Sequence record: OR594179
Source: Escherichia phage vB_EcoM_SHAK7163
Length of the DNA stretch: 44,656 nt
Reading direction: 5' to 3' (one strand)
Part shown: positions 1 to 44,656 of the stretch, in pieces
How the letters are laid out: each line of letters starts with the position of its first letter
How positions within the stretch are numbered: the first letter of the stretch is position 1
Notes under the pieces: model-generated
Seen by the model: only the letters and a program-made list of their open reading frames with translations
Databases searched by the model: none
Told to the model about the DNA's origin: nothing
Made by a program: the position numbers and the translations under genes

Positions 1-332
1 CCTAGGTTATAGCTTAGTAGACTACCTAGGTTGTACTTAGTTGGGTGGCTTAGTAACAGCTTAGTAATGTACCTTAGTTAGTCTTAGTGTCAGACCTCAG
101 TGATTGCACATGCAAGCATGTAAGATGCTAATAGGTCGCGGTCGGTAGACCGCTAAGAAGAAGTAATAGTAATAAGATGCAGTAGGAGGAACACCAGAAA
201 CCTAGCCAACCTAGCCTATCCTAGCTCTGTATCTCTTGCTTCTTCCTTAGTCTCACATGTTAGACAACCTAGGTTTACCTTAGTAGTTGTGACATGTATC
301 ACATAAATAATCTATCTTAGTGAAACTTAGTG

Positions 333-361
333 TTGACACAGGCAATCAACAAGTATACATT
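333..361 (+). promoter_or_regulatory. candidate host sigma70-type early promoter (TTGACA-N17-TACATT)
   Basis: TTGACA at 333-338, 17-bp spacer, TACATT at 356-361, upstream of the first early ORFs; T7-like phages start infection from host-RNAP promoters at the left end. Confidence 0.4.
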
Positions 362-510
362 AGCAATCACTGAGACGGACCTAGCAAGCTGTCTCAGGTT
401 ATAAGCAGGAGAATTGATGCGTAAGCCATAGCTAGTGGATGTAGTCGCATGAAGGCTTGAGTAAGGGCCGTTTAATACCTTCTTCCTCTGGAGACAACGC
501 TTATAACACC

Positions 511-526
511 GCTCTTTAACAATCTG
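511..526 (+). repeat. conserved early-intergenic motif GCTCTTTAACAATCTG, copy 1 of 4 (candidate RNase III processing site)
   Basis: Near-identical 16-17 nt motif present once in each of four consecutive early intergenic regions, each flanked by complementary arms. Confidence 0.4.
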
Positions 527-581
527 CTTAGTGTAACCTATGTATGCCGTGGTTAATTACTTATTGAATGAGGTATTAACT

Positions 582-713
582 ATGAGTTTAGCAACGCTGA
601 GTTATGAAGAAATGTATGCAGCCTACTACAACGCATTAGATGAAGGAGAAGAAGCATTGACCTTCGCTGAGTTTATGGAGGCTTTATGGAGTTTCTATCA
701 TGACTCTAAATAA
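582..713 (+). CDS. hypothetical early protein (43 aa)
   Basis: ATG preceded by GAGGT SD-like sequence; below the 60-aa cutoff of the ORF track; acidic small protein. Confidence 0.35.
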   Translation: MSLATLSYEEMYAAYYNALDEGEEALTFAEFMEALWSFYHDSK

Positions 714-876
714 CCGTGAACTATCCGTTCTCTTCACTCTGTTATGTTACATGATTCGTAATAACGAATTACTTACAGATGACGAGATGGCACTATATCA
801 CCGCTTTCTTAACGAAGGTTGGACAGATACAGTTAACCAGAAACGTGACTTGATGAAGGAGTTAGGCAATGTATAA
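700..876 (+). CDS. hypothetical early protein (58 aa)
   Basis: ORF overlapping neighbours by a few codons, typical of packed T7-like early regions; weak SD. Confidence 0.3.
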   Translation: MTLNNRELSVLFTLLCYMIRNNELLTDDEMALYHRFLNEGWTDTVNQKRDLMKELGNV

Positions 877-1078
877 GCATGAGATTTACACGGCTTGCAA
901 TAAATCGGCTAAGGTTATCATTGAGATGTACAAGGCAGAATGTCAGGCGTACAACCTCAATGATGGTACCGAGATGTTTTATCTTCAGTTTGAAAGCAAG
1001 TTATCTCACAAACGAGTGATTAGCAGTCTTAATCAACACTCTTTAGATTGGGAAGAAGTGAACAGCAATAAACTTTAA
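869..1078 (+). CDS. hypothetical early protein (69 aa)
   Basis: ORF with AGGAG SD 7 nt upstream. Confidence 0.5.
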   Translation: MYKHEIYTACNKSAKVIIEMYKAECQAYNLNDGTEMFYLQFESKLSHKRVISSLNQHSLDWEEVNSNKL

Positions 1079-1148
1079 ATTAACTATTGACAGCCACGGC
1101 ATACAAGGTTACATTAAGCATCAAGACGGCGACGTCTTTAAACATCCC

Positions 1149-1165
1149 GCTCTTTAACAATCTGG
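1149..1165 (+). repeat. conserved early-intergenic motif, copy 2 of 4
   Basis: GCTCTTTAACAATCTGG; preceded by hairpin AAGACG-GCGA-CGTCTT. Confidence 0.4.
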
Positions 1166-1204
1166 CTAGTGCCTTGGTAGGCTAACTACTTACTAAGGTG
1201 AACT

Positions 1205-1417
1205 ATGAACTACTGCGACATCGCTCACGAATTACGCATGGAACGTGAGAAACAAGAAAGGCGTATTATCAAGAAGATGGCTGTACTGCTTGCACACTAT
1301 AAGGCAGACAAACAGCCAACACATGATGAGTTCGTTGACTTCTGTAACATGTATCTTAATGTGAGTAAGGCCACTGGTTACAGATGGCTTAAAGCACTGA
1401 ATGATGGAGAATTGTAG
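1205..1417 (+). CDS. hypothetical early protein (70 aa)
   Basis: ORF with AAGGTG SD; follows conserved intergenic motif. Confidence 0.5.
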   Translation: MNYCDIAHELRMEREKQERRIIKKMAVLLAHYKADKQPTHDEFVDFCNMYLNVSKATGYRWLKALNDGEL

Positions 1418-1460
1418 TAATAAGCCAGCTTAATAGCTGGCCTATCAAGGCACTAACCTA

Positions 1461-1477
1461 GCTCTTTAACAATCTGG
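1461..1477 (+). repeat. conserved early-intergenic motif, copy 3 of 4
   Basis: GCTCTTTAACAATCTGG lying in the loop between complementary arms CCTATCAAGGCAC and GTGTCTTGATAGG. Confidence 0.45.
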
Positions 1478-1516
1478 TTTGTGTCTTGATAGGCTTACTA
1501 ACAAAGGTGAACTATC

Positions 1517-1681
1517 ATGACTAACGCACAACGTAAACGCTATGATGCATTGCAAGAGAAACTTGCTGTTGCTTATGCCGCTTGGCAAGCTAACACAGAC
1601 AAGAGCAAACACGATAAACTTTATAGTAAAGTGGTTGCAATTAATGCTAAAATAGATAAACTTGTGAATAGTATCTTATAA
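1517..1681 (+). CDS. hypothetical early protein (54 aa)
   Basis: ATG after AAAGGTG SD; below ORF-track cutoff. Confidence 0.4.
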   Translation: MTNAQRKRYDALQEKLAVAYAAWQANTDKSKHDKLYSKVVAINAKIDKLVNSIL

Positions 1682-1723
1682 GATAGTTGCTGGCACTAGC
1701 CAGCCTATCAAGGCACAAGCCAC

Positions 1724-1740
1724 GCTCTTTAACAATATGG
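1724..1740 (+). repeat. conserved early-intergenic motif, copy 4 of 4
   Basis: GCTCTTTAACAATATGG preceded by hairpin GCTGGC-ACTA-GCCAGC and arm CCTATCAAGGCAC. Confidence 0.4.
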
Positions 1741-1830
1741 GTAGTCGCTTCTTAGTCTGGATAGGTTAAACCTAGGGTGTTCTTTTGAGTGCCCTATAAT
1801 GTAACCTAACTAACTAATGAGGATTAAATC

Positions 1831-2160
1831 ATGGAACGTAACGCTAACGCTTACTACAACCTTCTGGCTGCAACTGTTGAAGCATTCAACGAGCGCATCA
1901 AGTACGATGAGATTCGTGAAGATGATGATTACTCTGATGCACTGCATGAGGTTGTAGATAGCATGGTGCCAGTTTATTACAGCGAAATCTTTACTGTGAT
2001 GGCTGCTGATGGCATTGATGTTGATTTTGAAGATGCTGGTTTGATTCCTGATACGAAGGATGTAACCAAGATTCTACAAGCTCGCATCTATGAAGCTCTT
2101 TATAATGATGTACCAAATGACAGCGATGTAGTTTGGTATGAAGGCGAAGAAGAGGAATAA
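1831..2160 (+). CDS. ocr: Ocr-like anti-restriction protein (T7 gene 0.3 homolog, DNA mimic)
   Basis: 109 aa; IKYDEIREDDDYSDALHE...YYSEIFTVMAADGIDVDFEDAGLIPDTKDVTKILQARIYEAL matches remembered T7 Ocr (IRYDDIRDTDD...PDTKDVIRILQARIYEQL); strongly acidic with EGEEEE terminus. Confidence 0.85.
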   Translation: MERNANAYYNLLAATVEAFNERIKYDEIREDDDYSDALHEVVDSMVPVYYSEIFTVMAADGIDVDFEDAGLIPDTKDVTKILQARIYEALYNDVPNDSDVVWYEGEEEE

Positions 2161-2354
2161 TAAGATGGAAAGGCAATATAACTTCATATTTTCAGACGGT
2201 GTAACCCTGAAATGTTCCTTACGATTTGCGCAGATTCGTGAGGAAGTGCTAGGTACTACATACAAACTATTTAGCTGACACTATAAGAGAAGGCTTAACA
2301 AGGCGTTGCTACGGTAGCGCCTGATTAAACTTTCACTTACTAGGAGTTAAGATT

Positions 2355-2582
2355 ATGGATTTAGATAGCATCATTATGGCGTTTGCTCTTATTGGCTTAA
2401 GCTGGTGCTCCTATCACCTTTACCGTGAGTTCTTATTTGATAAAGCTAAACGCAAACTAAGAAAGGAAGGCGGTAATTACCTTTGTGTAAGAGGTGGGCT
2501 TGTAGAATACATTGCACCTAACGGCACGGAATGCGCCATTAGCAAAGATGTATTTATAGAAACGTGGCATTACATCAAGTAA
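2355..2582 (+). CDS. small early membrane protein (75 aa)
   Basis: Strong SD TAGGAG; hydrophobic N-terminal segment IIMAFALIGLSW. Confidence 0.55.
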   Translation: MDLDSIIMAFALIGLSWCSYHLYREFLFDKAKRKLRKEGGNYLCVRGGLVEYIAPNGTECAISKDVFIETWHYIK

Positions 2583-2646
2583 CTAGCCTATAGCCTGCAT
2601 GTGTGGGCTATGTGATATTTACTTATCACTATATAAGGTGACTATT

Positions 2647-3570
2647 ATGACTACTGAAAACATCCTCCTGTCTGTCCGTGAAGCTGCAACCGCTGAGATT
2701 AAGCAGCATTTGGATAATATCGGTACTTCTTACATCAAAGTTGGCGCTTGTCTGAATGAATTACGCGGTGATTTCGAAGGTCAAAAAGACTTTTTAGCTT
2801 ATGTAGAATCAGAGTTCGGCATCAAGAAAGCACAATGCTACAAGCTGATGAGTGTAGCCCGTGTCTTTGAAGGAGACGAACGCTTTAAAGGTGTGGCTAT
2901 GCGTGTAATGCTGGCGCTTGTTCCTTTCGCTGATGAAAATATAATCATGGAGAAGGCCGCAGAACTCGCCGCAGATGGCAAGCTGGACACTAACGCCGTA
3001 AACGCCCTGATTGATCCTAAGAAAGAGACAAAGACTGAAACGGTACAATCTAAGGCTGAGGCGGTAAAACCGCAGGAGAATGCGAATGAGGCCGCAGAAA
3101 CTATGCAAGGACATGCGACCTTTGAGAATTTCATCTTAGAGAAGGCGAAAGAGGAGTTACAAAGTGTGCCGCCAGTAAGTGAGTCGGGTAACGACGAATC
3201 CGCACCGTGGGATGAGGAAAGCAAGCCGGAAGCGCCAAAGGCAGCGCCGCTGGATAACACGGCTAATACCGAAAACGCCGCTATGGCTAGCCTCTTAGCA
3301 CAAATTAAGGCACTGACTGAGCAATTACAGGCAGCTAATGACCGCATCGCCTCCTTAAGTAGCGCACGCGAAAGCAAGAAGGCAGCCGCACCTATGCTGC
3401 CGCAATTCAAATCTTCCTGCTTCTATGCTCGCTTAGGTTTAAGCGCTGAGGAGGCAACGAAGAAAACAGCAGTTAACAAGGCACGCCGCGAACTGGTTAA
3501 GCTAGGCTATGGTGAAGGCCATGAAGCATGGCCCTTAATCTCTGAGGCAGTAGAAGAGTTGACTAAGTAA
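2647..3570 (+). CDS. hypothetical early protein (307 aa), function unknown
   Basis: ATG with AAGGTG SD (track ORF starts upstream at 2599 without SD); low-complexity A/E/K-rich central region; occupies the slot just before the RNAP gene. Confidence 0.55.
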   Translation: MTTENILLSVREAATAEIKQHLDNIGTSYIKVGACLNELRGDFEGQKDFLAYVESEFGIKKAQCYKLMSVARVFEGDERFKGVAMRVMLALVPFADENIIMEKAAELAADGKLDTNAVNALIDPKKETKTETVQSKAEAVKPQENANEAAETMQGHATFENFILEKAKEELQSVPPVSESGNDESAPWDEESKPEAPKAAPLDNTANTENAAMASLLAQIKALTEQLQAANDRIASLSSARESKKAAAPMLPQFKSSCFYARLGLSAEEATKKTAVNKARRELVKLGYGEGHEAWPLISEAVEELTK

Positions 3571-3633
3571 CCTTATCGGTGGCATCTTCTTAGGTGTCAC
3601 CTATTAAGGTTTCTTTCACTAGGAGTAAACAAG

Positions 3634-6261
3634 ATGCAAGACCTACACGCTATTCAACTTCAACTTGAAGAAGAAATGTTTAACGGCGGTATCCGTCGCT
3701 TTGAAGCGGACCAACAACGCCAGATTGCATCCGGTAATGAATCAGACACGGCATGGAATCGCCGCTTATTGTCCGAACTAATCGCACCTATGGCGGAAGG
3801 TATTCAGGCTTACAAGGAAGAATACGAAGGCAAGAGAGGTCGTGCACCACGTGCATTAGCTTTCATTAACTGCGTAGGAAACGAAGTGGCAGCATATATC
3901 ACCATGAAAATCGTTATGGATATGCTGAACACAGACGTTACCTTACAAGCAATCGCTATGAATGTAGCGGACCGCATCGAAGACCAAGTACGTTTTAGCA
4001 AGCTGGAAGGTCACGCAGCTAAGTACTTTGAGAAAGTGAAGAAGTCACTTAAGGCTAGCAAGACTAAATCTTATCGTCATGCGCACAACGTAGCGGTAGT
4101 AGCTGAGAAATCTGTTGCTGACCGTGACGCGGATTTCTCCCGTTGGGAGGCATGGCCTAAAGACACCTTGCTGCAAATCGGTATGACCTTGCTCGAAATA
4201 TTGGAGAATAGTGTATTCTTCAATGGTCAACCTGTCTTCCTTCGTACCTTGCGCACTAACGGCGGAAAGCATGGTGTTTACTATTTACAGACCAGTGAAC
4301 ATGTTGGAGAGTGGATAACTGCATTTAAGGAACATGTAGCGCAGCTCAGCCCTGCCTATGCACCTTGCGTTATACCTCCCCGCCCTTGGGTATCACCTTT
4401 TAACGGTGGGTTTCATACTGAGAAAGTAGCAAGCCGTATTCGTCTGGTAAAAGGCAATCGTGAGCACGTCCGCAAGCTGACCAAAAAGCAAATGCCAGCC
4501 GTTTATAAGGCTGTTAACGCTTTGCAGGCAACGAAGTGGCAGGTTAATAAAGAGGTTTTACAGGTTGTGGAGGACGTTATACGTCTAGACCTCGGCTATG
4601 GTGTGCCTTCCTTTAAACCACTCATCGACCGTGAGAACAAGCCAGCTAATCCAGTGCCGTTAGAGTTCCAGCACCTGCGAGGCCGTGAACTTAAAGAGAT
4701 GCTAACGCCGGAACAATGGCAAGCCTTCATCAACTGGAAAGGCGAATGTACCAAGCTGTATACCGCTGAAACTAAGCGCGGCAGCAAATCGGCGGCGACC
4801 GTCCGCATGGTTGGGCAGGCACGTAAATACAGCCAGTTTGACGCCATCTACTTCGTGTATGCACTGGACAGCCGCAGCCGCGTCTACGCGCAATCTAGCA
4901 CGCTCTCTCCGCAATCAAACGACTTAGGCAAGGCATTGCTCCGTTTTACCGAAGGGCAGCGCCTTGATAGCGCTGAGGCGCTTAAATGGTTTTTGGTGAA
5001 CGGGGCTAATAACTGGGGTTGGGATAAGAAAACTTTTGACGTGCGCACCGCTAACGTGATGGATAGTGAATTTCAAGACATGTGCCGTGACATTGCAGCG
5101 GATCCGCTAACCTTCACTCAATGGGTAAATGCCGACTCCCCTTACGGCTTCCTTGCATGGTGCTTTGAATATGCGCGTTATCTGGATGCACTGGATGAAG
5201 GCACGCAAGACCAATTCATGACGCACCTCCCAGTCCATCAAGATGGTAGTTGTTCTGGTATACAGCACTACAGTGCTATGCTACGCGATGCAGTAGGTGC
5301 GAAAGCGGTAAACCTTAAGCCCTCTGACTCTCCTCAAGATATTTATGGTGCCGTTGCGCAGGTAGTAATTCAGAAGAATTATGCATACATGAATGCAGAG
5401 GATGCGGAAACCTTCACTTCTGGCAGCGTGACTTTAACAGGTGCGGAACTGCGTAGTATGGCTAGTGCGTGGGATATGATAGGAATCACTCGCGGCCTAA
5501 CCAAAAAGCCCGTAATGACACTACCTTATGGCAGCACACGTCTAACCTGCCGTGAGTCAGTGATTGATTATATCGTTGATTTAGAAGAAAAAGAGGCCCA
5601 ACGGGCTATTGCGGAAGGGCGTACCGCCAATCCTGTACACCCTTTTGATAATGACCGTAAAGACAGCCTTACACCTAGCGCAGCTTATAACTATATGACA
5701 GCTTTAATCTGGCCTTCTATTTCGGAAGTGGTTAAAGCTCCTATAGTGGCAATGAAAATGATTCGTCAGCTTGCCCGTTTCGCAGCTAAAAGGAATGAAG
5801 GCTTAGAGTATACCCTGCCTACTGGCTTCATCTTGCAACAAAAGATTATGGCTACTGATATGCTCCGCGTATCTACTTGCTTGATGGGAGAAATCAAGAT
5901 GAGTCTACAGATTGAAACGGACGTAGTAGATGAAACGGCAATGATGGGCGCTGCTGCTCCTAACTTTGTGCATGGTCATGATGCCAGCCACCTTATCTTA
6001 ACAGTCTGCGACCTTGTTGATAAAGGGATTACATCTATCGCAGTTATTCATGATTCTTTTGGCACTCATGCAGGCCGTACAGCCGACCTTCGTGATAGCT
6101 TAAGGGCAGAAATGGTGAAGATGTATCAAGGCCGTAATGCACTGCAAAGCCTGCTAGATGAGCACGAAGAACGCTGGTTAGTTGATACCGGAATACAAGT
6201 ACCAGAGCAAGGGGAGTTTGACCTTAACGAAATCTTAGTTTCAGACTATTGCTTCGCATAA
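3634..6261 (+). CDS. T7-type single-subunit DNA-dependent RNA polymerase
   Basis: 875 aa; motifs [43 protein letters not shown] and C-terminal ...SDYCFA closely match remembered T7 RNAP ([22 protein letters not shown], ...FAFA). Confidence 0.97.
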
Positions 6262-6269
6262 TATTAATA

Positions 6270-6302
6270 GGCCATTCCTTCGGGAGTGGCCTTTCTTTTA
6301 CC
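6270..6302 (+). terminator. intrinsic terminator after RNAP gene (early terminator)
   Basis: GGCCATTCC-TTCG-GGAGTGGCC hairpin (9-bp stem, UUCG tetraloop) followed by TTTCTTTT. Confidence 0.65.
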
Positions 6303-6333
6303 TACTACCTGTAACATTTCATTAACATAAAGT

Positions 6334-6349
6334 GTCTCACATGTGAGAC
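6334..6349. repeat. 16-bp perfect palindrome GTCTCACATGTGAGAC (copy 1)
   Basis: Exact palindrome 3 bp upstream of promoter at 6352. Confidence 0.9.
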
Positions 6350-6351
6350 TT

Positions 6352-6374
6352 ATTTACCGGACACTATAGGATAG
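6352..6374 (+). promoter_or_regulatory. phage RNAP promoter
   Basis: ATTTACCGGACACTATAGGATAG; matches the window-wide 23-bp consensus; +1 G predicted at 6369. Confidence 0.75.
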
Positions 6375-6516
6375 CCGTCGGAGACGGGAAAGAAAGGGAA
6401 GATAAAAGGATATAAAAGGAAGTAATAGGTATTAAAGGTTATATAGGTTATCTAGGAATACCTATTACCTTCTTCCTTCCTCTTATTACCAATTAGAGGA
6501 AGGGCAGATCTAGGTT

Positions 6517-6532
6517 GTCTCACATGTGAGAC
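6517..6532. repeat. 16-bp perfect palindrome GTCTCACATGTGAGAC (copy 2)
   Basis: Exact palindrome 6 bp upstream of promoter at 6538. Confidence 0.9.
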
Positions 6533-6537
6533 TTCGT

Positions 6538-6560
6538 ATTTACCGGACAGTATAGATAAG
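6538..6560 (+). promoter_or_regulatory. phage RNAP promoter (variant)
   Basis: ATTTACCGGACAGTATAGATAAG; one substitution in the core (CAGTATAG). Confidence 0.55.
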
Positions 6561-6585
6561 ACTAACTTACTTTGGAGATTTAACC

Positions 6586-6714
6586 ATGCGTAACTTTGAG
6601 AAGATGACCCGTAAAGCTAACCGTTTTGACATGGAAGAAGGGCAGAAGAAAGGCAAGAAGCTGAATAAACCTGTCCGTGACCGTGCATCTAAACGCGCTG
6701 CGTGGGAGTTCTAA
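6586..6714 (+). CDS. gp1.1-like small basic protein
   Basis: 42 aa MRNFEKMTRKANRF...KKLNKPVRDRASKRAAWEF resembles remembered T7 gp1.1 (MRNFEKMTKRSNRNARDFE...). Confidence 0.65.
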   Translation: MRNFEKMTRKANRFDMEEGQKKGKKLNKPVRDRASKRAAWEF

Positions 6715-6717
6715 GTT

Positions 6718-8706
6718 ATGGCTATTATTCAGAATGTACCGTGTCCTGCCTGTCAAAAGAATGGACATGATATTACTGGCAACCATCTCATGATATTTGA
6801 TGATGGTGCTGGCTACTGTAATCGTGGACACTTTCATGATAATGGTAGACCTTACTATCACAAGCCGGAAGGTGGCATCGAGATAACCGAGTTACCTATT
6901 ACTGGCAATATCAAATATACACCTTCTCAATTCAAAGAAATGGAGAAGGAAGGGAAGATAAGCGACCCTAAATTACGTGCCATCGCACTTGGTGGTATGC
7001 GTATGAAAGACCGTTGGGAGGTCATGAATGAACAAGAAAGGGCAGAGCAAGAAGCAGAGTGGAAACTTGATGTTGAATGGTTCCTCACGCTTAAGCGTAA
7101 GAACCTTGTTTCCCGACACATTCGCGGCGACATTTGCGCATTGTATGATGTACGTGTCGGACACGATGAAGAGGGTAGAGTCTCGCGGCATTACTATCCA
7201 CGCTTCGAGAAAGGCGAGCTAGTAGGTGCTAAGTGTCGCACATTACCTAAAGACTTTAAGTTTGGTCATTTAGGTAAACTCTTTGGTATGCAAGATCTTT
7301 TCGGGATGAATACTTTGTCTCACGTGTTAGACAAGGGAAGACGAAAGGATTGCTTGCTTATTGTGGGTGGGGAACTGGATGCGCTAGCAGCGCAGCAGAT
7401 GCTCCTTGATTCTGCCAAGGGTACTAAGTGGGAAGGTCAACCTTACCATGTATGGTCTGTTAACAAAGGGGAGTCTTGCCTTGAAGAGATTGTGCAGAAC
7501 CGTGAACACATCGCCCAATTCAAGAAGATTATTTGGGGCTTCGATGGGGATGAGGTAGGGCAGAAGCAGAACCAGCAAGCGGCTCGCCTGTTTCCTGGCA
7601 AATCCTATATCCTTGAGTACCCTTCTGGTTGCAAAGATGCCAACAAGGCATTGATGGCTGGCAAGGCTAAAGAGTTTGTTGATGCATGGTTTAATGCCAA
7701 GTCATCTGATGAAGTCTTTGGTAGCCAGATTAAATCTATCGCATCTCAAAGGGATAAGCTCAAGGCTGCACGTCCAGAGCAAGGACTATCATGGCCTTGG
7801 CCTAAGCTGAACAAGGTAACGCTAGGTATTCGTAAGAACCAGCTTATCATTGTAGGTGCAGGGTCTGGTGTAGGTAAGACTGAGTTCCTTCGTGAAGTAG
7901 TTAAGCACCTCATTGAAGAACACGGTGAATCTGTGGGCATCATTTCTACAGAAGACCCGATGGTCAAGGTGTCCCGTGCTTTTATCGGCAAGTGGATTGA
8001 TAAGCGTATTGAGTTACCTCCAACCAACGACCCGAAAGAAGATGGATACCGCGAGGTGTTCGACTATACCGAGGAAGAAGCTAACGCCGCCATTGATTAT
8101 GTAGCTGATACAGGTAAGCTGTTTGTAGCTGACCTAGAGGGTGACTATTCGATGGAAAAGGTAGAGCAAACTTGCCTAGAGTTTGAGGCTATGGGTATTT
8201 CTAATATCATCATTGATAACTTAACGGGGATTAAATTAGATGAGCGTGCTTTTGGTGGGAAGGTTGGTGCACTTGATGAATGCGTCAAGCGGATTGGTAC
8301 TATCAAAGACCGACACCCGGTTACTATATTCCTTGTATCACACCTTACACGTCCCCCGGCAAACCGTACCCAACACGAAGAAGGTGGCGAAGTTATCCTT
8401 TCTGACTTCCGAGGCTCAGGCGCTATCGGATTCTGGGCATCTTACGCCTTGGGGATTGAGCGTAATACAAGAGCTGAAACGCTTGATGAAAGGACTACCA
8501 CGTACATCTCGTGTGTCAAAGACCGCGATCAAGGTATCTACACTGGAACCAAGGTCATGCTTAAAGGTGACATTCAGACCGGACGTTTGATGGAACCACA
8601 AGCCCGTACTAAGTCATTTGATACAGGTGAAGCAAGGCAGCAAGAGGTGCCTGATTTACCGGACACTATAGAAGAGACAAACTTTGAAGATGAACAGGAG
8701 TTTTAA
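6718..8706 (+). CDS. DNA primase/helicase
   Basis: 662 aa; N-terminal zinc-binding CPACQ...CNRGH, helicase Walker A GAGSGVGKTEF, acidic C-terminus ending EDEQEF. Confidence 0.9.
   Translation: MAIIQNVPCPACQKNGHDITGNHLMIFDDGAGYCNRGHFHDNGRPYYHKPEGGIEITELPITGNIKYTPSQFKEMEKEGKISDPKLRAIALGGMRMKDRWEVMNEQERAEQEAEWKLDVEWFLTLKRKNLVSRHIRGDICALYDVRVGHDEEGRVSRHYYPRFEKGELVGAKCRTLPKDFKFGHLGKLFGMQDLFGMNTLSHVLDKGRRKDCLLIVGGELDALAAQQMLLDSAKGTKWEGQPYHVWSVNKGESCLEEIVQNREHIAQFKKIIWGFDGDEVGQKQNQQAARLFPGKSYILEYPSGCKDANKALMAGKAKEFVDAWFNAKSSDEVFGSQIKSIASQRDKLKAARPEQGLSWPWPKLNKVTLGIRKNQLIIVGAGSGVGKTEFLREVVKHLIEEHGESVGIISTEDPMVKVSRAFIGKWIDKRIELPPTNDPKEDGYREVFDYTEEEANAAIDYVADTGKLFVADLEGDYSMEKVEQTCLEFEAMGISNIIIDNLTGIKLDERAFGGKVGALDECVKRIGTIKDRHPVTIFLVSHLTRPPANRTQHEEGGEVILSDFRGSGAIGFWASYALGIERNTRAETLDERTTTYISCVKDRDQGIYTGTKVMLKGDIQTGRLMEPQARTKSFDTGEARQQEVPDLPDTIEETNFEDEQEF
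8654..8676 (+). promoter_or_regulatory. phage RNAP promoter embedded in 3' end of primase/helicase gene
   Basis: ATTTACCGGACACTATAGAAGAG inside coding sequence (encodes ...LPDTIEE...). Confidence 0.65.
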
Positions 8707-8867
8707 TGGAAATTATTAAACCAGTATTGAATATCGGTATTGAGATCCTATTCATGCTTGTGGTCGCAGATTATGCTGCACGATATGGATTCAAGAAAGC
8801 TGTGAAACTTATCGTTGCATCTGGTTTTATTATGTCAATGTTCTTTATTGTAACACGCCTTATCTAG
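8706..8867 (+). CDS. small membrane protein (53 aa)
   Basis: ATG overlapping helicase stop (TAATG); hydrophobic MEIIKPVLNIGIEILFMLVV...; below ORF-track cutoff. Confidence 0.35.
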   Translation: MEIIKPVLNIGIEILFMLVVADYAARYGFKKAVKLIVASGFIMSMFFIVTRLI

Positions 8868-8884
8868 TGTATTTATCAGGGCTT

Positions 8885-8900
8885 GTCTCACATGTGAGAC
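8885..8900. repeat. 16-bp perfect palindrome GTCTCACATGTGAGAC (copy 3, extended stem)
   Basis: Flanks extend complementarity (CTTGTCTCACATGTGAGACAGG), followed by CTCTTATT. Confidence 0.9.
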
Positions 8901-8939
8901 AGGCTCTTATTAAGTACATTAAATAACTGGAGATTGATT

Positions 8940-9662
8940 ATGTATAAATTAGTGTTGAATGTAGGTGACTTTGTACGAAACATCAAGAAAGATTCAAGTC
9001 GCTATCTTTGCCGTGGTGTTGTAACCTTTGTAGGTGAGAACCTGTATTATGTAGAATATCACAGTGGTGTTAAGCAATATTACCACAAAAAGACAGCACA
9101 TAAATATCTTGAAAAGATTGTAGAGGTAAACAATCAATGTAAGTGCATATATGATGAGGTTTGCGATAAGTGCAAACGTCAGGCAATTAAAGCCTTTACC
9201 TTTGCTCAACGCTATGGTTCTATGTATGGTGCTGGTCACAAGACCGTTGCAGAAGCAGCTTGGAAGACATTGCAGTTTGAGAGTTCAAATGGACGACGCA
9301 CCACACTCAAGAAAGAGCGTCGCAATGTAATCACCGGTAAGACTCAAAGTGAGATGATTAAGCAATGTGGCACTGCATTAGGTGTTACACAGTTTAATAC
9401 TCGTGCATTGGGTAAATCCACAGGACAAGCTATGGTAAAGATTGGAGAAGCCATGATGCATCCAAATGTACCTGTGCGAATCATGGATGTTGACCATGCA
9501 ATCACAGAACAAGGTACGCAACGACGTGTAATTAATAAGCATTTTGCCGACACTATAGAAGGCATTATTCGTAAGCAAGGGTTGAAAGGTCTTCACATCT
9601 TAAATGGTGAAGAATTACTGTACCTACCTATCGTTACTGAAGAAACATACGTGAATATCTAA
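8940..9662 (+). CDS. hypothetical protein (240 aa)
   Basis: First ATG after GGAG SD (track uses TTG at 8934); no recognisable motifs. Confidence 0.55.
   Translation: MYKLVLNVGDFVRNIKKDSSRYLCRGVVTFVGENLYYVEYHSGVKQYYHKKTAHKYLEKIVEVNNQCKCIYDEVCDKCKRQAIKAFTFAQRYGSMYGAGHKTVAEAAWKTLQFESSNGRRTTLKKERRNVITGKTQSEMIKQCGTALGVTQFNTRALGKSTGQAMVKIGEAMMHPNVPVRIMDVDHAITEQGTQRRVINKHFADTIEGIIRKQGLKGLHILNGEELLYLPIVTEETYVNI
9541..9563 (+). promoter_or_regulatory. possible weak phage promoter inside coding sequence
   Basis: ATTTTGCCGACACTATAGAAGGC; core GACACTATAGAAG conserved, upstream part diverged. Confidence 0.3.
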
Positions 9663-9672
9663 GGAGTTAATC

Positions 9673-9891
9673 ATGACTAAGGTATTAATTTATATGCGTG
9701 GACCTCATAAATGCTATGCAGTTGTAGCACCAGATGGTGTTAAGCCCTATGGTACTTCAAAGGGGTTTGCATTAATAGGTGCTAGTAGTAGTGCAAGTTT
9801 TCAGATGGAACTTTTCGGTCATTTGACTGAAAAAGAGTTCCGTGAGGAGTTTAATGTAATCGGCAGCTTTATGGTGAAACATGCAGAATAA
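9673..9891 (+). CDS. hypothetical protein (72 aa)
   Basis: Strong SD AAGGAG 7 nt upstream. Confidence 0.5.
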   Translation: MTKVLIYMRGPHKCYAVVAPDGVKPYGTSKGFALIGASSSASFQMELFGHLTEKEFREEFNVIGSFMVKHAE

Positions 9892-10090
9892 ACATAGTCT
9901 TAAAATGTTCGATGGTCATGAAGACCTGCAAGCCAAGATTACTAACCAAGCCTTCCTGTTCGCACAGTTAACTATGGCTGAAGCAAAGAAGAATAGCCTG
10001 ACGCGTGAACAGGTTATCAAGGAGGCAACTTGGGAGCCACACCAAGGTAAGTATATGGGGCAGAAGGTAACTGTAACACGCAGTCGATAA
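9881..10090 (+). CDS. hypothetical protein (69 aa)
   Basis: ORF overlapping previous stop by 11 nt. Confidence 0.45.
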   Translation: MQNKHSLKMFDGHEDLQAKITNQAFLFAQLTMAEAKKNSLTREQVIKEATWEPHQGKYMGQKVTVTRSR

Positions 10091-10100
10091 GTCAAGGGTT

Positions 10101-10116
10101 GTCTCACACGTGAGAC
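10101..10116. repeat. 16-bp perfect palindrome GTCTCACACGTGAGAC (copy 4, CACGTG centre)
   Basis: Extended by GGTT/AGCC flanks; followed by TTTCATCAT. Confidence 0.9.
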
Positions 10117-10147
10117 AGCCTTTCATCATATTGATTGGAGGTGCATT

Positions 10148-10255
10148 ATGCCACGTGATTATGATTCTGATTGGGATTTCCAAGATTCAATGAATCCAAA
10201 ACCAGAACGTTCAGATGATTACTACGAAACAGAGGCAATGTATGAAGACTATTAA
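10148..10255 (+). CDS. hypothetical small acidic protein (35 aa)
   Basis: Strong SD GGAGGTG then ATG; below track cutoff. Confidence 0.3.
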   Translation: MPRDYDSDWDFQDSMNPKPERSDDYYETEAMYEDY

Positions 10256-10460
10256 ATTAAGCAAGGTTTGCTCTTGCGGTAAAGGTTATCGCAGTCGTAT
10301 TGATGGTAAGTGTGGGCATTGCAGGTCTAAGAAAGAGGCTGCTTTGTTTGATAAGTACCACAATGAATTAGCATATAACTATCCTCATCTAACACCTAAT
10401 TCTTTATTAGGACTTGGTTATAGGGTTAAATACTTTGGAGCAATCTATGAAATCAATTGA
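10242..10460 (+). CDS. hypothetical zinc-ribbon-like protein (72 aa)
   Basis: ATG after AGAGG; CSCG...CGHC cysteine pairs. Confidence 0.45.
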   Translation: MKTIKLSKVCSCGKGYRSRIDGKCGHCRSKKEAALFDKYHNELAYNYPHLTPNSLLGLGYRVKYFGAIYEIN

Positions 10461-12993
10461 TTGGAAGAAGGAGGCAGAAGGTCGTATCCTCGTGATGGAT
10501 GCGGAAGCTAAAGGACTCCTTGACGCTATCCGATATGGACACCGTGAAGATGTGCATATCATTTGCTGCATGGACTTGCTTACTACCGAGGAGTTTCTCT
10601 TCTTTGACCCGTATGAGATGCGTGACCCTGAAGCAAGAGAACGCCTGAAGGAATGGGAAGGTCATCAAGATGGTGACTTGGTTGATGGTGTTAACTTCCT
10701 GAAGCACTGTGAGGCTATTGTGTCGCAGAACTTCCTAGGGTATGACGGTCTTCTCTTTGAGAAAGCATTTCCTGATATATGGAAAGGCTTTAATTACACA
10801 GAGAAGCGTGGCAAGGGCAGGCTCCGTGCCGACCTGTGTCCTGTGCGAGTCATGGACACGCTGGTGATGAGCCGCCTGTTAAACCCTGATAGACGCCTCC
10901 CTCCGCAAGCATATGCCAAAGGCATGGGTAACGTCGCCCCTCACTCAATTGAGGCGCACGGCATCCGTATAGGCCGCTATAAGCCGGAGAATGAGGATTG
11001 GTCTAAACTAACTGATCACATGGTTCACCGTGTACGTGAGGACGTGGCGATTGGTCGTGACCTGTTCCTCTGGCTCTTTAACGGGGAATGGATGGAGCAC
11101 AAACGCCGTGGAGTGAACAAACGTACTGGCCTAGGGATTGAGACAGCCTTCCACATGGAGTCCATTGTGGCGCTGGAGATGAGCCGTCAGGCAGAGCGTG
11201 GATTCCGTCTGGATATCGACAAGGCGTTAGCACGATGCGAGGAATTGGACGCTAAGATTGATGAGACAGTCGCAGCGTTCCGTCCGCACATGCCTATGCG
11301 TATCAAGTCTAAACCTTTTAAACCGGAAGAAAAGAATGAAGTATGCCAACGCGCAAATGAGTATGGAGCTAGCAACAATATACCTACTGTCCTTGACCCC
11401 TCTCACTTTCTTCACGCAGAGAGACGAGGAGATCGCAAGACAGTATGGAGTGTCACTACTAAGTCTGGTGATTGGTCGGCTAGCGTCAAGAAAGACTTTC
11501 CTCACCTTAGAGGAAACCGTAATGACACGCCAAGTATCAAGTGGATTGGCGCTTACTCGCCTGTTACTTTCGAAGAGATTCCCTTGGGTAACAGGGATAC
11601 AGTTAAGCAAGTGCTCTATGATTATGGATGGAAGGGTGTTGAATTTAATGATACCGAGCAAGCGCATCTCGATGAGTATGGAGTGTTACCCAAGCCTTGG
11701 AGTGGGAAGATAAATGAAAAGTCCCTTACTTTATGGCAAGAGAGAGCCGCACGTGAAGGTAAAACAGTCCCTGATTGGTGCTTGGGTATCGCTGCATGGT
11801 ACATACTCGTATCCCGTCGTGGTCAGATCCTCAACCGTGGTGACGTTGAAGCCTTCGACCAGAAGGGGGTGTGGCCTTCGCAAGCTGGTATACGAAAGTG
11901 TCGCGGCCTTGTACCTGTAGCATTTAACAAGGAGTTAGGAATCAATGCGCAGCAATACTACGAAAGGTACGGATGCTGGCCTACGTCAGACAAGGATGAC
12001 GGAGAATGGCGTGTGCCAGCTATTGCTATTAGTATTGGAACTTCTACGTTCCGTATGCGTCATCGTAACGTGGTTAATATTCCTGCCCGTGGTTTGTATC
12101 CTTTACGTGATTTATTCATAGCCGGTAAAGGTAAGCTAATCCTTGGTTGTGATGGTGCTGGTCTTGAACTACGTGTACTGTCTCACTTCATGAATGACCC
12201 TGAATATCAAGATATTGTACTGCATGGTGACATTCACACCCATAATCAAATGAAGGCTGGTCTTCCTAAGCGTGACATGGCGAAGACATTTATATATGCC
12301 TTCCTATATGGGTCTGGTATAGCTAACCTTGCAGCAGTATGTGGTGTTACTGAGGAAGAAATGGAGGAAGTTGTGGCAAGATTTGAGGTTGAACTACCAT
12401 CTCTTGCACGCCTTCGTGAGAATGTTATCGCACAAGGTAACAAGTTTGGCTACCTACAAGCACCTGATGGTCATTGGGGTCGCATCCGTATGTCTGGTGG
12501 TGAACTTAAAGAGCACACTATGCTTAACGTACTACTCCAGATGACTGGTTCTCTGTGTATGAAATACGCATTGGTCAGAGCGTTTGCAGTGATGCGCAAG
12601 GAAGGTGTGGCCTTAGATAGTATGGGAAACCCTTGCGGTATAGCTAACGTGCACGATGAAATCCAGATGGAAGTCCCTGAAGATGAGGTCTTGTATCTCA
12701 ACTACGACTTGCCTTTCACCTTAGAAGGGTTCGAAACAGAGAAGGCTGCTGTGAAAGCAGTGTTCGATGCAGAGGAGAAACGTGTTCATGTGGATTCTGA
12801 AGGACGTATGTGGTCTGCTGCAAATCTCGTTAGCGTTGATGCTGATGCTGGTGTACTTCATTGCCAGCGTCGTTATCACCGTGCAGGGCATATCATTGCC
12901 GATGCAATGACTTGGGCTGGTCATTATTTGAAGATGCGTTGTCCGATGGCAGGTGAGTATAAGATTGGTGCAAGCTGGAAGGAAACACACTGA
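10447..12993 (+). CDS. DNA polymerase, family A, with 3'-5' exonuclease domain
   Basis: 849 aa from ATG with GGAG SD (track ORF begins at TTG 10414); exo motif ILVMDAEAKGL; pol motifs GCDGAGLELRVLSHF, KTFIYAFLYGSG, VHDEIQMEV. Confidence 0.93.
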   Translation: MKSIDWKKEAEGRILVMDAEAKGLLDAIRYGHREDVHIICCMDLLTTEEFLFFDPYEMRDPEARERLKEWEGHQDGDLVDGVNFLKHCEAIVSQNFLGYDGLLFEKAFPDIWKGFNYTEKRGKGRLRADLCPVRVMDTLVMSRLLNPDRRLPPQAYAKGMGNVAPHSIEAHGIRIGRYKPENEDWSKLTDHMVHRVREDVAIGRDLFLWLFNGEWMEHKRRGVNKRTGLGIETAFHMESIVALEMSRQAERGFRLDIDKALARCEELDAKIDETVAAFRPHMPMRIKSKPFKPEEKNEVCQRANEYGASNNIPTVLDPSHFLHAERRGDRKTVWSVTTKSGDWSASVKKDFPHLRGNRNDTPSIKWIGAYSPVTFEEIPLGNRDTVKQVLYDYGWKGVEFNDTEQAHLDEYGVLPKPWSGKINEKSLTLWQERAAREGKTVPDWCLGIAAWYILVSRRGQILNRGDVEAFDQKGVWPSQAGIRKCRGLVPVAFNKELGINAQQYYERYGCWPTSDKDDGEWRVPAIAISIGTSTFRMRHRNVVNIPARGLYPLRDLFIAGKGKLILGCDGAGLELRVLSHFMNDPEYQDIVLHGDIHTHNQMKAGLPKRDMAKTFIYAFLYGSGIANLAAVCGVTEEEMEEVVARFEVELPSLARLRENVIAQGNKFGYLQAPDGHWGRIRMSGGELKEHTMLNVLLQMTGSLCMKYALVRAFAVMRKEGVALDSMGNPCGIANVHDEIQMEVPEDEVLYLNYDLPFTLEGFETEKAAVKAVFDAEEKRVHVDSEGRMWSAANLVSVDADAGVLHCQRRYHRAGHIIADAMTWAGHYLKMRCPMAGEYKIGASWKETH

Positions 12994-13109
12994 TGGACAG
13001 GTTTGATGTTGTTTGCCTATTCTCTATCTTCTTTCTTATATTCCTTATGCTTGCTTGCTATGGAAGTATGCGATTAGATATACCTGATGAAGAGGAGGGT
13101 TACGATTGA
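12993..13109 (+). CDS. small hydrophobic protein (38 aa)
   Basis: ATG overlapping polymerase stop (TGATG); single predicted TM segment. Confidence 0.3.
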   Translation: MDRFDVVCLFSIFFLIFLMLACYGSMRLDIPDEEEGYD

Positions 13110-13207
13110 TGCAAACTGCTTTTATCATTCTTGGGATCATATTATTTATGGTAGTATTCTGGGCTTTCTCTGGCATTGACCCAGATTGTGATGGTAACTA
13201 CGACTGA
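13109..13207 (+). CDS. small hydrophobic protein (32 aa)
   Basis: SD GAGGAGGG upstream; TM-like FIILGIILFMVVFWAF. Confidence 0.3.
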   Translation: MQTAFIILGIILFMVVFWAFSGIDPDCDGNYD

Positions 13208-13275
13208 GTTATACTCAAGGTCACTTACGAGTGGCCTTTATGAATAACTTATTCCTACTTATTTTGTCTAACATG

Positions 13276-13298
13276 ATTTACTGGACACTATAGAAGGA
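13276..13298 (+). promoter_or_regulatory. phage RNAP promoter
   Basis: ATTTACTGGACACTATAGAAGGA. Confidence 0.75.
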
Positions 13299-13362
13299 AA
13301 GCCTAGGTAATCTAGGTTTATAAGGTAGTATAGGTAATTAAGTAAATATAGGAGATATAAAT

Positions 13363-13740
13363 ATGTCTATGGTAACTACTCTGGTATTCGTGGCTCAATA
13401 CTTTCGTGGTCTTGCTAATAAGTTCAAGTCCAAGGCTATCAAAGCTATTGAGGCTCGCATCGAAGCAGTACAGGCAGAGCAAGTTAAAGTTGAAGAACAT
13501 CGTAGTTCTCAAATGATTGACTGTCATAACCGCTACTATGCATCTCGTGATGAACTAAATGCACGTCAAGTCAAAGAGGTAGAAGATATGCTGGCACGTC
13601 ACCAGCAAGAGCGTGACAGCCTGAAAGCTGAATTTGAAGAGAACAAGGCATCAATTGCTCTTGTAAATCAAGCTGCATCTGACAGCCTGAAGAAAGAGAT
13701 TGTTATGCTGGAAATAGAACTGGACAACTTGACTAAATAA
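13363..13740 (+). CDS. hypothetical protein (125 aa), predicted coiled coil
   Basis: SD TAGGAG; heptad-like charged sequence. Confidence 0.55.
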   Translation: MSMVTTLVFVAQYFRGLANKFKSKAIKAIEARIEAVQAEQVKVEEHRSSQMIDCHNRYYASRDELNARQVKEVEDMLARHQQERDSLKAEFEENKASIALVNQAASDSLKKEIVMLEIELDNLTK

Positions 13741-13746
13741 GGGGTT

Positions 13747-14046
13747 ATGATGGAAGAAGTGATTCAAGCTAAACATGTAGGTATCATCTTTCGTGATCTA
13801 GAGCAGCGTAAAGTTGCAGGTCACACTCGTCTGGCTAAAGAAGACGATACAGCAATCACTACTGTGGAACAAGCAGATGCCTATCGTGGTCCAGAGTTTA
13901 CTCAAGGTGAAACTTGTCATCAATTGAGCCTTTCACTTTGTGACACTATGGCTAGTGTAAATGTACAAGAGGTTGAAGATGGTGAATGTGTTAGTTATGT
14001 CTACCCTCTCGATACTATTGCACGTATTAAGGTAGTTCATAAGTAA
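13747..14046 (+). CDS. hypothetical protein (99 aa)
   Basis: ORF with AAGGGG upstream. Confidence 0.5.
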   Translation: MMEEVIQAKHVGIIFRDLEQRKVAGHTRLAKEDDTAITTVEQADAYRGPEFTQGETCHQLSLSLCDTMASVNVQEVEDGECVSYVYPLDTIARIKVVHK

Positions 14047-14067
14047 TTACTGGACACTATAGAACAA
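14045..14067 (+). promoter_or_regulatory. phage RNAP promoter
   Basis: AATTACTGGACACTATAGAACAA. Confidence 0.65.
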
Positions 14068-14123
14068 TAGGTCGGCTTAGTTCGGCCTATGATTGTGTAG
14101 TGTAACAATAGGAGACTAAATAA

Positions 14124-14930
14124 ATGGCACGTGGTGATTTTGATTTTGGTGCTCAGGTTACTAAATCTGAAGGTAAAGTCTTTAAGAATCCAGAAGTAGG
14201 TGATCATGAAGCAGTAATCTCTGGCATCATTCATGTTGGTTCCTTCCAAGACATCTTTAAGAAAGGTAATACCACTGAAGTTAAGAAGCCAGCAAACTTT
14301 GTTCTGGTTAAGATTGTCCTGATGGGTGACGATGACAAGAACGAAGATGATTCTCGCATGGAACAATGGATGGCTGTGCCTCTGAAGTCTGGTGATAAGG
14401 CAACACTGACTAAGTTCCTGAATGCAGTTGACCCTAAAGAGTTGCTGGGTGGCTTTGATGATTTTATCGGTGAATGTCTGACTGCAACTATGGTTGGCTC
14501 TGGCGACAAGAATGATGATGGTACTTTCAAGTATGTTAACTGGAAAGGCTTTGGCGGTATGCCTGATAAGTTGAAGAAGCTTGTACTGGCTCAGGTAGAA
14601 GAGGAAGGTCTGTCTATGACAGGTCATATAACCTTCGACAAGCTGACCAAAGAAATCCTTGATGACATCCCAGCTAACTTGGTACGTCAATACTTCCTGA
14701 ACGAGACACCTCGTGGTAAGAACCTGTCTGTTGCTGGCTCTCACGTAGAAGCTATTATCAAAGCTGCTCGTGAAGAAGACCCTGAATGGAAGAAGGCTAA
14801 GAAGAAAGACGAGGAAGATGCTACCCCAGCTAATCGTAAATCTCTGGATACTGGTGAGTCTGTTCCACAGGAAGTACCTGAAGCAGAAGACACTCCTGCA
14901 CCGGAGATGGATGAGGACGCGGAATATTAA
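14124..14930 (+). CDS. putative ssDNA-binding protein (gp2.5-like by position and acidic C-tail)
   Basis: 268 aa; SD TAGGAG; C-terminal tail EDTPAPEMDEDAEY is acidic with a terminal aromatic residue as in T7 gp2.5; no direct sequence match recalled. Confidence 0.5.
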   Translation: MARGDFDFGAQVTKSEGKVFKNPEVGDHEAVISGIIHVGSFQDIFKKGNTTEVKKPANFVLVKIVLMGDDDKNEDDSRMEQWMAVPLKSGDKATLTKFLNAVDPKELLGGFDDFIGECLTATMVGSGDKNDDGTFKYVNWKGFGGMPDKLKKLVLAQVEEEGLSMTGHITFDKLTKEILDDIPANLVRQYFLNETPRGKNLSVAGSHVEAIIKAAREEDPEWKKAKKKDEEDATPANRKSLDTGESVPQEVPEAEDTPAPEMDEDAEY

Positions 14931-14939
14931 GGAGAACGG

Positions 14940-15158
14940 ATGAAAGTACAAATCGTAACTCTGCATTGCAAGAAAGGAATCACCACACTTGGCGGCAATA
15001 CTTTTCACTCCTTCTCTGAAGGGGAGACATACGCCGACCTTCACTATATCTGGCGTGACGGGCAGCACGTGGTGAACTACAGCGACCCTGCGACTGGTAA
15101 ACGCCACGGCGTGTCGCTTCCGGCGCATGACATTGCTCAGGTGAACACAGTTTTATAA
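14940..15158 (+). CDS. hypothetical protein (72 aa)
   Basis: SD AAGGAG. Confidence 0.5.
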   Translation: MKVQIVTLHCKKGITTLGGNTFHSFSEGETYADLHYIWRDGQHVVNYSDPATGKRHGVSLPAHDIAQVNTVL

Positions 15159-15159
15159 A

Positions 15160-15175
15160 GTCTCACGTGTGAGAC
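15160..15175. repeat. palindrome-family element GTCTCACGTGTGAGAC (copy 5, one mismatch)
   Basis: Single substitution relative to consensus; 15 bp upstream of promoter at 15191. Confidence 0.8.
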
Positions 15176-15190
15176 AAATCGGTGTCCGGT

Positions 15191-15213
15191 ATTTACTGGA
15201 CACTATAGAAGAG
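15191..15213 (+). promoter_or_regulatory. phage RNAP promoter
   Basis: ATTTACTGGACACTATAGAAGAG (exact consensus). Confidence 0.8.
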
Positions 15214-15263
15214 AAGAATTTTAATCGGCGATAATGCCATAACCAACAAAAGGAGAATTTAAT

Positions 15264-15635
15264 ATGTTCAAGATTGAAACTATCGTAAACCGTGTTGTTA
15301 AAGGTGCTACTCTGGTATCCGTTGAGTCTTTCATTATCGTCGATGAAGCTGATCAACTGGTAGCTGGTACTAAGGCTTACGATACCCGTGAAGAAGCTCA
15401 GGCTAAGATTGACAGCATGGGTAACTTCGCTGCTGGTCTGGAGTTCGCTCGTGCTTGCTTCCCTGAGCAGGCTGACAAAGCCCAGATCGGGAAGGCTAAC
15501 ATCGTAGCTGAATATCTGGATTGGATTGCTGCTGGTAAACCAGTGAAAGAAGTTAAAGCTGCTGAAGAAGCTGAATCTCCTGCAGTAGAAGTGTCTGCAC
15601 CGGAAGCTCCGGTTAGCGAAGAGGAAGAGTTTTGA
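15264..15635 (+). CDS. hypothetical acidic protein (123 aa) with C-terminal ...SEEEEF
   Basis: SD AAAGGAG; own promoter upstream and own terminator downstream. Confidence 0.65.
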   Translation: MFKIETIVNRVVKGATLVSVESFIIVDEADQLVAGTKAYDTREEAQAKIDSMGNFAAGLEFARACFPEQADKAQIGKANIVAEYLDWIAAGKPVKEVKAAEEAESPAVEVSAPEAPVSEEEEF

Positions 15636-15693
15636 TAATAGCAGGTGTAGCCTCTGTTAGTCCTAGTTGACTATCACGCTCACCTCATCTAAT

Positions 15694-15727
15694 GCCCTGT
15701 CTGCCTTAGTGTAGGCAGGGTCTTTTG
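15694..15727 (+). terminator. hairpin + U-run terminator
   Basis: GCCCTGTCTGCC-TTAGTG-TAGGCAGGGTC followed by TTTTG. Confidence 0.65.
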
Positions 15728-15752
15728 CGTAATAGTTATTGGAGAATGAATT

Positions 15753-16025
15753 ATGCCGACTATTGAATCTCGAATTGAACTGGACATTAGCTACAATGCA
15801 ATCACCAGGCAGTATATTGGGGTTGCCTATGATTACAAAACTGGTGAGAAGCTAGTGGAGGTGAGACAATGGGATGACTATTGGTTAAGACAGAACCTCC
15901 ATGATGCGGTGTCCTCCTTCTTGAAGGAGTGGCCTACATGCGACCAAACTTCGACTTCGGAGCTACAGTATCGGAAGACAATAATCTCATCCTGTGGCCG
16001 ACTGAAGGTAATCGAATCGCTTTAA
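15753..16025 (+). CDS. hypothetical protein (90 aa)
   Basis: SD GGAGAATGA; overlaps start of exonuclease gene by about 88 nt in another frame. Confidence 0.4.
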   Translation: MPTIESRIELDISYNAITRQYIGVAYDYKTGEKLVEVRQWDDYWLRQNLHDAVSSFLKEWPTCDQTSTSELQYRKTIISSCGRLKVIESL

Positions 16026-16966
16026 TAGATGCTGATATGTTACCCTACATCGTAGGTTATACAATCAGTGACATGACTTATTTACGAGCCACAACTCGTG
16101 CTAAGTCAGGACAAGTCCCATCAATCAAAGATACACCTGAGTGTAAGCAAGCATGTGACCGTGTGAACTCCTTGCTTAACTCTTGGGTGTATGCAGCAGA
16201 GTGTGATGCAGCTAAGCTATTCATGACGAAATCAGAAGCTAACTTCCGTGTCCGCCTAGCATTCACAAAGCCTTATAAGGGTCAACGTAAGACCGAGAAG
16301 CCTCCGTTCTTCTATGAATTGCGAGAGCATCTCTTAGAGGTTCACGGTGCAATCTTGGCAGATGGTGAGGAAGCTGATGACCTCATGAGCATCGCACAAT
16401 GGGACAGCCACCGCCGCTTCCAGCAAGATACAGGTAACGAGTTCCCTATCGGTAGTCCAGAGCATAAAGCATTCTCTGATACTTGCATCGTTTCCTTGGA
16501 TAAGGATTTGATGATTGTTCCCGGTTGGCATCTACAGCCGGGTCAAGAGAAGAAGTGGGTAGAGCCTATGGGCTGGCTTGAGTTACGCCGCAAAGCTAAT
16601 GGTCAAGTCAAAGACCTAAAAGGTGCTGGCCTTATGTTCCATTATGCACAGATGATTATCGGTGATGATATTGATAACTATGCTGGCATACCTGGTCGTG
16701 GTGCTAAATATGCCTATGATCTTCTCAAAGGTTGTAAGACAGAGAAAGAATTGTACATGGCAGTGCTTGGTGCTTACAAAGATAAGTTCGGTCATGGACA
16801 GGTTAAGATTAAGAATTACCGAGGTGGTTATCGGGTGGGCAAAGCCTTTGACCTTATGCTTGAATGCGGTCGCTTAGCTCACATGGCTAGGTTCAAAGGT
16901 GATATATGGCGAGCCGATAAGAACCCAATCTTGTGGGGAGATGATGCGGAATGGTTAGCAAATTAA
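15938..16966 (+). CDS. 5'-3' exonuclease (T7 gene 6-like, FEN family)
   Basis: IALIDADMLPY N-terminal acidic motif; SLDKDLMIVPG and YAGIPGRGAKYAYDLL resemble remembered T7 gp6 (SCDKDFKTIP, YSGIAGWG). Confidence 0.85.
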   Translation: MRPNFDFGATVSEDNNLILWPTEGNRIALIDADMLPYIVGYTISDMTYLRATTRAKSGQVPSIKDTPECKQACDRVNSLLNSWVYAAECDAAKLFMTKSEANFRVRLAFTKPYKGQRKTEKPPFFYELREHLLEVHGAILADGEEADDLMSIAQWDSHRRFQQDTGNEFPIGSPEHKAFSDTCIVSLDKDLMIVPGWHLQPGQEKKWVEPMGWLELRRKANGQVKDLKGAGLMFHYAQMIIGDDIDNYAGIPGRGAKYAYDLLKGCKTEKELYMAVLGAYKDKFGHGQVKIKNYRGGYRVGKAFDLMLECGRLAHMARFKGDIWRADKNPILWGDDAEWLAN

Positions 16967-17364
16967 AAGCATCGGAGGTGGCAGCTTATAAGAAGGAATT
17001 GCTAGATAAGCAAGGATGGAAATGCCCTCTGTGTGGTGGCAGTCTCAAAGCTGTCACACCTGTAAACCGTGTACTTGACCATGACCATGAGACAGGATTC
17101 TGCCGTGCTGTTGTATGCCGAGGTTGCAATGGTGCGGAAGGGAAGATTAAGGGTGTTATCTCTGGTTATGGCAAGGCGGGTAATAACCGTTACTTCCAGC
17201 TTCAATGGTTAGAGAGATTGTATGAATACTGGAAGTTACATAGTAAGCCTCAGACTGATAAGATTTATCATAAACATCAAACGGAGGCAGAGAAGCGCGA
17301 GGCTAAGAACCGTAAGGCACGCCTTGCTTATGCAAGAAAGAAGAAGGAGGTTAAAGTTGGGTAA
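16951..17364 (+). CDS. endonuclease VII-type Holliday junction resolvase
   Basis: CPLCGG...LDHDHETGFCRAVVCRGCN matches the Endonuclease_7 zinc/HNH-like motif (C..C...DHDH.TG..R...C..CN). Confidence 0.75.
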   Translation: MVSKLKASEVAAYKKELLDKQGWKCPLCGGSLKAVTPVNRVLDHDHETGFCRAVVCRGCNGAEGKIKGVISGYGKAGNNRYFQLQWLERLYEYWKLHSKPQTDKIYHKHQTEAEKREAKNRKARLAYARKKKEVKVG

Positions 17365-18364
17365 GCTTCGCAGCTTGTACAAAGACTCCGAGGTACTTGA
17401 TGCAATCGAGCAAGCTACCGACGAGAAAGGTAATGTTAACTACAACGAGATGGCACGGGTATTATCGTGTCACCCTGTGGGTAAGAAGATTACCCGCCAG
17501 TTGGCTCGATACTGGCATGGTCAATTCAAGAAGACCAAGAAGAATGGTGATTACTACCAGACCCTTCTGCAAGAGGATAAGCGTATCAAGGAAGAGCGTA
17601 AGCTCAGGACTCCTGACCGCTACGAGGATTTGGCTATTGTACCATTGCCTGACTCGCCTCATCGAAGTGTACTGGTAATCCCTGATACCCATGCACCGTA
17701 TGAGCACCCAGATACCTTAGAGTTCCTTGCAGCAGTGGCAGCACGTTACCGTCCTGATACGGTGGTTCATCTTGGAGATGAGGCAGACAAACATGCCTTA
17801 TCGTTCCACGATTCGGACCCAAATCTGGACAGTGCTGGCATGGAATTAGAGAAGGCTCGTGTCTTCATGCACAAGTTGCACAAGATGTTTCCTGTGATGC
17901 GCCTGTGTCATTCTAATCACGGCTCTATGCACTTCCGTAAGGCAAGCGCCAAGGGTATTCCAGTGCAATATCTTCGTACATACCGTGAAGTCTTCTTCCC
18001 AAATGGAGGTGGCGACCAGTGGGATTGGCAACATACACACGTACTTGAGTTGCCGAATGGTGAACAGGTAGCATTCAAGCATCAACCTGCTGGCTCTGTC
18101 TTAGCAGATGCAGCGCATGAGCGTATGAACCTTGTGTGTGGTCACTTGCATGGTAAGATGTCTGTGGAGTACGCACGTAATACACATGAACAGTATTGGG
18201 CTGTGCAGGGCGGCTGTTTGATTGATGAGTCATCTCGTGCATTTGCCTATGGTCGTGAGTCCAAATACAAGCCAGCATTAGGTTGTGTGGTTATTCTGGA
18301 GGGTGTGCCGCACATTGTCCCGATGCAGACCAATAGTGACAATCGCTGGATTGGTAAGATTTAG
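17357..18364 (+). CDS. calcineurin-like metallophosphoesterase
   Basis: TTG start 6 nt after AGGAGG (alternative ATG at 17450); metallophosphatase motifs IPDTHAPY, HLGDEAD, HSNHG. Confidence 0.7.
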   Translation: MGKLRSLYKDSEVLDAIEQATDEKGNVNYNEMARVLSCHPVGKKITRQLARYWHGQFKKTKKNGDYYQTLLQEDKRIKEERKLRTPDRYEDLAIVPLPDSPHRSVLVIPDTHAPYEHPDTLEFLAAVAARYRPDTVVHLGDEADKHALSFHDSDPNLDSAGMELEKARVFMHKLHKMFPVMRLCHSNHGSMHFRKASAKGIPVQYLRTYREVFFPNGGGDQWDWQHTHVLELPNGEQVAFKHQPAGSVLADAAHERMNLVCGHLHGKMSVEYARNTHEQYWAVQGGCLIDESSRAFAYGRESKYKPALGCVVILEGVPHIVPMQTNSDNRWIGKI

Positions 18365-18381
18365 TTGACACTATAGAACAA
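18359..18381 (+). promoter_or_regulatory. phage RNAP promoter (SP6-like variant)
   Basis: ATTTAGTTGACACTATAGAACAA. Confidence 0.65.
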
Positions 18382-18432
18382 AGGGTAGGTATTAGCTTAC
18401 CCTTGATTGTATAGTGAATGGAGGAATTAATT

Positions 18433-18903
18433 ATGTCAAAGATTTATATTGGCGAATACGTCGTACGCCGTGCAGCTTACCGAGATGCCATCTGGAATAA
18501 ACTGTGTGAAAGCCTAGGCAAGAAACCAGATGGGGTGTTCAAAGTATCCCGTGCAGAACCTAATTATAACTCTATTATGTTAGAAGGTGTTGAGAAGCGC
18601 GAATGGTATGCACCTTACTTCAAGGTTGTTGACTCATTGCAAGATGAAGATCCTAGCACGTTGGACAACAATATGGTTACTAAGCCTAAGCACTATGAGT
18701 TCTTCGATGGGGTAGAGGTAATCACTATCATTGCTCGTAGTATGACCGAGAAGCAATTTGCTGGATATTGCATGGGTAATGCTTTGAAGTATCGTCTGCG
18801 TGCAGGGAAGAAATTCAACACGGAAGAAGATCTGAAGAAAGCAGACTACTACAAAGAGCTATTCCAGAAGCATCGTCACGAATGTATTGATGAGGATATT
18901 TAA
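18433..18903 (+). CDS. gp1.7-like nucleotide kinase (DUF3310 family)
   Basis: KPKHYEFFDGVEVITIIARSMTEKQFAGYCMGNALKYRLRAGKK...KADYYKELFQKH closely resembles remembered T7 gp1.7 (KPSHYMLFDDIEAIEVIARSMTVEQFKGYCFGNILKYRLRAGKK). Confidence 0.8.
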   Translation: MSKIYIGEYVVRRAAYRDAIWNKLCESLGKKPDGVFKVSRAEPNYNSIMLEGVEKREWYAPYFKVVDSLQDEDPSTLDNNMVTKPKHYEFFDGVEVITIIARSMTEKQFAGYCMGNALKYRLRAGKKFNTEEDLKKADYYKELFQKHRHECIDEDI

Positions 18904-18904
18904 T

Positions 18905-19021
18905 ATGACTTGTCCTAATTGTGGAAGTGAAGAAACAGAACATGTAGTTATGTCAGATACTTATCATTTCTACTTCTGTCATAGCTGCGACACCACCATT
19001 GAAGAGGAAGAAGCTGTATGA
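18905..19021 (+). CDS. zinc-ribbon mini-protein (38 aa)
   Basis: MTCPNCGSE...FCHSCDT; stop overlaps ligase start; below track cutoff. Confidence 0.35.
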   Translation: MTCPNCGSEETEHVVMSDTYHFYFCHSCDTTIEEEEAV

Positions 19022-19965
19022 ATATATTCCAATTCCTAGGTCTTCCAGAAGACCACCGCAATCACCCATTCATGCTGGTGAAACATCGCGGTGAAGTACC
19101 TGAGAAGAAATTAACTTTTCCATGTTATGCACAGGTAAAACGAGATGGTATATTTAGTGCTGTGGTTGTTCGCAACGATGGTGTCGTTGGTGTCTTTGGA
19201 CGCACTGGAAAGAAACTGGCTAACACGGAAACCTTGGAAGAATCTTATTCAGCTTTCCCTACTGGCATTTATCTCGGTGAGTTGCAATCTATGGCTATTG
19301 ATGTCTACCTTGAAGCACTTTCTGGAGTAGTTAACCCTAACCGCACTGAGCCACTGGATTTCATAGGCCAGCAGATTAAAGACAACCTGTATATTGACTT
19401 CTTCGATATGTTAACTATTAAGGCATTCCATGATGGATTCACTGATGTTTCTTATCTCAAACGTTACGATGCTTTACATCGTCGCATCGGCGCTCATCTT
19501 AGCGGGTACAACGCTATCCTTCCTATTACTCCTTGCCATAATGAGCGAGAAGTTGAAGCGTTTGCGCAAGAGCAAATAGACGCAGGCCGAGAGGGTGCTG
19601 TGTTTAAACTGGACTGTGATTATGAAGCAGGCCACAAAGGTTATCGTCAGACTAAAGAAGTCCGTAAGGTAACTTATGACCTTACTTGTATTGGCTTTGA
19701 AGAAGGCAAAGGTAAGTACAAAGGTAAGGTAGCTAACCTCATTTTCAAATGGAAAGGAGGCAAGACAATCAAAGCTATGTTAGGTAAAGGGTGGACTCAT
19801 GCAGATGCAGAACAGATGTTCCACGATATTAAACATGGTGGACGATTGAATGTCATTGGTAAAATCTTTGAAGTAAAAGGTCTTCAGGATTCAAGCAAGG
19901 GCAACATTCGTCTGCCCAAAGCGGGAGAATTAAGACATGACAAAGATGAACCAGATTTCTTTTGA
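19018..19965 (+). CDS. ATP-dependent DNA ligase
   Basis: 315 aa; adenylation motif I KRDGI (KxDG) at AQVKRDGIFSAVV. Confidence 0.8.
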   Translation: MNIFQFLGLPEDHRNHPFMLVKHRGEVPEKKLTFPCYAQVKRDGIFSAVVVRNDGVVGVFGRTGKKLANTETLEESYSAFPTGIYLGELQSMAIDVYLEALSGVVNPNRTEPLDFIGQQIKDNLYIDFFDMLTIKAFHDGFTDVSYLKRYDALHRRIGAHLSGYNAILPITPCHNEREVEAFAQEQIDAGREGAVFKLDCDYEAGHKGYRQTKEVRKVTYDLTCIGFEEGKGKYKGKVANLIFKWKGGKTIKAMLGKGWTHADAEQMFHDIKHGGRLNVIGKIFEVKGLQDSSKGNIRLPKAGELRHDKDEPDFF

Positions 19966-20152
19966 TAGCATGAAGGCAACTCGTGCAGTTGAGGTAGCAG
20001 AAGCTATCTTTGAAACTTTATCCTGTGGCATGGAATTGCCGTATACTTTACTGGCTGATGCAGAAGAGCTTGGTCTTTCTGTAGAAGCTATCCAAGAGAA
20101 GGTTGAAGAACTCTATGGTACAGACGAAGAAGAAACCGACGATTTCATTTGA
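19937..20152 (+). CDS. hypothetical acidic protein (71 aa)
   Basis: ORF overlapping ligase 3' end. Confidence 0.4.
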   Translation: MTKMNQISFDSMKATRAVEVAEAIFETLSCGMELPYTLLADAEELGLSVEAIQEKVEELYGTDEEETDDFI

Positions 20153-20285
20153 GGGTATGGAGATGCTTGAGATGATTCTCAAGCCTTCTTCTCCGAAGGT
20201 GACTAAGACCCACGAAGAATTAATCGTAGATGAAGTTAAGCGTTACATAATGGATTGTGTCAGAGCACAACTGGTGGTCCAATGA
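20103..20285 (+). CDS. hypothetical protein (60 aa)
   Basis: ORF only; overlaps both neighbours. Confidence 0.3.
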   Translation: MKNSMVQTKKKPTISFEGMEMLEMILKPSSPKVTKTHEELIVDEVKRYIMDCVRAQLVVQ

Positions 20286-20743
20286 TACGTCCAGCTTCAT
20301 TCCTAGATATTCCTGAGATTATAAACCTTGGGAATAAGTATGTGGAAGAGGAAGTCAAGGTTGTAGCCCATCACTCAGCCTCATGGAATGCAGAACAAAG
20401 TGCACATAACCTTTGTGCATCTCTTAGTAGAGAAGATTTATTCCTATGGGTTGCTGTAGATGAAGGGCGGATTGTAGGGTTCCTGTGGGCTGGCTATCAC
20501 GAGTTGGCCCCTTGGACACCTGTAATGGTTGCCTCTGACATTCTCTTTTATATTATACCAGAGAAGCGAGGAACCCTACTTGGTATGCGTCTCATCAAAG
20601 CCCTAAAGCAATGGGCTAGTGATAATGAATGCTCTGAGGTTCGCCTGTCTATCGCCTCTGGTATTAATGAAGAACGTGTCGGACGTATGTATAAGCGACT
20701 TGGCTTTGAACCGTTTGGCACTGTGTATAACCTGAAGTTCTAA
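20282..20743 (+). CDS. GNAT-family N-acetyltransferase
   Basis: 153 aa from first ATG; acetyl-CoA binding-like motif EKRGTLLGMRLIKAL and C-terminal YKRLGFEP. Confidence 0.6.
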   Translation: MIRPASFLDIPEIINLGNKYVEEEVKVVAHHSASWNAEQSAHNLCASLSREDLFLWVAVDEGRIVGFLWAGYHELAPWTPVMVASDILFYIIPEKRGTLLGMRLIKALKQWASDNECSEVRLSIASGINEERVGRMYKRLGFEPFGTVYNLKF

Positions 20744-20752
20744 GGAGATAAC

Positions 20753-20959
20753 ATGGGTGTTGTAAAGAAAGCATTTAAGGCTATCGGTCTTGCTCAAGAT
20801 GCACCACGTATTGAAGCCAAAGTCCCAGCACAGCAGCTTGAGCGTAAGCCTGAGACTGAAGCTGAAGATATTCAAATTGGTGCAGGGGATGATGCTACTG
20901 CATCTGCAAAAGGTAAGCGTGGCCTTGTCCGTCCGGTAGCTTCTAGCTTGAAGGTGTAA
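20753..20959 (+). CDS. hypothetical small protein (68 aa) preceding portal gene
   Basis: SD TAAGGAG; position equivalent to small virion/assembly genes upstream of the T7 portal. Confidence 0.5.
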   Translation: MGVVKKAFKAIGLAQDAPRIEAKVPAQQLERKPETEAEDIQIGAGDDATASAKGKRGLVRPVASSLKV

Positions 20960-20960
20960 T

Positions 20961-22511
20961 ATGAAACAGAGCACAGATTTGGAGTATGGAGGTAAGCGGT
21001 CTAAGATACCTAAGCTATGGGAGAAGTTCTCCACTAAACGTAGCTCTTTCCTTGATAGGGCGAAGCATTACTCCAAATTAACCTTGCCCTATCTGATGAA
21101 TGACAAAGGTGATAACGAGACTTCGCAGAATGGATGGCAAGGTGTAGGTGCTCAGGCAACTAATCATCTAGCCAACAAGCTAGCGCAAGTACTATTCCCT
21201 GCACAGCGTTCCTTCTTCCGTGTAGACTTAACTGCACAAGGTGAGAAGGTTCTTAATCAGCGTGGCCTGAAGAAGACAGAGCTAGCTACCATCTTCGCTC
21301 AAGTGGAAACACGGGCAATGAAAGAGTTAGAGCAACGTCAATTCCGGCCTGCTGTAGTAGAAGCATTTAAGCATCTTATTGTTGCTGGCAGCTGTATGCT
21401 ATACAAGCCGAGCAAAGGTGCAATCAGTGCTATCCCAATGCATCACTACGTAGTTAACCGTGATACCAATGGCGACCTGTTAGACATTATCTTGCTACAA
21501 GAGAAAGCCTTACGTACCTTTGACCCAGCTACACGTGCGGTAGTAGAGGTTGGCCTGAAAGGTAAGAAGTGCAAGGAAGATGACAGCGTTAAGCTGTACA
21601 CACATGCTAAGTATCTTGGTGATGGATTTTGGGAACTCAAGCAATCTGCTGATGATATCCCTGTGGGTAAGGTGAGTAAAATCAAATCAGAAAAGCTACC
21701 TTTCATCCCATTAACTTGGAAGCGAAGCTATGGTGAGGATTGGGGTCGCCCTCTTGCAGAGGATTACTCCGGTGATTTATTCGTTATCCAATTCTTATCT
21801 GAAGCGGTTGCCCGTGGTGCTGCGCTGATGGCAGATATCAAGTACCTGATTCGTCCGGGTGCTCAAACTGATGTTGACCACTTTGTTAACTCTGGCACTG
21901 GTGAGGTTGTCACTGGTGTAGAAGAAGACATCCATATTGTACAGTTAGGTAAGTACGCAGACCTCACACCTATTAGCGCGGTTCTAGAGGTATACACTCG
22001 CCGTATCGGTGTTGTCTTCATGATGGAGACAATGACACGCCGTGACGCCGAACGTGTTACTGCTGTAGAAATCCAGCGAGATGCGTTAGAGATTGAGCAG
22101 AACATGGGTGGTGTATACTCCCTCTTTGCTACTACTATGCAATCGCCAGTAGCGATGTGGGGTCTGCTGGAGGCAGGGGAGTCCTTCACTAGTGACTTAG
22201 TGGACCCTGTGATTATCACAGGTATTGAAGCTTTAGGACGCATGGCTGAGTTGGATAAACTGGCTAACTTTGCTCAGTATATGTCACTGCCACTACAATG
22301 GCCTGAGCCTGTCCTAGCTGCTGTGAAATGGCCTGACTATATGGATTGGGTGCGTGGTCAAATCTCTGCTGAACTGCCGTTCCTTAAATCGGCTGAAGAG
22401 ATGGCACAAGAACAGGAAGCACAGATGCAAGCACAGCAAGCACAGCTGCTTGAAGAAGGTGTGGCTAAGGCCGTGCCGGGTGTAATTCAACAAGAACTTA
22501 AGGAGGCGTAA
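20961..22511 (+). CDS. portal (head-tail connector) protein
   Basis: 516 aa; WQGVGAQATNHLANKLAQVLFP and GERVTAVEIQRD...GGVYSLFA resemble remembered T7 gp8 (WQAVGARGLNNLASKL..., GERVTAEEIRY...GGVYSIL). Confidence 0.9.
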   Translation: MKQSTDLEYGGKRSKIPKLWEKFSTKRSSFLDRAKHYSKLTLPYLMNDKGDNETSQNGWQGVGAQATNHLANKLAQVLFPAQRSFFRVDLTAQGEKVLNQRGLKKTELATIFAQVETRAMKELEQRQFRPAVVEAFKHLIVAGSCMLYKPSKGAISAIPMHHYVVNRDTNGDLLDIILLQEKALRTFDPATRAVVEVGLKGKKCKEDDSVKLYTHAKYLGDGFWELKQSADDIPVGKVSKIKSEKLPFIPLTWKRSYGEDWGRPLAEDYSGDLFVIQFLSEAVARGAALMADIKYLIRPGAQTDVDHFVNSGTGEVVTGVEEDIHIVQLGKYADLTPISAVLEVYTRRIGVVFMMETMTRRDAERVTAVEIQRDALEIEQNMGGVYSLFATTMQSPVAMWGLLEAGESFTSDLVDPVIITGIEALGRMAELDKLANFAQYMSLPLQWPEPVLAAVKWPDYMDWVRGQISAELPFLKSAEEMAQEQEAQMQAQQAQLLEEGVAKAVPGVIQQELKEA

Positions 22512-23431
22512 TGTCTTTCTCATTTACTGAACCGTCAACCACTCACCCTACTACTGAAGAGGGTCCGGTAGAAACCAAGGAGGTAACAACTGATGCTGCT
22601 ACTACTGATGCTCCTGCTGACGCTGGCACTGCTGTACAAGATGACAATGCTGGTGCACAACCTACTGAAGACACCGGAGGAGAAGCTTCTGGACAGCCTT
22701 CAGAAAAAGGAGACAATGGCGGAGAGAATGGTGAACCTAAGCCAGATGATACCGCGACCGACACTGAGGAAGTGCAATACTTCTTCGGAGAACATGAAGT
22801 AACAATAGACATCCCACAGGATGTAACTGACAGCCTTAAAGAGAAAGGCATTGATGCCAAGCAGGTTGCCAAGGAACTCTATTCCAAAGGTGGCAAGTTT
22901 GAACTGTCAGATGCAACCAAGCAGAAATTGTATGATGCTTTTGGCAAGTTTGCAGTAGATGCCTACCTGTCTGGTCTTAAAGCACAGAATGAAGCCTTCT
23001 TCCTGAAGGAAGCTAACGCAGCTAAAGAGCGGGACGCAGCTAACACTCAGCGCTTCTCTGATGTCTCTAAGGAAGTTGGTGGTGAAGAGGGGTGGTCACG
23101 TCTTGAGGCGTGGGCGCTTGAAACGCTATCCGATGACGAACTCACGGCATTCAATGCGGTGATGGAGTCTGGCAACCAGTACCTCCAGCAGTACGCTGTG
23201 CGTGAACTGGAGAGCCGCCGTAAGGCTGCACAGGGTGATGACAAACCAAACCTGATTGAACCCTCTGCACCTGCTGCTGCATCTGAAGATAATGGCCCAC
23301 TGACGCGAGATCAGTACGTTCAAGCAATCGCAACTCTTAGCCAGAAGTACGGCAATGACCGTAAAGCTATGGCAGAAGCTCAGGCTAAACTGGACGCCCG
23401 TCGCCGTGCTGGCATGGCTCGCGGTATCTAA
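22511..23431 (+). CDS. capsid assembly scaffolding protein
   Basis: 306 aa, acidic/low-complexity, between portal and capsid genes as T7 gp9. Confidence 0.75.
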   Translation: MSFSFTEPSTTHPTTEEGPVETKEVTTDAATTDAPADAGTAVQDDNAGAQPTEDTGGEASGQPSEKGDNGGENGEPKPDDTATDTEEVQYFFGEHEVTIDIPQDVTDSLKEKGIDAKQVAKELYSKGGKFELSDATKQKLYDAFGKFAVDAYLSGLKAQNEAFFLKEANAAKERDAANTQRFSDVSKEVGGEEGWSRLEAWALETLSDDELTAFNAVMESGNQYLQQYAVRELESRRKAAQGDDKPNLIEPSAPAAASEDNGPLTRDQYVQAIATLSQKYGNDRKAMAEAQAKLDARRRAGMARGI

Positions 23432-23437
23432 TTCAGT

Positions 23438-23460
23438 ATTTACTGGACACTATAGAAGGG
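23438..23460 (+). promoter_or_regulatory. phage RNAP promoter upstream of capsid gene
   Basis: ATTTACTGGACACTATAGAAGGG. Confidence 0.8.
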
Positions 23461-23510
23461 AGAAAAGTTCTCCCTAGTTATCAATTTGATTTATAAGGAG
23501 ATTATAATAC

Positions 23511-24719
23511 ATGTCTACACCGAATACTCTGACTAACGTTGCTGTATCTGCGTCCGGTGAGGTTGACAGCCTTCTCATTGAGAAGTTTAATGGTAAGGTC
23601 AATGAGCAGTACCTGAAAGGTGAGAACATTCTGTCCTACTTTGATGTACAAACTGTTACTGGCACTAACACAGTGAGCAACAAATATTTGGGCGAAACTG
23701 AGTTGCAGGTGCTAGCACCGGGTCAGTCTCCTAATGCCACCCCTACTCAGGCGGATAAAAACCAGTTGGTAATTGATACCACTGTCATTGCTCGTAACAC
23801 TGTGGCTCACATCCACGATGTACAAGGTGACATCGATAGCCTGAAACCAAAACTGGCTATGAACCAAGCCAAGCAACTGAAACGTCTGGAAGACCAGATG
23901 GCAATTCAGCAGATGCTGTTAGGTGGTATCGCTAACACCAAGGCCAAACGTAACAAGCCGCGTGTTAAAGGGCATGGCTTCTCTATCAACGTTAACGTAA
24001 CTGAGAGTGAAGCACTGGCTAACCCTCAGTATGTTATGGCTGCGGTAGAGTATGCTCTGGAGCAACAGCTTGAGCAGGAAGTGGACATCTCTGATGTAGC
24101 TATCATGATGCCGTGGAAGTTCTTCAATGCTCTGCGTGATGCAGACCGAATTGTAGATAAGACTTACACTATCAGCCAGTCTGGTGCAACCATTAATGGC
24201 TTCGTTCTCTCTTCTTATAACTGCCCTGTGATCCCGTCTAATCGATTCCCTACCTTCGCTCAGAATCAGGCTCACCACCTGTTGTCTAATGAAGATAACG
24301 GCTATCGTTATGACCCTATCGCAGAGATGAATGGTGCAGTTGCTGTTCTGTTCACTGCCGACGCACTGCTGGTGGGTCGTACCATTGAAGTGACTGGTGA
24401 CATCTTCTATGAGAAGAAAGAGAAGACTTATTACATTGACACCTTCATGGCTGAGGGTGCAATCCCTGACCGTTGGGAAGCAGTGTCTGTAGTTACCACT
24501 AAACGTAATGCAGCTACTGGTGCTGCTGAAGGTTCTGGTGATGATCACGCAACCGTACTGGCTCGTGCACAGCGTAAGGCTGTATATGTCAAAACCGAAG
24601 GTGCTGCGGCTGCATTCTCTGCTGCCCCAGCAGGTATCCAAGCGGAAGACCTTGTAGCGGCGGTACGTGCTGTAATGGCAAATGACATCAAGCCGACTGC
24701 AATGAAACCTGCTGAGTAA
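23511..24719 (+). CDS. major capsid protein
   Basis: 402 aa; strong SD TAAGGAG; own promoter and strong terminator as for T7 gene 10. Confidence 0.85.
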   Translation: MSTPNTLTNVAVSASGEVDSLLIEKFNGKVNEQYLKGENILSYFDVQTVTGTNTVSNKYLGETELQVLAPGQSPNATPTQADKNQLVIDTTVIARNTVAHIHDVQGDIDSLKPKLAMNQAKQLKRLEDQMAIQQMLLGGIANTKAKRNKPRVKGHGFSINVNVTESEALANPQYVMAAVEYALEQQLEQEVDISDVAIMMPWKFFNALRDADRIVDKTYTISQSGATINGFVLSSYNCPVIPSNRFPTFAQNQAHHLLSNEDNGYRYDPIAEMNGAVAVLFTADALLVGRTIEVTGDIFYEKKEKTYYIDTFMAEGAIPDRWEAVSVVTTKRNAATGAAEGSGDDHATVLARAQRKAVYVKTEGAAAAFSAAPAGIQAEDLVAAVRAVMANDIKPTAMKPAE

Positions 24720-24726
24720 TACCTAT

Positions 24727-24760
24727 GCCCTATCTACCTTGCGTAGGTAGGGTTATTTTT
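24727..24760 (+). terminator. hairpin + U-run terminator after capsid gene
   Basis: GCCCTATCTACC-TTGCG-TAGGTAGGG followed by TTATTTTTG; same family as the terminator at 15694. Confidence 0.7.
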
Positions 24761-24773
24761 GTTAGGAGGATTC

Positions 24774-25511
24774 ATGCCTGTAATTAGACAAACCAGTAAA
24801 GTAGGACACATGATGGAAGATGTGGCCTTCCAGATTATTGATAGTAAACTTGAAGCGGTCAACCTGTGTATGCGAGCTATTGGTCGTGAGGGTGTGGATT
24901 CTCTCGACTCAGGGGACTTGGACGCAGAAGATGCAAGCAAGATGATCGACATCGTATCCCAGCGGTTCCAGTACAACAAAGGGGGTGGCTGGTGGTTCAA
25001 TCGTGAACCAAACTGGCAGATTGCACCTGATACCAATGGTGAAGTCAATTTACCTAACAACTGCCTAGCAGTATTGCAGTGTTATGCTTTAGGTGAAAAG
25101 AAAGTACCTATGACTATGCGAGCAGGTAAGCTCTACTCTACTTGGAGTCACACCTTTGATATGCGTAAGCATGTTAATGCGAATGGTATGATTCGTCTTA
25201 CCTTACTCACCTTACTACCCTACGAGCATTTACCTACAAGTGTAATGCAGGCTATTGCCTATCAAGCTGCTGTAGAGTTTATTGTGTCTAAGGATGCAGA
25301 TCAGACTAAGCTAGCCACTGCGCAGCAGATAGCCACTCAGCTTCTTATGGATGTACAATCTGAGCAAATGTCACAGAAGCGATTAAACATGCTGGTACAT
25401 AACCCCACTCAGCGTCAGTTTGGTATCATGGCAGGTGGTTCTCAGAATGTACCTGCTTACTCTCATTCACCATATGACAGTTGGGCACTTCGTCCGTGGG
25501 AGGATCGTTAA
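24774..25511 (+). CDS. tail tubular protein A (gp11-like)
   Basis: ATG 3 nt after AGGAGGA; position and W.FNRE-type motif as T7 gp11. Confidence 0.75.
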   Translation: MPVIRQTSKVGHMMEDVAFQIIDSKLEAVNLCMRAIGREGVDSLDSGDLDAEDASKMIDIVSQRFQYNKGGGWWFNREPNWQIAPDTNGEVNLPNNCLAVLQCYALGEKKVPMTMRAGKLYSTWSHTFDMRKHVNANGMIRLTLLTLLPYEHLPTSVMQAIAYQAAVEFIVSKDADQTKLATAQQIATQLLMDVQSEQMSQKRLNMLVHNPTQRQFGIMAGGSQNVPAYSHSPYDSWALRPWEDR

Positions 25512-27913
25512 TGGAAGTACAAGGTTCATTAGGTAGACAAATCCAAGGGATTAGCCAGCAGCCGCCAGCGGTACGCTTGGATGGTCAGTGCACAGCTATG
25601 GTTAATATGATACCTGATGTAGTGAATGGTACTCAATCACGCATGGGTACAACTCATATTGCAAAGATACTTGATGCGGGGACTGATGACATGGCTACTC
25701 ATCATTATCGCAGAGGTGATGGTGATGAAGAGTATTTCTTCACGTTGAAGAAAGGACAAGTTCCTGAGATATTTGATAAGTATGGGCGCAAATGTAATGT
25801 GACTTCACAAGATGCACCTATGACCTACCTATCTGAGGTTGTTAATCCAAGGGAAGATGTGCAATTCATGACGATAGCTGATGTTACTTTTATGCTTAAC
25901 CGTAGGAAAGTGGTTAAAGTTAGTAATAGGAAGTCACCTAAAGTTGGAGATAAAGCCATTGTGTTTTGTGCATATGGTCAATACGGTACATCTTATTCTA
26001 TCATAATTGATGGAACTACAGCTGCTAGTTTTAAAACACCAGATGGGGGAAGTGCAGACCATGTTGAACAAATTCGAACTGAACGTATCACTTCTGAATT
26101 GTACTCTAAGTTGCAGCAATGGAGCGGTGTGAGTGACTATGAAATACAAAGAGACGGTACTAGTATATTTATCGAGAGACGGGATGGTGCTAACTTTACA
26201 ATAACAACCACCGATGGTGCAAAAGGTAAGGACTTAGTGGCTATCAAGAATAAGGTTAGCTCTACTGACCTACTCCCTTCTCGTGCGCCTGCTGGTTATA
26301 AAGTACAAGTGTGGCCTACTGGCAGCAAACCTGAGTCTCGTTACTGGCTGCAAGCTGAGCCTAAAGAGGGAAACCTTGTGTCTTGGAAAGAAACAATAGC
26401 TGCTGATGTATTACTTGGGTTTGATAAAGTCACAATGCCTTACATTATTGAACGTACAGGTATCATCGACGGCATAGCTCAATTCAAGATAAGACAAGGT
26501 GATTGGGAAGATCGTAAAGTAGGGGATGACTTGACTAACCCTATGCCCTCTTTTATTGATGAGGAAGTACCCCAGACAATAGGTGGAATGTTCATGGTGC
26601 AGAACCGCCTATGCTTTACAGCAGGTGAAGCGGTTATTGCTTCTCGTACATCATACTTCTTCGATTTCTTTCGTTATACGGTTATCTCTGCATTGGCAAC
26701 TGACCCATTTGATATCTTCTCAGATGCTAGTGAAGTCTACCAGCTAAAACATGCAGTGACCTTAGATGGCGCTACCGTGTTGTTTTCTGATAAGTCACAA
26801 TTCATACTGCCAGGCGATAAGCCTTTAGAGAAGTCAAATGCACTGCTTAAGCCTGTTACAACATTTGAAGTGAACAATAAAGTGAAGCCAGTAGTAACTG
26901 GTGAATCGGTAATGTTTGCCACTAACGATGGTGCTTACTCTGGTGTCCGAGAGTTCTATACAGACTCTTATAGTGACACTAAGAAGGCACAAGCAATCAC
27001 AAGTCATGTGAATAAGCTTATCGAAGGTAACATTATCAACATGGCAGCAAGTACCAATGTCAACCGATTGCTTGTCACTACTGATAAGTATCGTAACATA
27101 ATTTATTGCTATGATTGGTTATGGCAAGGTACAGACCGTGTACAATCAGCATGGCATGTATGGGAGTGGCCTATGGGTACAAAGGTGCGAGGTATGTTTT
27201 ATTCTGGTGAATTACTTTATCTACTCCTTGAGCGAGGCGATGGCGTCTATCTGGAGAAGATGGACATGGGTGATGCACTAACCTATGGTTTGAATGACCG
27301 CATCAGAATGGATAGGCAAGCAGAGTTAATCTTCAAGCATTTTAAAGCAGAAGATGAATGGATATCTGAACCACTTCCTTGGACTCCTACTAACCCAGAA
27401 CTTTTGGATTGCATCTTAATAGAAGGGTGGGATTCATATATTGGAGGTTCTTTCCTGTTCAAATATAACCCTAGTGATAACACCTTGTCTACAACCTTTG
27501 ACATGCATGATGATAACCACGTAAAAGCGAAGGTTATTGTTGGTCAGATTTACCCTCAGGAGTTTGAACCTACACCTGTAGTTATCAGAGATAGGCAAGA
27601 TCGTGTATCCTATATTGATGTACCTGTTGTGGGGTTGGTTCACCTTAATCTTGATATGTATCCTGATTTCTCTGTGGAAGTTAAGAATGTGAAGAGTGGT
27701 AAAGTACGCAGGGTGCTAGCGTCAAACCGTATAGGTGGTGCTCTCAACAACACAGTAGGTTATGTTGAACCAAGGGAGGGTGTCTTCAGATTCCCACTGA
27801 GGGCTAAGAGTACGGATGCTGTTTATCGTATTATTATAGAATCACCTCATACATTCCAGCTTCGCGATATTGAGTGGGAAGGGAGCTACAATCCAACCAA
27901 AAGGAGGGTCTAA
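25511..27913 (+). CDS. tail tubular protein B (gp12-like)
   Basis: 800 aa; N-terminal QIQGISQQPPAVRLDGQC resembles T7 gp12 N-terminus (NLKGGISQQPDILRYPDQG). Confidence 0.85.
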   Translation: MEVQGSLGRQIQGISQQPPAVRLDGQCTAMVNMIPDVVNGTQSRMGTTHIAKILDAGTDDMATHHYRRGDGDEEYFFTLKKGQVPEIFDKYGRKCNVTSQDAPMTYLSEVVNPREDVQFMTIADVTFMLNRRKVVKVSNRKSPKVGDKAIVFCAYGQYGTSYSIIIDGTTAASFKTPDGGSADHVEQIRTERITSELYSKLQQWSGVSDYEIQRDGTSIFIERRDGANFTITTTDGAKGKDLVAIKNKVSSTDLLPSRAPAGYKVQVWPTGSKPESRYWLQAEPKEGNLVSWKETIAADVLLGFDKVTMPYIIERTGIIDGIAQFKIRQGDWEDRKVGDDLTNPMPSFIDEEVPQTIGGMFMVQNRLCFTAGEAVIASRTSYFFDFFRYTVISALATDPFDIFSDASEVYQLKHAVTLDGATVLFSDKSQFILPGDKPLEKSNALLKPVTTFEVNNKVKPVVTGESVMFATNDGAYSGVREFYTDSYSDTKKAQAITSHVNKLIEGNIINMAASTNVNRLLVTTDKYRNIIYCYDWLWQGTDRVQSAWHVWEWPMGTKVRGMFYSGELLYLLLERGDGVYLEKMDMGDALTYGLNDRIRMDRQAELIFKHFKAEDEWISEPLPWTPTNPELLDCILIEGWDSYIGGSFLFKYNPSDNTLSTTFDMHDDNHVKAKVIVGQIYPQEFEPTPVVIRDRQDRVSYIDVPVVGLVHLNLDMYPDFSVEVKNVKSGKVRRVLASNRIGGALNNTVGYVEPREGVFRFPLRAKSTDAVYRIIIESPHTFQLRDIEWEGSYNPTKRRV

Positions 27914-28635
27914 TGGCTATAGGTTCAGCCGTTATGGCTGGTATGTCTTCTATTGGTAGCATGTTTGCAGGCAGTGGTGCAGCAGCCGCTGCTGGAGGTG
28001 CTGCCGCAGGTGGCGGAGGTTTGCTAGGTTCACTAGGTGGATTCCTAAGTGGCTCTACTGCTGGTTTCTCTAATGCTGGCCTTCTTGGTGCTGGCCTTCA
28101 AGGGTTAGGCTTGATTGGTGATCTATTTGGTGGAAGTGATGAAGCCAAGGCGATGAAGAAAGCACAAGAAGAGCAATGGCGGCAGCAGCTTATTGCTACA
28201 CAAGAGGCGTACAAGACAGTGGCAGACGCAGAACGTTCTGCTGCTAAACAATATCATGCAGATGCAATCAGTAATCAGGCTTCACTGCTACAGCAGCGAG
28301 CACAGGTTGCATTACTTGCTGGGGCTACTGGTACTGGTGGTAATTCTGTGTCCTCTATGCTTAATGACTTAGCAGCAGATGGCGGCAGGAACCAGAGTAC
28401 TATCATTGATAACTATGAGAATCAGAAGATTAATTTCACCAACCAGCTTAAATCTATCCAACGTGGTGGTCAGATGCAGATGCGTGAGTTTAAGAAGCCT
28501 TCTGCTATGAATACCTTGGTTAAAGGTATTCCAAGTCTGGCATCTGCCTATGTAACTGGTAGTAAGTCTGGCAAGGCATTGGGTAAAGCCTTAACTGATT
28601 CTCGCACATATTCATCTGGAACAAGGGGTATTTAA
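27913..28635 (+). CDS. internal virion protein (gp13/gp14-like), Gly/Ala-rich
   Basis: ATG overlapping upstream stop; N-terminal Gly/Ala-rich low-complexity segment; position. Confidence 0.6.
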   Translation: MAIGSAVMAGMSSIGSMFAGSGAAAAAGGAAAGGGGLLGSLGGFLSGSTAGFSNAGLLGAGLQGLGLIGDLFGGSDEAKAMKKAQEEQWRQQLIATQEAYKTVADAERSAAKQYHADAISNQASLLQQRAQVALLAGATGTGGNSVSSMLNDLAADGGRNQSTIIDNYENQKINFTNQLKSIQRGGQMQMREFKKPSAMNTLVKGIPSLASAYVTGSKSGKALGKALTDSRTYSSGTRGI

Positions 28636-31583
28636 TGGCAATTGAGCGACAAGCAATACAAGGTCTGCCACAAGTGCAGGCCACTTCTCCTAATGTCATG
28701 ACCTTTGCACCTCAACAAGTGGGAGGTGTGGAGGCTGGCGTGGCTTCTACCTCCGGTAGTAGATTTATCGAAGACCTTATTCGTGCAGCAAGCAGCGTGG
28801 CTGATGTTACCACTGGTATCCTTAATCAGAAGATTGAGGAAGATAAGGTTGTTCAAATGGAACGGGCATATAACGGATTAATGCCTTCTGAGGATGCAAC
28901 TCGTGGTGGCGCTCGTGCTAACATGCTTGTCAAAGCTCAACTGCTAGCTAATGATGAAGCAGCACGAATGAAAGACATGGCTACTCGTTTCCAAGGGACG
29001 GATGACGAGTGGACACAACTTATGGTTGACTCTCGTAATGAGATGCAGAATAAGCTGTTCCAGCAATACCCTGAGTTGCAAGGTGACAAAGATACTATGC
29101 GTATGGTCACTAATGTCTTCCAAGAACAGCAGCCTCAGATTTGGGCTACACGGACCCAGCATAAACTTGACCGTGAACAAGCAGACCGTGAGGACACCTT
29201 TGACGGGCGAGTGGCTTCTACTTGGGATTCTAATATTGACCCTGAAGCTTCTGGCTATGCTTTACAGGAACGAATCCGCGAAGGTCTTACTCAAGGGTTA
29301 CTACCTGAACAGATGTACAAGAAGTTAGTCCAGCGAGCAATTTCACTTGCACAAGGCGGTGATGTTAGCATGGCTGAAGCCCTGAAGTATGTGAAGGACG
29401 ATAAGGGTGTTTCTGTTTATGCTAAGAATCCACAGCTTATCACAGCCATCACTAGTGGTAATGCAGTTTGGGCTAGGAATAATGTAGCTGATGTAACTCG
29501 TATGTCTTTCGAAGTTAAAGAATCCTACCTTGCAGGTGATTTAACTGATGAAGAATTGTTGGAACGAGCACAGCACATTAATAATCTGACAGGTAACTCT
29601 GTCTTCTCTAATCCAGAACTAGAGGCACTGATGCGCCAACGGGCTAAGCAGAATGCAGAGCTAGGTGCAATGCAGGATATGCGACGTGAGCTTTACTCCG
29701 ATCGCCTGACTGGCTTCCAAGGTAAGACTGACAAAGAGAAGAAGGCTTACATTGATGTTATCAAACAGGATAGCCAACTTTATGCAGACCAGCAAATCAA
29801 ACAACGTGGCTTGGACCCTTACAGTCAAGAGGCTGAAGCTATTCGTGGTGCAGTGGAAGTGCAGCGCCTGCAATTCATGAACTCCAAAGGCTTAGTGGAT
29901 GATACCTTTGAGTCTCGTATCAAAGCCATGGAATCTATGCTATCGCCTGAGCACTTTGCCAAGGGCGAACCACAGGAGTTGATGACTATTCGCCAGTTGT
30001 GGGAACAGTTACCAGAAGAGAGCCGAGGTGTCTTTGGTGACACGGTGAATGGCTATATGGATAACTACAACACTGCACTACAAATGGGAGAGACACCTTT
30101 GCAGGCTGCAAGGTTTGCGCGTGAAGCACAGCAGAAATTCTCTCGTACTGAGAAGGAAACCAAGAAGTTCAACTCAGCTATTGGAGATGCACTGGATGAG
30201 GTATCTGGTGCTGGCTGGTTTGATGGTAAAACCGAAGTGTCAGACTTAGGTAAAGCTATTGCGGAAGAAGAGTTACGAGCTAAGGCCAATATGTTGTGGT
30301 CTAGTGGTATGCGTAACATGGACTCCATCAAGAAGGCTTTAATTACTTGGGGCAATAAACGCTACACTCAATCAGAGGATGCAAAGACTTCCGGTGGCTA
30401 TTTCATTAAAGGTGATTACACTTCTGCATCTGATATGCTTATGTCAGTTGGGAAAGGCGTAAACCCTACCGATGTACCTCTGGCGCTTGGTAGATATGTA
30501 GAAACACAGATGCCAGAATTGAAGAAGGAGCTTCAAGAGTGGGAAACTAAAGATGATATATACATTGATTACAATGAACAGAAAGGAACTTTTGTGATTC
30601 GTGCTGGTGCAGCAGGTCGCCCTCTTTCTGGAGTAATCCCTGTAACCTCTTTAGATACTACTTCACTACTAGATTCTGCCTATCAGAAGAAAGTAGAGGA
30701 ACGAGATAAAGGCGAGTATGTTCACCCGTATCGTACAGATATTGGTGCACAAGAGTCTATGCCAGCTAAACCAACTGCCAAAGATATTGGTAAATTTGGA
30801 CTAGCTAACTTCCTCATGTCTTCTGCTTTTGCTTCTGGTGAGAATCTGCCTTCTAACTTCGAGATTAACTATCGAGGTAATATGCAACAATTCTATGACA
30901 AGCTAGCTATGGATGAGAATAAAGATAAAGTTGGCTTTAATAAGGCAACTGGAACCTTTACTCCATATAAAGACGCTCACGGTGAGTCTATCGGTTACGG
31001 TCATTTCTTAACGGAAGAAGAGAAGCGAAACGGGTATATTAAGATTGGCGATGAACTAGTTCCCTATCGAGGGTCTATGTCTCAGCTTACAGAGAGCAAG
31101 GCTCGCGCTCTTATGGAGCAAGATGCTAAGAAGCATGTGCCTCCTACTCGTGACTGGAAGATTCCGTTTGACCAGATGCATCCTGCACAGCAACGTGGCT
31201 TGATGGATTTAACCTACAATTTAGGTAAAGGTGGAATCCAGAACTCACCGCGTGCTCTTGCTGCATTCAAAGCTGGTAAGCTTACGGAAGGCTTTATCGA
31301 AATGCTGGGCACTGCATCAAGTGAAGGTAAGCGTATTCCTGGCCTATTGAAGCGACGCGCTGAGGCATACAATATGGCATCTGCTGGTGGTGTGCCTAAG
31401 ATTACCGAAGTGGAGACTCGTGAAGATGGCTCCATGTGGGTTAGGTTTGGTGGACCTATGCCAGCAGGTTCTGTCTCGGCATGGACTCATAAACGTATTG
31501 GCGAGGATGGTTGGTATCAGGTTTATGAGGCTGCACCTACCAAGTTAGCTAAAGGTTCTAAGGTAGGTAAAGTTAAGTTGTAG
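28635..31583 (+). CDS. internal virion (ejection) protein with C-terminal lysozyme-like muralytic domain
   Basis: 982 aa; C-terminal region GESIGYGHFLTEEE...LMDLTYNLGKGG...GLLKRRAEAY resembles T4-lysozyme-type motifs (TIGIGHLLTK, ALINMVFQMGETG). Confidence 0.8.
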   Translation: MAIERQAIQGLPQVQATSPNVMTFAPQQVGGVEAGVASTSGSRFIEDLIRAASSVADVTTGILNQKIEEDKVVQMERAYNGLMPSEDATRGGARANMLVKAQLLANDEAARMKDMATRFQGTDDEWTQLMVDSRNEMQNKLFQQYPELQGDKDTMRMVTNVFQEQQPQIWATRTQHKLDREQADREDTFDGRVASTWDSNIDPEASGYALQERIREGLTQGLLPEQMYKKLVQRAISLAQGGDVSMAEALKYVKDDKGVSVYAKNPQLITAITSGNAVWARNNVADVTRMSFEVKESYLAGDLTDEELLERAQHINNLTGNSVFSNPELEALMRQRAKQNAELGAMQDMRRELYSDRLTGFQGKTDKEKKAYIDVIKQDSQLYADQQIKQRGLDPYSQEAEAIRGAVEVQRLQFMNSKGLVDDTFESRIKAMESMLSPEHFAKGEPQELMTIRQLWEQLPEESRGVFGDTVNGYMDNYNTALQMGETPLQAARFAREAQQKFSRTEKETKKFNSAIGDALDEVSGAGWFDGKTEVSDLGKAIAEEELRAKANMLWSSGMRNMDSIKKALITWGNKRYTQSEDAKTSGGYFIKGDYTSASDMLMSVGKGVNPTDVPLALGRYVETQMPELKKELQEWETKDDIYIDYNEQKGTFVIRAGAAGRPLSGVIPVTSLDTTSLLDSAYQKKVEERDKGEYVHPYRTDIGAQESMPAKPTAKDIGKFGLANFLMSSAFASGENLPSNFEINYRGNMQQFYDKLAMDENKDKVGFNKATGTFTPYKDAHGESIGYGHFLTEEEKRNGYIKIGDELVPYRGSMSQLTESKARALMEQDAKKHVPPTRDWKIPFDQMHPAQQRGLMDLTYNLGKGGIQNSPRALAAFKAGKLTEGFIEMLGTASSEGKRIPGLLKRRAEAYNMASAGGVPKITEVETREDGSMWVRFGGPMPAGSVSAWTHKRIGEDGWYQVYEAAPTKLAKGSKVGKVKL

Positions 31584-31600
31584 TACCTAACTCAAGGCTT

Positions 31601-31616
31601 GTCTCACATGTGAGAC
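31601..31616. repeat. 16-bp perfect palindrome GTCTCACATGTGAGAC (copy 6, extended stem)
   Basis: GCTTGTCTCACATGTGAGACAGGTC then CTTTATG; lies between two internal virion protein genes. Confidence 0.9.
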
Positions 31617-31647
31617 AGGTCTTTATGATAGGCACTATGGAGGAATT

Positions 31648-34600
31648 ATGGAACAAGACATTAAGACTAATTGGGCTGGATATGTCCAGTCTACTCCTGA
31701 GCCGTTTTCTATTGAGGCGGCTCCGGTATCGGCTCCTACGATACGCCAGCGTAATGAGTTACAAGAGCAAGTTCTTGAAGCTAAAGCTGACGCTGATATT
31801 TTAGGTGCTGTAGGTGCTGCCTTCCAGAATGAGTGGTTGGCATTCGGAGGCAAGCGGTGGTATGACCGTGCCACTGCTGATTTCACACCTCAACCAGACT
31901 TTGAGATACAACCTGAGCAACGTGAAGCACTACGTTTCAAATATGGTACGGATATGATGCAGACAATCACTGAGGGTGTTCGTTCTGAGGATGAATTGAA
32001 CTTCCGTATTCAGAATGCTGATGAAGACCTTGAGCGCAATAAGCGCATTGCTCAGGCTGGCTGGGTTGGCTCTGTGGCGACGATTGGCGCTGCTGTGCTT
32101 GACCCTGTGGGATGGGTTGCCTCTATTCCAACCGGCGGTGCCGCTAAAGTTGGACTCGTAGGCCGTGCTGTGCGTGGCGCTATCGCCGCTGGCGTGAGTA
32201 ATGCCGCTATTGAATCCGTATTGGTCCAAGGTGACATGACTCGTGATTTAGATGACATTATGGTAGCACTAGGCTCCGGTATGGCTATGGGTGGCGTTAT
32301 TGGCGCTGTAGCGCGTGGTAGGGCCACTAAGCTCAGTGAGCAAGGTGATGACAGGGCTGCGAGCGTTGTGCGCAGTGCAGACGCAGGGGACCGCTATGTG
32401 CGTGCTGTTGCTGATGACAGTATCGGTGCGATGCGTGTTAAGGGTGAAGAGGTACTCACTGAGGGTGCATTCGATATCTCTAGCAAAGGTGAAGATTTGC
32501 TGAAAACCCTACAGCGGGAAGGTAATGCAATTGATATGACACCTCGCCGCTGGGCCGGAACTATGTCTGCCCTTGGGACTGTCGTGCACTCCTCTCAGGA
32601 TGCTAGTGTACGTGGCCTAGGTGCTCGCCTGTTTGAGTCTCCGCAAGGCTTAGGTATGCAGAAGGCCTCTGCTAGTCTCATGCAGAATACTAATTTGAAC
32701 CGTCTGAAATCTGCTGATATGAACCGCTTCAATGATGGGTTTGATTTGTGGCTTAAAGAGAATAATATCAATCCAGTGTCAGGACATACCAACTCTCACT
32801 ATGTGCAGCAATATAATGAGAAGGTATGGGAAGCTGTACGCATCGGTATGGATGAGTCTACGCCTAAGTCTATCCGTATGGCAGCAGAGGGGCAGCAAGC
32901 TATGTATCGTGAAGCATTAGCATTACGGAAGCGCTCTGGTGAAGCTGGTTTTGAAAACATTAAAGCAGATGATAAGTATATGCCTGATATCTTTGACACT
33001 ATGAAAGCTCGCCGTCAATTTGATAGGATAGGAAAGGATATAGATAAAGAAGACATCATCGAACTTTTCTCTCGTGCCTACCAGAATGGTTCTCGTAAGA
33101 TTCCAAAGGAAGTGGCTGATGATATTGCACGAGCACAAGTAAACCGCGTTGCTGATGCCACCTTGACCGGACAGCTTAGCTTTGAAAAGGCTATGTCTGG
33201 TCAAACCAAAGCAGAATATGAAGCACTCATGCGCAAAGCAGGCTTTAGTGATGAAGAGATTGAAAAGATGGTAGAAGCTCTGGATAATAAAGAAACCAGA
33301 GATAATATCTCTAACCGAGCTAAGATGAGTTTAGGCTTAGATGTTACTCAAGAGTACAATGGTATTCGTATGCGTGACTTTATGAACACTAACGTGGAAG
33401 AGTTAACAGATAACTACATGAAGGAAGCGGCAGGTGGTGCTGCCTTGGCTCGTCAAGGTTTCTCTACCTATCAGGCTGCACTTAATGCAATTGATCTTGT
33501 AGAGCGAAATGCACGAAATGCAGCTAAAGATACAAAAGCACACGCACAATTTGAAGCGGAGTCGGCTAAGATCCGTCAATCAGAGCCTGATTACAAGAAG
33601 GCACAAGAGAAGATTGAAGAGTTAAAGAAGCAACTTAAATTGAAAGAGAAAGATGAAGCAGCGGGTCTGGCTATTGATGAAGAAATCCGTCAGATGCGAG
33701 AAGGGCTTCGCTTAATTATGGGTAAATCTATCGATGCAGACCCACAGGCTTTATCTACTAAAATGCTGCGTCGTGGTCGTGACATTACAGGTGTACTTCG
33801 CTTAGGTCAAATGGGCTTCGCACAGCTAGGTGAACTTGCTAACTTCATGGGTGAGTTTGGTATTGCTGCAACCACTATAGCTTTAGGTAAGCAATTCCGC
33901 TTTACATCTAAGGCTTTGCGGAGCGGTGATGGCTTCTTCCGAGATAAGAACTTGGCAGAAGTAGAGAGGATGGTAGGTTACATTGGTGAAGACAACTGGC
34001 TAACAACTAAGGGTGCGCGTCCAGATGAGTTTGGTGATGTAACCACAGTGCGAGGTATGATGGCTCACTTTGACCAATCCATGAACTCAATACGTCGTGC
34101 TCAAACCAACCTATCACTCTTCCGCATGGCACAGGGTTCTCTGGAGCGAATGACCAATAGGCAAATAGCTTTGTCTTTCATTGACCACCTTGAAGGCAAG
34201 AAGATTATTCCTCAGAAGAAACTGGAGGAACTTGGTCTTACTCAGGAGTTCATGACTAACCTACAGAAGCACTATGATGCTAACTCTAAAGGTTCTGGCT
34301 TGCTTGGCTTTGATACAATGCCTTATGCCATGGGTGAAACTTTAGCTAATGCTATTCGTCGTAAGTCAGGTCTAATTATCCAACGTAACTTCATTGGTGA
34401 TGAAGGTATCTGGATGAACAAAGCACTAGGTAAGACATTTGCACAGCTTAAGTCATTCTCTCTTGTATCTGGTGAGAAGCAATTTGGTCGAGGGATTCGC
34501 CACGATAAAATTGGTCTTGCTAAGAAGACAGCTTACGGGTTTGCTTTGGGTTCAATAGTGTATGCGGCAAAAGCCTATGTGAACTCTATTGGGCGAGAAG

Positions 34601-34968
34601 ACCAAGATGAATACTTGGAAGAGAAGTTATCGCCTAAAGGGTTGGCCTTTGGTGCAATGGGTATGATGAGTACAACTGCTGTATTTAGTCTAGGTGGAGA
34701 TTTCTTAGGTGGCCTAGGTGTTCTGCCCTCTGAGTTAGTACAATCCCGTTATGAGGCTGGCTTTCAGACTAGGGGTTTGATAGACCAAATACCACTAGTA
34801 GGTGTTGGTCAAGATGCATATCGTTTAGCAGATTCTATAACTAAATATGCAGAGGGTGATACAGAAGGTGTAGATGTGGCACGTAGGGCTTTACGCTTAG
34901 TGCCTCTAACTAATGTAATAGGAATACAGAACGCATTGCGTTATGGCTTAGATGAACTGGAGGATTGA
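31648..34968 (+). CDS. internal virion protein (gp16-like, large)
   Basis: 1106 aa, positional equivalent of T7 gp16; no lytic transglycosylase motif recognised. Confidence 0.7.
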   Translation: MEQDIKTNWAGYVQSTPEPFSIEAAPVSAPTIRQRNELQEQVLEAKADADILGAVGAAFQNEWLAFGGKRWYDRATADFTPQPDFEIQPEQREALRFKYGTDMMQTITEGVRSEDELNFRIQNADEDLERNKRIAQAGWVGSVATIGAAVLDPVGWVASIPTGGAAKVGLVGRAVRGAIAAGVSNAAIESVLVQGDMTRDLDDIMVALGSGMAMGGVIGAVARGRATKLSEQGDDRAASVVRSADAGDRYVRAVADDSIGAMRVKGEEVLTEGAFDISSKGEDLLKTLQREGNAIDMTPRRWAGTMSALGTVVHSSQDASVRGLGARLFESPQGLGMQKASASLMQNTNLNRLKSADMNRFNDGFDLWLKENNINPVSGHTNSHYVQQYNEKVWEAVRIGMDESTPKSIRMAAEGQQAMYREALALRKRSGEAGFENIKADDKYMPDIFDTMKARRQFDRIGKDIDKEDIIELFSRAYQNGSRKIPKEVADDIARAQVNRVADATLTGQLSFEKAMSGQTKAEYEALMRKAGFSDEEIEKMVEALDNKETRDNISNRAKMSLGLDVTQEYNGIRMRDFMNTNVEELTDNYMKEAAGGAALARQGFSTYQAALNAIDLVERNARNAAKDTKAHAQFEAESAKIRQSEPDYKKAQEKIEELKKQLKLKEKDEAAGLAIDEEIRQMREGLRLIMGKSIDADPQALSTKMLRRGRDITGVLRLGQMGFAQLGELANFMGEFGIAATTIALGKQFRFTSKALRSGDGFFRDKNLAEVERMVGYIGEDNWLTTKGARPDEFGDVTTVRGMMAHFDQSMNSIRRAQTNLSLFRMAQGSLERMTNRQIALSFIDHLEGKKIIPQKKLEELGLTQEFMTNLQKHYDANSKGSGLLGFDTMPYAMGETLANAIRRKSGLIIQRNFIGDEGIWMNKALGKTFAQLKSFSLVSGEKQFGRGIRHDKIGLAKKTAYGFALGSIVYAAKAYVNSIGREDQDEYLEEKLSPKGLAFGAMGMMSTTAVFSLGGDFLGGLGVLPSELVQSRYEAGFQTRGLIDQIPLVGVGQDAYRLADSITKYAEGDTEGVDVARRALRLVPLTNVIGIQNALRYGLDELED

Positions 34969-35930
34969 TGAGTTATACTTTCACAGAACATATAGCCAAC
35001 GGTACGCAAGTAACCTATCCCTTTAGCTTTGCTGGCAGGGATAAAGGCTATCTTCGTGCCTCAGATGTGATAGTGGAATCTCTTCAAGGTAACACTTGGA
35101 TTGAGATTACATCTGGCTGGCAATTAACTGGTACGCATCAAATCACTTTTGATGTAGCACCAGTTGCAGGTTTGAAGTTCCGTATTCGAAGGGAAGTACA
35201 AAAAGAATATCCATACGCTGAGTTTGACCGTGGTGTTACCTTGGATATGAAGTCTTTAAATGGTTCTTTCATTCATATACTGGAGATTACACAGGAGTTA
35301 CTTGATGGGTTTTATCCAGAAGGGTACTTCATTAAGCAGAATGTAAGCTGGGGCGGCAATAAGATTACTGACCTAGCTGATGGTGAGAATCCAAAAGATG
35401 CAGTAAATAAATCACAGCTAGATGCTATCGACAAGAAGCATACTGATTGGAACTCTGCACAAGATATAGAGATTGCTGGTATTAAGAGAGGGATGGTGTC
35501 TGGTGTATCGCATCGAACTATTCCTTGGTATATGGTTGCCTCCGGTGGAGAGCAAATCATTCGACCACCTTACTCCTTTGATGATGCTATGGTGTTTATA
35601 AACGGTGTATTCCAGCATGAACTAGCAGGTGCAGTATCCGTGGGGTATGATGTTATAACCCTGTCCGAGCCATTACAGGCTGGGGATGAAGTTTATGTGC
35701 TTATCGGTAGTCGCTTAACCCCACCTACAAGTGCGGATACTATCCTCTTTACACAAGCAGTGAGTGAAGGTACACAATCTATCGACATTGTAACGGCTTT
35801 CCAACGTCTTGATGTATATTTGGATGGACTGTATCAACCTAATAATACTTATGAAATCGTAGGCTCTACTATCACTTTCAGTGAGCCATTGCCTGAGTGT
35901 GTCGTAAGTATGAAGTTACAACTAGTGTAA
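34968..35930 (+). CDS. tail fibre adapter (T7 gp17 N-terminal domain-like, lacks receptor-binding part)
   Basis: 320 aa; KFRIRREVQKEYPYAEFDRGVTLDMKSLN...GNKITDLADGENPKDAVNKSQLDAI resembles remembered T7 gp17 N-terminus (ELRRVTSTTDRLVDFTDGSILRAYDLN...GRRIVNLANAVDDRDAVPFGQLKTM). Confidence 0.75.
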   Translation: MSYTFTEHIANGTQVTYPFSFAGRDKGYLRASDVIVESLQGNTWIEITSGWQLTGTHQITFDVAPVAGLKFRIRREVQKEYPYAEFDRGVTLDMKSLNGSFIHILEITQELLDGFYPEGYFIKQNVSWGGNKITDLADGENPKDAVNKSQLDAIDKKHTDWNSAQDIEIAGIKRGMVSGVSHRTIPWYMVASGGEQIIRPPYSFDDAMVFINGVFQHELAGAVSVGYDVITLSEPLQAGDEVYVLIGSRLTPPTSADTILFTQAVSEGTQSIDIVTAFQRLDVYLDGLYQPNNTYEIVGSTITFSEPLPECVVSMKLQLV

Positions 35931-35939
35931 GGAGGTGCA

Positions 35940-36134
35940 ATGATTAACTCCGAACTGGTAGATAGTGGTGTGAAGCTGGCGCCACCTGCATTAGTATCAG
36001 GTGGGTACTTCCTCGGTATCAGTTGGGATAATTGGGTGTTAATAGCAACATTCATTTATACCGTGTTGCAAATTGGAGACTGGTTTTATACCAAGATTAA
36101 ACTATGGAGGAGGAGCCGTGAGCGTACACAATAA
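35940..36134 (+). CDS. holin (T7 gp17.5-like)
   Basis: 64 aa; one TM; NWVLIATFIYTVLQIGDWFYTKIKLW resembles remembered T7 gp17.5 (EWFYVAAIAYTVVQIGAKVVDKMIDW); SD GGAGG. Confidence 0.75.
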   Translation: MINSELVDSGVKLAPPALVSGGYFLGISWDNWVLIATFIYTVLQIGDWFYTKIKLWRRSRERTQ

Positions 36135-36417
36135 ACATGCAGCTACGGAAGACGAGGTTGGCATTCTACATGGTGCTATTACCAAAATCTTTAATAAGAA
36201 AGCACAGGCAATACTGGACACTATAGAAGAAGACCCAGATGCAGCACTGCATTTAGTCTCTGGTAAAGACATTGGGGCTATGTGTAAGTGGGTTCTTGAT
36301 AATGGTATTACCGCTACACCCGCTGCACAGCAGGAGGAGTCCAAGCTATCTAAGCGCCTCAAGGCTATCCGAGAGGCATCAAGTGGCAAGATCATCCAAT
36401 TCACTAAGGAGGATTGA
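36118..36417 (+). CDS. putative terminase small subunit (gp18 position)
   Basis: GTG start 5 nt after GGAGGAGG (track ORF begins at upstream ATG 36073); located immediately before the large terminase gene. Confidence 0.5.
   Translation: MSVHNKHAATEDEVGILHGAITKIFNKKAQAILDTIEEDPDAALHLVSGKDIGAMCKWVLDNGITATPAAQQEESKLSKRLKAIREASSGKIIQFTKED
36209..36231 (+). promoter_or_regulatory. phage promoter-like sequence inside small-terminase coding region
   Basis: CAATACTGGACACTATAGAAGAA; core conserved, -17..-14 diverged; encodes ...ILDTIEE... Confidence 0.45.
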
Positions 36418-38312
36418 TGGCTAAGGCAAGAGAATCACAAGCGGAGGCTCTTGCCAGATGGGAGATGCTACAGGAGTTACAGCAGACTTTTCCGTATACG
36501 GCGGAAGGTTTGCTTCTCTTTGCAGATACAGTTATCCATAACTTGATTGCAGGCAACCCTCATCTGATTCGTATGCAGGCCGATATTTTAAAGTTTCTAT
36601 TCTATGGACATAAATATCGCCTCATCGAAGCGCCCCGTGGTATCGCTAAGACAACACTATCAGCAATCTATACGGTATTCCGTATTATTCATGAACCGCA
36701 TAAGCGTATCATGGTTGTGTCCCAAAACGCCAAGCGAGCAGAGGAAATCGCAGGCTGGGTAGTTAAAATCTTCCGTGGCTTAGACTTTCTTGAGTTTATG
36801 CTGCCGGATATCTACGCTGGGGACCGTGCATCCGTTAAGGCGTTTGAGATTCATTACACCCTACGTGGTAGTGATAAGTCTCCTTCTGTATCCTGTTACT
36901 CAATCGAAGCAGGTATGCAGGGTGCTCGTGCTGATATTATTCTAGCAGATGACGTAGAATCGATGCAGAATGCTCGTACAGCGGCAGGACGTGCCTTGCT
37001 TGAGGAACTGACCAAGGAGTTTGAATCTATTAACCAGTTTGGTGATATTATCTACCTTGGTACTCCTCAGAACGTAAACTCTATCTACAATAACCTACCT
37101 GCACGTGGTTACTCTGTTCGTATCTGGACTGCACGTTATCCCTCAGTGGAGCAGGAGCAATGCTATGGTGACTTCCTTGCACCTATGATTGTGCAGGATA
37201 TGAAGGACAACCCAGCACTTCGCTCAGGGTATGGCTTGGATGGCAATAGTGGTGCCCCTTGTGCACCTGAAATGTATGATGATGATGTGCTGATTGAGAA
37301 GGAAATCTCGCAGGGTGCGGCTAAGTTCCAGCTTCAGTTTATGCTTAACACTCGCATGATGGATGCTGACCGCTATCCGCTACGCCTGAACAACCTCATC
37401 TTCACTTCATTCGGTACAGAGGAAGTCCCTGTGATGCCTACATGGAGCAACGACTCTATTAACATCATTGGCGATGCACCGAAGTATGGCAATAAGCCTA
37501 CAGACTTTATGTATCGCCCTGTGGCCCGACCTTATGAGTGGGGCGCTGTTACCCGTAAGATTATGTATATTGACCCAGCGGGTGGCGGTAAGAACGGGGA
37601 CGAAACAGGCGTATCGATTGTCTTCCTGCACGGCACATTCATTTACGTGTACCAGTGCTTCGGTGTGCCAGGTGGATACCGAGAATCGTCCCTGAATCGC
37701 ATTGTGCAGGCCGCAAAGCAGGCAGGTGTTAAAGAGGTATTCATTGAGAAGAACTTTGGTCATGGCGCGTTTGAGGCCGTTATAAAGCCATACTTTGAAC
37801 GAGAGTGGCCTGTGACTCTGGAGGAAGATTACGCCACCGGACAGAAAGAGTTGCGTATCATTGAAACACTAGAGCCACTAATGGCGGCCCACAGGCTCAT
37901 CTTCAACGCAGAGATGGTCAAGTCTGATTTTGAGTCGGTACAGCACTATCCGCTTGAACTACGCATGTCATACAGCCTTTTCAATCAAATGTCGAACATC
38001 ACGATTGAGAAGAACAGCCTACGACACGATGACCGCTTAGACGCTCTGTATGGCGCTATACGGCAATTAACTTCTCAAATAGACTATGACGAGGTTACAC
38101 GGATTAATCGCCTCAGAGCGCAGGAGATGCGCGATTACATCCATGCTATGAACACACCTCACCTCCGTAGGGCAATGCTCTATGGAGATTATGGCACTGA
38201 GCGAAGAGTAACCAACACTTCCGTGGCTATGCAGCAAAGAGTATACGGTCAGAATTACAGGAGTAAATCGGCAAGCAGAAATACACTTTCTGCAAGGATT
38301 TCAAGGATTTAG
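36417..38312 (+). CDS. terminase large subunit (gp19-like)
   Basis: 631 aa from ATG overlapping upstream stop; Walker A-like EAPRGIAKTT; position. Confidence 0.9.
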   Translation: MAKARESQAEALARWEMLQELQQTFPYTAEGLLLFADTVIHNLIAGNPHLIRMQADILKFLFYGHKYRLIEAPRGIAKTTLSAIYTVFRIIHEPHKRIMVVSQNAKRAEEIAGWVVKIFRGLDFLEFMLPDIYAGDRASVKAFEIHYTLRGSDKSPSVSCYSIEAGMQGARADIILADDVESMQNARTAAGRALLEELTKEFESINQFGDIIYLGTPQNVNSIYNNLPARGYSVRIWTARYPSVEQEQCYGDFLAPMIVQDMKDNPALRSGYGLDGNSGAPCAPEMYDDDVLIEKEISQGAAKFQLQFMLNTRMMDADRYPLRLNNLIFTSFGTEEVPVMPTWSNDSINIIGDAPKYGNKPTDFMYRPVARPYEWGAVTRKIMYIDPAGGGKNGDETGVSIVFLHGTFIYVYQCFGVPGGYRESSLNRIVQAAKQAGVKEVFIEKNFGHGAFEAVIKPYFEREWPVTLEEDYATGQKELRIIETLEPLMAAHRLIFNAEMVKSDFESVQHYPLELRMSYSLFNQMSNITIEKNSLRHDDRLDALYGAIRQLTSQIDYDEVTRINRLRAQEMRDYIHAMNTPHLRRAMLYGDYGTERRVTNTSVAMQQRVYGQNYRSKSASRNTLSARISRI

Positions 38313-38313
38313 T

Positions 38314-38336
38314 ATTTACTGGACACTATAGGAGGA
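38314..38336 (+). promoter_or_regulatory. phage RNAP promoter
   Basis: ATTTACTGGACACTATAGGAGGA. Confidence 0.8.
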
Positions 38337-38469
38337 AGACCAAGAGAATAAAGGAATATTATAGGATAATATAGGATTACCTAGGTTATATAGGTACACC
38401 TTATTATGAGGGTACTCCTGTACCCTCTTCTTATCTACTTCATTATTTACTAGAAACAAGGAGTATAGA

Positions 38470-38751
38470 ATGGCTAATAATTATAGTGATCAACCACTAA
38501 CAGGTCGATATGATCGAAAGCAGGAGACGCCTGTAAGTGAAGCGTTAATGCTCCCTGTTGTTACAGAGGGGTCTATTAAGAAGAAAGCCAATGTTATCAA
38601 TGATGCAACCAAATCTGGTAAACAGAAAGCAGCAATGGTGTGTCGTCCTGTAGGTGGCACTCTTGAGATTGCCATTGCTACTGGCAGCAAAGAGGATGCA
38701 GATTGGTTGTCTGTTAAAATGGATGGCGTTGGTCTTATTACACCGGCTTAA
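38470..38751 (+). CDS. hypothetical protein, paralog 1 of a tandem triad (93 aa)
   Basis: SD AAGGAG; shares about 45-residue motif block (SGKQK.AMV...G....IAIA.GS...D.W) with the next two ORFs. Confidence 0.55.
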   Translation: MANNYSDQPLTGRYDRKQETPVSEALMLPVVTEGSIKKKANVINDATKSGKQKAAMVCRPVGGTLEIAIATGSKEDADWLSVKMDGVGLITPA

Positions 38752-38767
38752 TAAAGGAGAAGATAAT

Positions 38768-39055
38768 ATGTCTAAGTATGGCGATGCAGGTACTACTACT
38801 GGTCAGGCTTTTCGTGTAAAAGCAGTACAAACTATTGCAACTGCAATCCCTATGCCTATCGTGGCAGAAGCTGACCTTAAAAAGAAAGATCATCCAATTA
38901 ATATTGAATACCTATCTGGTAAGCAGAAAGGTGCTATGGTGGTTGTAGATAAAGGAGATAATAGCCTTTATATTGCTATTGCACGTGGTTCTGCACCAAC
39001 TGACCAGTGGGATGTAACTACTATGGAAGCTGAACCTGTAACACCAGGAGCTTAA
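38768..39055 (+). CDS. hypothetical protein, paralog 2 (95 aa)
   Basis: ATG after AAGGAGA (track ORF 38654 starts upstream inside paralog 1); LSGKQKGAMVVVDKGDNSLYIAIARGSAPTDQWDV. Confidence 0.55.
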   Translation: MSKYGDAGTTTGQAFRVKAVQTIATAIPMPIVAEADLKKKDHPINIEYLSGKQKGAMVVVDKGDNSLYIAIARGSAPTDQWDVTTMEAEPVTPGA

Positions 39056-39056
39056 T

Positions 39057-39749
39057 ATGCTGGGAGTAACAGGACAACGCAATAAGAATGTAGCCACCAA
39101 AGTAGTGGCTGATTTAGCTACTGCTGCTACTGTCGAGGAATTACGAGATCAACATAGCTCTATTAACCGTGCTGACCTTTCTGGTAAACAAGAAGGCTCC
39201 GCTGTTATTGTTAAGAAAGAAGATGGGAATTATTCTATCTTTGTAGCAACAGGAAGCAAGCCGACTGATGTGTGGAAAGAGTTGTCTCCAACAATACCAG
39301 AGCAAGAGATGCCTGCTGAATATATTGATATGATTGATGTTCAAATTCATCAAGATTCTGCAAGCAACTTACGTATAGACTCTTCTCGCACTAGTTTAAT
39401 ACAGACACCAATGTGGGATACTGAAGGTGAGTTGTTATTCCGTAATACACTAAGTGCAACATGTTCTTGTACTATTCTTGTTGTTGAGGGTGAGTCTGGT
39501 GTTCGTCAGGATTTTACTTTTAAGATTAATGGACTTTTAGAGCAGGAAGAGCAGTATTATGATATTGACACACTTATGTGCTCTATTCACTCTGCAACAA
39601 CAACTAATGGCCTTACTTTGTGTATGCCAGATGCTAAAAGTGCAAAGACTAATAAAGTGGTAGTTAAGATCGACACTATGCAGTCATTAGCTATGAGCTT
39701 TGATCTTAACTTCCTTGTAGAATGGACGTCACCAACGAGGTTACTATAA
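39057..39749 (+). CDS. hypothetical protein, paralog 3 with C-terminal extension (230 aa)
   Basis: SD AGGAG; N-terminal LSGKQEGSAVIVKKEDGNYSIFVATGSKPTDVWKEL paralogous to previous two; additional 150-aa C-terminal domain. Confidence 0.6.
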   Translation: MLGVTGQRNKNVATKVVADLATAATVEELRDQHSSINRADLSGKQEGSAVIVKKEDGNYSIFVATGSKPTDVWKELSPTIPEQEMPAEYIDMIDVQIHQDSASNLRIDSSRTSLIQTPMWDTEGELLFRNTLSATCSCTILVVEGESGVRQDFTFKINGLLEQEEQYYDIDTLMCSIHSATTTNGLTLCMPDAKSAKTNKVVVKIDTMQSLAMSFDLNFLVEWTSPTRLL

Positions 39750-40093
39750 TGCTAAATCAGTACTTCAAGCGTAAAGAATTTGCTTGCCGTTGTGGGTGCG
39801 GTACATCCACTGTTGATGCTGAGTTACTACAGGTAGTAACAGATGTGCGTGAGCACTTTGGTACTCCTGTTGTTATCACTTCTGGTCATCGCTGCGCCAA
39901 GCACAATGCTAATGTAGGTGGGGTTAATAACTCCATGCATCTTACTGGTAAGGCTGCTGACATTAAAGTGTCTGGCATATTACCTTCTGAAGTGCATAAG
40001 TATCTTACTAGCAAATACAAAGGCAAGTATGGTATCGGTAAGTATAACTCCTTCACCCACATCGATGTACGGGATGGTTGTGCGCGATGGTAA
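39749..40093 (+). CDS. endolysin, peptidase M15-type (zinc L-Ala-D-Glu/D-Ala-D-Ala peptidase fold)
   Basis: 114 aa; SGHRCAKHNANVGGVNNSMHLTGKAADI...FTHIDVRDG fits the M15 H..D..H zinc-binding signature; ATG overlaps upstream stop. Confidence 0.75.
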   Translation: MLNQYFKRKEFACRCGCGTSTVDAELLQVVTDVREHFGTPVVITSGHRCAKHNANVGGVNNSMHLTGKAADIKVSGILPSEVHKYLTSKYKGKYGIGKYNSFTHIDVRDGCARW

Positions 40094-40218
40094 GATGTGT
40101 TGAATGGTGTGAGCGTATGGTTGCCCAAGCTGCCGAGGATGGCAACTATGATGACTGGAAGAACTACTCTGACTTGTTAGCTCAATGGAAAGGGAGATGC
40201 AATGAAAAAGCTGTTTAA
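40087..40218 (+). CDS. hypothetical small protein (43 aa)
   Basis: ORF only; below track cutoff. Confidence 0.25.
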   Translation: MVRCVEWCERMVAQAAEDGNYDDWKNYSDLLAQWKGRCNEKAV

Positions 40219-40351
40219 GTCTAAGAAGGTTGTAGGTGCACTGGTTGCACTTGTTATTGCTCTTGTTTCTGTAGGTCTTGGTGTAGACCTTGGCTCTGGC
40301 ACGGAATCCTCTGTGACAGATGTGGTCTGCCAAGTGATTACCTGTGAATAA
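40202..40351 (+). CDS. small membrane protein (49 aa), lysis-cluster associated
   Basis: SD GGGAG; MKKLFKSKK then hydrophobic VVGALVALVIALVSVGLGV. Confidence 0.4.
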   Translation: MKKLFKSKKVVGALVALVIALVSVGLGVDLGSGTESSVTDVVCQVITCE

Positions 40352-40565
40352 GTTTCTAGAAGTGCTGGCAGGTCTTATTGGCCTGCTTGTCTCTGCTAAG
40401 AAGAAACAAGAAGAGAAGGAGGCACAAAGTGAAGCGAATCATGCTAGCGACAACCCTGCTGATTGGTTCGCTGATCATTTCAGGGTGTCAGACGGCGTTA
40501 CCAGAGAATCCAAAGGTGAAGCCTCTGAAGCCGACGCTTACGGCAGTCTACGAGGTGGACGATAA
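40344..40565 (+). CDS. candidate i-spanin (Rz-like), short
   Basis: GTG start; N-terminal TM FLEVLAGLIGLLVSA then charged periplasmic-like region; contains the lipoprotein ORF in another frame. Confidence 0.35.
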   Translation: MNKFLEVLAGLIGLLVSAKKKQEEKEAQSEANHASDNPADWFADHFRVSDGVTRESKGEASEADAYGSLRGGR

Positions 40566-40638
40566 AGTCTGCTTCAGTAAGCCTGACGCTACAAAATTAG
40601 GTCTGTACATTCTCTCGCTAGAACGAGGGTATAATTAA
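40429..40638 (+). CDS. candidate o-spanin (Rz1-like outer-membrane lipoprotein)
   Basis: GTG 7 nt after AGGAGG; signal peptide with lipobox LIISGC; proline-rich PENPKVKPLKPT; overlapped with the Rz-like ORF. Confidence 0.55.
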   Translation: MKRIMLATTLLIGSLIISGCQTALPENPKVKPLKPTLTAVYEVDDKVCFSKPDATKLGLYILSLERGYN

Positions 40639-40667
40639 TACATAGTTTTATGTATCAGTGTCTTACG

Positions 40668-40690
40668 ATTTACTGGACACTATAGAAGAG
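40668..40690 (+). promoter_or_regulatory. phage RNAP promoter upstream of tailspike module
   Basis: ATTTACTGGACACTATAGAAGAG (exact consensus). Confidence 0.8.
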
Positions 40691-40769
40691 ATAAGATAGT
40701 GCCGTTCTTTTGAGCGGCATATTACTAGCCAATCTTCATAGGGAGGATTGGGAAGTAATAGGAGAGTAT

Positions 40770-41105
40770 ATGGCTAAGTTAACTAAACCCAAGACAACTG
40801 GCTTACTACATAGAGATACTGTACTAGCTACATTATTGGACAATTTACTATCTAAAAGGCGTGTTACATTTGAAGGTGTAGTTCCAAGTGAAGATACTAA
40901 AATTGAGATAGAAGTACCTGCAACAGGAGATTTAGATTCTTCGTGGGCATCACTTGTATCATTAAGTACACCTACACTTTGTACAGCTTGGATTACTAAA
41001 GTGTCAGATACTAGATTAGAAGTACATGTGTTCCATACAGCACAAGTTGAAATAGACATAGATGTAGATGTTTACATTCTAGGTAAACACATTGTCAGTG
41101 CGTAA
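40770..41105 (+). CDS. hypothetical protein (111 aa) immediately upstream of tailspike
   Basis: ATG after GGAGAG (track ORF begins upstream at 40710); no motifs recognised. Confidence 0.55.
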   Translation: MAKLTKPKTTGLLHRDTVLATLLDNLLSKRRVTFEGVVPSEDTKIEIEVPATGDLDSSWASLVSLSTPTLCTAWITKVSDTRLEVHVFHTAQVEIDIDVDVYILGKHIVSA

Positions 41106-41172
41106 GCACTGCTTTTCGCGCAACTTTTCTTAAAGGTTATCATGATGGTAGCCTTTCAGAAAAGGAGGTTAT

Positions 41173-43608
41173 ATGATTCAAAGACTAGGTTCTTCATTAG
41201 TTAAATTCAAGAGTAAAATAGCAGGTGCAATCTGGCGTAACTTGGATGACAAGCTCACCGAGGTTGTATCGCTTAAAGATTTTGGAGCCAAAGGTGATGG
41301 TAAGACAAACGACCAAGATGCAGTAAATGCAGCGATGGCTTCAGGTAAGAGGATTGACGGTGCTGGTGCTACTTACAAAGTAACATCTTTACCTGATATG
41401 GAGCGATTCTATAATACCCGCTTCGTATGGGAACGTTTAGCAGGTCAACCTCTTTACTATGTGAGTAAAGGTTTTATCAATGGTGAACTATATAAAATCA
41501 CGGACAACCCTTATTACAATGCTTGGCCTCAAGACAAAGCGTTTGTATATGAGAATGTGATATATGCACCCTACATGGGTAGCGACCGTCATGGTGTTAG
41601 TCGTCTGCATGTATCATGGGTTAAGTCTGGTGACGATGGTCAAACATGGTCTACACCAGAGTGGTTAACTGATCTGCATCCAGATTACCCTACAGTGAAC
41701 TATCATTGTATGAGTATGGGTGTATGTCGCAACCGTCTGTTTGCCATGATTGAAACACGTACTTTAGCCAAGAACGAACTAACCAATTGTGCATTGTGGG
41801 ATCGCCCTATGTCTCGTAGTCTGCATCTTACTGGTGGTATCACTAAGGCTGCAAATCAGAGATATGCAACAATCCATGTACCAGATCACGGACTATTCGT
41901 GGGCGATTTTGTTAACTTCTCTAATTCTGCGGTAACAGGTGTATCAGGTGATATGACTGTTGCAACGGTAATAGATAAGGACAACTTCACGGTTCTTACA
42001 CCTAACCAGCAAACTTCAGATTTGAATAACGATGGAAAGAGTTGGCACATGGGTACTTCTTTCCATAAGTCTCCATGGCGTAAGACAGATCTTGGTCTAA
42101 TCCCTCGTGTCACAGAGGTGCATAGCTTTGCTACTATTGATAACAATGGCTTTGTTATGGGTTATCATCAAGGTGATGTAGCTCCACGAGAAGTTGGTCT
42201 TTTCTACTTCCCTGATGCTTTCAATAGCCCATCTAATTATGTTCGTCGTCAGATACCATCTGAGTATGAACCAGATGCGGCAGAGCCGTGCATCAAGTAC
42301 TATGACGGTGTATTATACCTTATCACTCGTGGCACTCGTGGTGACAGACTTGGAAGCTCTTTGCATCGTAGTAGAGATATAGGTCAGACTTGGGAGTCAC
42401 TGAGATTTCCACATAATGTTCATCATACTACCTTACCTTTTGCTAAAGTAGGAGATGACCTTATTATGTTTGGTTCAGAACGTGCAGAAAATGAATGGGA
42501 AGCAGGTGCACCAGATGATCGTTACAAGGCATCTTATCCTCGTACCTTCTATGCACGATTGAATGTAAACAATTGGAATGCAGATGATATTGAATGGGTT
42601 AACATCACAGACCAAATCTATCAAGGTGACATTGTGAACTCTAGTGTAGGTGTAGGTTCTGTTGTAGTTAAAGACAGCTACATTTACTATATCTTTGGTG
42701 GAGAAAACCATTTCAACCCAATGACTTATGGTGACAACAAAGATAAAGACCCATTTAAAGGTCATGGACACCCTACTGATATATACTGCTATAAGATGCA
42801 GATTGCAAACGACACTCGTGTATCTCGTAAGTTCACATATGGTGCAACACCTGGTCAGGCCATCCCTACTTTTATGGGTACTGATGGTGTACGAGATATT
42901 CCTGCACCTTTGTACTTCTCAAATGACATCACTACCGAGGATGCTAAAGTTGGACACTTGACTCTCAGAGCAACTACCAGTTCCAACATTAGGTCTGAAG
43001 TGCAGATGGAAGGTGAGTACGGCTTTATTGCTAAGGCTGTTCCAAAGACTAACCCATCAGGTCAACGTTTACTTCTTTGTGGTGGAGAAGGGACTTCATC
43101 TTCCACAGGTGCACAGATAACGTTGCATGGCGCTAATTCAAGTAATGCTAAGCGTATCACTTATAACGGAAGTGAGCACCTATTCCAAGGTGCACCAATC
43201 ATGCCTGCTGTAGATAACCAGTTTGCTGCTGGCGGACCTAGTAACCGATTCACTACTATCTACTTAGGTAGTGACCCTGTTACCACTTCCGATGCTGACC
43301 ATAAGTATGGTATCTCTGGTATTGACACCAAGGTATTAAAGGCTTGGAGTCGTGTTGGCTTCAAACAGTACGGTCTGAATAGTGAAGCAGAGAGGAACCT
43401 TGATAGCATACACTTCGGTGTCTTGGCTCAGGATATTGTAGCTGCTTTTGAAGCTGAAGGGTTGGATGCCATTAAGTATGGAATTGTGTCCTTCGAAGAA
43501 GGTAGATACGGTGTGAGATACAGTGAAGTTCTAACCCTAGAGGCTGCCTATACTCGCCATCGTCTTGATAAATTAGAGGAGATGTATACCACTAATAGAA
43601 TCAGTTAA
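41173..43608 (+). CDS. tailspike: sialidase-like (endosialidase-type) capsule depolymerase with C-terminal autoproteolytic chaperone domain
   Basis: 811 aa; SD AAAGGAGG; N-terminal DFGAKGDGKTND; two Asp-box/BNR motifs SGDDGQTW (41626-41649) and SRDIGQTW (42370-42393); S-D-x-x-x-K autocleavage-type motif TSDADHK at 43288-43305. Confidence 0.85.
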   Translation: MIQRLGSSLVKFKSKIAGAIWRNLDDKLTEVVSLKDFGAKGDGKTNDQDAVNAAMASGKRIDGAGATYKVTSLPDMERFYNTRFVWERLAGQPLYYVSKGFINGELYKITDNPYYNAWPQDKAFVYENVIYAPYMGSDRHGVSRLHVSWVKSGDDGQTWSTPEWLTDLHPDYPTVNYHCMSMGVCRNRLFAMIETRTLAKNELTNCALWDRPMSRSLHLTGGITKAANQRYATIHVPDHGLFVGDFVNFSNSAVTGVSGDMTVATVIDKDNFTVLTPNQQTSDLNNDGKSWHMGTSFHKSPWRKTDLGLIPRVTEVHSFATIDNNGFVMGYHQGDVAPREVGLFYFPDAFNSPSNYVRRQIPSEYEPDAAEPCIKYYDGVLYLITRGTRGDRLGSSLHRSRDIGQTWESLRFPHNVHHTTLPFAKVGDDLIMFGSERAENEWEAGAPDDRYKASYPRTFYARLNVNNWNADDIEWVNITDQIYQGDIVNSSVGVGSVVVKDSYIYYIFGGENHFNPMTYGDNKDKDPFKGHGHPTDIYCYKMQIANDTRVSRKFTYGATPGQAIPTFMGTDGVRDIPAPLYFSNDITTEDAKVGHLTLRATTSSNIRSEVQMEGEYGFIAKAVPKTNPSGQRLLLCGGEGTSSSTGAQITLHGANSSNAKRITYNGSEHLFQGAPIMPAVDNQFAAGGPSNRFTTIYLGSDPVTTSDADHKYGISGIDTKVLKAWSRVGFKQYGLNSEAERNLDSIHFGVLAQDIVAAFEAEGLDAIKYGIVSFEEGRYGVRYSEVLTLEAAYTRHRLDKLEEMYTTNRIS

Positions 43609-43806
43609 GCAATCTGCTGTACGCCAGAACACAGAAGAGCTTATTCAATCATGACGTGACCCTAAGCAAGCCTATGCGATTGCCAAGGATGTACAACGTC
43701 GTACCATGAAGAAACCTTCTGCATCTTCTGCGTAAGCAGGTTAATATCTTAGTGTACACAAGGGCAGACCTAGGTTTGCTCTTAGTGTATTTACAATGGA
43801 GGTCTT

Positions 43807-43887
43807 ATGTATATACCTATGGAAGCAATAGTAGGTGGCCTATGCTTGTTGATAGGTTTCGTTATAGGCTTAATAGCAAACCCTTAG
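43807..43887 (+). CDS. possible tiny hydrophobic peptide (26 aa)
   Basis: Strong SD GGAGG 5 nt before ATG; MYIPMEAIVGGLCLLIGFVIGLIANP; very short, unverified. Confidence 0.2.
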   Translation: MYIPMEAIVGGLCLLIGFVIGLIANP

Positions 43888-43942
43888 TCCTGTACAAGGA
43901 TTAACCAAAGTCAAAATTTTGATATAGGCGTGTGTCAGCTCT

Positions 43943-44252
43943 CTCGCCCTCGCCCTCGCCGGGTTGCCCCCCCCCCCCATAGGGTGGCCTGAGGGAATCC
44001 GTCTTCGACGGGCAGGGCTGATGTACTCCTTGTACTAGCTTAGTAGTACACAAGGGCTGGCCGTACTAGTTAGCTGGTACAGCCTAGTCTTTGCTCATGT
44101 ACTAGCAAGGTGGAACGCGGTAGACGGCCTAGGACAGCCTAGGAATGGCTTAGTGGTGGACAAGGTGATTACCTTAGTGAAGCCTCTTAGTGCATTCCTG
44201 AGGCCATTCAGGGCGTTTATGAGGGATTGACAGGGTGGGTGTGGGTGGGCTA
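43943..44252. repeat. 310-bp unit, copy 1 of exact tandem duplication (probable terminal repeat, right-end copy)
   Basis: 43943-44252 is identical base-for-base to 44253-44562; flanking bases differ immediately on both sides. Confidence 0.9.
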
Positions 44253-44562
44253 CTCGCCCTCGCCCTCGCCGGGTTGCCCCCCCCCCCCATAGGGTGGCCT
44301 GAGGGAATCCGTCTTCGACGGGCAGGGCTGATGTACTCCTTGTACTAGCTTAGTAGTACACAAGGGCTGGCCGTACTAGTTAGCTGGTACAGCCTAGTCT
44401 TTGCTCATGTACTAGCAAGGTGGAACGCGGTAGACGGCCTAGGACAGCCTAGGAATGGCTTAGTGGTGGACAAGGTGATTACCTTAGTGAAGCCTCTTAG
44501 TGCATTCCTGAGGCCATTCAGGGCGTTTATGAGGGATTGACAGGGTGGGTGTGGGTGGGCTA
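44253..44562. repeat. 310-bp unit, copy 2 of exact tandem duplication (probable terminal repeat, left-end copy)
   Basis: Identical to 43943-44252; contains C12 tract, (CTCGCC)3 and G-tract cluster GGGTGGGTGTGGGTGGG. Confidence 0.9.
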
Positions 44563-44656
44563 TCTGTTCGTTTCGCTACGCTTCACTCACTGCTCCTCAC
44601 TTCGTTCGTCGCTGCGGCAGCTTGATGTGTACCTTAAGTTATTCCTTGATGGATAG

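Follow-up and report, generated by a model that had tools for sequence, protein, structure and literature searches.

Host-type boxA motifs and predicted gene-bracketing RNA helices in the early region of a K1E/K1-5-like phage

What does a motif do that is repeated in four consecutive intergenic regions of a phage early region? The question is raised by Escherichia phage vB_EcoM_SHAK7163 (sequence record OR594179), from which a stretch of 44,656 nucleotides (the window) was analyzed; the window is that of a K1E/K1-5-like phage of the SP6 group. The motif, GCTCTTTAACAAT(C/A)TG(G/C), is found at positions 511, 1149, 1461, and 1724, each time on the + strand. An initial annotation had described these copies together with complementary arms and short hairpins and had read them as RNase III-like processing sites, by analogy with T7, in which RNase III cleaves the mRNAs at several defined positions. 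The claim of four intergenic copies was borne out: a search with GCTCTTTAACAATMTGG that allowed up to two mismatches returned exactly four matches, all on the + strand and at the annotated positions (expected 0.00, based on 100 shuffles). All copies are located outside the likely ORFs. Copy 1 (511–527, core GCTCTTTAACAA at 511–522 plus TCTGC, ending in TGC with one mismatch) lies in the leader before the ATG at 582, copy 2 (1149–1165) within 1079–1204, copy 3 (1461–1477) within 1418–1516, and copy 4 (1724–1740) within 1682–1830.

The surrounding region carries predicted sigma-70-like promoters and a series of small genes, all on the + strand. Promoter P1 (TTGACA-17-TACATT, 333–361) matches the consensus at 10 out of 12 positions and has an equivalent in SP6, and promoter P2 extends from TTGACA at 1087 to TACATT at 1115, with its hexamers retained in 10 out of 10 variants among relatives. 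The ORF list and the K1E annotation place three small early ORFs at about 582–713, 700–876, and 869–1078, followed by a 70 amino acid ORF similar to K1E gp2.5 (1205–1417), a 54 amino acid ORF similar to K1E gp2.8 (1517–1681), and an ocr-like (T7 gene 0.3-like) gene 3' of the last motif copy (1831–2160). The window contains seven promoters for the phage RNA polymerase, the first of which (TTAGCTGACACTATAAGAGA, 2271–2290, + strand) has none upstream of it and closes the stretch predicted to depend on the host polymerase only; the phage RNA polymerase gene itself (3634–6261) is downstream of all four motif copies. The first ~2.2 kb lie between P1/P2 and the first phage-polymerase promoter so that their transcription is predicted to fall to the host RNA polymerase, and all motif copies fall downstream of the predicted sigma-70-like promoters and upstream of position 2271. 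Phage-polymerase promoters were considered as an identity for the motif and rejected, as their sequence is unrelated and the first one is located at 2271.

All four copies match the gammaproteobacterial boxA consensus GYTCTTTAANA (expected 0.25), which is the consensus of the NusB/NusE site of rrn operons, and no further match to this consensus was found on either strand of the 44.6-kb window. The motif core is identical to the core of the E. coli rrn leader boxA, which is present upstream of 16S in 5426 out of 5426 genomes at ~7 copies per genome. In the whole genomes of SP6, K1-5, K30, PhiM1, and T7 all boxA matches belong to the + strand and fall within 656–1467. The single boxA of T7 (position 813), which is flanked by promoter A3 and gene 0.3, is a 17-mer identical to the window motif. 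T7 (39,937 bp) thus has one boxA but multiple RNase III sites and the motif can therefore not be the RNase III determinant. The notion of the conserved motif as an RNase III signature was abandoned, since the motif fits the boxA consensus perfectly and is identical to T7's only boxA. As judged from its sequence, the repeated motif is a host rrn-type boxA anti-termination signal and not an RNase III site. According to the account of Savalia (2010) given in PMC3709561, the T7 boxA is a genetically documented anti-termination element in which mutations suppress the requirement for Gp2; from sequence matching, the element of that suppressor work is identified here with the 17-mer at 813, the sole boxA match in T7.

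The sequence immediately 3' of each boxA is complementary to a stretch just 5' of the next boxA, giving one helix of about 29 bp (helix a, 524–555 with 1091–1121) and two of about 21 bp (helix b, 1162–1182 with 1440–1460 in cassette 1 and 1474–1494 with 1703–1723 in cassette 2), all read on the + strand. The 5' strand of helix a begins 2 nt after the boxA1 core, pairs at dG −48.1 (z −12.6), and is recovered in both the minimum free energy (MFE) and centroid folds; its 3' strand, supported by pairing and covariation, overlaps P2, and the three small early ORFs (582–1078) lie inside the helix. Cassette 1 has the 70 amino acid ORF as its cargo, between the 5' strand CTGGCTAGTGCCTTGGTAGGC and the 3' strand GCCTATCAAGGCACTAACCTA. 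Pairing energies, covariation, and the cassette fold point to this 5' strand, which pairs at −37.1 with 1432–1460 and at −38.7 with 1695–1723. Cassette 2, with the gp2.8-like ORF as cargo, is closed by CTGGTTTGTGTCTTGATAGGC (dG −43.4, z −7.3) and GCCTATCAAGGCACAAGCCAC, the latter ending 1 nt before boxA4; the same frame of elements surrounds this cargo gene in the T7-like phage K30. Overall, the 42 nt after boxA copies 1–3 pair with their best partners at dG values between −43 and −48 kcal/mol, with z scores between −7 and −13, and these partners end 1–28 nt upstream of the next boxA. The 5' strands begin 1–3 nt after the 12-nt boxA core in the phages compared, and comparable partners were found after boxA in SP6, K1-5, K30, PhiM1, and eight further phages. 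We consider it likely that the boxA elements sit between gene-bracketing RNA helices and that the layout of the early operon resembles that of an rRNA operon.

The strands that flank boxA3 (1440–1460 and 1474–1494) are also the left and right arms of a local hairpin, which leads back to the explanation first offered for the locus, namely that arms flanking each boxA form local hairpins that act as T7-type RNase III sites, with the motif as part of the recognition element. Copy 3 folds exactly in this manner: CCTATCAAGGCAC (1441–1453) and GTGTCTTGATAGG (1481–1493) pair as a stem of 13+4 bp whose 17-nt loop holds boxA (z −5.25; −29.3 kcal/mol), and this hairpin is present in the global MFE structure of 1122–1835. 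T7 early RNA is moreover cut between genes by RNase III. However, copies 1 and 2 showed no local arms on folding (z +0.8 and −1.2), and at copy 4 a left arm at 1704–1716 faces a degenerate right side (CTTAGTCTGGATAGG) in a weak and irregular structure (−21.2 kcal/mol) that is unused in the MFE. The complementary arms described around copies 3 and 4 are thus present at copy 3 but not properly at copy 4, and folding of the intergenic regions recovered a motif-in-loop hairpin at copy 3, a weak one at copy 4, and none at copies 1 and 2. The arms on either side of boxA are not complementary in SP6, phD2B, and FBKp16, and in SP6 and phD2B a boxA is flanked by arms from different helix families that are unable to pair. 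At the b-b junction of MR4, eight invariant anchor base pairs could form locally as compared with 20–21 bp with the gene-flanking partners. The local hairpin as a general conserved unit was ruled out by this comparison across SP6, phD2B, FBKp16, and MR4. Considering also that T7 has only one copy of a motif that is identical to boxA, local RNase III hairpins are a very unlikely explanation for the repeated structure.

The short hairpins were confirmed with small coordinate offsets. A 6-bp hairpin GCCAGC-TTAATA-GCTGGC (1424–1441, + strand), whose stem covaries among phages, and a second one, GCTGGC-ACTA-GCCAGC (1689–1704, + strand), identified by predicted fold and a covariation check among phages, each abut a 3' strand of helix b. 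A further small hairpin, AAGACG-GCGA-CGTCTT (1123–1138, + strand, centroid fold), occupies a boxB-like position, downstream of the predicted P2 start and upstream of boxA2.

The pairing of the gene-flanking strands was compared across 15 phages, with 17 distinct units for helix b, 10 units for helix a, and slid alignments as controls; the 3' partners in alignment A1 were the best-pairing GCCTAYC site of each locus, a mild selection bias with usually only one or two candidates available. For helix b, 93.8% of the cells are paired as compared with 22–41% in the slid controls, 14 out of 21 pairs changed on both sides, and none of 500 shuffles reached as high a value. For helix a, 95.8% of the cells are paired (24–37% in the slid controls) and 12 out of 30 pairs changed on both sides. 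The non-Watson–Crick cells, read as + strand RNA, consist of 25 G·U and 2 A·C, and the pairing was therefore selected in the + strand RNA. These data bear on a second explanation, in which the boxA copies are Rho anti-terminators only and the arms are DNA-level linkers or boundaries for cassette recombination that have no function as RNA. In its favor, sixteen unrelated small-ORF families are found between the same arms across phages and subfamilies, and the junction, which runs from the hairpin through the 3' arm, boxA, and the 5' arm to the translation-initiation region, shows ~85–90% identity among Molineuxvirinae, Studiervirinae, Corkvirinae, and Gajwadongvirus. Yet the arms vary between cassettes and remain complementary through two-sided changes, and a DNA inverted repeat would lack the asymmetry between G·U and A·C. 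Recombination and RNA function are also compatible with each other, and we give little credence to arms that act as DNA alone. With respect to the RNase III-like system proposed at the outset, the local geometry centered on the motif did not hold, and the arms turned out to be real RNA pairing elements with strong covariation.

How far the association extends was assessed with 164 boxA contexts from IMG/VR and GenBank loci, a set dominated by SP6-like relatives. A dG of −45 or lower was reached in 7.9% of these contexts and in 0.9% of random positions, and the idea that, as a universal rule, a long-range helix lies downstream of every phage boxA was rejected. Isolated examples outside the SP6-like families are weak on their own because random positions reach such dG values (−40 or lower in 5.5%, −45 or lower in 0.9%). 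The association of boxA with a helix is claimed for the families that display covariation.

MFE and centroid folds of whole cassettes retain the closing helices (z −4.2 to −4.8), and boxA is unpaired in every predicted fold, either as a linker between helices or, at copy 3, in the 17-nt loop. In the MFE structure of 1122–1835 an outer helix (1162–1182 with 1703–1723) is nested around the local boxA3 hairpin, and a tandem, gene-by-gene topology is therefore not the sole possibility in this window. The long-range helices must form across 160–540 nt of translated RNA. The enclosed RNA consists of small protein-coding ORFs and not of structural rRNA; the phage helices are an analogue of the rRNA leader–trailer helix and not a member of that family. 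A terminator scan found none at the junctions, where the arms lack a T-run, and an Rfam scan of 300–3700 (E ≤ 1) returned only a spurious miRNA match on a palindrome at 2278–2349.

If boxA elements do alternate with gene-bracketing helices, the following mechanism may be envisaged. The boxA of the nascent RNA would bind NusB/NusE and the host polymerase would become Nus-modified, Rho-resistant, and faster, as it does on rrn operons and at the one boxA of T7. Each boxA would be a single-stranded linker between two long helices, with the 21–32 nt directly 3' of it serving as the 5' strand of a helix whose 3' strand follows the next gene or genes at 0–28 nt from the next boxA, preceded in b-type helices by the 6-bp hairpin. 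The early genes, singly or in clusters, would thereby be bracketed as 16S rRNA is between leader and trailer. RNase III may then cut the 19–30 bp duplexes and release mono- or oligocistronic mRNAs with their 5' and 3' ends still paired, a fresh boxA after each helix might reload the Nus complex in the way of the rrn spacer boxA, and the 5' strand, tethered through boxA, may be kept near the RNA exit channel, where it would aid formation of the long-range helix; in the rrn model, boxA anchoring likewise positions the 5' strand. A cassette would consist, in order, of boxA, 5' strand, a conserved translation-initiation region, one small ORF that can come from numerous unrelated families, the 6-bp hairpin, and the 3' strand. 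The full version of this proposal, put forward tentatively and as possible rather than probable, is that SP6/K1E-like phages and several other enterobacterial Autographiviridae carry an rrn-mimicking early operon of portable cassettes, with an exit-held 5' strand, a helix that forms across translated message, end-paired mRNAs excised by RNase III, reloading at each boxA, and junction-driven exchange of cassettes between phage subfamilies. If true, it would mean that the RNA-chaperone function which has been proposed for the anti-termination complex of rrn operons is put to use on mRNA.

The cleavage step deserves separate consideration. Near-perfect duplexes of 19–30 bp are the class of substrate that RNase III cuts in rRNA leader–trailer helices and, taken from duplex length alone, cleavage of the early RNA duplexes by RNase III is plausible. 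T7 grows without RNase III, and processing may therefore be dispensable. The helices could be real and yet not be RNase III substrates, with the paired ends protecting the message from RNase E and 3' exonucleases or tuning downstream translation. Covariation indicates selection for pairing and not for cleavage, the 5' strand ends about 10–15 nt before the conserved Shine–Dalgarno and start context, and the dispensability of RNase III in T7 fits as well. Against this stand the class of the duplexes, which is that cut in rRNA precursors, and a layout that copies the rrn operon, where cleavage is established, and we regard helices that escape RNase III as unlikely. Separate from the bracketing helices, an extended irregular local hairpin (1736–1833, + strand, z −3.6) is located between boxA4 and the ocr-like gene. 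In K1-5 its shape is retained, with compensatory changes, and it was compared with T7 813–930. Going by its predicted fold, it is the strongest candidate for a local RNase III site of the T7 type, and the R0.3 site of T7 is presumably at the position equivalent to this hairpin upstream of the ocr-like gene.

A boxA close to a start codon could also have the opposite effect on expression. A boxA <50 nt from a start codon can repress and promote Rho termination, as described for E. coli suhB (Baniulyte et al.), and 44 nt separate the ends of boxA cores 2 and 3 from the respective ATG codons. The copies might accordingly be negative regulators, with a Nus complex ~45 nt upstream of the starts repressing translation and leading to Rho termination. 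However, in the account of the Gp2-suppressor work cited above the identical T7 element behaves genetically as an anti-terminator, and the RNA polymerase gene (3634–6261), needed for the rest of the infection, is downstream of all copies. Repression of the suhB kind is hardly credible here, and boxA as an anti-termination signal between helices is the reading retained.

The literature searched contained no paper that joins boxA with SP6-like phages, K1E, or K1-5 (an earlier description in a subscription journal is possible), none that joins boxA with leader–trailer helices in phage mRNA (subscription journals may differ), and no transcript-end data for K1E, K1-5, or SP6. The GenBank feature tables examined for SP6, K1-5, K1E, and T7 list neither boxA nor RNase III features; boxA may already have been noted in genome papers on the T7 group. 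For annotation, these sites should be labeled boxA and not RNase III sites. The architecture could explain how the host polymerase is made processive, and probably fast, over the leader and the early genes that precede the gene for the phage RNA polymerase. It also suggests why, in four groups of Autographiviridae, the junctions belong to the most highly conserved DNA, and how unrelated small early genes, likely to function in host takeover or anti-defence, are exchanged. It is still debated whether the main role of the Nus/boxA complex on rRNA is that of an anti-terminator or of an RNA-folding chaperone, and on rRNA this role is hard to separate from ribosome assembly. The phage cassettes, which are short and dispensable and combine boxA with a covarying helix of 21–30 bp and a measurable protein output, would make the question directly testable.

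Among the closest known systems is the E. coli rrn operon with its boxB-boxA-boxC anti-termination signals, whose leader–trailer helix of 25–40 bp is cut by RNase III and which has a second boxA upstream of 23S. When the same protocol was applied to rrnG, the leader–trailer helix began 0 nt after boxA and ended just past the 3' end of 16S (dG −56.3, z −9.5). The likeness, which for the phage consists of sequence and predicted pairing, extends to the boxA core, which is identical, to a hairpin that precedes boxA, to a long-range helix of 20–30 bp whose 5' strand starts 0–3 nt after boxA and whose 3' strand comes after the enclosed RNA, and to a further boxA after the helix and ahead of the next unit; the AATCTGG extension of the phage motif is also found at the boxA of the 16S–23S spacer (GCTCTTTAAAAATCTGGAT). 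The phage differs in that it encloses translated mRNA (1–3 small ORFs, 160–540 nt) instead of structural rRNA, lacks a boxC sequence, and has up to four tandem units. T7 shares the 17-mer GCTCTTTAACAATCTGG and its placement, which is downstream of the host promoters (A1–A3 in T7) and ahead of the ocr/0.3 gene, and boxA4, the extended hairpin, and the ocr-like gene of the window mirror the boxA, structured region, and gene 0.3 of T7. However, T7 has one boxA and local RNase III hairpins, in contrast to the four boxA copies and the gene-flanking helices of the window, and when the same partner search was applied to the sequence 3' of the T7 boxA, no long-range pairing of significance emerged (z 0.0). 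Lambda nut, in which boxA is accompanied by the N-binding boxB hairpin, offers a probable parallel in the phage use of boxA-dependent Nus assembly on the host polymerase for early read-through; the window differs by the order of hairpin then boxA, as in rrn, and by a full rrn consensus where the lambda boxA (CGCUCUUA) is a shorter variant. Finally, the suhB 5' UTR and CRISPR array leaders resemble the window in carrying a consensus boxA in the leader of a non-rRNA transcript; it controls Rho termination there, as it would in the window, and looping of boxA-tethered RNA has been proposed to influence processing at non-ribosomal boxA elements. In contrast to the window, these are single elements with no reported gene-flanking helices, and the suhB element represses.

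The first 3 kb of the window resemble Escherichia phage K1E (94% identity) and also other Vectrevirus and SP6-group phages. The gene for the single-subunit RNA polymerase lies at 3634-6261, and two sigma-70-like promoters, both TTGACA-17-TACATT, were identified at 333-361 (P1) and 1087-1115 (P2). SP6-type phage-polymerase promoters are found at 2271, 6354, 8656, 9543, 15193, 18361 and 40670 but none in the window upstream of 2271, and the region discussed here is therefore predicted to be transcribed by the host polymerase only. The left end (1-330) carries many short CTTAGT/CCTAGG-type repeats that look like the repeat arrays near the genome ends of the T7 group.

The intergenic motif described in the initial annotation, GCTCTTTAACAATMTGG, is present on the + strand only, at 511 (one mismatch, TGC), 1149, 1461 and 1724 (0.00 expected). 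All four copies match GYTCTTTAANA, the boxA consensus derived for gamma-proteobacteria by Baniulyte et al. (0.25 matches expected in 44.6 kb), and no further match was found on either strand of the 44.6 kb window. All 5426 complete E. coli genomes contain the rrn leader sequence CACTGCTCTTTAACAATTTATCAG..., which is located upstream of the 16S rRNA genes, in about seven copies per genome. In the whole genomes of related phages, consensus matches (SP6 2, K1-5 3, K30 2, PhiM1 1, T7 1) are confined to the + strand of the first 1.5 kb. T7 has its single boxA at 813, with promoter A3 at 750 and gene 0.3 at 925 on either side, and its 17-mer is identical to that of window copies 2 and 3; this element is already known as an anti-termination element, and its mutation makes Gp2 dispensable (Savalia 2010, as cited in PMC3709561). 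The fourth K1E copy (2238-2251, GCTCTTTTAACAA) has one T more than its window counterpart; either this variant is genuine and breaks the consensus, or the 2005 record has a homopolymer sequencing error. In the E. coli rrnG 16S-23S spacer, boxA reads GCTCTTTAAAAATCTGGAT (2096-2114 of the rrnG locus). An AATCTGG(A/T) extension is common to the rrn spacer boxA, the phage motif and many unrelated phage boxA contexts; the functional boxA may reach past the 12-nt core.

An inverted-repeat search and duplex folding revealed that the sequence directly 3' of boxA copies 1-3 pairs with a far-downstream stretch ending just 5' of the next boxA. Helix a (524-555 with 1091-1121; dG -48.1 kcal/mol, z -12.6) encloses three ORFs. 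The strand at 1162-1201 pairs with 1671-1723 (-45.8 kcal/mol, z -7.8) and also has a nearer partner at 1434-1458 (inverted repeat I3) that encloses the ORF at 1205-1417, and the strand at 1474-1514 pairs with 1683-1723 (-43.4 kcal/mol, z -7.3) around the ORF at 1517-1681; these b-type arms contain the two helix b units. Cognate arm pairs reach -37 to -48 kcal/mol compared with approximately -16 for non-cognate a-by-b combinations. Duplex folding found no long-range partner for the last boxA (1724, z +2.2), the T7 boxA or the last K1-5 and K30 copies. When whole cassettes are folded, the closing helices are retained in the MFE as well as the centroid structure (z -4.2 to -4.8). When 1122-1835 is folded as one molecule, an outer helix (1162-1182 with 1703-1723) is nested around a local hairpin containing boxA copy 3; in this phage, both the tandem and the nested topology are compatible with the thermodynamics.

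The same boxA-helix chain is found in SP6, K1-5, K30 and PhiM1 as well as in phD2B, Kc166A, ECBP5, FBKp16, WAG25P1, MR4, Klebsiella phage 6939 and PST_H2. The initial annotation placed the motif of copies 3 and 4 in the large internal loop of a local stem and suggested T7-like RNase III processing sites. Both short hairpins that it reported exist (1424-1441 and 1689-1704). The local complementary arms hold for copy 3 (1441-1453 and 1481-1493), where they form a stem of 13+4 bp whose 17-nt loop holds the motif (z -5.25), but not for copy 4, which has the left arm, a degenerate right side and a weak local fold; folding predicted no significant local structure for copies 1 and 2. RNase III cuts T7 mRNAs at multiple specific sites, yet T7 has one boxA, so the motif cannot be the RNase III determinant. 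The local-hairpin model also fails on conservation among phages: the order of helix types a and b is swapped in SP6, so the arms on either side of boxA cannot pair with each other, and MR4 carries two adjacent b-type cassettes with differing arm sequences that match their gene-flanking partners over 20-21 bp compared with only 8 invariant anchor bp locally. The gene-flanking helix is thus the conserved unit; the boxA-enclosing hairpin in the window and K1E is a by-product of two similar tandem cassettes.

The best local RNase III candidate is an extended hairpin at 1736-1833, between the fourth boxA and the ocr-like gene. The K1-5 counterpart is identical in shape and carries compensatory changes; the hairpin sits where T7 has its R0.3 RNase III site. 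Strong local hairpins also lie just 5' of the RNA polymerase gene (3571-3609, z -3.5) and of the gene starting at 2647 (2586-2639, z -2.4). Both are within the part open to phage polymerase transcription and may be RNase III or stabiliser hairpins of the T7 kind; the T7 R1 site has a similar placement before gene 1.

Covariation was assessed for both helix types. For helix b (21 bp; 17 distinct units from 15 phages), 93.8% of the cells are paired compared with 22-41% in slid controls, and double-side changes affect 14 out of 21 pairs (41 cells); 0 out of 500 shuffles scored as high. For helix a (approximately 30 bp; 10 units), the corresponding values are 95.8% compared with 24-37% and 12 out of 30 pairs (23 cells), with 0/500 shuffles as high on four of five measures and 11/500 for further pair types. 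Non-Watson-Crick cells among the internal pairs are 25 G·U and 2 A·C, an excess that fits pairing selected in the + strand RNA and not a DNA-level inverted repeat. The arms as a pure DNA-level recombination linker are contradicted by both the covariation and this G·U asymmetry, though cassette exchange may still make use of these conserved junctions. The 6-bp hairpin abutting the 3' strand covaries too (GCUGGC/GCCAGC, GCCAGC/GCUGGC, GCUUGC/GCAAGC, GCUGAC/GUCAGC and the G·U-containing GCUGGC/GCUGGC). In the helix b alignment, the outer 13 bp covary freely and the inner 7-8 bp beside the hairpin (UGAUAGGC with GCCUAUCA; columns 14-21 with 28-35, window 1175-1182/1440-1447 and 1487-1494/1703-1710) are near-invariant in the 17 units, which points to a sequence-specific role, for instance in cleavage or in binding a protein. 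At window 1087-1121 and its homologous sites, a complete sigma-70-like promoter (TTGACA-N17-TACATT or GATATT) always lies within the 3' strand of helix a; its hexamers are fixed, and its spacer shows covariation with the remote 5' strand. Transcripts started at P2 would be without the helix a 3' strand.

The b-type frame consists of boxA, 5' arm, a conserved T[TA]ACT...AAGGTGAACTATCATG start region, ORF, hairpin and 3' arm. Across window 1162-1723 and loci L003, L007-L009, L072, L090, L120, L127 and L131-L138, it encloses 20 distinct small ORFs (36-95 aa) in 16 families unrelated by BLASTP and looks like a portable early-gene cassette. It occurs in Molineuxvirinae, Studiervirinae (K30, Kc166A), Corkvirinae (PhiM1) and Gajwadongvirus (ECBP5, MR4), and the multi-boxA/helix architecture spans at least four Autographiviridae groups. 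The combination of several boxA copies, each linking covarying helices around protein-coding cassettes, was not found in the literature library searched, and an earlier published description of the architecture may exist.

Related arrangements were seen in other viral contexts. In two unrelated viral contigs, boxA is followed immediately by a 5' arm with its partner just beyond a single ORF: L109 (4531-5361; 202 aa, helix dG -47.9), where the ORF N-terminus looks GIY-YIG endonuclease-like by eye, and L027 (3208-3785; 156 aa), where the dG of the 31-bp helix (-38.9) is within the range of random controls. In four IMG/VR loci (L093, L094, L031, L083) a consensus boxA lies directly 5' of sequence resembling tRNA genes. 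Approximately 25 IMG/VR loci on contigs of various lengths (e.g., L016 1352, L054 9750, L021, L049) share a recurrent ...AAAAAAGCGCCCTACAGGACGCTTA-GCTCTTTAACAATCTGG... context, a hairpin followed immediately by boxA, and in some of these a downstream ATCTGGATATCCCCAACAAC finds its pairing partner, GTTGTTGGGGATATCCAGAT, some 650 nt on.

In rrn operons, anti-termination that depends on Nus factors is well established, as are leader-trailer helices and processing by RNase III; boxB, boxA and boxC follow in order there, boxC lies within the 5' strand of the leader-trailer helix (25-40 bp), which RNase III cleaves, and a second element set is found upstream of 23S (Warner et al.). The duplex protocol used for the phage arms recovers the known 16S leader-trailer helix of E. 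coli rrnG (dG -56.3, z -9.5), with the 5' strand beginning 0 nt past the 12-nt boxA core and the 3' strand 6 nt past the 16S 3' end. The analysis shows that the motif is boxA, where and on which strand it lies, that long-range helices exist at the RNA level and that their geometry matches rrn; the mechanism that follows is a proposal. Judging from boxA function in rrn and T7, the copies would make the host polymerase Rho-resistant and fast across about 200 nt of untranslated leader and through the early genes as far as the polymerase gene. Given the T7 boxA genetics and the location of the essential polymerase gene further downstream, repression by boxA as at suhB (Baniulyte et al.) is unlikely. 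In analogy to the boxA of the rrn spacer, the repeated copies could reload the complex following every helix or cleavage, and they could act on transcripts started at P2 too. Duplex length and the rrn precedent suggest that RNase III would cut the long helices to yield end-paired mRNAs; the helices may instead work without RNase III, via end protection or translational tuning. The most speculative step is that tethering of the 5' strand might promote helix formation, as in one current rrn model in which NusB-bound boxA holds this strand at the polymerase RNA exit until the trailer emerges (Warner et al.). Overall, the phage layout of (hairpin)-boxA-5' strand-cargo-hairpin-3' strand-boxA and so on is like that of rrn, and the main difference is that the phage cargo consists of one to three small translated ORFs.

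Follow-up and report, generated by a model that had tools for sequence, protein, structure and literature searches.

A region of a K1E/K1-5-like phage that probably corresponds to the T7 gene 1-gene 1.1 control region and is a candidate replication origin

Introduction

T7-type replication origins depend on a promoter for the phage RNA polymerase, and in T7 itself phi1.1A/B are the primary origins, with phiOR and phi6.5 as secondary origins (PMC8373140). The T7 annotation places phi1.1A at 5848 and phi1.1B at 5923, both between gene 1 and gene 1.1, within a region that runs phi1.1A-R1.1-phi1.1B-AT-rich leader-gene 1.1. The region of T7 phiOL we take to be a further secondary origin. The RNase III sites of T7 (R0.3, R0.5, R1.1, R1.3, R18.5 and others) lie close to phage promoters. 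In the SP6/K1E group, by comparison, we found no experimental mapping of a replication origin in the accessible literature; according to PMC4837284, Dobbins 2004 placed an SP6 origin close to the gene for DNA polymerase (gene 14). The open-access literature makes no mention of the palindromes described below, of an SP6-group origin at the present locus or of RNase III sites, which earlier genome papers may do.

Results

Position and conservation of the locus

The window, by which we mean the whole 44,656-nucleotide stretch of DNA analysed here (Escherichia phage vB_EcoM_SHAK7163, OR594179), is a Vectrevirus genome (K1E/K1-5-like). The locus of interest (Table 1) has the RNA polymerase gene on its 5′ side and, on its 3′ side, a 42-aa open reading frame that matches Pfam family PF08200 (Phage_1_1, the T7 gp1.1 family) with an E-value of 8.2e-16. 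Because the T7 primary origin region is flanked in the same way, the position of the locus matches it, as a preliminary description of this DNA had proposed. In our candidate origin region the primase-helicase gene follows directly, unlike in the T7 region.

Directly past the RNA polymerase gene, and ahead of the elements considered below, the stem-loop and T run of an intrinsic terminator were confirmed. Its stem has 10 bp, including six G-C pairs; the terminator is kept in 16 genomes, with a stem that changes between lineages, and is annotated as such in KAW1A4500 and PM116. It is probably the early terminator for the host RNA polymerase, with a role equivalent to that of T7 TE, although it stands at the head of the region, and T7 TE is located another 1.7 kb downstream. 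An alignment of 16 genomes from three lineages (Vectrevirus, Zindervirus and Klebsiella phages) shows the same order of elements throughout, and most of the layout also occurs in Proteus phage PM116, Klebsiella phage H01 and Aeromonas phage HJG. A coding-potential check found no plausible open reading frame inside 6262-6585, no host sigma-70 promoter was found on the + strand of the region, and no Rfam family came near its gathering score there. In relatives, HNH endonuclease genes are inserted just upstream of the second palindrome (pal2) or downstream of the gp1.1 gene.

The locus also contains a near-invariant box. Of its 21 positions, 18 do not vary among Vectrevirus, Zindervirus and Klebsiella phages and a further one is conserved at ≥90%, compared with only 51-66% identity at synonymous third positions of the flanking genes. 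The box occurs once per genome and is absent from PM116, H01 and HJG; the search for a host sigma-70 promoter included it. Since it lies upstream of the first phage promoter (P1) and outside the P1 transcript, its conservation suggests an extra function at the DNA level that is unique to this locus.

Table 1. Coordinates of the features of the locus, of its neighbours and of the related palindromes in the window
Feature	Position	Strand	Remarks
RNA polymerase ORF	3634-6261		Upstream neighbour of the locus
Intrinsic terminator	6269-6299	+	Stem-loop 6269-6292, then T run; directly after the RNA polymerase ORF
Near-invariant box, ACCTGTAACATTTCATTAACA	6307-6327	+	GTAACA and TTAACA direct repeats 11 bp apart
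pal1, GTCTCACATGTGAGAC	6334-6349	.	Perfect 16-bp palindrome; spans −35 to −20 of P1
Phage promoter P1, ATTTACCGGACACTATA-G	6352-6369	+	+1 at G6369; transcript start GGAUAG
5′ stem-loop of the P1 transcript, CCGUC-GGA-GACGG	6375-6387	+	Predicted fold
AT-rich, purine-rich tract	6388-6456	+	W-AGG-W motifs every ~9-10 nt
Inverted repeat A, AAGGAAGTAATAGGTATT / AATACCTATTACCTTCTT	6416-6433 / 6457-6474	+	18-nt arms, 89% complementary
Inverted repeat B, CCTTCCTCTTATT / AATTAGAGGAAGG	6475-6487 / 6491-6503	+	New in this analysis
pal2, GTCTCACATGTGAGAC	6517-6532	.	Perfect 16-bp palindrome; spans −38 to −23 of P2
Phage promoter P2, ATTTACCGGACAGTATA-G	6538-6555	+	+1 at G6555
Ribosome-binding site GGAG and 42-aa ORF	6574-6577 and 6586-6714	+	Homologue of T7 gp1.1
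Primase-helicase ORF	6718-8706		Matches DnaB_C and Toprim; directly after the gp1.1 homologue
Other palindrome copies	250, 7317, 8885, 10101, 15160, 31601		Besides those at 6334 and 6517

Two palindrome-promoter modules

Every feature of the preliminary description was found, either exactly where it had been placed or a few bases away. A module of palindrome plus phage promoter had been reported in two copies about 185 bp apart. Both copies are present, at 6334-6369 and 6517-6555, each with an SP6-type promoter, and their spacing is 183-186 bp. The P1 core (TTACCGGACACTATAG, 6354-6369) is an exact match to the promoter core of the genome and is invariant in 16 of 16 aligned genomes. The P2 core (TTACCGGACAGTATAG, 6540-6555) does carry the substitution noted earlier, a C>G change at position −5, but P2 is not a decaying site, since its deviation is conserved within lineages: the −5 G is invariant in nine Vectrevirus genomes and common to Proteus PM116 (GACCAGTATAGATA), and the SP6 and Klebsiella lineages have TATTG instead, with the change at position −1. 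Over the whole window the promoter pattern, allowing up to three mismatches, has 13 matches against 0.28 expected. Judged by their sequence, P1 and P2 would supply the phage promoter that a T7-type origin needs.

The T7 primary origin region likewise has two tandem phage promoters and an RNA hairpin element right upstream of the second; pal2 is the positional counterpart of R1.1, and pal2 with P2 mirrors R1.1 with phi1.1B. The promoters are 186 bp apart here versus 75 bp in T7, and bare 16-bp palindromes stand before both of them, whereas a search of T7 found no such family.

Structure of the P1 leader

The predicted stem-loop at the 5′ end of the P1 transcript covaries, a G-C pair being replaced by A-U in CrRp3, T205P4 and mutPK1A2 and by U-A in Klebsiella H01, and conservation of its sequence extends to Aeromonas phage HJG. 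By eye, several other promoter leaders in the window have apparent short inverted repeats near their start.

The purine- and AT-rich stretch described earlier between the modules was confirmed, both by purine content and by the low stability discussed below: no other 80-nt window of the + strand is as rich in purines as 6359-6438 (77.5%), 6376-6456 (81 bases) is 74% purine on the non-template strand, and 6388-6452 is 72% A+T. The tract is built of tandem repeats of period 9, 10 and 19 and contains seven WAGGW motifs per 100 nt against a genome average of ~0.7. Such W-AGG-W repeats are found in exactly three promoter leaders ahead of genes, at 6.4, 13.3 and 38.3 kb; T7 origins are without them, and the combination of phased repeats with a complementary CCU arm likewise sets the locus apart from the T7 primary origin region. 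In H01 and HJG the tract is no longer purine-rich (purine fractions 0.50 and 0.43), which weakens an argument from R-loops.

The imperfect inverted repeat previously placed at about 6418-6475 was found, as repeat A; in single strands, whether of DNA or of the P1 leader RNA, its arms are predicted to pair into a hairpin of ~20 bp. A hairpin in the leader RNA and an origin element read equally well for it. The preliminary description did not include repeat B, which has nine pairs, is invariant within Vectrevirus and has a shorter equivalent in SP6. As single-stranded DNA, repeats A and B fold better than shuffled sequence (z = −3.1 and −3.6). Every lineage folds a long hairpin here from a purine arm and a pyrimidine arm despite different primary sequence, at modest z values of −1.0 to −4.8, and this hairpin is more stable on the + than on the − strand in 12 of 15 cases. 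Its arms are invariant within Vectrevirus and unalignable between lineages, so what these comparisons establish is conservation of structure and not strict covariation.

These features raise the question of whether the leader serves an RNA function and nothing else. In one such account the region would act in expression and RNA processing with no replication role, the origin lying elsewhere or being non-specific, and the W-AGG-W tract would serve translation or RNA stability as a leader, in one class with those at 13.3 and 38.3 kb. The resemblance of W-AGG-W repeats to ribosome-binding sequences, their occurrence in exactly those three leaders ahead of genes, a 5′ stabilising stem-loop typical of an mRNA leader and a conserved hairpin architecture, which points to constraint at the RNA level, are all consistent with it. 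However, leaders of the same kinds in T7 are mapped origins, so that expression and origin roles are not exclusive, and the invariant box outside the P1 transcript points to a function in the DNA. We regard a purely expressional role as rather unlikely.

It is very improbable that P1 instead yields a separate non-coding transcript of ~165-175 nt, with its 3′ end at the pal2 hairpin and a U-rich sequence, that would, for example, use SD-like and anti-SD-like tracts to titrate ribosomes or a protein. Structure extends along the leader from the 5′ hairpin to pal2, pal2 and the following UUCGUAUUU were flagged as terminator-like, and the CCU-rich arm has CCUCCUU-type sequences in SP6 and Klebsiella phages, which resemble the 3′ end of 16S rRNA. 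Yet the pal2 hairpin is weak (6 bp) and its U run interrupted, pal2 is missing from PM116 and H01, and the Rfam search gave no match.

A dispersed family of palindromes

The palindrome has eight matches in the window against 0.26 expected, and the eight sites are orthologous in SP6, K1E and ULIP33. With six further copies elsewhere, it is not specific to the proposed origin; the palindromes belong to a dispersed family of RNA hairpins tied to RNase III-type processing sites. We defined the family by the pattern GTC[TC][CA]AC, a centre of 2-3 nt and GT[GT][AG]GAC at orthologous positions. Both pal1 and pal2 are exact members, with orthologues in K1E, SP6, ULIP33 and other Klebsiella and Salmonella phages. 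In SP6 and in Klebsiella, Proteus and Aeromonas phages the palindrome orthologous to pal1 has either a 3-nt centre or arms with compensatory changes, PM116, H01 and HJG being among its carriers; pal2 is found in Vectrevirus, Zindervirus and ULIP33-type Klebsiella phages and is absent from PM116 and H01.

The sites at 8885, 10101 and 31601 fold as two-part RNA hairpins (z = −6.4, −4.9 and −3.2, respectively). Of the 23 pairs at 10101 and the 22 at 31601, seven and six, respectively, show compensatory changes. G-U pairs are fixed on the + strand, and the covariation supports the hairpins at both sites. Like T7 RNase III sites, these three candidate cleavage sites lie between genes, and their hairpins consist of two stems, upper and lower, joined by an asymmetric internal loop. 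The upper stem has 13 bp versus ~10 bp in T7, and the top of the stem is the conserved 16-nt palindrome, unlike at the T7 sites. The flank pattern CAAGG...YYTTWAT occurs exactly in the window at 31593-31626 (palindrome site 31601) and at the palindrome-free 13216-13241. In T7 the same pattern occurs at 865-890, 1440-1468, 5860-5887 and 36829-36856, matches that are not annotated in the T7 record used and that we take to be RNase III sites R0.3, R0.5, R1.1 and R18.5. The shared pattern suggests that T7-type RNase III processing sites may exist in the SP6/K1E group.

At the locus itself pal1 folds only as a bare 6-7-bp hairpin without an extended stem (z = −0.8), and pal2 as a bare 6-bp hairpin (z = +0.8) that retains the left flank CTAGGTT of the extended sites. 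A two-part hairpin of ~20 bp with a lower stem was found for neither palindrome, and the flank consensus CAAGG...YYTTWAT(GA) has no match inside 6262-6585. Hairpins of 6-7 bp are too short for RNase III; we therefore infer the role of pal1 and pal2 from family membership only. Cleavage by RNase III is unlikely at pal1, pal2 and sites 250 and 15160, since all four have neither a lower stem nor the flank consensus.

Conservation of the hairpin apex, GTCTCAC-RY-GTGAGAC or GTCCAAC-RY-GTTGGAC, reaches from the SP6/K1E group to a Colwellvirinae phage of Aeromonas, and one copy is kept within the primase-helicase reading frame with an accompanying amino-acid change. To our knowledge RNase III does not read loop-proximal sequence in this way, which leaves the deep conservation of the apex unexplained by that enzyme. 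Nor do we know of an E. coli transcription-factor site that fits the palindrome. One conceivable answer, which we consider a long shot, is that the apex is the recognition element of a putative trans-acting factor and that the phased W-AGG-W repeats are iteron-like origin marks; the factor may be a phage hairpin-binding protein, a nuclease or the phage RNA polymerase itself, for which the apex may be a terminate-and-restart signal. If so, the arrangement pal-P1-repeats-pal-P2 would represent a novel type of module, serving as origin and for transcription reset, and more than an echo of T7. Genome-wide co-evolution of the palindrome with one factor, considered in this context, is weakened by the presence of both arm types within single genomes, namely PST_H2 and the CrRp3-like contig L052.

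Conservation of the apex far beyond the needs of a hairpin, with arms typed by lineage, would also be expected of double-stranded DNA operators, at which a dimeric regulator of phage or host would control P1, P2 and the remaining sites, for instance to stop middle transcription or to prevent read-through. Perfect 16-bp dyads do lie 20-23 bp (pal1 and pal2) and 33 bp (15160) upstream of three phage promoter starts, another lies upstream of the left-end early promoter region, and a copy persists in the primase-helicase frame alongside the amino-acid change. However, the length of the centre is not fixed (3 nt in PM116 and HJG, 2 nt in some other phages), which a hairpin would tolerate and a rigid dimer would not; both arm types coexist in L052 and PST_H2; the spacing between palindrome and promoter ranges over 20-33 nt; and at the extended sites G-U rather than A-C pairs, together with covarying outer stems, indicate selection on the + strand RNA. 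Operators are thus an improbable explanation of the palindromes.

Half-palindromes upstream of the promoters at 13293 and 40685 were dropped from consideration, being not conserved in SP6. In a scan of IMG/VR, a collection whose size we know only approximately, single matches to the palindrome were at about the estimated chance level, and arrays in the high-GC contigs L097 and L100 look like unrelated coincidences. One metagenomic contig in that collection has the palindrome followed by a T3/T7-type promoter.

DNA stability and the origin question

A stability scan ranked 6398-6497 as the second least stable 100-bp window, with <0.02% of windows less stable. The other top sites, at 13.3 and 38.3 kb, are both just downstream of phage promoters, and sites orthologous to 6398-6497 are among the five least stable in K1E, SP6 and ULIP33. 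Applied to T7, the scan finds the least stable windows just downstream of phiOL, phi1.1B, phi6.5 and phiOR. The DNA downstream of the promoter is thus among the least stable of the genome at our locus and in the T7 primary origin region alike, but the unstable tract lies between the promoters here and after both in T7. Easily melted, AT-rich DNA stands right downstream of the promoter, as a T7-type origin requires, and because a phage promoter fires into DNA that is both very unstable and purine-rich, the region follows the T7 recipe for a transcription-primed origin. From this analysis the region can probably act as an origin.

That it is the primary origin, as first proposed, does not follow: the recipe and the T7-like position hold, but the leaders at 13.3 and 38.3 kb fit equally. 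These leaders score the same as or better than the one at 6.4 kb, which is not unique in this respect; the DNA at 13.3 kb is a little less stable, and an R1.1-like hairpin directly precedes the promoter there. All three loci combine a promoter with an unstable leader, as do the T7 secondary origins (phiOL, phi6.5 and phiOR). Since the scan flags all of them, the label 'primary' is not assignable from the sequence, and the region is one of three T7-type origin candidates, with the 13.3-kb site as a serious rival.

A primary origin composed of the duplicated modules and the AT-rich inverted-repeat tract, in which P1 or P2 transcripts would act in the unstable tract as primers for the phage DNA polymerase, with the primase-helicase loading on the displaced strand, is possible, and we entertain it tentatively. 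Positional homology with the T7 primary origin argues for it, as does the coincidence, directly past a consensus promoter, of the second least stable window with the most purine-rich non-template tract; the stability criterion recovers T7 origins, and of the three candidates this one is nearest to the left genome end and to the RNA polymerase gene. On the other side, the 13.3-kb leader is less stable and has both hairpin and promoter, and that at 38.3 kb is similar; the palindromes recur at six other sites as RNA-hairpin elements; and the SP6 gene 14 origin (PMC4837284) is near the orthologue of the 13.3-kb site. Low stability, moreover, does not single out the primary origin even in T7, where the phiOL region is the least stable and yet secondary.

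The plain GC and AT skew profile is monotonic. Detrended cumulative GC skew has its minimum 0.3-0.65 kb to the right of the region in 4 of 4 Molineuxvirinae genomes, which would favour a primary origin here, but the signal is not significant (block-shuffle p values of 0.05-0.25), the same procedure misplaces the T7 origin (minimum at 9537), and the minimum coincides with the boundary between early and middle genes. GC skew was therefore rejected as origin evidence.

Discussion

The region is best read as a control region for transcription and RNA processing in which an origin role is plausible, and we put at roughly 0.6 the probability that, in the SP6/K1E group, it corresponds to the control region that T7 has between genes 1 and 1.1. 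In such a control region the host RNA polymerase would stop at the terminator, and the phage RNA polymerase, once made, would start at P1 (+1 6369) and more weakly at P2 (+1 6555), leading to expression of gp1.1 and the primase-helicase. The P1 leader, of 217 nt, would open with a protective 5′ stem-loop, followed by the phased W-AGG-W tract, which would pair with the CCU-rich tract after it to form a long leader hairpin. We infer that pal1 and pal2 are bare copies of the apex that elsewhere caps two-part hairpins resembling RNase III sites, and that, just upstream of the promoters, they serve, most probably, to mark the 3′ ends of read-through transcripts or to protect them.

Phages of the SP6/K1E group are used in therapy and engineering and are the source of the SP6 and K1E RNA polymerases. 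For genome engineering, the analysis marks 6262-6585 as densely functional, and the HNH insertions of relatives show which sites are tolerated. For the group as a whole, the search for an origin is narrowed to three defined loci by a criterion calibrated on T7, and a deeply conserved hairpin apex is identified whose conservation known RNase III behaviour does not explain.

Architecture and conservation of the 6262-6585 region

The window is essentially a whole Vectrevirus genome, K1E/K1-5-like and of the SP6 supergroup (Autographiviridae, Molineuxvirinae), and its segment 6200-6720 is 97-98% identical to K1E, K1-5, vB_EcoP_C and about 75 further records. Since no direct terminal repeat is present within the window, one repeat copy seems to have collapsed or the record to be permuted relative to K1E; the ends (1-100 and 44300-44500) are crowded with short CCTAGG and CTTAGT repeats.

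The preliminary description had proposed the stretch just after the RNA polymerase gene and its terminator as a candidate primary replication origin, in the position equivalent to that of T7. Positional homology with the T7 primary origin holds, with the RNA polymerase gene upstream and the gp1.1 homologue downstream, and sequence checks recovered the terminator, both palindrome-promoter modules and the inverted repeat that had been described. Neither a plausible ORF nor an Rfam match was found for 6262-6585. Both module components occur far above chance in the window (promoter motif, 13 matches versus 0.28 expected; palindrome, 8 versus 0.26).

Features of the region and of the related hairpins
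Feature	Position	Remarks
Single-subunit RNA polymerase	ORF 3634-6261	
Terminator hairpin	6269-6292	followed by T run
Near-invariant box ACCTGTAACATTTCATTAACA	6307-6327	GTAACA and TTAACA repeats 11 bp apart
Perfect palindrome GTCTCACATGTGAGAC, pal1	6334-6349	
Promoter P1 TTACCGGACACTATAG	6354-6369	+1 at G6369
5' stem-loop CCGUC-GGA-GACGG	6375-6387	
Inverted repeat, 18 nt	6416-6433, 6457-6474	arms 89% complementary
Second inverted repeat	6475-6487, 6491-6503	absent from the preliminary description
Perfect palindrome GTCTCACATGTGAGAC, pal2	6517-6532	
Promoter P2 TTACCGGACAGTATAG	6540-6555	+1 at G6555; C>G at -5
gp1.1 homologue, 42 aa	ORF 6586-6714	Pfam PF08200 (T7 gp1.1 family), E 8e-16
Primase-helicase	ORF 6718-8706	
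Palindrome copies, eight in window	250-265, 6334-6349, 6517-6532, 7317-7332, 8885-8900, 10101-10116, 15160-15175, 31601-31616	
Extended hairpins	8860-8926, 10072-10145, 31578-31640	

We aligned the interval from 16 phages (nine Vectrevirus; the Zindervirus phages SP6, Kenya-K30 and BP12B; four Klebsiella Molineuxvirinae). All 16 share one order of elements: terminator, box, pal1, P1, 5' stem-loop, AT-rich W-AGG-W tract, complementary CCU-rich tract, pal2, off-consensus P2, ribosome-binding site and gp1.1. Synonymous third positions of the flanking genes reach only 51-66% identity across the aligned lineages, so the box, promoter cores and stem-loop are under constraint. The box, almost invariant across three lineages and unique in the genome, lies upstream of P1 and outside its transcript, and the stem-loop covaries, its G-C pair being replaced by U-A in Klebsiella H01 and by A-U in three of the Vectrevirus genomes.

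The layout is largely retained in more distant phages. In Proteus PM116 (Acadevirus), a palindrome and a promoter are followed by CCGTCGGAGACGG, nine copies of TAGGTA, a CT-rich stretch and another promoter, GACCAGTATAGATA, with the -5 G of P2; Klebsiella H01 resembles it, and Aeromonas HJG (Colwellvirinae) carries GTCTCAC-GCC-GTGAGAC, then CCGTCGGAGACGG and phased TAGTAG repeats. The core substitution noted in P2 is real, and the deviation is kept within lineages (Vectrevirus and Acadevirus share the -5 G, the SP6 and Klebsiella lineages a T at -1), so that, judged by its distribution, it looks tuned rather than decayed.

HNH homing-endonuclease genes are inserted at the locus in PST_H2, UAB_Phi78, BP12B, LL11, PM116, VEc3 and vB_Ec-G9, either in the gap separating the CCU tract from pal2 or on the downstream side of P2 or gp1.1; the module thus tolerates large changes of spacing at those points. 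Salmonella phage SE29 (Zindervirus; its locus 430-740) has K1E-type palindromes in three tandem palindrome-promoter modules instead of two. Upstream of the RNA polymerase gene, a phage-promoter-like variant in the early region (2271-2286, ATTTAGCTGACACTATA-A) has A for G at +1, as in K1E, SP6 and ULIP33. Among IMG/VR contigs 3300025030_000256 and _000582, one metagenomic contig shows GTCTCACACGTGAGAC, one base and then a sequence like a T3/T7-type promoter, AATTAACCCGGACTATAGGGG; the module thus seems not to be confined to the Molineuxvirinae.

The leader of the P1 transcript

W-AGG-W recurs every 9-10 nt in the AT-rich tract (TRF periods 9, 10 and 19), and 6359-6438 is the most purine-rich stretch of the non-template strand, which would favour a stable RNA-DNA hybrid; purine-richness is absent from the H01 and HJG tracts. 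In the P1 transcripts of the window, SP6 and ULIP33 the AGG-rich half folds on the CCU-rich half as a long imperfect hairpin. Such a hairpin was found in 15 genomes representing about eight semi-independent lineages (z -1.0 to -4.8), and in 12 of the 15 the + strand gave a more stable fold than the - strand. Its arms are unalignable between lineages and, because they are invariant within Vectrevirus, strict covariation is absent. The inverted repeats of the window are also significant when folded as single-stranded DNA. The inverted repeat is therefore a conserved structure, which may act as RNA or as DNA.

The palindromes form a genome-wide hairpin family

The palindromes had been read as parts of an origin module; they proved instead to belong to a hairpin family with eight sites across the genome. 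They occupy orthologous positions in SP6, K1E and Klebsiella ULIP33 with lineage-typed arms, GTCTCAC/GTGAGAC in the K1E type and GTC(T/C)AAC/GTTGGAC in the SP6 and Klebsiella type, which differ by a compensatory double change. The copy at 7317 lies in the primase-helicase frame, where the amino acids follow the arm type (LSHVLDKG versus MSNVLDKG). A palindrome could also mark a dimeric protein site on duplex DNA; because the centre measures 2 nt or, as in PM116 and HJG, 3 nt, both arm types occur together in single genomes (PST_H2 and the CrRp3-like contig L052) and the sites contain G-U pairs on the + strand, these observations point to a + strand hairpin.

The sites at 8885, 10101, 31601 and 7317 fold as long two-part hairpins (z -6.4, -4.9, -3.2 and -3.6, respectively), in which the palindrome caps an upper stem of 13 bp, joined through an asymmetric internal loop to a lower stem of 9-11 bp. 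Orthologue alignments revealed compensatory changes in both stems, at 7 of 23 pairs for 10101 and 6 of 22 for 31601, with G-U pairs fixed. By contrast, only a bare hairpin of 6-7 bp forms at pal1, at pal2 and at sites 250 and 15160 (z about 0), pal2 retaining only the CTAGGTT left flank.

Scanning for the flank pattern CAAGG-N(12-40)-YYTTWAT gave 865-890, 1440-1468, 5860-5887 and 36829-36856 in T7, using a record that annotates promoters and not RNase III sites. We take these to be R0.3, R0.5, R1.1 and R18.5. The window matches were 31593-31626 (site 31601) and 13216-13241; the latter, CAAGGTCACTTACGAGTGGCCTTTAT, lacks the palindrome, forms a hairpin almost identical to T7 R1.1 and closely precedes the promoter at 13278-13293. 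The flanks of the extended hairpins resemble those of the T7 sites, and RNase III substrates are built as two-part hairpins whose internal loop directs single-strand cleavage, leaving a protective 3' hairpin (PMC3867540). The three extended hairpins are probable RNase III processing sites.

Around codon 200 of the primase-helicase ORF, the palindrome sits on a long hairpin (7290-7357, z -3.6) that SP6 and Klebsiella phages also keep, there directly preceded by an in-frame ATG (TTG in the window); internal processing or an internal start could occur at this site. Beside the palindrome at 15160, an inverted repeat at 15180-15205 (GGTGTCCGG and CTGGACAC), which includes the core of the promoter with +1 at 15208, would form a 10-bp hairpin in read-through RNA.

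Three loci fit the sequence recipe of a T7-type origin

T7 replication starts in the phi1.1A/phi1.1B region; once this is deleted, initiation passes to secondary origins, among them phiOR and phi6.5, and every T7 origin requires a phage promoter (PMC8373140). We scanned duplex stability with nearest-neighbour energies in 60-bp and 100-bp windows. The metric recovers the published T7 origins, since in T7 the lowest stability falls immediately downstream of phiOL (417), phi1.1B (5931), phi6.5 (18561) and phiOR (39248). The three least stable spots in the phage are 13288-13304, after the promoter whose +1 is 13293; 6398-6400, after P1; and 38307-38347, after the promoter whose +1 is 38331. Their orthologues rank among the five least stable in K1E, SP6 and ULIP33. 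Dense W-AGG-W is confined to these leaders (6-8 per 100 nt versus a genome mean of 0.7). Leaders 13293-13363, 38331-38400 and 6369-6456 form a class of three with phased, TAGGTA-like W-AGG-W and very low duplex stability, kept in all four Molineuxvirinae genomes examined.

The T7-type sequence recipe is therefore present at the proposed origin, but the 13.3 and 38.3 kb loci fit it equally well. The 13216-13241 locus, just upstream of the promoter whose +1 is 13293 and of the least stable DNA, is a rival origin candidate; the orthologue of the 13.3 kb leader lies just downstream of the DNA polymerase gene (SP6 gene 14), and a secondary source (PMC4837284) credits Dobbins et al. with suggesting a bidirectional SP6 origin at gene 14. 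A GC-skew change point, which in four genomes falls 0.3-0.65 kb to the region's right, was not significant, failed the T7 control and coincides with the early/middle gene boundary. From sequence, we put the probability that the region can act as an origin at roughly 0.6; that it is the primary one seems less likely than not.

By its layout, the region is most readily seen as what the SP6 group has in place of the T7 gene 1-1.1 control region, pal2 and P2 corresponding in position to R1.1 and phi1.1B. It would combine the early terminator with two middle-class promoters that serve gp1.1 and the primase-helicase, a leader with secondary structure, and hairpins of the kind related to RNase III sites.

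Follow-up and report, generated by a model that had tools for sequence, protein, structure and literature searches.

What is the role of a 16-bp palindrome that recurs, almost unchanged, between and within the genes of a lytic phage? The question arises in the 44,656-nt stretch of DNA analysed here (the window), a K1E/K1-5-like Vectrevirus genome. SP6, K1E and K1-5 are classic phages that include the source of SP6 RNA polymerase and serve as models for capsule-specific therapy phages. About half of their genes still lack an assigned function, and the group is not known to have a DNA-binding regulator.

Copies of the palindrome in the phage genome

A scan of the window for the palindrome GTCTCACATGTGAGAC (PAL) located exact copies at 6334, 6517, 8885 and 31601, as had been claimed from first inspection, together with one-mismatch copies at 250 (GTCTCACATGTTAGAC), 10101 (central CACG) and 15160 (central CGTG). 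The original prediction described a family of six plus a degenerate seventh at 250; all of these were found, while an eighth copy at 7317 (GTCTCACGTGTTAGAC, two mismatches) had been missed. The assertion that PAL occurs above chance held, since at ≤3 mismatches eight matches were observed versus 0.26 ± 0.50 expected and 0 of 100 shuffles reached eight. PAL copies outside the hairpins described below are listed without a strand.

The left-end copy (250..265) combines the half-sites GTCTCAC and GTCTAAC and lies upstream of sigma70-like early promoters at 289-318 and 333-361, with equivalents in K1-5 (559), SP6 (493) and K44 (9067, 12 bp ahead of a TTGACA). A link to the terminal repeat was rejected, given that the left-end PAL of K1-5 is ~325 bp inside the boundary of the repeat, which we take to be 234 bp long. 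At the end of the early region, an intrinsic terminator (6269..6292, + strand), annotated as such in the relative KAW1A4500, follows the RNA polymerase gene and is placed 42 nt upstream of copy A1 (6334..6349). This exact copy, which is syntenic in SP6, K44, F5M1D, Achelous and L186, precedes the phage promoter at 6352-6369 by 2 bp. Copy A2 (6517..6532, also exact) and copy A3 (15160..15175, abutting the stop codon of gene 17) lie 5 bp and 15 bp upstream of the phage promoters at 6538-6555 and 15191-15208, respectively, so the predicted position of three copies ahead of promoters was correct. Overall, the distance between PAL and promoter ranges from 0 to 15 bp, which makes an activator with fixed contacts, or plain occlusion, less likely.

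The copy at 7317..7332 is inside the primase/helicase ORF, where it spans codons for S-H-V-L-D. In relatives, the corresponding PAL reads GTCCAAC..GTTGGAC and encodes S-N-V-L-D; the window instead has AAC>CAC (Asn>His) together with TTG>TTA, in keeping with the half-site type of its genome. G is barred from position 12 of this PAL because a TGA stop would arise.

Three copies at the tips of RNase III-type hairpins

The copies at 8885, 10101 and 31601 each occupy the tip of a 55-nt hairpin on the + strand. These hairpins follow gene 9.5 (8866..8920, PAL at 8885-8900; fold energy -27.4 kcal/mol, z -7.1), gene 11 (10082..10136, PAL at 10101-10116; z -5.7) and gene 35 (31582..31636, PAL at 31601-31616; z -5.1). 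In K1-5, the tip that corresponds to 10101 reads GTCCAACGTGTTGGAC. The extended stems, originally estimated at about 11 bp, actually comprise a 13-bp upper stem, a 2/3-nt internal loop and an 8-10-bp lower stem. The hairpin flanks (8866, 10082 and 31582) match the consensus CUCAAGG...CCUUUAUGAU of the T7 sites R0.3, R0.5, R1.1, R4.7 and R18.5. In the 31601 hairpin, which reads AACUCAAGGCUU-PAL-AGGUCUUUAUGAUAGG, the flanks are nearly the T7 R-site consensus; for comparison, those of T7 R1.1 are AACUCAAGGUC...GGCCUUUAUGAUUG, and R0.5, R0.3, R4.7 and R18.5 are similar. Among 28 homologues, 94.4% of cells pair, a share that falls to ~40% once the partners are slid; compensatory double changes occur at 11 pairs, and 0 of 500 shuffles reach the observed score. 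A search of the whole window against Rfam gave no family match at gathering score. That PAL coincides exactly with these three tips counts against the operator reading given below, which has only convenience to explain it, a palindrome being suited to the tip of a hairpin.

A terminator had been proposed as one possible function of these three copies, on account of a T-rich tail. This tail belongs to the RNase III-site consensus CCUUUAUGAU. We rejected the terminator reading since the extended hairpins continue into UAUUAAG, CAUCAU and AUGAUAGG, with no U-tract behind the stem, and since genes 10, 12-13 and 36-40 need read-through because they have no promoter of their own. Elsewhere, a terminator pattern scan placed 6334 and 6517 in its weakest class only (6 pairs, 3 GC). 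The other proposal of the original prediction, RNA processing, fared better: the T7-like flank consensus and the covariation favour it, and the hairpins at 8885, 10101 and 31601 are most likely RNA processing sites rather than terminators, with cleavage predicted at them.

Conservation of the half-sites across phages

The suggested search of related phages found PAL at syntenic places: all eight sites have counterparts in SP6 and in two Klebsiella phages (K44PH129C1 and F5M1D). The copy number is 8 in the window, 8-9 in SP6, K44 and F5M1D, and 11 in the Pseudomonas phage Achelous, which carries the form GTCTCACANTGTGAGAC; T7 contains neither PAL nor gp6. Ten of the 16 PAL positions are invariant (390 of 390 pairwise comparisons identical), with 60% identity in the flanks, while positions 4/5 and 12/13 switch together over all sites within a genome. 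Across 1.76 Mb of related DNA only the half-sites GTCCAAC, GTCTAAC and GTCTCAC were found, and they mix within single PALs. The 16-bp core is best read as a dsDNA site, with two half-sites of these types that behave independently.

Selection at the DNA level is also suggested by the copies inside ORFs, which track the half-site type of their genome despite the Asn>His cost. In other lineages, the RNA polymerase gene keeps a PAL at one and the same place though the encoded peptides differ.

PAL had not been recognised as a described element, and our searches agree with this. In GenBank, no annotation stands at the PAL sites of K1E, K1-5, SP6 (two records) or KAW1A4500, and the full text of the open-access literature gave no match for seven versions of the palindrome. 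Literature on palindromes of K1-5, SP6 and K1E, RNase III sites, Molineuxvirinae DNA-binding proteins and prophage T7-promoter traps yielded nothing relevant.

Residue 66 of gp6 covaries with the half-site

The candidate PAL-binding protein is gp6 (307 aa), the product of early gene 6 (2647..3570, + strand; an alternative upstream ATG at 2599 is possible), located immediately upstream of the phage RNA polymerase gene. A ParB/KorB-like helix-turn-helix (HTH) domain spans residues ~10-125; an acidic, disordered linker and a coiled coil (~206-244) come next, and the C-terminal domain is J-like. The predicted HTH (QKDFLAYVESEFGIKKAQCYKLMSVARVF) is encoded at 2782..2868 (+ strand), with the codon of K66 at 2842-2844. 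The predicted fold is of the ParB/KorB HTH type, with weak Foldseek E-values (0.6-7), and the model is all-helical from residue 2; a single-sequence AF2 model (pLDDT 54) was too poor and was set aside. At the sequence level, Pfam and PDB profile searches found no match to ParB/KorB families, and Pfam, PHROGs, PADLOC and the PDB sequence profile assigned no function to gp6. The N-terminal half had no Pfam match even at E ≤ 1 and the ParB/Srx CTP-binding domain is absent; gp6 is therefore not a canonical ParB, and the DNA-binding fold alone is common to both. The J-like C-terminal domain is without an HPD motif and did not classify as a J-domain. No ParA-like ORF was present among the window proteins scanned; a parA was found only in an unrelated GC-rich 129-kb contig (L026), where three exact PALs flank parA together with an ORF that aligns to gp6 over its HTH region (E 4e-4).

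The identity of gp6 residue 66 follows that of the half-site. K66 occurs with GTCTCAC in six lineages and N66 with GTCCAAC in five; SP6 combines H66 with GTCYAAC, and L201 combines R66 with GTCTACA. The pairing holds whether the half-sites are spaced 2 or 3 bp apart. Achelous, with its 11 copies, has a gp6 homologue with K66. A column scan of three proteins (218 gp6, 837 RNA polymerase and 633 primase-helicase columns) identified K66/N66 as the sole column that perfectly splits 12 TC from 6 CA genomes. In the RNA polymerase tree, Vectrevirus (K/TC) nests inside the N/CA clade, which implies at least four concordant changes. As the scan was limited to three proteins, another protein could covary too. 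The rule has exceptions: K1-5, a K66 genome, retains one GTCCAAC-type site, and a K1E-type promoter in the E. coli prophage cassette described below is accompanied by a GTCCAAC PAL. Either the specificity is not absolute or there is another partner at these places.

Other phage proteins were considered as PAL readers and rejected or set aside. The RNA polymerase has no column that partitions with PAL type, and the promoter of F5M1D is very different from that of K44 while its PAL is the same. The primase-helicase likewise has no such column; SP6 primase recognises GCA, and PAL lacks GCA. The Cys-rich and fast-evolving protein gp10 was set aside, since neither Achelous nor the loci sampled from distant PAL phages yielded a homologue.

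A dimeric DNA-binding protein was among the original proposals for PAL, and it gains from half-sites that assort independently and track one residue of a ParB/KorB-fold protein. From the covariation and the predicted fold, we infer that gp6 binds PAL.

Proposed mechanism and alternative explanations

Our favoured interpretation, which we regard as probable, is that PAL is a double-stranded DNA operator for a gp6 dimer and that three copies also serve as tips of RNase III-type hairpins. The operator would consist of two 7-bp half-sites (GTC-Y-M-AC) about a central R-Y step, with residue 66 of the recognition helix reading positions 4-5 of each half-site (Lys-TC, Asn-CA, His-YA). The eight PALs would mark boundaries of transcription units, lying ahead of the early host promoters, beyond the early terminator, upstream of three phage promoters and at three RNA processing sites between cistrons. 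In this last group, PAL would also be transcribed as the tip of the 55-nt hairpin, whose most likely function is to direct cutting of the mRNA, with a protective 3′ hairpin left behind. Our best guess for the gp6-PAL pair is a KorB-like, genome-wide transcription regulator or insulator that would control the early promoters as well. Alternatively, the pair might organise the DNA or recruit a chaperone through the J-like domain.

Could PAL work only as RNA? As a small hairpin (6-bp stem, CRYG loop) in phage transcripts, a target of RNase III or of an RNA-binding factor specific for its sequence, each copy would be a processing or 3′-end stabilising signal in which gp6 is not involved, a reading that we find unlikely. 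It would account for the three covarying hairpins, rich in G.U pairs, and for PAL-type changes that preserve pairing (T-A/C-G to C-G/A-T). SP6 sites carry T4.G13, which pairs on the sense strand only, and on that strand G.U combinations outnumber C.A about two to one (15 versus 7 contexts), so that the core may have some role as RNA; moreover, in distant relatives PAL is located in 3′-UTRs beside terminators or immediately ahead of ribosome-binding sites. However, the five PALs away from the processing sites show no folding advantage over shuffled sequence (z -1.0 to +0.4; -2.2 for the coding copy). Half-site mixing breaks sense-strand pairing (C.A, A.G, C.T), and such mismatched sites are conserved in the left-end copy, in A1 and within ORFs, never at RNase III sites; the change in the Vectrevirus primase gene also disrupts a pair. 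Only three half-sites exist, yet many others would pair as well, and a structural role alone would permit drift, as in the flanking stems. In addition, the left-end PAL sits upstream of all sigma70-like early promoters found, and the covariation of K66/N66 would become a coincidence.

Binding by gp6 also has to be weighed against recognition by a host (enterobacterial) DNA-binding protein that phages and prophages exploit, for which we see little probability. The same PAL does occur in lambdoid prophage cassettes without a gp6 homologue and in phages of E. coli, Salmonella and Klebsiella. Nevertheless, all sites switch in concert between close phages whose hosts share conserved regulators, the half-site follows a residue of a phage protein (gp6 66), and the same half-site with other spacing is found in Pseudomonas, Aeromonas and Vibrio-type phages that have gp6 homologues. 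PAL is not known to match any E. coli operator, the half-site arrangements of SlmA, CRP, LacI, RutR, PuuR and MatP (matS) being different. Finally, a recombination linker, or a short selfish repeat that moves among intergenic regions and among phages and does nothing in gene expression, is very improbable: identical PALs in phages sharing only ~40% protein identity, in prophages and in the unrelated 129-kb contig, the location of PALs at module boundaries and the one 'wrong'-type site of K1-5 would fit it, but across long divergence the eight positions stay strictly orthologous and ten bases 100% conserved, PALs are kept within two essential genes at amino-acid cost, and all PALs switch type along with one protein residue.

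A prophage cassette and its possible significance

In about 10% of complete E. coli genomes, a lambdoid prophage cassette carries PAL between T7-like and SP6/K1E-like promoters. The cassette encodes no gp6 homologue and precedes a ~40-aa hydrophobic peptide. We tentatively propose, as a possibility short of an even chance, that lytic phages of the SP6 supergroup run a genome-wide gp6 operator network, so far unrecognised, on 8-11 palindromes spaced along the transcription map, with a single residue setting which palindrome is read, and that lambdoid prophages copied PAL and the T7-like/SP6-like promoters as an infection-fired sensor or trap before the peptide. If so, the cassette would fire only on infection by such a phage, and PAL between phage-polymerase promoters might represent a prophage defence that senses the transcription machinery of the invader. 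Such a cassette, if real, would bear directly on host range in phage therapy. More generally, a protein-operator pair kept from E. coli phages to those of Pseudomonas, Aeromonas and Vibrio would place a new layer of control on the developmental programme of the T7 type, and the predicted Lys-TC/Asn-CA rule would provide small orthogonal operator/repressor parts.

Comparison with known systems

The KorB/OB operators of the IncP plasmid RK2 (ParB family) are a close model for the putative binding and repression by gp6. Unlike KorB, gp6 has a J-like C-terminal domain, shows no detectable KorB sequence similarity and has neither the N-terminal ParB/Srx CTPase domain nor a ParA/IncC partner in this genome, which is that of a strictly lytic T7-supergroup phage. 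Compared with ParB-parS and Noc-NBS, the half-sites of PAL are separated by 2 or 3 bp more than those of parS, and sliding or spreading of gp6 is not expected because the CTPase domain is missing. A partition ATPase is absent here, while L026 has parA beside the gp6-like HTH gene, flanked by PALs. Like REP/BIME elements, PAL is a short repeated palindrome between genes; it differs in being much shorter and sequence-invariant, in occurring also in ORFs and non-transcribed DNA, in covarying with a phage HTH protein and in having no RAYT-like transposase. With the RNase III sites of T7, the three hairpins share the lower stem, asymmetric internal loop, upper stem, flank consensus and intercistronic place. 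The tip sequence differs in each T7 hairpin, whereas here one 16-nt palindrome is shared by all tips and also stands alone at five other sites.

PAL copies and promoters in the phage genome

The window is an essentially complete Vectrevirus genome of the K1E/K1-5-like kind (Autographiviridae, Molineuxvirinae), 95-97% identical to K1E, vB_EcoP_C and K1-5 in a 10.5-kb test stretch. Its gene order is that of K1-5, the + strand carries every gene, and its first nucleotide corresponds approximately to nt 313 of K1-5. A perfect 300-nt direct repeat lies near the right end (43943-44242 and 44253-44552, 310-nt spacing), and the record probably represents a permuted assembly containing the terminal-repeat region twice in tandem, so that the physical left end would fall near 44253. 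Three gene products were noted in passing. The 240-aa gp10 (8940-9662) has a CxC...CxxC cluster and evolves fast, being 39-52% identical to its relatives' versions compared with 80-90% for neighbouring genes. Both gp16 (14124-14930; …EMDEDAEY) and gp18 (15264-15635; …SEEEEF) end in an acidic tail with a terminal aromatic residue, as do the T7 single-strand DNA-binding protein gp2.5 and other T7 DNA polymerase partners; gp16 may be an unannotated single-strand DNA-binding protein.

The 16-bp palindrome (PAL), two 7-bp half-sites around a 2-bp centre, was matched eight times in the window against 0.26 expected, which bears out the claim of the original prediction that it recurs. Exact copies of GTCTCACATGTGAGAC are found at 6334, 6517, 8885 and 31601 and one-mismatch copies at 250, 10101 and 15160, all of them listed previously, while a two-mismatch copy at 7317, within the primase/helicase ORF, had been overlooked. 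The proposed adjacency to phage promoters also held, since three of the 12 promoters detected (ATTTACYGGACACTATAG) begin 2, 5 and 15 bp past a PAL. An 18-nt exact match to the promoter core in the small-terminase region (36212-36229), unlisted by the 3-mismatch promoter search, may be a thirteenth. The segment from the early terminator to the first PAL (6293-6333, …TTACCTactacctgtaacatttCATTAAcataaagt) is conserved in SP6 and in Klebsiella phage K44PH129C1 (K44); it could serve as a weak sigma70 promoter, with its start falling on PAL. Inside the RNA polymerase gene (5035-5109), a decayed PAL site (…CGCACCGCTAACGTGATGGATAG…) encodes R-T-A-N-V-M-D; PAL is kept at the equivalent position in other lineages, namely Pseudomonas phage Achelous (5246), L192 (5754), L194 (4636), L098, L114 and L055.

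PAL copies are conserved in position and change in concert

We scanned the whole genomes of K1-5, SP6, K44, a second Klebsiella phage (F5M1D), Achelous and T7. The window PALs recur at orthologous positions in syntenic relatives: all eight are occupied in SP6 and in K44, and five in F5M1D; the T7 genome was without PAL. These positions are the left end, ahead of early sigma70-like promoters; two sites 3′ of the RNA polymerase gene; one within the primase gene; and one each 3′ of genes 9/9.5, 11, 17 and 35. Ten core positions (G1, T2, C3, A6, C7, G10, T11, G14, A15 and C16) agreed in all 390 pairwise comparisons, against 60% identity in the 16-nt flanks, and the two central bases are purine-pyrimidine without exception (AT, GC, AC or GT). 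Positions 4/5 and 12/13 vary between genomes, with all sites of one genome changing together: GTCTCAC..GTGAGAC in Vectrevirus, GTCCAAC..GTTGGAC in the Klebsiella phages and GTCTAAC..GTTGGAC in SP6. Such parallel change at dispersed copies points to a reader that acts in trans and co-evolves with its sites.

Three PALs extend into putative RNase III-type hairpins

At 8885, 10101 and 31601, PAL caps a hairpin whose 13-bp upper stem is separated by a small asymmetric internal loop from a lower stem of 8-10 bp (z-scores of -7.1, -5.7 and -5.1, respectively); the remaining five PALs folded no better than shuffled sequence. Terminators, one of the functions first proposed for the gene-downstream copies, were ruled out at these three sites, where a U-tract is absent and genes 10, 12-13 and 36-40 rely on read-through. 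RNA processing, also suggested there for the palindrome, fits them as putative sites. The hairpin flanks, exemplified by AACUCAAGGCUU[PAL]AGGUCUUUAUGAUAGG at 31601, reproduce the T7 RNase III-site consensus, represented by R1.1 (AACUCAAGGUC...GGCCUUUAUGAUUG) and similarly by R0.3, R0.5, R4.7 and R18.5. In an alignment of 28 distinct homologues, 94.4% of cells were paired, compared with ∼40% when partners were slid; both sides had changed in 11 of 23 pairs, several G.U pairs were kept, and the observed covariation was reached by none of 500 shuffles. Together, the shared flank consensus, the folding and the covariation indicate that these three hairpins are putative RNase III-type processing sites on the + strand RNA.

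The PAL core fits a double-stranded DNA site

The 16-bp core has features that fit a symmetric dimer on double-stranded DNA and speak against an RNA element of purely structural role. Across 1.76 Mb of related sequence, the only half-sites within the GTC..AC..GT..GAC pattern were GTCCAAC, GTCTAAC and GTCTCAC. Half-sites mix within single PALs, and some of the resulting combinations are unable to form sense-strand pairs (C.A in 7 contexts, A.G or C.T in 19); these occur in the left-end copy, ahead of promoters and within ORFs, and none is seen at the three RNase III-type hairpins. In SP6 and the Klebsiella phages, the primase-gene PAL codes for S-N-V-L-D. The Vectrevirus copy has AAC replaced by CAC (Asn to His) and TTG by TTA, both shifts toward the genome's own half-site, and the former disrupts a possible RNA pair; at position 12 the genome type is barred because TGA would be a stop codon. 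The RNA polymerase gene PAL of other lineages keeps its position and encodes different peptides where the spacing differs. Independently mixing half-sites, non-pairing combinations and in-ORF shifts thus agree with the dimeric DNA-binding site first suggested, as a predicted property of the core.

gp6 is a candidate reader of PAL

The gene for gp6 (2647-3570), a 307-aa protein with a predicted ParB/KorB-like helix-turn-helix, is early and immediately upstream of the RNA polymerase gene. Searches of gp6 against Pfam and PADLOC gave no match, and its PHROG family is without known function. Homologues are present in SP6, K44, F5M1D, Achelous and the distant contig L008/L202; none was found in T7. 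In Achelous, whose RNA polymerase is 42% identical, GTCTCACANTGTGAGAC occurs 11 times; it has the same half-site with spacing one base wider, and the copies occupy places of the same kinds.

Among 37 loci encoding gp6 homologues, the half-site is tracked by residue X of the motif F-G-I-K-K-A-Q-x-Y-X-L-M, just C-terminal to its conserved Tyr. Lys accompanies GTCTCAC (Vectrevirus, L191/192, the Achelous group, L194, L195/197 and L202), Asn accompanies GTCCAAC (the K44 and F5M1D groups, L185, L186 and L187), His accompanies GTCYAAC (SP6) and Arg accompanies GTCTACA (L201), at 2-bp and 3-bp spacing alike. In the RNA polymerase tree, Vectrevirus branches from within the Asn/CA clade, which requires a minimum of four concordant residue/half-site changes. 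When we scanned for alignment columns perfectly separating 12 TC from 6 CA genomes, 1 of 218 columns did so in gp6, namely residue 66 in the recognition helix, compared with 0 of 837 in the RNA polymerase and 0 of 633 in the primase-helicase. A separate observation concerns K1-5, where the hairpin 3′ of gene 11 (9570-9585) has the tip GTCCAACGTGTTGGAC despite Lys66 in gp6 and GTCTCAC at the other sites, reflecting either tolerated cross-recognition or recent recombination.

A GC-rich 129-kb contig (L026, IMGVR_UViG_2784746770_000001) contains three exact copies of GTCTCACATGTGAGAC at 964-3019, each extended into a perfect palindrome of 22-44 bp. They flank parA, encoding a ParA-type ATPase, and an ORF whose helix-turn-helix aligns to that of gp6 (33% over 51 aa, E = 4e-4); the region looks like a partition cassette using the same site.

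A prophage cassette carries PAL between two phage-type promoters

Lambdoid prophages also carry the GTCCAAC form of PAL, within a conserved cassette exemplified by the E. coli M217 chromosome (L165:12001-12262) and found at L053, L056, L058, L059, L082, L088, L112 and L132. Its order is a T7-like promoter (AATACAACTCACTAATGGAGAGG), PAL, an SP6/K1E-like promoter (K1E-type ATTTACTGGACACTATAGAAGGA), a strong ribosome-binding site and a hydrophobic ORF of 32-40 aa (40 aa in MFHSTNHQAVIMAASACATDLFRFTLSLIHFYLTGSPLSF); TAAGGAGGT stands between the second promoter and the ORF. One version, flanked by HNH/terminase genes and iss/bor and lying upstream of the latter, was present as a single copy in 535 of the 5,426 complete E. 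coli genomes, and its second promoter is identical over 25 nt to the window promoter at 13274-13298; other versions have SP6-like, F5M1D-like or T3-like promoters, and the PAL arms remain perfect. These loci encode no gp6 homologue, PADLOC gave no match to the cassette, and our literature search found no description of such a prophage cassette. We hypothesize that it is a device expressed only upon infection by a phage with a single-subunit RNA polymerase, and it may act as a sensor or trap for such polymerases. In one cassette family (P2: L059, L081, L088, L112 and L127), a second 16-bp palindrome, GTCTC(C/T)TATAAGAGAC, precedes the T7-like promoter, the first of the cassette, by ∼15 nt; it shares the outer arms of PAL (GTCTC...GAGAC) with a different centre.

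Possible roles of PAL binding and relation to known systems

The palindrome is real. In several lineages PAL precedes the -35 box of the first early promoter by 8-25 bp; it is also found shortly past the early terminator, at putative processing sites and 0-15 bp ahead of phage promoters without fixed phasing, and in distant relatives immediately 3′ of the capsid gene or ahead of ribosome-binding sites. A gp6 dimer would dock at PALs and mark the borders of transcription units. By analogy, such a distribution comes closest to that of a KorB-like global regulator, or of an insulator at such borders, possibly including a shut-off of early host-polymerase transcription by early gp6; DNA organisation and chaperone recruitment via a J-like domain are possible alternatives. 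The best explanation is that PAL and gp6 form a new candidate protein-operator pair, structurally of the ParB/KorB kind, in lytic phages of the SP6 supergroup, and that three of its sites overlie putative RNase III hairpins of the T7 type.

An AlphaFold2 model of gp6, built from a 20-sequence alignment, was confident at residues 10-125 and 250-307, and Foldseek returned the ParB/KorB and J-domain families with weak E-values. The DNA specificity of ParB and Noc has been shown experimentally to be set by a few interface residues (PMC7383237). Unlike ParB, gp6 is without the CTPase domain and, unlike true J-domains, without the HPD motif; as modelled, it shares folds with the ParB/KorB and J-domain families and belongs to neither.

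Follow-up and report, generated by a model that had tools for sequence, protein, structure and literature searches.

Three copies of the promoter used by the phage's own RNA polymerase lie inside protein-coding genes of the window, by which we mean the whole 44,656-nucleotide stretch of DNA from Escherichia phage vB_EcoM_SHAK7163 (OR594179) analysed here. Each copy runs in the same direction as its host gene, and the reading frame that the three have in common is probably a by-product. As a whole, we consider this the best explanation of the data, with a probability of roughly 0.78. The motif GACACTATAGAA is found inside ORFs at 8662 (primase-helicase), 9549 (gp10) and 36217 (small terminase, terS). 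A preliminary description had proposed in-gene promoters at these places; their coordinates and their match to the promoter consensus of the window itself, ATTTACTGGACACTATAGAAG, were both confirmed.

The phage promoter and its in-gene copies

By its sequence, the window belongs to a K1E/K1-5-like Vectrevirus of the SP6 supergroup. The phage's own T7/SP6-type RNA polymerase would transcribe the middle and late genes, and a cognate single-subunit enzyme, homologous to K1E gp7, is indeed encoded in the same genome (3634..6261, plus strand; Pfam RNA_pol, 3.9e-90, and RPOL_N), in a region whose DNA is ~96% identical to the K1E equivalent. Using as reference sites the intergenic promoter at 13276..13296 (plus strand), which matches the consensus perfectly, and those starting at 6352, 14045, 15191, 18359, 23438, 38314 and 40668, we trained a position-weight matrix (PWM) on a promoter span of ~21 bp (-17 to +4) that includes the CACTATAG core and the +1 G. 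With at most one mismatch, GACACTATAGAA occurs 11 times in the window, against 0.27 expected, and every occurrence is on the plus strand. PWM matches of at least 19 bits are likewise exclusive to the plus strand, the top minus-strand match reaching 15.1 bits.

All three sites are contained entirely within ORFs that stay open, and the host genes have family matches and homologues in at least 11 genomes. The sites are parallel to the genes around them, with a Shine-Dalgarno sequence and an ATG downstream at 8706, 9673 and 36417. From the sequence we infer initiation at the G residues at 8671, 9558 and 36226, where positions +1 to +3 are occupied by GAA, from which SP6 polymerase initiates best (PMC7429497). 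No Rfam family matched the window, and scans for sigma-70 promoters around the three sites gave no excess over shuffled sequence. Promoter features are absent from the deposited K1E, K1-5, SP6 and KAW1A4500 records. The literature searched contained no 5'-end map or in vitro data for any SP6-group phage, and the phage genome papers in it that mention promoters do not give their positions.

A probable promoter in the primase-helicase tail

The primase-helicase gene (6718..8706, plus strand; 662 aa; Pfam DnaB_C and Toprim_2; PHROG 239) encodes a DnaB_C domain that extends to residue 604 and, after it, an acidic tail with E-F as the final residues. The last 18 codons contain the site ATTTACCGGACACTATAGAAG (8654..8674, plus strand; +1 at G8671), which is read as D-L-P-D-T-I-E-E. 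Differing from the window's own consensus at one position, it scores 32.4 bits, compared with 28.4-34.3 bits for the intergenic promoters.

An orthologous promoter of the phage's own type, 23-35 nt before the helicase stop, was present in 11 of 11 genomes and in 22 of 24 IMG/VR loci, spanning seven specificity classes. Helicase-tail sites score best with the matrix built from the intergenic promoters of their own phage (27.6-34.5 bits on the diagonal, 3.7-25.9 bits off it), and the 8654 site thus covaries with polymerase specificity across the seven classes. Because each site is written in the promoter dialect of its own phage, the tail peptide varies between phages (LPDTIE, LGDTIE, LETTIE, LGRTIE, VAGIE, GATIE or MCCTIE, according to promoter class), with I-E invariant, while the rest of the helicase remains 80-93% identical across phages with differing tail peptides. 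In BP12B, from which the promoter is absent, the tail reads VVPEEGEVTGADETQEF, without xTIE yet still ending in E-F; in the helicase, therefore, the DNA signal takes precedence over the peptide. Variants that break the core of the helicase-tail site also exist, with T at -7 in K1-5 and A at -10 in the loci L034 and L035.

That site 8654 is a genuine promoter is very probable, and the comparison between phages supports a constraint imposed by it on the protein of the helicase tail: with the promoter as the selected element, the residues encoded from -12 to -4 would be set by the current promoter specificity. We picture 8654 as an ancient promoter of full strength, carried by the codons for the acidic C-terminal tail. 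Transcripts, predicted to start at G8671, would serve gene 9.5, gp10 and the genes up to DNA polymerase. The first gene downstream is gene 9.5 (8706..8867, plus strand; 53 aa; PHROG 15806), annotated at the equivalent place in K1E as gp9.5, and its Shine-Dalgarno sequence, CAGGAG, sits in the last helicase codons.

Weaker sites in terS and gp10

The site in terS, CAATACTGGACACTATAGAAG (36209..36229, plus strand; +1 at G36226), is read as I-L-D-T-I-E-E and lies 191 nt before the stop of its host gene (36118..36417, plus strand; T7 gp18 family; Pfam DNA_Packaging_2; PHROG 891; K1E gp39), 5' of the terL start. It scores 24.1 bits, with 18 consecutive consensus matches (-14 to +4) and three mismatches at -17 to -15. 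The site was found exclusively in Vectrevirus, in 15 distinct sequences, three of them with a single change; it is altered in L016, L018 and L022. Relatives carry ILDAIE(E/D), ILREIEE and similar peptides in other codons, I-E being invariant among the homologues. Compared with these relatives, Vectrevirus terS has replaced one Ala by Thr and differs in six synonymous codon choices, all of which bring it closer to the promoter. The peptide is thus only partly subordinate to the DNA signal, D-x-I-E being ancestral and the Thr and codon choices promoter-specific. Judged from these sequences, the constraint is partly reversed at 36209, since the ancestral I-L-D-A-I-E-E is one residue away from a promoter-compatible peptide. 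The constraint between promoter and protein, in one direction or the other, that was suggested earlier is therefore seen at 8654, where residues from -12 to -4 follow polymerase specificity and BP12B lacks both the promoter and the peptide, and in partly opposite direction at 36209. The same description had rated both 8654 and 36209 as good enough to be functional, an assessment that agrees with the 32.4 bits of 8654 and needs tempering for 36209, which is weaker at 24.1 bits and whose activity is presumptive.

A strong terminator-like hairpin with a T-run (24727..24753, plus strand) lies just after the capsid gene, and between it and 38314 the only phage-promoter-like site is 36209. The late block that this site would serve comprises 13.5 kb without intergenic room for a promoter. 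We suggest that 36209 is a weaker, lineage-restricted promoter that would supply terL mRNA 3' of the capsid-gene terminator. The large terminase gene (36417..38312, plus strand) is the likely beneficiary of transcripts from 36226, as it has its own AAGGAGG upstream of its ATG at 36417. Other phages, too, have in-gene sites of independent origin in their promoter-free late block, namely in gp36 of SP6 and KpM186, gp40 of Kp7 and gp38 of PP1.

The site in gp10, ATTTTGCCGACACTATAGAAG (9541..9561, plus strand; +1 at G9558), is read as F-A-D-T-I-E-G, 104 nt before the stop of its host gene (8940..9662, plus strand; PHROG 6703; counterpart of K1E gp10). It scores 22.2 bits, with four mismatches in the specificity region (-13 to -10) and the core from -9 to +4 kept. 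The site is retained in 12 of 12 Vectrevirus gp10 genes examined and is absent from L039, SE29, PM85, PP1, Kp7 and phD2B. Homologues of gp10 without the site carry AIVN, ALVE, QMVT, ALVR or DMIK at this place, all with hydrophobic pairs, and here too the DNA signal comes before the peptide. In SP6 and KpM186 an in-gene site lies 4 codons (12 nt) away from the equivalent of 9541, which indicates an independent origin; orthology of the gp10 site between Vectrevirus and SP6 was rejected on the basis of this offset in the alignment. The second gp10/gp11 site, at the SP6 position, is a perfect consensus in BP12B, the phage without a tail promoter. We propose that 9541 acts as a weaker, lineage-restricted promoter, which would give extra transcription of genes 10.5 to 13.

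Weighing the alternatives

Within-genus data were less informative. In sliding windows of third-position diversity, the site windows ranked 138 of 657 in the helicase, 13 of 223 in gp10 (counted from the lowest) and 15 of 94 in terS, corresponding to the 21st, 6th and 16th percentiles, and a per-codon Fisher test of within-genus synonymous conservation in terS gave p = 0.41. As a sign of selection, such conservation is suggestive only, and the case rests instead on the cross-genus covariation.

There is a real, if minority, chance that 8654 alone works and that 9541 and 36209 are silent or negligible, either as decayed relics or as sequences held in place by their peptide and by the ancestry of a young genus. 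Both sites fall short of the weakest intergenic promoter in the training set by 4-6 bits, both are confined at these positions to Vectrevirus, and their within-genus conservation is not significant. In addition, in-gene sites can persist without a matching resident polymerase: at locus L068 the gp11 site is still of SP6 type while the promoters of that phage read GTGTTGCAC, and the LGDTIG site of gp35/36 does not track polymerase specificity. Some in-gene look-alikes are thus relics or are held by their peptide. On the other hand, even with the peptide taken as given, the 18-position match of 36209 (-14 to +4) would have a probability of ~6e-4. Several lineages have late-block in-gene sites that arose independently, a site was acquired on two occasions in the gp10 region, at places 12 nt apart, and the natural T7 promoters phi1.1A and phi4c likewise begin with CAAT. 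Sites 9541 and 36209 are too good for chance, and we infer from their sequences that they function as promoters.

It is improbable that the in-gene copies are chiefly short identical recombination sites marking module boundaries, as opposed to transcription signals. There are traces of exchange at such places. Upstream of the gp11 promoter of BP12B, the sequence has been swapped for an unrelated gene, the TAG stop of which falls within the promoter, while the sequence 3' of it stays homologous; gp10 and gp35 are mosaic among Vectrevirus; and in SE29 the helicase-tail promoter is present twice, the additional copy being exact and including the flanks. However, recombination leaves unexplained why helicase-tail sites track polymerase specificity across seven classes, why all sites are parallel to the genes and why they carry the optimal GAA at +1 to +3. 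Moreover, promoters at which recombination takes place can still act as promoters, and the exchange would be secondary to that role.

A shared reading frame without special meaning

The GAC codons at 8662, 9549 and 36217 are in frame with ORFs 6718-8706, 8934/8940-9662 and 36073/36118-36417, and the translations across the sites are LPDTIEET (8654), FADTIEGI (9541) and ILDTIEED (36209). Given the codon usage of the phage and ~13,400 codons, the in-frame 12-mer was observed 3 times against 0.0025 expected, and the DTIE peptide 3 times against 0.19 expected. All DTIE copies share identical codons, including the rare ATA, while the two other D-T-I tripeptides of the proteome are encoded by GAT ACT ATT and GAT ACT ATC.

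The preliminary description had drawn attention to the common frame. DTIE is indeed read at each site, but the frames available for this promoter account for it. One alternative, ACA CTA TAG, is closed by a stop, and the other, xGA CAC TAT AGA, requires His, Tyr and a rare Arg codon and is 15-fold (10-mer) to 39-fold (12-mer) less likely than GAC ACT ATA GAA. As a result, the probability that all three sites fall in the D-T-I-E frame is ~0.8-0.9; their sharing of it is not above chance and needs no special explanation. The same pattern holds for ~8 independent in-gene sites in relatives, which use a D-T-I-E-type frame in all cases but PP1 34033, where the TAG frame is used and TATAG is altered to TAAAG, as in T7 phi4c. 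We view the common frame as a by-product: GAC-ACT-ATA-GAA (Asp-Thr-Ile-Glu) is common, hydrophilic and suited to an acidic tail, and the frame would be reachable from pre-existing L-x-D-A/T-I-E peptides. An origin of the three sites by paralogous duplication was rejected, as their flanks share only the promoter.

It is very hard to sustain the converse view that D-T-I-E is a functional peptide motif of three unrelated proteins and the promoter likeness secondary. The invariance of I-E in the helicase tail and in terS homologues would fit such a motif, but the helicase residues upstream of I-E change exactly with the promoter of each phage, and every DTIE uses the same codons, rare ATA included, while other DTI tripeptides differ. 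The question, raised earlier, of whether DTIE is kept in homologues lacking the promoter was answered in the negative for the helicase, where BP12B has no such peptide, and for gp10, where site-less homologues have hydrophobic pairs instead; in terS, D-x-I-E is ancestral. Chance, for which only the small number of sites speaks, is refuted as an explanation of the three in-gene matches by the counts of 3 against 0.0025 (in-frame 12-mers) and 11 against 0.27 (at most one mismatch, one strand), leaving it a negligible probability.

Implications for genome annotation and evolution

A wider reading, for which we see the odds as even, joins these results into a general rule of co-evolution, in which the helicase tail of Molineuxvirinae has long served as a dual-coding segment and in-gene promoters are born recurrently. 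If this is true, shifts in polymerase specificity force replacements in the tail, even Cys-Cys in the acidic tail of L068; new promoters arise repeatedly in the permissive frame at pre-adapted L-x-D-A/T-I-E peptides; and promoter birth favours the late block, which lies beyond the capsid terminator and is otherwise devoid of promoters. By analogy with T7 gp4, whose tail is acidic and Phe-terminated, the helicase tail probably contacts DNA polymerase. No description of such a promoter/protein co-evolution rule was found in the literature searched.

The practical value is modest and concerns annotation, engineering and evolution. As the GenBank records inspected do not contain these promoters, there are gaps in the transcription maps of K1E- and SP6-like therapeutic phages. 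The promoters would be silently destroyed if the helicase, gp10 or terS genes were recoded synonymously, codon-deoptimised or refactored, and directing the polymerase to another promoter would call for altered helicase-tail residues. The helicase-tail site also offers a clean natural case in which a DNA signal dictates the protein sequence in each of seven promoter dialects.

Comparison with T7 and SP6

In-gene promoters are a known kind of arrangement, ordinary in compact T7/SP6-type genomes, and involve no new mechanism. The closest precedent is T7 phi4c (NC_001604), a phage-RNAP promoter wholly inside the primase-helicase gene 4, parallel to the gene and with the ORF left open. It lies 594 nt before the stop, whereas 8654 is in the C-terminal tail. 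Furthermore, phi4c is read in a frame with TAA and TAG in the consensus, which it escapes by deviating (CAAT..., CTAAAG), whereas the sites of the window use the D-T-I-E frame with TATAG intact; the T7-like solution was found in PP1 34033 only.

Overlap of a promoter with the 3' end of the upstream gene is seen at T7 phi1.3, 1.5, 1.6, 2.5, 4.3, 9 and 17, in a genome that is compact like the window's, and phi4.3, the first promoter after the helicase gene, is the positional analogue of 8654. The T7 overlaps share a stop codon only (the TAA of TAATACGACTCACTATAG), whereas at 8654 the whole 21 bp and 35 further nt are coding. The promoter of the window at 18359 has a T7-like arrangement, gene 22 ending in a TAG that occupies promoter positions -14 to -12. 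T7 phi13 and phi17 provide extra initiation 3' of the leaky post-capsid terminator Tphi, the role proposed for 36209; they are intergenic and match the consensus, whereas the putative promoter 36209 lies inside terS and deviates at -17 to -15.

For the SP6 promoter consensus, ATTTAGGTGACACTATAGAAG, 12 occurrences have been reported in the genome of SP6 (PMC11880802). Promoters of SP6 and K1E have the core CACTATAGAAG and the 21-bp architecture in common with those of the window, and differ in the preference at -12 to -9, which is CTGG or CCGG for the polymerase of the window and GGTG for that of SP6. SP6 itself carries the orthologous helicase-tail site (8411) and an in-gene site in gp11 (9112).

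Promoter copies within genes share one reading frame

Across 6000-16000 (10 kb), the window is 94-97% identical to Escherichia phages K1E, K1-5, vB_EcoP_C and other members of Vectrevirus, in the SP6 supergroup of Molineuxvirinae (Autographiviridae). It encodes a single-subunit RNA polymerase (ORF 3634-6261; Pfam RNA_pol and RPOL_N matches), and the promoter core GACACTATAGAA occurs nine times exactly and 11 times with at most one mismatch, on the + strand only, against 0.27 expected. Alignment of the sites gave the consensus ATTTACTGGACACTATAGAAG, a K1E-type variant of the SP6 promoter ATTTAGGTGACACTATAGAAG. A scoring matrix was trained on eight intergenic promoters of the window, which score 28.4-34.3 bits.

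As the preliminary description had placed them, three promoter-like sites lie inside genes: 8654-8674 (ATTTACCGGACACTATAGAAG) in the primase-helicase gene (6718-8706; DnaB_C and Toprim), 9541-9561 (ATTTTGCCGACACTATAGAAG) in gp10 (8940-9662; PHROG 6703, function unknown) and 36209-36229 (CAATACTGGACACTATAGAAG) in the small terminase gene, terS (36118-36417; DNA_Packaging_2). All three host ORFs have GAC ACT ATA GAA as in-frame codons, within the peptides LPDTIEET, FADTIEGI and ILDTIEED, respectively. Using a codon-usage model built from the window's genes, 0.0025 in-frame copies of this 12-mer are predicted against three observed, while the DTIE peptide has an expectation of 0.19 in the proteome; the remaining two D-T-I tripeptides are encoded by GAT ACT ATT and GAT ACT ATC. 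These counts rule out a chance origin, and the observation of promoter copies within genes in a single frame is confirmed. All three sites also carry GAA at +1 to +3, which is optimal for SP6 polymerase, the sole relevant experimental fact that we found in the literature (PMC7429497). A promoter role has good support at 8654 and is plausible but unproven at 36209 and 9541, while the importance given to the common frame of the three is explained away.

Read as ACA CTA TAG, the promoter is closed by a stop; read as xGA CAC TAT AGA, it requires His, Tyr and the rare Arg codon AGA. With the phage's own codon frequencies, the Asp-Thr-Ile-Glu frame is 15 (10-mer) to 39 (12-mer) times likelier than the His-Tyr-Arg frame, and three of three sites in the D-T-I-E frame are therefore expected, with a probability of about 0.8-0.9. 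Among ten relatives scanned for in-gene sites (K1E, K1-5, 101118B1, SP6, SE29, KpM186, PM85, PP1, Kp7 and phD2B), the frame was the same throughout, with the sole exception of PP1 34033 (GAAAAGGGCGGACTAAAGAAG, in gp38), which lies in the TAG frame with TATAG changed to TAAAG; T7 phi4c (CAATCCGACTCACTAAAGAGAGA) shows the same stop-codon escape. Thus, the common frame follows from the genetic code and from composition and is neither a design feature nor a meaningful coincidence.

The helicase-tail promoter is written in each phage's own dialect

Site 8654 scores 32.4 bits, inside the span of the intergenic promoters. It lies downstream of the DnaB_C domain end (residue 604), in an acidic tail with a terminal E-F. 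The tail of T7 gp4, which that of the window resembles, is likewise acidic and Phe-terminated, and binds DNA polymerase.

An equivalent promoter was found 23-35 nt upstream of the helicase stop in 11 of 11 genomes and in 22 of the 24 IMG/VR loci retrieved by helicase alignment. Each is written in the promoter specificity, or dialect, of its host phage: CCGGACAC in Vectrevirus (tail LPDTIE), GGTGACAC or GGGGACAC in SP6-like phages (LGDTIE), AGAGACCAC in PM85 (LETTIE), GGGCGGAC in PP1 (LGRTIE), GTGGCGGGT in Kp7 (VAGIE), GGGGCTAC in phD2B (GATIE) and GTGTTGCAC in locus L068 (MCCTIE). On cross-scoring, the intergenic model of the phage itself was the best for every helicase-tail site (27.6-34.5 versus 3.7-25.9 bits). 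Elsewhere the helicase is 80-93% identical among these genera, and the only invariant tail residues are P251, I257, E258 and E267. The preliminary description had left open whether promoter or protein constrains the other, and had proposed examining homologues lacking the promoter. BP12B, the sole evaluable homologue of this kind, retains E-F and lacks xTIE (tail VVPEEGEVTGADETQEF), so the helicase peptide follows the promoter, not vice versa. The terminal codons CAG GAG TTT TAA double as the Shine-Dalgarno sequence of gene 9.5 (ATG at 8706). Site 8654 is very probably (about 0.9) a real, ancient promoter, from which transcription would start at 8671.

The L068 phage, an uncultivated relative (IMGVR_UViG_3300045988_000861), carries its dialect ATTTGTGTTGCACTATAGAAG at 8468, 8637, 10758, 15038, 15500 and 17124, and its acidic helicase tail consequently contains two cysteines (MCCTIED). 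SE29 (L042) has two copies of the helicase-tail promoter with the same flanks, spaced by exactly 1000 nt (9093 and 10093); ORF 9390-10145 contains the second at its end. Either the helicase 3' end has been partly duplicated or the assembly is at fault here.

Sites in the small terminase and gp10 genes

Site 36209 matches the consensus exactly from -14 to +4 (24.1 bits), with CAA (CTA in some relatives) at -17 to -15, where the consensus is ATT. It is limited to Vectrevirus. Other genera encode ILDAIE(E/D), ILREIEE, LLKEIEA, ILNEIEQ or ILEVIEE at this position with different codons, and the peptide context is therefore ancestral; in Vectrevirus, a single Ala-to-Thr replacement and six synonymous codon choices, two rare ATA codons among them, go without exception towards the promoter. 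The site is kept in 15 distinct Vectrevirus sequences, three of them with single changes, although this conservation within the genus does not reach significance (rank 15 of 94). A strong terminator-like hairpin lies 3' of the capsid gene (24727-24753), and the window scan detected no promoter-like site besides 36209 from there to 38314. The large terminase gene, terL, starts with an ATG at 36417 that is preceded by an AAGGAGG of its own, and a promoter placed after the capsid hairpin and before terL would make functional sense. In-gene sites also occur in the late promoter-free block of SP6, SE29 and KpM186 (gp36), Kp7 (gp40) and PP1 (gp38), acquired independently in these several lineages; the T7 counterpart is the intergenic promoters phi13 and phi17. 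We consider activity of site 36209 moderately probable. The window's terL (36417-38312) is intact, whereas that of K1E is split into 40A/40B by a homing-endonuclease gene, and similar splits are found in SE29 and phD2B.

Site 9541 is perfect from -9 to +4, with TGCC in place of ACTG at -13 to -10 (22.2 bits). It was present in each of the 12 Vectrevirus gp10 genes examined, and its third-position variability is among the lowest in the gene (rank 13 of 223). In gp10 homologues that lack the site, hydrophobic pairs stand there instead (AIVN, ALVE, QMVT, ALVR and DMIK), so DTIE is no conserved protein motif. In SP6 and KpM186, the same gene has a site four codons further on (VLR-DTIG), an offset that indicates independent gain. 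In BP12B this second site conforms perfectly to the consensus (ATTTAGGTGACACTATAG) and is flanked by a foreign gene that ends on a TAG inside the promoter and by a kept 3' remnant of gp11; this pattern, in a phage lacking the helicase-tail promoter, argues for function. Against this, L068 retains an SP6-type sequence at the gp11 site that does not match its own promoters. The chance that site 9541 is active, in which case it would probably be a weak promoter, appears slightly less than even.

In BP12B (L069/L060), the foreign gene (160 aa) replaces the segment from helicase tail to gp11 promoter (record positions 8734-9300), overlapping the helicase 3' end and leaving ~70 nt of gp11 C-terminal sequence downstream as an apparently non-coding leader, which suggests that promoters can act as module boundaries. 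Separately, the match to the 69-residue PHROG 29871 is confined to the C-terminal third of gp10 (residues 172-240; 9453-9659), whose extreme C-terminus, PIVTEETYV, is common to all genera, while the rest of gp10 falls to 37-50% identity.

In-gene look-alikes do not all track the resident polymerase, and sequence alone therefore cannot prove the activity of sites 9541 and 36209. An SP6-type sequence, TTAGGTGACACTATAGG (LGDTIG), sits in the lysozyme-domain internal virion protein gene (gp35/36) of SP6 (L004, 29393), SE29 (31696), KpM186 (L008, reverse-complemented, 28092), 101118B1 (L043, 27264) and PM85 (L006, near 30245), despite the different promoters of the last two, those of 101118B1 being K1E-type. 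In the window, K1E and K1-5, this segment is of an unrelated type (30% amino-acid identity), which makes the gene mosaic.

Comparison with T7 and SP6

For T7, promoters overlapping or within coding sequence are textbook knowledge: phi4c is internal to gene 4, and seven promoters share TAA with the stop of the upstream gene. The window has a T7-like stop-sharing case at 18359-18379, before gene 23, where TAG at -14 to -12 is the stop of gene 22 (17222-18364). The in-gene promoters are therefore an arrangement of a known kind, in a phage closely related to published ones. For the SP6 genome, 12 promoter occurrences have been stated (PMC11880802), whereas our scan found only about nine strong intergenic copies, suggesting to us that the published count includes in-gene copies. 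We did not find described in the literature the seven-fold covariation of helicase-tail peptide with promoter dialect or the recurrent birth of internal promoters in a single permissive frame; they offer a tidy evolutionary illustration and no new mechanism.

The 18359 promoter has G at -12 (consensus C), and a stop within the promoter before gene 23 (TAA or TAG) is maintained in nine of nine genomes scanned. At the 14045 promoter, the TAA stop of gene 15.5 (14044-14046) overlaps -18 to -16.

Other elements in the window

A comparison of the two window ends gave no exact terminal repeat. Near the right end, two C12 tracts (43967-43978 and 44277-44288), 310 nt apart, are flanked identically on either side (ctcgccctcgccctcgccgggttg ... 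atagggtggcctgagggaatccgtcttcga).

The perfect palindrome GTCTCACATGTGAGAC occurs eight times (0.26 expected), with 16-nt cores at 250, 6334, 6517, 7317, 8885, 10101, 15160 and 31601. The copies are mainly intergenic and often immediately 5' of phage promoters (6334/6352, 6517/6538 and 15160/15191); the one at 8868-8918 has a predicted hairpin of -25.8 kcal/mol (z = -5.6). The analogous palindrome of relatives, TGTCCAACATGTTGGACA, has nine copies in SP6. The palindrome has no match in Rfam. It may serve in RNase III-type processing or as a stabilising hairpin. Two of its copies precede the tandem promoter-like sites 3' of the polymerase gene (6352-6372 and 6538-6558), the second of which is degenerate (GACAGTATAGATA), in the same form as in K1E, K1-5 and PM85. 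In position, this pair resembles phi1.1A/phi1.1B at the T7 primary replication origin.

Follow-up and report, generated by a model that had tools for sequence, protein, structure and literature searches.

Bacteriophage T7 provides the textbook minimal replisome, in which acidic, Phe-tipped tails coordinate helicase, SSB, and polymerase. The tail of T7 gp4 consists of 17 acidic residues ending at F566 and docks on the front basic patch of gp5/thioredoxin and on the basic patch of the thioredoxin-binding domain; T7 gp2.5 is an ssDNA-binding OB fold with an acidic tail ending at F232. Both tails attach to the DNA polymerase at basic patches, and that of gp2.5 contacts the helicase as well and stimulates the exonuclease; suppressor mutations that compensate for loss of the gp2.5 terminal Phe map to gene 5. 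In bacteria, the C-terminal tip of SSB is an interaction hub that is read by several partner proteins.

The window that we analyzed, the complete 44,656-nucleotide stretch of Escherichia phage vB_EcoM_SHAK7163 (OR594179), is a K1E-like (SP6-type) Vectrevirus genome (features in Table 1). Three ORFs in the window have ends that are both acidic and aromatic: gp9 (...FEDEQEF), gp16 (...EMDEDAEY), and gp18 (...VSEEEEF). We defined the end pattern as a terminal F, Y, or W with at least four D or E among the six residues before it, and we derived expected counts from the rate of matching 7-mers internal to the same proteome. Exactly 3 of the 49 genes, gp9, gp16, and gp18, show this strict pattern, vs. 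an expected 0.05 (Poisson P = 2e-5); a looser pattern (at least three D or E) adds DNA ligase (...HDKDEPDFF), giving 4 observed vs. 0.20 expected (P = 5e-5). The enrichment rules out chance or composition as the origin of the tails. Among 25 T7 proteins (genes 1.1 to 6.7), only gp2.5 (...ADEDGDF) and gp4 (...SNDTDF) show such ends. The original prediction, that three proteins of this phage end in acidic, aromatic-tipped tails of the T7 gp4/gp2.5 kind, is therefore borne out, both in the presence of the tails and in their likeness to T7. It is also correct in detail: positions 8677-8706 read T-N-F-E-D-E-Q-E-F-stop and close the 662-aa primase-helicase ORF, and the Ocr-like ORF (1831-2160) ends acidically with no aromatic residue (...WYEGEEEE), as had been claimed.

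Table 1. Features of the replication region and of neighbouring acidic ends, in window coordinates
Feature	Coordinates	Strand	Evidence or description
Primase-helicase (K1E gp9), 662 aa	6718..8706	+	Pfam DnaB_C 1.3e-14, Toprim_2 3e-4; phrog_239 DNA primase/helicase 8.5e-188; K1E annotation
Helicase C-terminal tail DLPDTIEETNFEDEQEF	8653..8703	+	Acidic; internal aromatic F at -7; terminal F
Phage promoter inside helicase-tail codons for DLPDTIEE	8654..8674	+	1 mismatch vs. local consensus
DNA polymerase (K1E gp13), 848 aa, candidate tail receptor	10447..12993	+	34% identity to T7 gp5 over palm/fingers
Phage promoter before gp16	14045..14065	+	2 mismatches vs. consensus
gp16, 268 aa, predicted OB-fold, putative SSB	14124..14930	+	phrog_862, function unknown
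gp16 N-terminal motif MARGDFDFGAQV	14124..14159	+	F6, G9, A10 invariant
gp16 disordered acidic tail, residues 229-268, net charge -13, ends ...PAPEMDEDAEY	14808..14927	+	Sequence, predicted disorder, family alignment
Perfect-consensus phage promoter of gp18	15191..15211	+	21-mer identical to capsid promoter at 23438
gp18 ORF, 123 aa, ends ...APVSEEEEF	15264..15635	+	phrog_4429, function unknown
gp18 core, residues 1-94, net charge -4	15264..15545	+	beta-hairpin and three helices, AlphaFold2 model pLDDT 80
gp18 disordered tail KEVKAAEEAESPAVEVSAPEAPVSEEEEF, 29 aa, net charge -8, terminal F	15546..15632	+	Sequence, model, alignments
Intrinsic-terminator-like hairpin and T run directly after gp18	15694..15721	+	Near-copy of capsid terminator 24727-24753
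5'-3' exonuclease (K1E gp20)	15938..16966	+	phrog_107 exonuclease 7e-73; N-terminus MRPNFDFGATV, a gp16-type motif
gp25-like acidic protein, 71 aa, pI 4.05, ends ...YGTDEEETDDFI	19937..20152	+	Acidic tail conserved; aromatic not strictly terminal
DNA ligase C-terminal tip DEPDFF, few residues past motif VI (RHDK)	19945..19962	+	Weaker possible member

The tails are strongly conserved. In 40 related loci that we retrieved with the gp16 alignment, and that span two subfamilies, [DE]-x-[FY] nearly always ends the helicase, gp16, and gp18, and acidic ends were not found on the DNA polymerase or the exonuclease. Tips are kept, to ~33% identity for gp18 and to 32% identity for gp16, while linkers vary in sequence and length. 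The helicase has a terminal F or Y in 33 of the 34 loci where a helicase was found, the exception being the SP6 helicase, in which the F is followed by two extra residues (...QEFNG). In the gp16 family sample (97 full-length cluster representatives, 32-97% identity), F or Y lies within the last three residues of all 97 and is the last residue of 69. For gp18, EEEF ends 120 of 120 close homologues; in a distant sample (25 small representatives, 33-86% identity), F is terminal in 17 and penultimate in 2 more (...VDFD and ...EEFE), and the tail is missing in a few distant relatives, including locus L040. The tip naturally alternates between F and Y, and in Aeromonas phage MJG and in loci L034-36, which are separate lineages, all three proteins end in Y.

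Tips also resemble one another within genomes. A permutation test, in which phylogeny was left uncorrected, yields a within-genome similarity of 3.00 of 6 residues for helicase and gp16 tips, vs. 2.30 ± 0.25 for shuffled pairs (P = 0.005); a marginal effect for helicase and gp18 tips (2.38 vs. 2.04; P = 0.04); and no co-variation of gp16 and gp18 tips (P = 0.24). The co-variation of helicase and gp16 tips is as would be expected of a common receptor. Alternatively, the tails could be non-specific solubility or charge appendages with a terminal aromatic residue that plays no part in docking, a reading that would fit the low-complexity A/E/P/V linkers and the ends of Ocr and the gp25-like protein, which are also acidic and have no strictly terminal aromatic residue. 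We consider this very improbable: the aromatic residue stays no more than two residues from the C-terminus in 97 of 97 gp16 representatives and in almost every relative of gp18 and of the helicase, even though its neighbours vary, and both the enrichment over chance and the within-genome co-variation argue against it.

The ligase tip and the acidic tail of the gp25-like protein, as well as an N-terminal motif common to gp16 and the exonuclease (below), were not part of the original prediction. Among relatives of the ligase, most lineages have F or Y after RHDKxxxD at the end of the protein, and the rest have V, A, Q, E, or L there.

The first of the three tailed proteins, gp9, is by its Pfam and PHROG matches a fused Toprim primase and DnaB-like helicase of the T7 gp4 type, and so belongs to the same enzyme family as T7 gp4 (DnaB_C and Toprim). 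Its end, ...TIEETNFEDEQEF, is an acidic, aromatic-ended tail as in gp4, and the two share an internal aromatic residue ~7 residues before the terminal one (...STDWSNDTDF in T7 vs. ...NFEDEQEF here). The two differ in that the tip is E-F or E-Y here and D-F in T7, and in that the gp9 tail coding sequence doubles partly as a phage promoter.

The second, gp16, had been called SSB-like, a description that stands for fold and architecture and falls for sequence kinship to T7 gp2.5. The predicted fold is an OB core with both flanking ends disordered, and the closest solved structures to the OB model bind ssDNA, the best being PrgE of plasmid pCF10. PrgE has only 15% sequence identity to gp16, comprises 144 residues, and lacks a long acidic, aromatic-tipped tail. 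By sequence and predicted disorder, the gp16 tail is of the gp2.5 type, and gp16 resembles gp2.5 in combining a predicted OB core with a disordered, acidic, aromatic-ended tail of ~40 residues, a phage promoter of its own, and predicted abundance; codon bias is high, and gp16 is predicted to be made abundantly. We rejected gp16 as a sequence relative of gp2.5: hhalign assigns a probability of 0.13%, and a gp16 profile searched against PDB sequences matched neither gp2.5 nor any SSB. Pfam and NCBIfam returned no SSB match, PHROGs gave no functional name, and a profile search with the gp16 alignment matched only unnamed phage proteins; NCBIfam gave a weak, sub-threshold match to 'phage replication initiation protein, NGO0469 family' (18.8 bits vs. 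a cut-off of 75), to which we give no weight. We set gp16, for which DNA binding is a prediction, beside PrgE and monomeric viral-type OB-fold SSBs such as Enc34 ORF6, and regard gp16 as the probable phage SSB.

The T7 precedent directs attention to the DNA polymerase as receptor. When T7 gp5 was aligned with 14 SP6-type polymerases, the T7 front basic patch KWKRR (residues 587-591) was not found in the latter, since only T7 has the insertion that contains it; where T7 has its thioredoxin-binding domain, the SP6-type thumb insertion has an unrelated sequence with conserved basic residues. The T7 gp4-type receptor, comprising K587, K589, R590, and R591 together with the thioredoxin-binding-domain loops, was thus not recovered in this alignment. 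Because the front patch is absent and the sequence of the thumb insertion is unrelated, the T7 receptor is not simply transferable; because other basic residues are conserved in the polymerase, a different basic patch on SP6-type polymerases is possible. By analogy with T7, the receptor of the tails is most probably the DNA polymerase.

Docking of the tails, a receptor common to all of them, and the identity of this receptor with the polymerase are our inferences. We propose that the tails serve the SP6-type replication module as a conserved docking motif, like those of T7 gp4 and gp2.5, through which gp9, gp16, and gp18 would meet at one receptor, and we hold the case for this proposal to be about evenly balanced. 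According to the proposal, the acidic, disordered tail would be drawn to a basic surface of the partner, where a pocket would take up the side chain of the terminal aromatic residue together with the free carboxylate. Most likely, gp9 and gp16 would contend for one receptor or succeed each other on it, and gp18, whose 94-residue core is unrelated but whose tail is of this type, would plug into the site as well. There, gp18 would either link the binding partner of its core with the replication proteins, as an adaptor, or, being abundant, compete with the helicase and SSB and so modulate their docking.

The third protein, gp18, is annotated as hypothetical in more than 200 phage genomes, and our literature search found no description of gp16 or gp18 from SP6-type phages. 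The phrog_4429 profile covers residues 1-123 (3.4e-58), Pfam and NCBIfam gave no match, PHROGs gave no functional name, and searches of PDB and BFVD structures with the core gave no meaningful match. An exhaustive HMMER search yields only 26 cluster representatives, of which 25 are small (~60-150 aa), and the gene sits between gp16 and the exonuclease in all genomes examined. Two possible origins were rejected: hhalign shows no relation to gp16, of which gp18 might have been a C-terminal domain duplication, and comparisons with 25 T7 proteins, all those of class II included, gave probabilities below 2% throughout, which dismisses homology to gp5.5, gp5.7, gp5.9, and gp2. gp18 is thus a lineage-specific protein that carries a putative T7-like docking motif and is predicted to be abundant, and it is a candidate new player in phage DNA replication.

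Expression signals set gp18 apart. In 13 of the 13 phages examined, a strong hairpin and then a T-rich stretch lie downstream of gp18, with a clean T run abutting the stem in most; a terminator after a gene of unknown function has been reported in SP6 and UAB_Phi78. The optimal-codon fraction of gp18, 0.75, is the genome maximum, vs. 0.67 for the capsid gene. Because of the consensus promoter, the capsid-like terminator, and the top optimal-codon use, gp18 is probably made in very large amounts. These signatures of very high expression suggest a stoichiometric role, as competitor, decoy, or adaptor, rather than that of a simple extra replisome subunit. Of the original prediction that gp18 is a candidate additional polymerase-interacting replisome factor, the tail proves real and conserved, but a simple subunit fits poorly with the expression level predicted from promoter, terminator, and codons.

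The same signatures raise the possibility that gp18 is directed at the host: an abundant acidic decoy that would use an SSB-like tail or DNA-like charge to sequester a host protein, either one of the E. coli proteins that interact with the SSB tail or a nucleoid protein, for example H-NS, as a functional analogue of T7 gp5.5. T7 gp5.5, a class II protein, is abundant, and the T7 record annotates it as an H-NS inhibitor. Like gp5.5, gp18 is small, is encoded between DNA polymerase and exonuclease, and is apparently made in quantity; moreover, gp18 has no T7 counterpart by sequence, its core and tail are both acidic, and the E. coli SSB tip (...DDDIPF) resembles the tails here in having a disordered linker, an acidic tip, and a terminal Phe. 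We nevertheless regard a host decoy as unlikely. gp18 is unrelated to gp5.5 (hhalign probability 0.1%) or to other T7 proteins, and gp5.5 has no acidic, aromatic-tipped tail. The gp18 tip is E-E-F or E-x-F, whereas the bacterial tip is I-P-F; the tips here, E-Q-E-F, D-A-E-Y, and E-E-E-F, contain no I/L-P-F and no Pro at -2. In bacteria, one protein carries the tip and serves many partners, whereas here three proteins of one phage carry the motif, and gp18 has no OB fold. Two observations favour a phage-encoded partner: the same gp18 tip occurs in phages of very different hosts (Vibrio, Pseudomonas, Marinomonas, and Escherichia), and the gp18 tip tracks the helicase tip of its own phage, as in the lineages in which all three proteins end in Y.

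A second short motif bears on the partners of the tails. The FDFGA-type N-terminal motif of gp16 is present in 96 of 97 family members, and the motif is thus conserved even though it lies in residues 1-19, which have pLDDT below 40 and are predicted to be disordered. Between gp16 and the exonuclease, the N-terminal motifs co-vary (P = 2e-4), which points to a second, undescribed interaction. This co-variation would also suit a reading in which the tails, as ssDNA mimics, bind the ssDNA cleft of gp16 or of the helicase rather than the polymerase; gp18 would then be a free carrier of tails that loads, unloads, or solubilises SSB, and the FDFGA motif would belong to the same gp16-centred network. 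In T7, the gp2.5 tail and ssDNA reportedly compete for the binding surface of gp2.5, and the tail reaches helicase and exonuclease as well; PrgE, which matches gp16 best in structure, binds the neighbouring monomer on ssDNA through an N-terminal tail; the predicted abundance of both gp16 and gp18 suits stoichiometric pairing; and the missing T7 front basic patch in the polymerase points the same way. However, gp16 and gp18 tips do not co-vary, and the same T7 tails bind several partners, so that docking on the polymerase stays compatible with these observations; we consider ssDNA mimicry doubtful.

Returning to docking at one common receptor, the two motifs can be combined in a model that we offer as speculative and quite unlikely to be right as it stands: gp18 would be a hyper-abundant 'free tail' adaptor, in which the core reads the FDFGA-type motif of gp16 and the exonuclease and the tail takes the site of the helicase and SSB tails. 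If this were true, gp18 would tie the polymerase to the removal of SSB and to the processing of primers or flaps, or would buffer access to the polymerase, and the two short motifs would be the wiring diagram of a replisome whose polymerase lacks the T7 basic patch.

We conclude that the T7 tail device is also conserved in the SP6, K1E, and Colwellvirinae branch, which is estranged from T7. In this branch, the device is found on proteins that are not sequence-related to the T7 SSB, beside a polymerase that lacks the T7 patch, which raises the questions of how tips and receptors evolve together and of which site receives the tails in phages without the T7 patch. Many gp18-bearing phages are candidates for use in therapy against K1 E. 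coli, Klebsiella, and Salmonella, and gp18, tail included, apparently ranks among their genes with the strongest expression.

The sequence confirms every protein end quoted in the original prediction: bases 8677-8706 translate to T-N-F-E-D-E-Q-E-F-stop, the end of the primase-helicase gp9; gp16, a putative SSB, ends ...PAPEMDEDAEY; gp18, a 123-aa protein, ends ...APVSEEEEF; and Ocr, as claimed, ends acidically without an aromatic residue (...EGEEEE). We defined a strict pattern as a terminal F, Y or W with at least four D or E in the six residues before it, and took the expectation from internal 7-mers of the same proteins. Exactly three of 49 genes (helicase, gp16 and gp18) carry such an end, where 0.05 would be expected (P = 2e-5); with a cut-off of at least three D or E, the ligase (...HDKDEPDFF) is added, giving four observed vs. 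0.20 expected. In T7, such ends occur only in gp2.5 (...ADEDGDF) and gp4 (...SNDTDF) among the 25 proteins examined (genes 1.1 to 6.7). Work from the Richardson laboratory reportedly found the terminal Phe of both T7 tails essential, with other aromatic residues tolerated in its place. The tails described here would likewise be docking motifs, read, as in T7, by a basic surface with an aromatic pocket.

The window is an essentially complete genome (44.7 kb) of a K1E-like Vectrevirus (Autographiviridae, Molineuxvirinae, SP6 group), with the same gene order as the record of Escherichia phage K1E and 99.0% identity to it across bases 13300-16100. gp16 and gp18 are labelled 'hypothetical' in public records, and their PHROG families, 862 and 4429, carry no function. 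Among the neighbouring genes, gp15 is labelled 'polysaccharide chain length determinant protein' in RefSeq, probably an artefact of weak similarity; its promoter matches the consensus perfectly, its codon bias (0.64) ranks third, and the product resembles a small, abundant protein of coiled-coil or membrane type. The small proteins on either side of gp16, gp15.5 and gp17, both match phrog_8057, have similar ends (...YPLDTIARIKVVHK and ...PAHDIAQVNTVL) and appear to be distant paralogues; relatives have one or two copies of this type adjoining gp16. The gene status and the annotation of gp19 ('DNA repair protein' in K1E) are both doubtful: it begins directly behind the gp18 terminator, shares 88 bases, read in a different frame, with the start of the exonuclease gene, has an optimal-codon fraction among the lowest (0.41), and has no space in some relatives, where the gp18-exonuclease gap is just 28-87 bases.

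Coordinates of genes and sequence elements
Feature	Coordinates
RNA polymerase	3634-6261
16-base palindromes	6334-6349, 6517-6532, 15160-15175
Primase-helicase gp9	6718-8706
Promoter within gp9	8654-8674
DNA polymerase gp13	10447-12993
gp15 promoter	13276-13296
gp15	13363-13740
gp15.5	13747-14046
gp16	14124-14930
gp17	14940-15158
gp18 promoter	15191-15211
gp18	15264-15635
Hairpin after gp18	15694-15721
gp19	15753-16025
Exonuclease gp20	15938-16966
Endonuclease VII (listed between exonuclease gp20 and ligase gp24)	
Ligase gp24	19018-19965
gp25-like protein	19937-20152
Promoter ahead of major capsid gene	23438-23458
Hairpin after capsid gene	24727-24753

The tips are conserved. We compared 40 loci with the whole module, drawn from IMG/VR and from annotated phages (Molineuxvirinae, Colwellvirinae) of Erwinia, Klebsiella, Vibrio, Pseudomonas, Marinomonas and Aeromonas; [DE]-x-[FY] is the near-universal ending of the helicase, gp16 and gp18, and the polymerase (...SWKETH) and exonuclease have non-acidic ends. 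For gp16, F or Y is among the last three residues in all 97 full-length cluster representatives (32-97% identity) and is the final residue in 69 of them. For gp18, EEEF closes each of the 120 close homologues listed, after a linker that varies (APEAPV, KAEEAL, PVDAPV and others). An exhaustive HMMER search of 1.84 billion representatives yields just 26 gp18 relatives; among the small ones (n = 25, 33-86% identity), 17 have an acidic run and then a terminal F, two more have F at the penultimate position (...VDFD, ...EEFE), and the few tail-less ones are the most divergent. In distant contigs where phmmer detects no gp18, an ORF of 91-93 aa between gp16 and the exonuclease ends ...EEAETF or ...DESENF; in one contig, L040, the ORF at this position is tail-less (78 aa).

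Helicase tails have a second aromatic residue about 7-9 residues upstream of the terminal one (here NFEDEQEF, 8683-8703; elsewhere DLPWDEEPEQEF in VEN, DLPFDLDEEAKY in Alpheus and DWSNDTDF in T7 gp4, at 5766-7466 of locus L009), which suggests a two-anchor tail. A phage promoter with one mismatch to consensus lies within the gene and encodes D-L-P-D-T-I-E-E of the tail; the 'TIEE' in many relatives' helicase tails is the translated promoter core ACTATAGAAG, and the disordered helicase linker thus doubles as a promoter. The ligase ends ...RHDKDEPDFF (19945-19962); most lineages of relatives, but not all, have RHDKxxxD with F or Y after it, and T7 ligase lacks an end of this kind. The gene after it codes for a very acidic gp25-like protein (71 aa, pI 4.05, ending ...EEETDDFI); its ELYG-acidic tail is conserved, and an aromatic residue lies close to the end but not always at it. 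The ligase and the gp25-like protein may also make use of this docking idea, as weaker cases.

Comparison of the last six residues between proteins of one genome and between shuffled genomes (16 non-redundant genomes; statistics that ignore kinship) shows that the helicase and gp16 tips co-vary, with 3.00 identical residues within a genome vs. 2.30+-0.25 shuffled (P = 0.005, kinship ignored), and with matching tips in KL01 (both ...ADEEF) and VEN (both ...EQEF). For helicase vs. gp18 the values are 2.38 and 2.04+-0.17 (P = 0.04, kinship ignored); for gp16 vs. gp18 there is no significant within-genome likeness in the 16 genomes (P = 0.24). Y is the last residue of all three proteins in two separate lineages, Aeromonas phage MJG and loci L034-36. 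Co-variation, with kinship ignored, speaks for a common reader of the tips of helicase and gp16, and no more than hints at the same reader for gp18. That the tails are non-specific acidic appendages seems to us very improbable.

The gp18 gene has an expression cassette of its own. Its promoter is a perfect copy of the phage consensus, ATTTACTGGACACTATAGAAG, a 21-mer found also ahead of the major capsid gene and at only two further sites, and is followed by a strong ribosome-binding site. After the gene comes a terminator-like hairpin, GCCCTGTCTGCC...GGCAGGGT then CTTTTG, the best in the left 20 kb and almost a copy of the one that follows the capsid gene; the paper on the SP6-like phage UAB_Phi78 describes a terminator after a gene of unknown function, conserved in position in SP6. 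All 13 phages examined have a strong hairpin and a T-rich stretch downstream of gp18, and most have, right behind the stem, a clean T run of terminator type and, ahead of the gene, a promoter-like sequence. The E. coli-optimal codon fraction of gp18, 0.75, is the highest of 47 genes (capsid 0.67, gp16 0.64, polymerase 0.48), and in 12 of 13 other phages gp18 has the top fraction of the six replication genes compared. Because it combines promoter, ribosome-binding site, terminator hairpin and the top use of optimal codons, gp18 very probably belongs to the most abundant proteins of these phages. Rather than joining the replication proteins, it could be a host-directed decoy, either an analogue of T7 gp5.5, which it resembles in size and position, or a mimic of the SSB tail, although we consider this unlikely. 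The window repeats a 16-base palindrome, GTCTCAC(A/G)TGTGAGAC, that may serve RNA processing or regulation. Two of the copies lie upstream, by a few bases, of the phage promoters at 6352 and 15191, and comparable palindromes stand ahead of the gp18 promoter in relatives that include SP6 and Vibrio phage VEN.

gp16 and the exonuclease share a second motif, at their N-termini (MARGDFDFGAQV, 14124-14159, and MRPNFDFGATV, 15938-15973). The pattern [FY][DNE][FY]G[AGVTSCE] occurs in the window only in these two ORFs, and, among ORFs of at least 45 aa in 17 genomes, almost exclusively at the same two N-termini; it is present in 96 of 97 gp16 relatives, and is found in neither T7 gp2.5 nor T7 gp6. In gp16, F6, G9 and A10 are invariant in the alignment yet predicted to be disordered. 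The gp16 and exonuclease motifs pair as FDFGA with F[DN]FGA in Molineuxvirinae, GFDYGGEVAE with GFDYGGEVAD in VEN, GFDYGV with GFDYGV in locus L043 and FNYGT with FNYGC in L040, and they co-vary (5.18 of 8 residues identical within a genome vs. 4.30+-0.23 shuffled; P = 2e-4). In PrgE, the closest structural match of gp16, the N-terminal tail binds the neighbouring monomer on ssDNA, and T7 gp2.5 is reported to stimulate the exonuclease specifically. The motif probably marks an undescribed interaction, either a form of SSB cooperativity that the exonuclease has copied or binding to a shared partner. Plausibly, it would mediate gp16-gp16 contacts, and its copy in the exonuclease would allow docking on DNA coated with gp16; in another reading, both copies may bind one partner, such as the gp18 core.

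For the tails, our best guess at the receptor, by analogy with T7, is the polymerase, which is 34% identical to T7 gp5 over palm and fingers. In an alignment of 14 SP6-type polymerases with T7, the T7 front basic patch (KWKRR, residues 587-591) falls in a T7-specific insertion, and the thumb insertion is longer than in T7 and unrelated in sequence, with some basic residues conserved; the T7 receptor is therefore not transferable residue for residue. The T7 gp2.5 tail is reported to reach the helicase as well and to be required for stimulation of the gene 6 exonuclease. gp16 has, in structural modelling, an OB fold, and gp18 is unrelated to anything known. The tails might act mainly as ssDNA mimics on the DNA-binding surfaces of gp16 or the helicase, with gp18 as an SSB regulator, an account we hold to be doubtful.

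That a phage helicase and SSB can carry acidic, aromatic-tipped tails is already known, and the gp9 and gp16 tails are thus a further example of this device. The literature searched contains no description of a third, unrelated and hyper-expressed protein that bears this tail and is conserved across two subfamilies, of such tails beside a polymerase without the T7 patch, or of the motif shared by gp16 and the exonuclease. Conserved acidic tails, disordered by prediction and aromatic-ended, occur on three proteins of the replication module. In the reading that we favour, and to which we give about an even chance as a whole, these tails would serve for docking, the helicase and gp16 would share one receptor, most likely the polymerase, and gp18 would occupy the same receptor site, as an adaptor or as a stoichiometric competitor.

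Follow-up and report, generated by a model that had tools for sequence, protein, structure and literature searches.

The DNA analysed here, hereafter called the window, is a stretch of 44,656 nucleotides that covers almost the whole genome of a Vectrevirus (Molineuxvirinae), a K1E/SP6-like podophage. The genes of interest, here called A, B, and C, lie in the order adaptor, small and large terminase, A, B, C, M15 endolysin, holin, and Rz-like spanin, followed by an 811-aa ORF (41173-43608) that is taken to be the tailspike gene. Eleven sequence records of Escherichia and Citrobacter phages match the region 38300-39800 with 89-98% identity. The features of the locus are listed in Table 1. An earlier note on this DNA had described three consecutive paralogous genes of 93, 95, and 230 aa, each with a Shine-Dalgarno (SD) sequence of its own, and both the genes and their SD sequences were recovered as described. 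The start of gene B was placed at the ATG that follows its SD sequence, while the listed ORF begins earlier at a GTG. The unit is driven by a phage-RNA-polymerase promoter, which the note had correctly placed at 38314. It matches a 21-nt consensus that occurs eight times in the window, compared with zero occurrences expected by chance, and it aligns with promoters located 5' of the homologous genes in the phages R4596, SP6, Kp7, and Premi. The 5' leader contains a terminator-like hairpin, which is annotated as a putative terminator in MK373771 and is retained in related phages, although the stem sequences differ. At the other end of the unit, the stop codon of C (TAA, 39747-39749) overlaps the start codon of the endolysin gene as TAATG, which agrees with the overlap noted earlier. 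The endolysin translated from this ATG is 114 aa long, and SP6 gp46 and the R4596 homologue have the same length. Lysis PHROGs match only the genes downstream of A-B-C. The three genes themselves are located in the lysis transcription unit, outside the head gene block.

Table 1. Features of the A-B-C locus, with positions in the window
Feature	Position	Strand	Signal or evidence
Phage-RNA-polymerase promoter, drives the A-B-C unit	38314..38334	+	Sequence ATTTACTGGACACTATAGGAG; exact consensus match
GC-rich hairpin and T-rich tract in the 5' leader, terminator-like	38408..38427	+	Terminator scan
Gene A, 93 aa, anchor domain only (K1-5/K1E gp41, SP6 gp42, Kp7 gp45 type)	38470..38751	+	SD AAGGAG 38458-38463
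Gene B, 95 aa, anchor domain only (K1E gp42, SP6 gp43, Kp7 gp46 type)	38768..39055	+	SD AAGGAG 38754-38759
Gene C, 230 aa	39057..39749	+	SD AGGAG 39046-39050
C residues 1-76, N-terminal anchor domain with conserved MLGVTGQR arm	39057..39284	+	HMM domain 1-76 and alignments
C residues 77-87, flexible linker SPTIPEQEMPA	39285..39317	+	pLDDT <50 at residues 79-83
C residues 88-230 and stop codon, β-sandwich knob domain (PHROG 32357)	39318..39749	+	
Endolysin (Peptidase_M15_3), neighbour, outside the family	39749..40093	+	Pfam 2.5e-32

BLASTP comparisons gave E-values of 1e-11 for A and B (42% identity across 65 aa), 1e-11 for B and C, and 6e-6 for A and C, and all three proteins matched the profile of PHROG 2725 (A 5.5e-37, B 4.6e-44, C 5.2e-18). 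The formal alignment proposed in the note thus showed a significant similarity and confirmed that A, B, and C are true paralogues, with a similarity far above chance. The conserved block had been described as about 45 residues long. Its motif, SGKQ...A.G(S)...W, corresponds to invariant columns in the family alignments, but the length was too short, as the homologous region common to A, B, and C spans about 80 residues according to profile domain detection. The shared domain contains a conserved N-terminal arm, V/L-T-G-Q/K/R, which is followed by basic residues, and a small β/α core in which the motif is located. The third protein also matches PHROG 32357 along its full length, and the additional C-terminal domain of about 150 aa that had been ascribed to it was found as a β-sandwich knob that follows the anchor and a linker. 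In comparison with phage R4596, A and C are under purifying selection (pN/pS 0.11 each), while gene B and its counterpart in R4596 are almost the same, a sign that the region may be a mosaic. A Kyte-Doolittle scan detected no membrane segment in A, B, or C, with a maximal 19-residue hydropathy of 1.08-1.18 versus 2.76 for the holin. The transmembrane segment or lipoprotein signal that marks holins, antiholins, and spanins was not seen. Searches against Pfam, NCBIfam, and PADLOC (each at E up to 1) gave no match to any of the three proteins, where PADLOC is a weak test of a counter-defence role since it contains defence models and no anti-defence models.

The family was not recognised in the earlier note, but it is present in the databases, namely as PHROG 2725, SP6 gp42-43, and K1E gp41-42, all mislabelled as acetyl-CoA acetyltransferases, and as Kp7 gp45-47. 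The genes of the window are 92-98% identical to genes in GenBank. A tblastn search with B identified 312 places in 176 phage records, with one to three detectable copies per genome, so the copy number does vary among related phages, which had been suggested as a check. The hosts include Escherichia, Klebsiella, Salmonella, Proteus, Vibrio, Pseudomonas, Pectobacterium, Aeromonas, Edwardsiella, and Shewanella.

To place the domain in a wider context, the family profile was searched against 1.84 billion representative proteins (E up to 1e-3), which yielded 271 representative relatives, and the architectures were sorted among the best 150 of these. The first architecture consists of proteins of about 90 aa that contain the domain alone. 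The second is represented by roughly 42 of the 150 proteins, which are 256-319 aa long and contain three tandem domains per chain; 25 of the fused proteins were detected as three copies and 17 as two, while none contained more than three. In the third architecture, the domain is N-terminal and is followed by very different distal parts. Among the single-copy relatives longer than 120 aa, C of the window included, the domain starts within the first 10 residues in 36 of 37. Some of the distal parts contain poly-Gly linkers, and collagen G-X-Y repeats are present in P0215 (23 repeats), P0251 (13 repeats), and an ORF of L007. The distal part of P0237 is an Sf6-type needle knob (PF16532, 5e-43), and P0234 ends in a module that corresponds to the C-terminus of phi29 head fibres (PF11133, 5.2e-6; 26.5 bits, with a cutoff of 24.6). 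Ig domains are located distally in P0214 and Kp7 gp47, and a relative in phage BUCT553 contains a distal SGNH esterase (BFVD match). In a neighbour-joining tree, A, B, and C were placed in three distinct clades, and the repeats of the fused proteins clustered by position in several sub-groups, which suggests that the triplication is old. The contigs that encode fused three-repeat proteins are mostly short. When IMG/VR was scanned for P0124, one of the fused proteins, no relative was recovered.

The locus itself was also compared. In Klebsiella phage Kp7 (Molineuxvirinae), the large terminase gene is followed by gp45 (88 aa), gp46 (88 aa), gp47 (178 aa), and the endolysin, so that the triad is homologous to that of the window and has the same locus and order (TerL, A, B, C, endolysin). 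Position for position, gp45 can be aligned with A, gp46 with B, and gp47 with C over its N-terminal part, and the distal domain alone differs, being Ig-like in Kp7 and a sequence-orphan β-sandwich knob in the window. The SP6 and K1E/K1-5 genes are likewise true homologues at this locus and in this order, with a one-to-one correspondence of the A, B, and C types that are present. A slot that is both TerL-proximal and endolysin-proximal was observed in the window, Kp7, Premi, SP6, R4596, and the loci L013 and L015, while for PP99, HJG, L005, L007, and L016 the position downstream of the terminase alone could be seen or was applicable. L013, in which TerL is 77% identical to that of the window, has the order TerL, A-type gene (49% identical to A), B-type gene (62.5% identical to B), a 38-aa ORF, a C-type gene with 23 collagen triplets, and the endolysin. 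A 438-aa C-type protein is present in the C slot of L015. In L005, L007, and L016, a fused three-repeat gene is located directly after TerL, and in L006, L007, and L016 such a gene is followed by a separate C-type gene, which gives four anchors. C is missing from K1-5, K1E, UAB_Phi78, and Premi, which have A and B, and other phages carry a single copy of the family. In SP6, gp42 and gp43 represent A and B, and C is disrupted, with gp44 as a truncated anchor and gp45 as the last 48 residues of the knob. Because the contents of the C slot differ, are absent, or are broken among the relatives, the slot is a variable and dispensable cassette, while the anchor is conserved. Such a combination is a pattern typical of exposed binding proteins. 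The A-B-C arrangement is old and conserved, being common to SP6, Kp7, and metagenomic relatives, and the tandem expansion is not a recent event.

In the AF2 model of B (pLDDT 74), residues 30-85 form a small β/α domain, and the N-terminal arm is disordered yet conserved. The predicted model of C (pLDDT 75.5) consists of the anchor, a low-confidence linker (79-83), and an all-β domain, and residues 1-20 have a low pLDDT although they are conserved. The knob of C is predicted to have a fibre-head-like fold that, at the fold level only, resembles trimeric heads, a group that comprises the R-type pyocin fibre tip, the reovirus σ1 head, the adenovirus fibre knob, the heads of lactococcal and Listeria phage receptor-binding proteins, and the Sf6 needle knob. 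When the PDB was searched by sequence and by profile, with A-, B-, and C-type proteins, two anchor profiles, and a knob profile as queries, nothing above noise was returned. No PDB chain has the sequence of A-B-C or of Kp7 gp45/46/47, none of the solved chains was found to match the anchor in sequence or fold, and the knob of C has no sequence relative in Pfam or the PDB. PF16532 (Sf6-type tail needle knob) does not match C, PF11133 (Phage_head_fibr) does not match A, B, or C, and an hhalign comparison of the C-knob profile with the Sf6-type knob protein of PP99 gave a probability of 0.5%, which does not support homology. The capsid protein of PDB entry 7y3t matches that of the window at 3.6e-182, and the entry was matched through its capsid-protein chains only; no publication was found for it. 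PhiM1, for which a complete cryo-EM model is available, was considered as a guide to the location of the proteins and set aside, since it contains no member of the family, and its helical 'claw/paw' decoration proteins are unrelated to A-B-C. The mentions of a 'head fiber' for Gajwadongvirus and Tola were not traceable to a specific gene. No published structure or function was found for any member of the family in the literature searched.

The best explanation of these results, to which we assign a probability of roughly 0.6, is that the three genes are expressed late and encode accessory proteins of the virion surface, each of which has the shared anchor of about 80 residues as its base. Gp45, gp46, and gp47 of Kp7 were identified in purified virions by SDS-PAGE and mass spectrometry (bioRxiv 10.1101/2024.05.19.594906), which shows virion association of the orthologues rather than their position. 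They were named 'minor capsid protein' (gp45 and gp46) and 'minor capsid protein with Ig-domain' (gp47), where the words 'minor capsid protein' are the depositors' label, and a virion-protein label for the family is thus already present in one record. Virion decoration is the sole function suggested in the earlier note to have gained support, both from the Kp7 virions and from the fibre, knob, and Ig domains in the distal parts. The consensus promoter of the unit, the strong SD sequences, the lack of membrane segments, and the purifying selection on A and C were also counted in favour of a virion-surface role. That the proteins are virion accessory proteins with an anchor and a display domain is likely. 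For the capsid specifically as the site, the odds seem about even. It is favoured because of the Kp7 label, because pb10, a capsid decoration protein, is one of the Ig-domain chains matched by the Ig module of Kp7 gp47 (5lxk at 2.8e-16 and 8zvi at 6e-17, although tail proteins, a neck whisker chain, and further Ig chains were matched as well, some of them with higher scores), because a phi29 head-fibre module is present in one relative, and because anchor-only forms make sense as cement or decoration proteins and not as fibres. We infer both the attachment to the capsid rather than to the tail and a function in adhesion or stabilisation.

Three of the distal modules, namely the collagen repeats, the Sf6 knob, and the phi29 fibre module, are obligate trimers, and the C-type proteins that carry such modules must therefore be homotrimers. 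Since C of the window shares its anchor with these proteins, it is probably trimeric as well. The anchor would assemble as a threefold unit and dock on the exterior of the particle, most likely on the capsid, which is T=7 and of HK97 type. A and B would serve as anchor-only stub or cement subunits, and C would form a short homotrimeric fibre composed of the anchor, the flexible linker, and the β-sandwich knob. The knob may make weak and reversible contacts with glycans of the host surface or the environment, like Hoc, pb10, and the phi29 head fibres. The fused three-repeat proteins would represent single-chain pseudo-trimers of the anchor module, and the C slot would be a swappable and dispensable cassette.

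Several known systems are organised in a comparable manner. T5 pb10 and T4 Hoc contain a capsid-binding domain and displayed Ig-like domains, and the logic of a small anchoring domain combined with an exposed, dispensable adhesion domain is common to them and the A-B-C family. In phi29 gp8.5, SPP1 gp12 (collagen-like), and phage L Dec, which are accessory proteins of the capsid and form trimers, a base binds the capsid and a fibre protrudes from it. The likeness to phi29 gp8.5 and SPP1 gp12 comes through the relatives, that is, the PF11133 module of P0234 and the collagen repeats of others, while A, B, and C, as putative capsid binders, match none of these protein families and have an anchor that is unrelated in sequence. 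The anchor of A-B-C likewise has no match among the solved chains, which would include pb10 and Hoc, and C of the window contains a knob instead of an Ig domain. Furthermore, pb10 and Hoc are monomers located at the centres of the hexamers (PMC11440229), whereas the A-B-C family has a threefold signature.

One tentative and rather doubtful extension of the capsid model is that the anchor represents a new threefold capsid-docking fold that persists as three diverged copies, namely A, B, and C in the window and repeats 1-3 in the fused proteins, which would be specialised for three non-equivalent environments of the T=7 lattice. Candidate environments would be, on the one hand, the three quasi-equivalent capsid subunits that surround a quasi-threefold axis and, on the other, the three classes of local threefold site. 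If true, the anchor would provide a natural plug-and-display platform, in which a knob, an Ig domain, a collagen fibre, or an esterase are exchanged between phages and tune adhesion.

Several observations count against the virion-surface reading. The virion evidence comes from Kp7 rather than from the phage of the window or a Vectrevirus, no PDB chain has the sequences of the family, the genes are placed with the lysis genes rather than in the head gene block, and the SGNH esterase domain and the names 'tail fiber' and 'tail protein' fit a tail appendage equally well. The last point leads to the main alternative to capsid decoration, in which the anchor attaches to the neck or to the adaptor or nozzle of the tail, C is an auxiliary side fibre or secondary receptor-binding protein, and A and B are small adaptor or plug subunits. 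This arrangement, which we consider unlikely, would account for distal modules typical of tail fibres and spikes (the Sf6 needle knob, the esterase, and the collagen-like repeats), for the names that some depositors gave to homologues, for the location of the cluster just upstream of the presumed tailspike region, and for the conserved N-terminal arm, which looks like a docking peptide. However, it is difficult to see how proteins that consist of one or three anchors without a distal part could serve as tail fibres, and the depositors of Kp7, who also deposited its tail-fibre structures (7xyc), chose a capsid label. The phi29 head-fibre module of P0234 and the match of the gp47 Ig module to pb10 also speak for the capsid, although in the latter case tail and neck whisker chains were matched as well.

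While the virion-surface reading assumes homotrimers of C, the three proteins could instead form an obligate 1:1:1 heterotrimer, a split version of the fused three-repeat proteins with a single knob per unit. This model was first favoured, since the three paralogues are tightly packed and co-transcribed, C is start/stop-coupled to the next gene, the fused relatives contain exactly three repeats that cluster by position in several sub-groups, and A, B, and C belong to three distinct clades. It was downgraded on the basis of the collagen-bearing C-type genes and the pairs of fused and C-type genes, and it now seems improbable. The C-type protein of L013 occurs in an A-B-C layout, but its 23 collagen triplets need three identical chains; the fused triple and the separate C-type gene of L006, L007, and L016 add up to four anchors; and K1-5, K1E, and Premi contain only A and B, and other phages a single copy.

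Very little speaks for an intracellular, non-structural role in lysis regulation or anti-defence, both of which had been suggested in some form in the note, with the presence of the orthologues in Kp7 virions being incidental. In its favour, A, B, and C are transcribed together with the endolysin, holin, and spanin genes, translation of C is coupled to that of the endolysin, and the accessory and variable gene content resembles that of counter-defence loci. However, a lysis-regulatory role gained no support from the hydropathy profiles (maximum about 1.1 versus 2.76 for the holin), counter-defence gained none from PADLOC, Pfam, and NCBIfam, the distal domains are fibre, Ig, and knob modules of extracellular type, and all three Kp7 orthologues were among the virion proteins.

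That the proteins are the acetyl-CoA acetyltransferases (thiolases) of their GenBank and PHROG label can be dismissed with near certainty, since the label is a propagated annotation that fails every test made: the proteins have one quarter of the size of a thiolase, the N- and C-terminal thiolase domains (about 390 aa) were undetected in Pfam and NCBIfam at E up to 1, and the predicted fold is unrelated. The label has spread from SP6 genes 42/43, K1E gp42, and PHROG 2725, and many of the 176 phage records matched by tblastn carry either this name or 'hypothetical'. Dozens of SP6/K1E-like and other Autographiviridae genomes thus contain A-B-C-type genes that are mislabelled as metabolic or named hypothetical, and some of these genomes belong to phages considered for therapy against K1 E. 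coli, Klebsiella, and Proteus. To regard the genes as one modular family, with products that serve as fibres or decorations of the particle surface, would correct this annotation and point to a candidate, overlooked determinant of particle stability or of adhesion to mucus, capsule, or biofilm, which varies among otherwise near-identical phages. The literature searched describes neither the modular build of the family nor its fusions of three repeats, the fibre-head-like fold of the knob, or the error in the common annotation, and the domain family has neither a Pfam entry nor a solved structure. The small anchor domain is also a candidate for phage display. A different label, 'ocr-like anti-restriction', is found under the best DNA match in OR594181, and it was rejected because the feature table of this UNVERIFIED record does not fit its sequence.

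Gene B (window 38768-39055), the second of the three tandem paralogues A, B and C, is nearly identical to its counterpart in the related phage R4596, with a pS value of 0.015, whereas pS ranges from 0.25 to 0.57 for the adjacent genes A, C and the endolysin gene. This difference indicates a recent recombination patch at gene B. In the metagenomic family member P0123 (95 aa), the N-terminal half is of the A type and the C-terminal half of the B type. This chimeric make-up suggests that the tandem paralogues have recombined with each other.

The C-type gene, which in the window encodes the shared anchor domain followed by a C-terminal knob, has a different structure in phage SP6 (L011, AY288927.2, 2798-3233). 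Here, gp44 (81 aa) corresponds to a truncated C-type anchor domain, and gp45 (55 aa) matches the final 48 residues of the knob in the C protein of the window. Judging from these two matches, the C-type gene of SP6 is disrupted and has been annotated as two hypothetical proteins. In Aeromonas phage HJG, an unannotated C-type ORF of 261 aa (L010, 3183-3965) follows the small family member. The orf48 of PP99 (L009, 2346-2957), located directly ahead of the small family member of that phage, is a needle knob protein of the Sf6 type (PF16532, 1.8e-46), and the anchor domain is not detectable in it. The related metagenomic phage locus L013 contains an insertion between the B-type and C-type genes, consisting of a 38-aa ORF (5885-6001) whose product carries a signal resembling that of a lipoprotein (MRKLVIATLLALSLSSC...).

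The leader upstream of gene A, of which the features are listed below, is kept in R4596, SP6, Kp7, Premi and L013, as seen from a comparison of these loci. The letters of the hairpin stem vary from phage to phage, while the pairing is retained. The hairpin is a terminator according to the MK373771 annotation, although it is located downstream of the phage promoter.

Features of the leader that separates gene A from the phage promoter
Feature	Window position	Remark
Leader, ~135 nt	38335-38469	Between phage promoter and gene A
(T)ATAGG / ATAGG repeats	~38358-38400	Within leader upstream of gene A
GC-rich hairpin, then T-rich tract	38408-38427	Terminator scan

At the other end of the gene triad, the endolysin gene has a second in-frame ATG upstream at 39722, the use of which would mean a 28-nt overlap with gene C. 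Because of the lengths of the homologues, we favour the ATG at 39749 as the start. A sigma-70-like match (39723-39750) is located at the same spot as the upstream ATG.

The major capsid protein (23511-24719) is 402 aa long, and the match to its close solved relative, PDB 7y3t (363 aa, E 3.6e-182), covers residues 1-361 only. The protein thus contains a C-terminal extra stretch of about 40 residues compared to 7y3t. Immediately 5' of the portal gene, the ORF at 20255-20743 matches the acetyltransferase PHROG 1249 (3.3e-53). By gene position only, it can be set beside Kp7 gp32, which is listed as a virion "minor capsid protein" and numbered just before the connector gp33 (bioRxiv 10.1101/2024.05.19.594906).

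The best DNA match to the A-B-C region is L001 (OR594181.1, "vB_EcoM_SHAK7704", UNVERIFIED). Both the name of this record, with its myovirus prefix, and its taxonomy (Kayfunavirus) look wrong for an SP6-like genome, and the features annotated in it, among them "ocr-like anti-restriction" and RNA polymerase, disagree with the sequence at the coordinates given for them.
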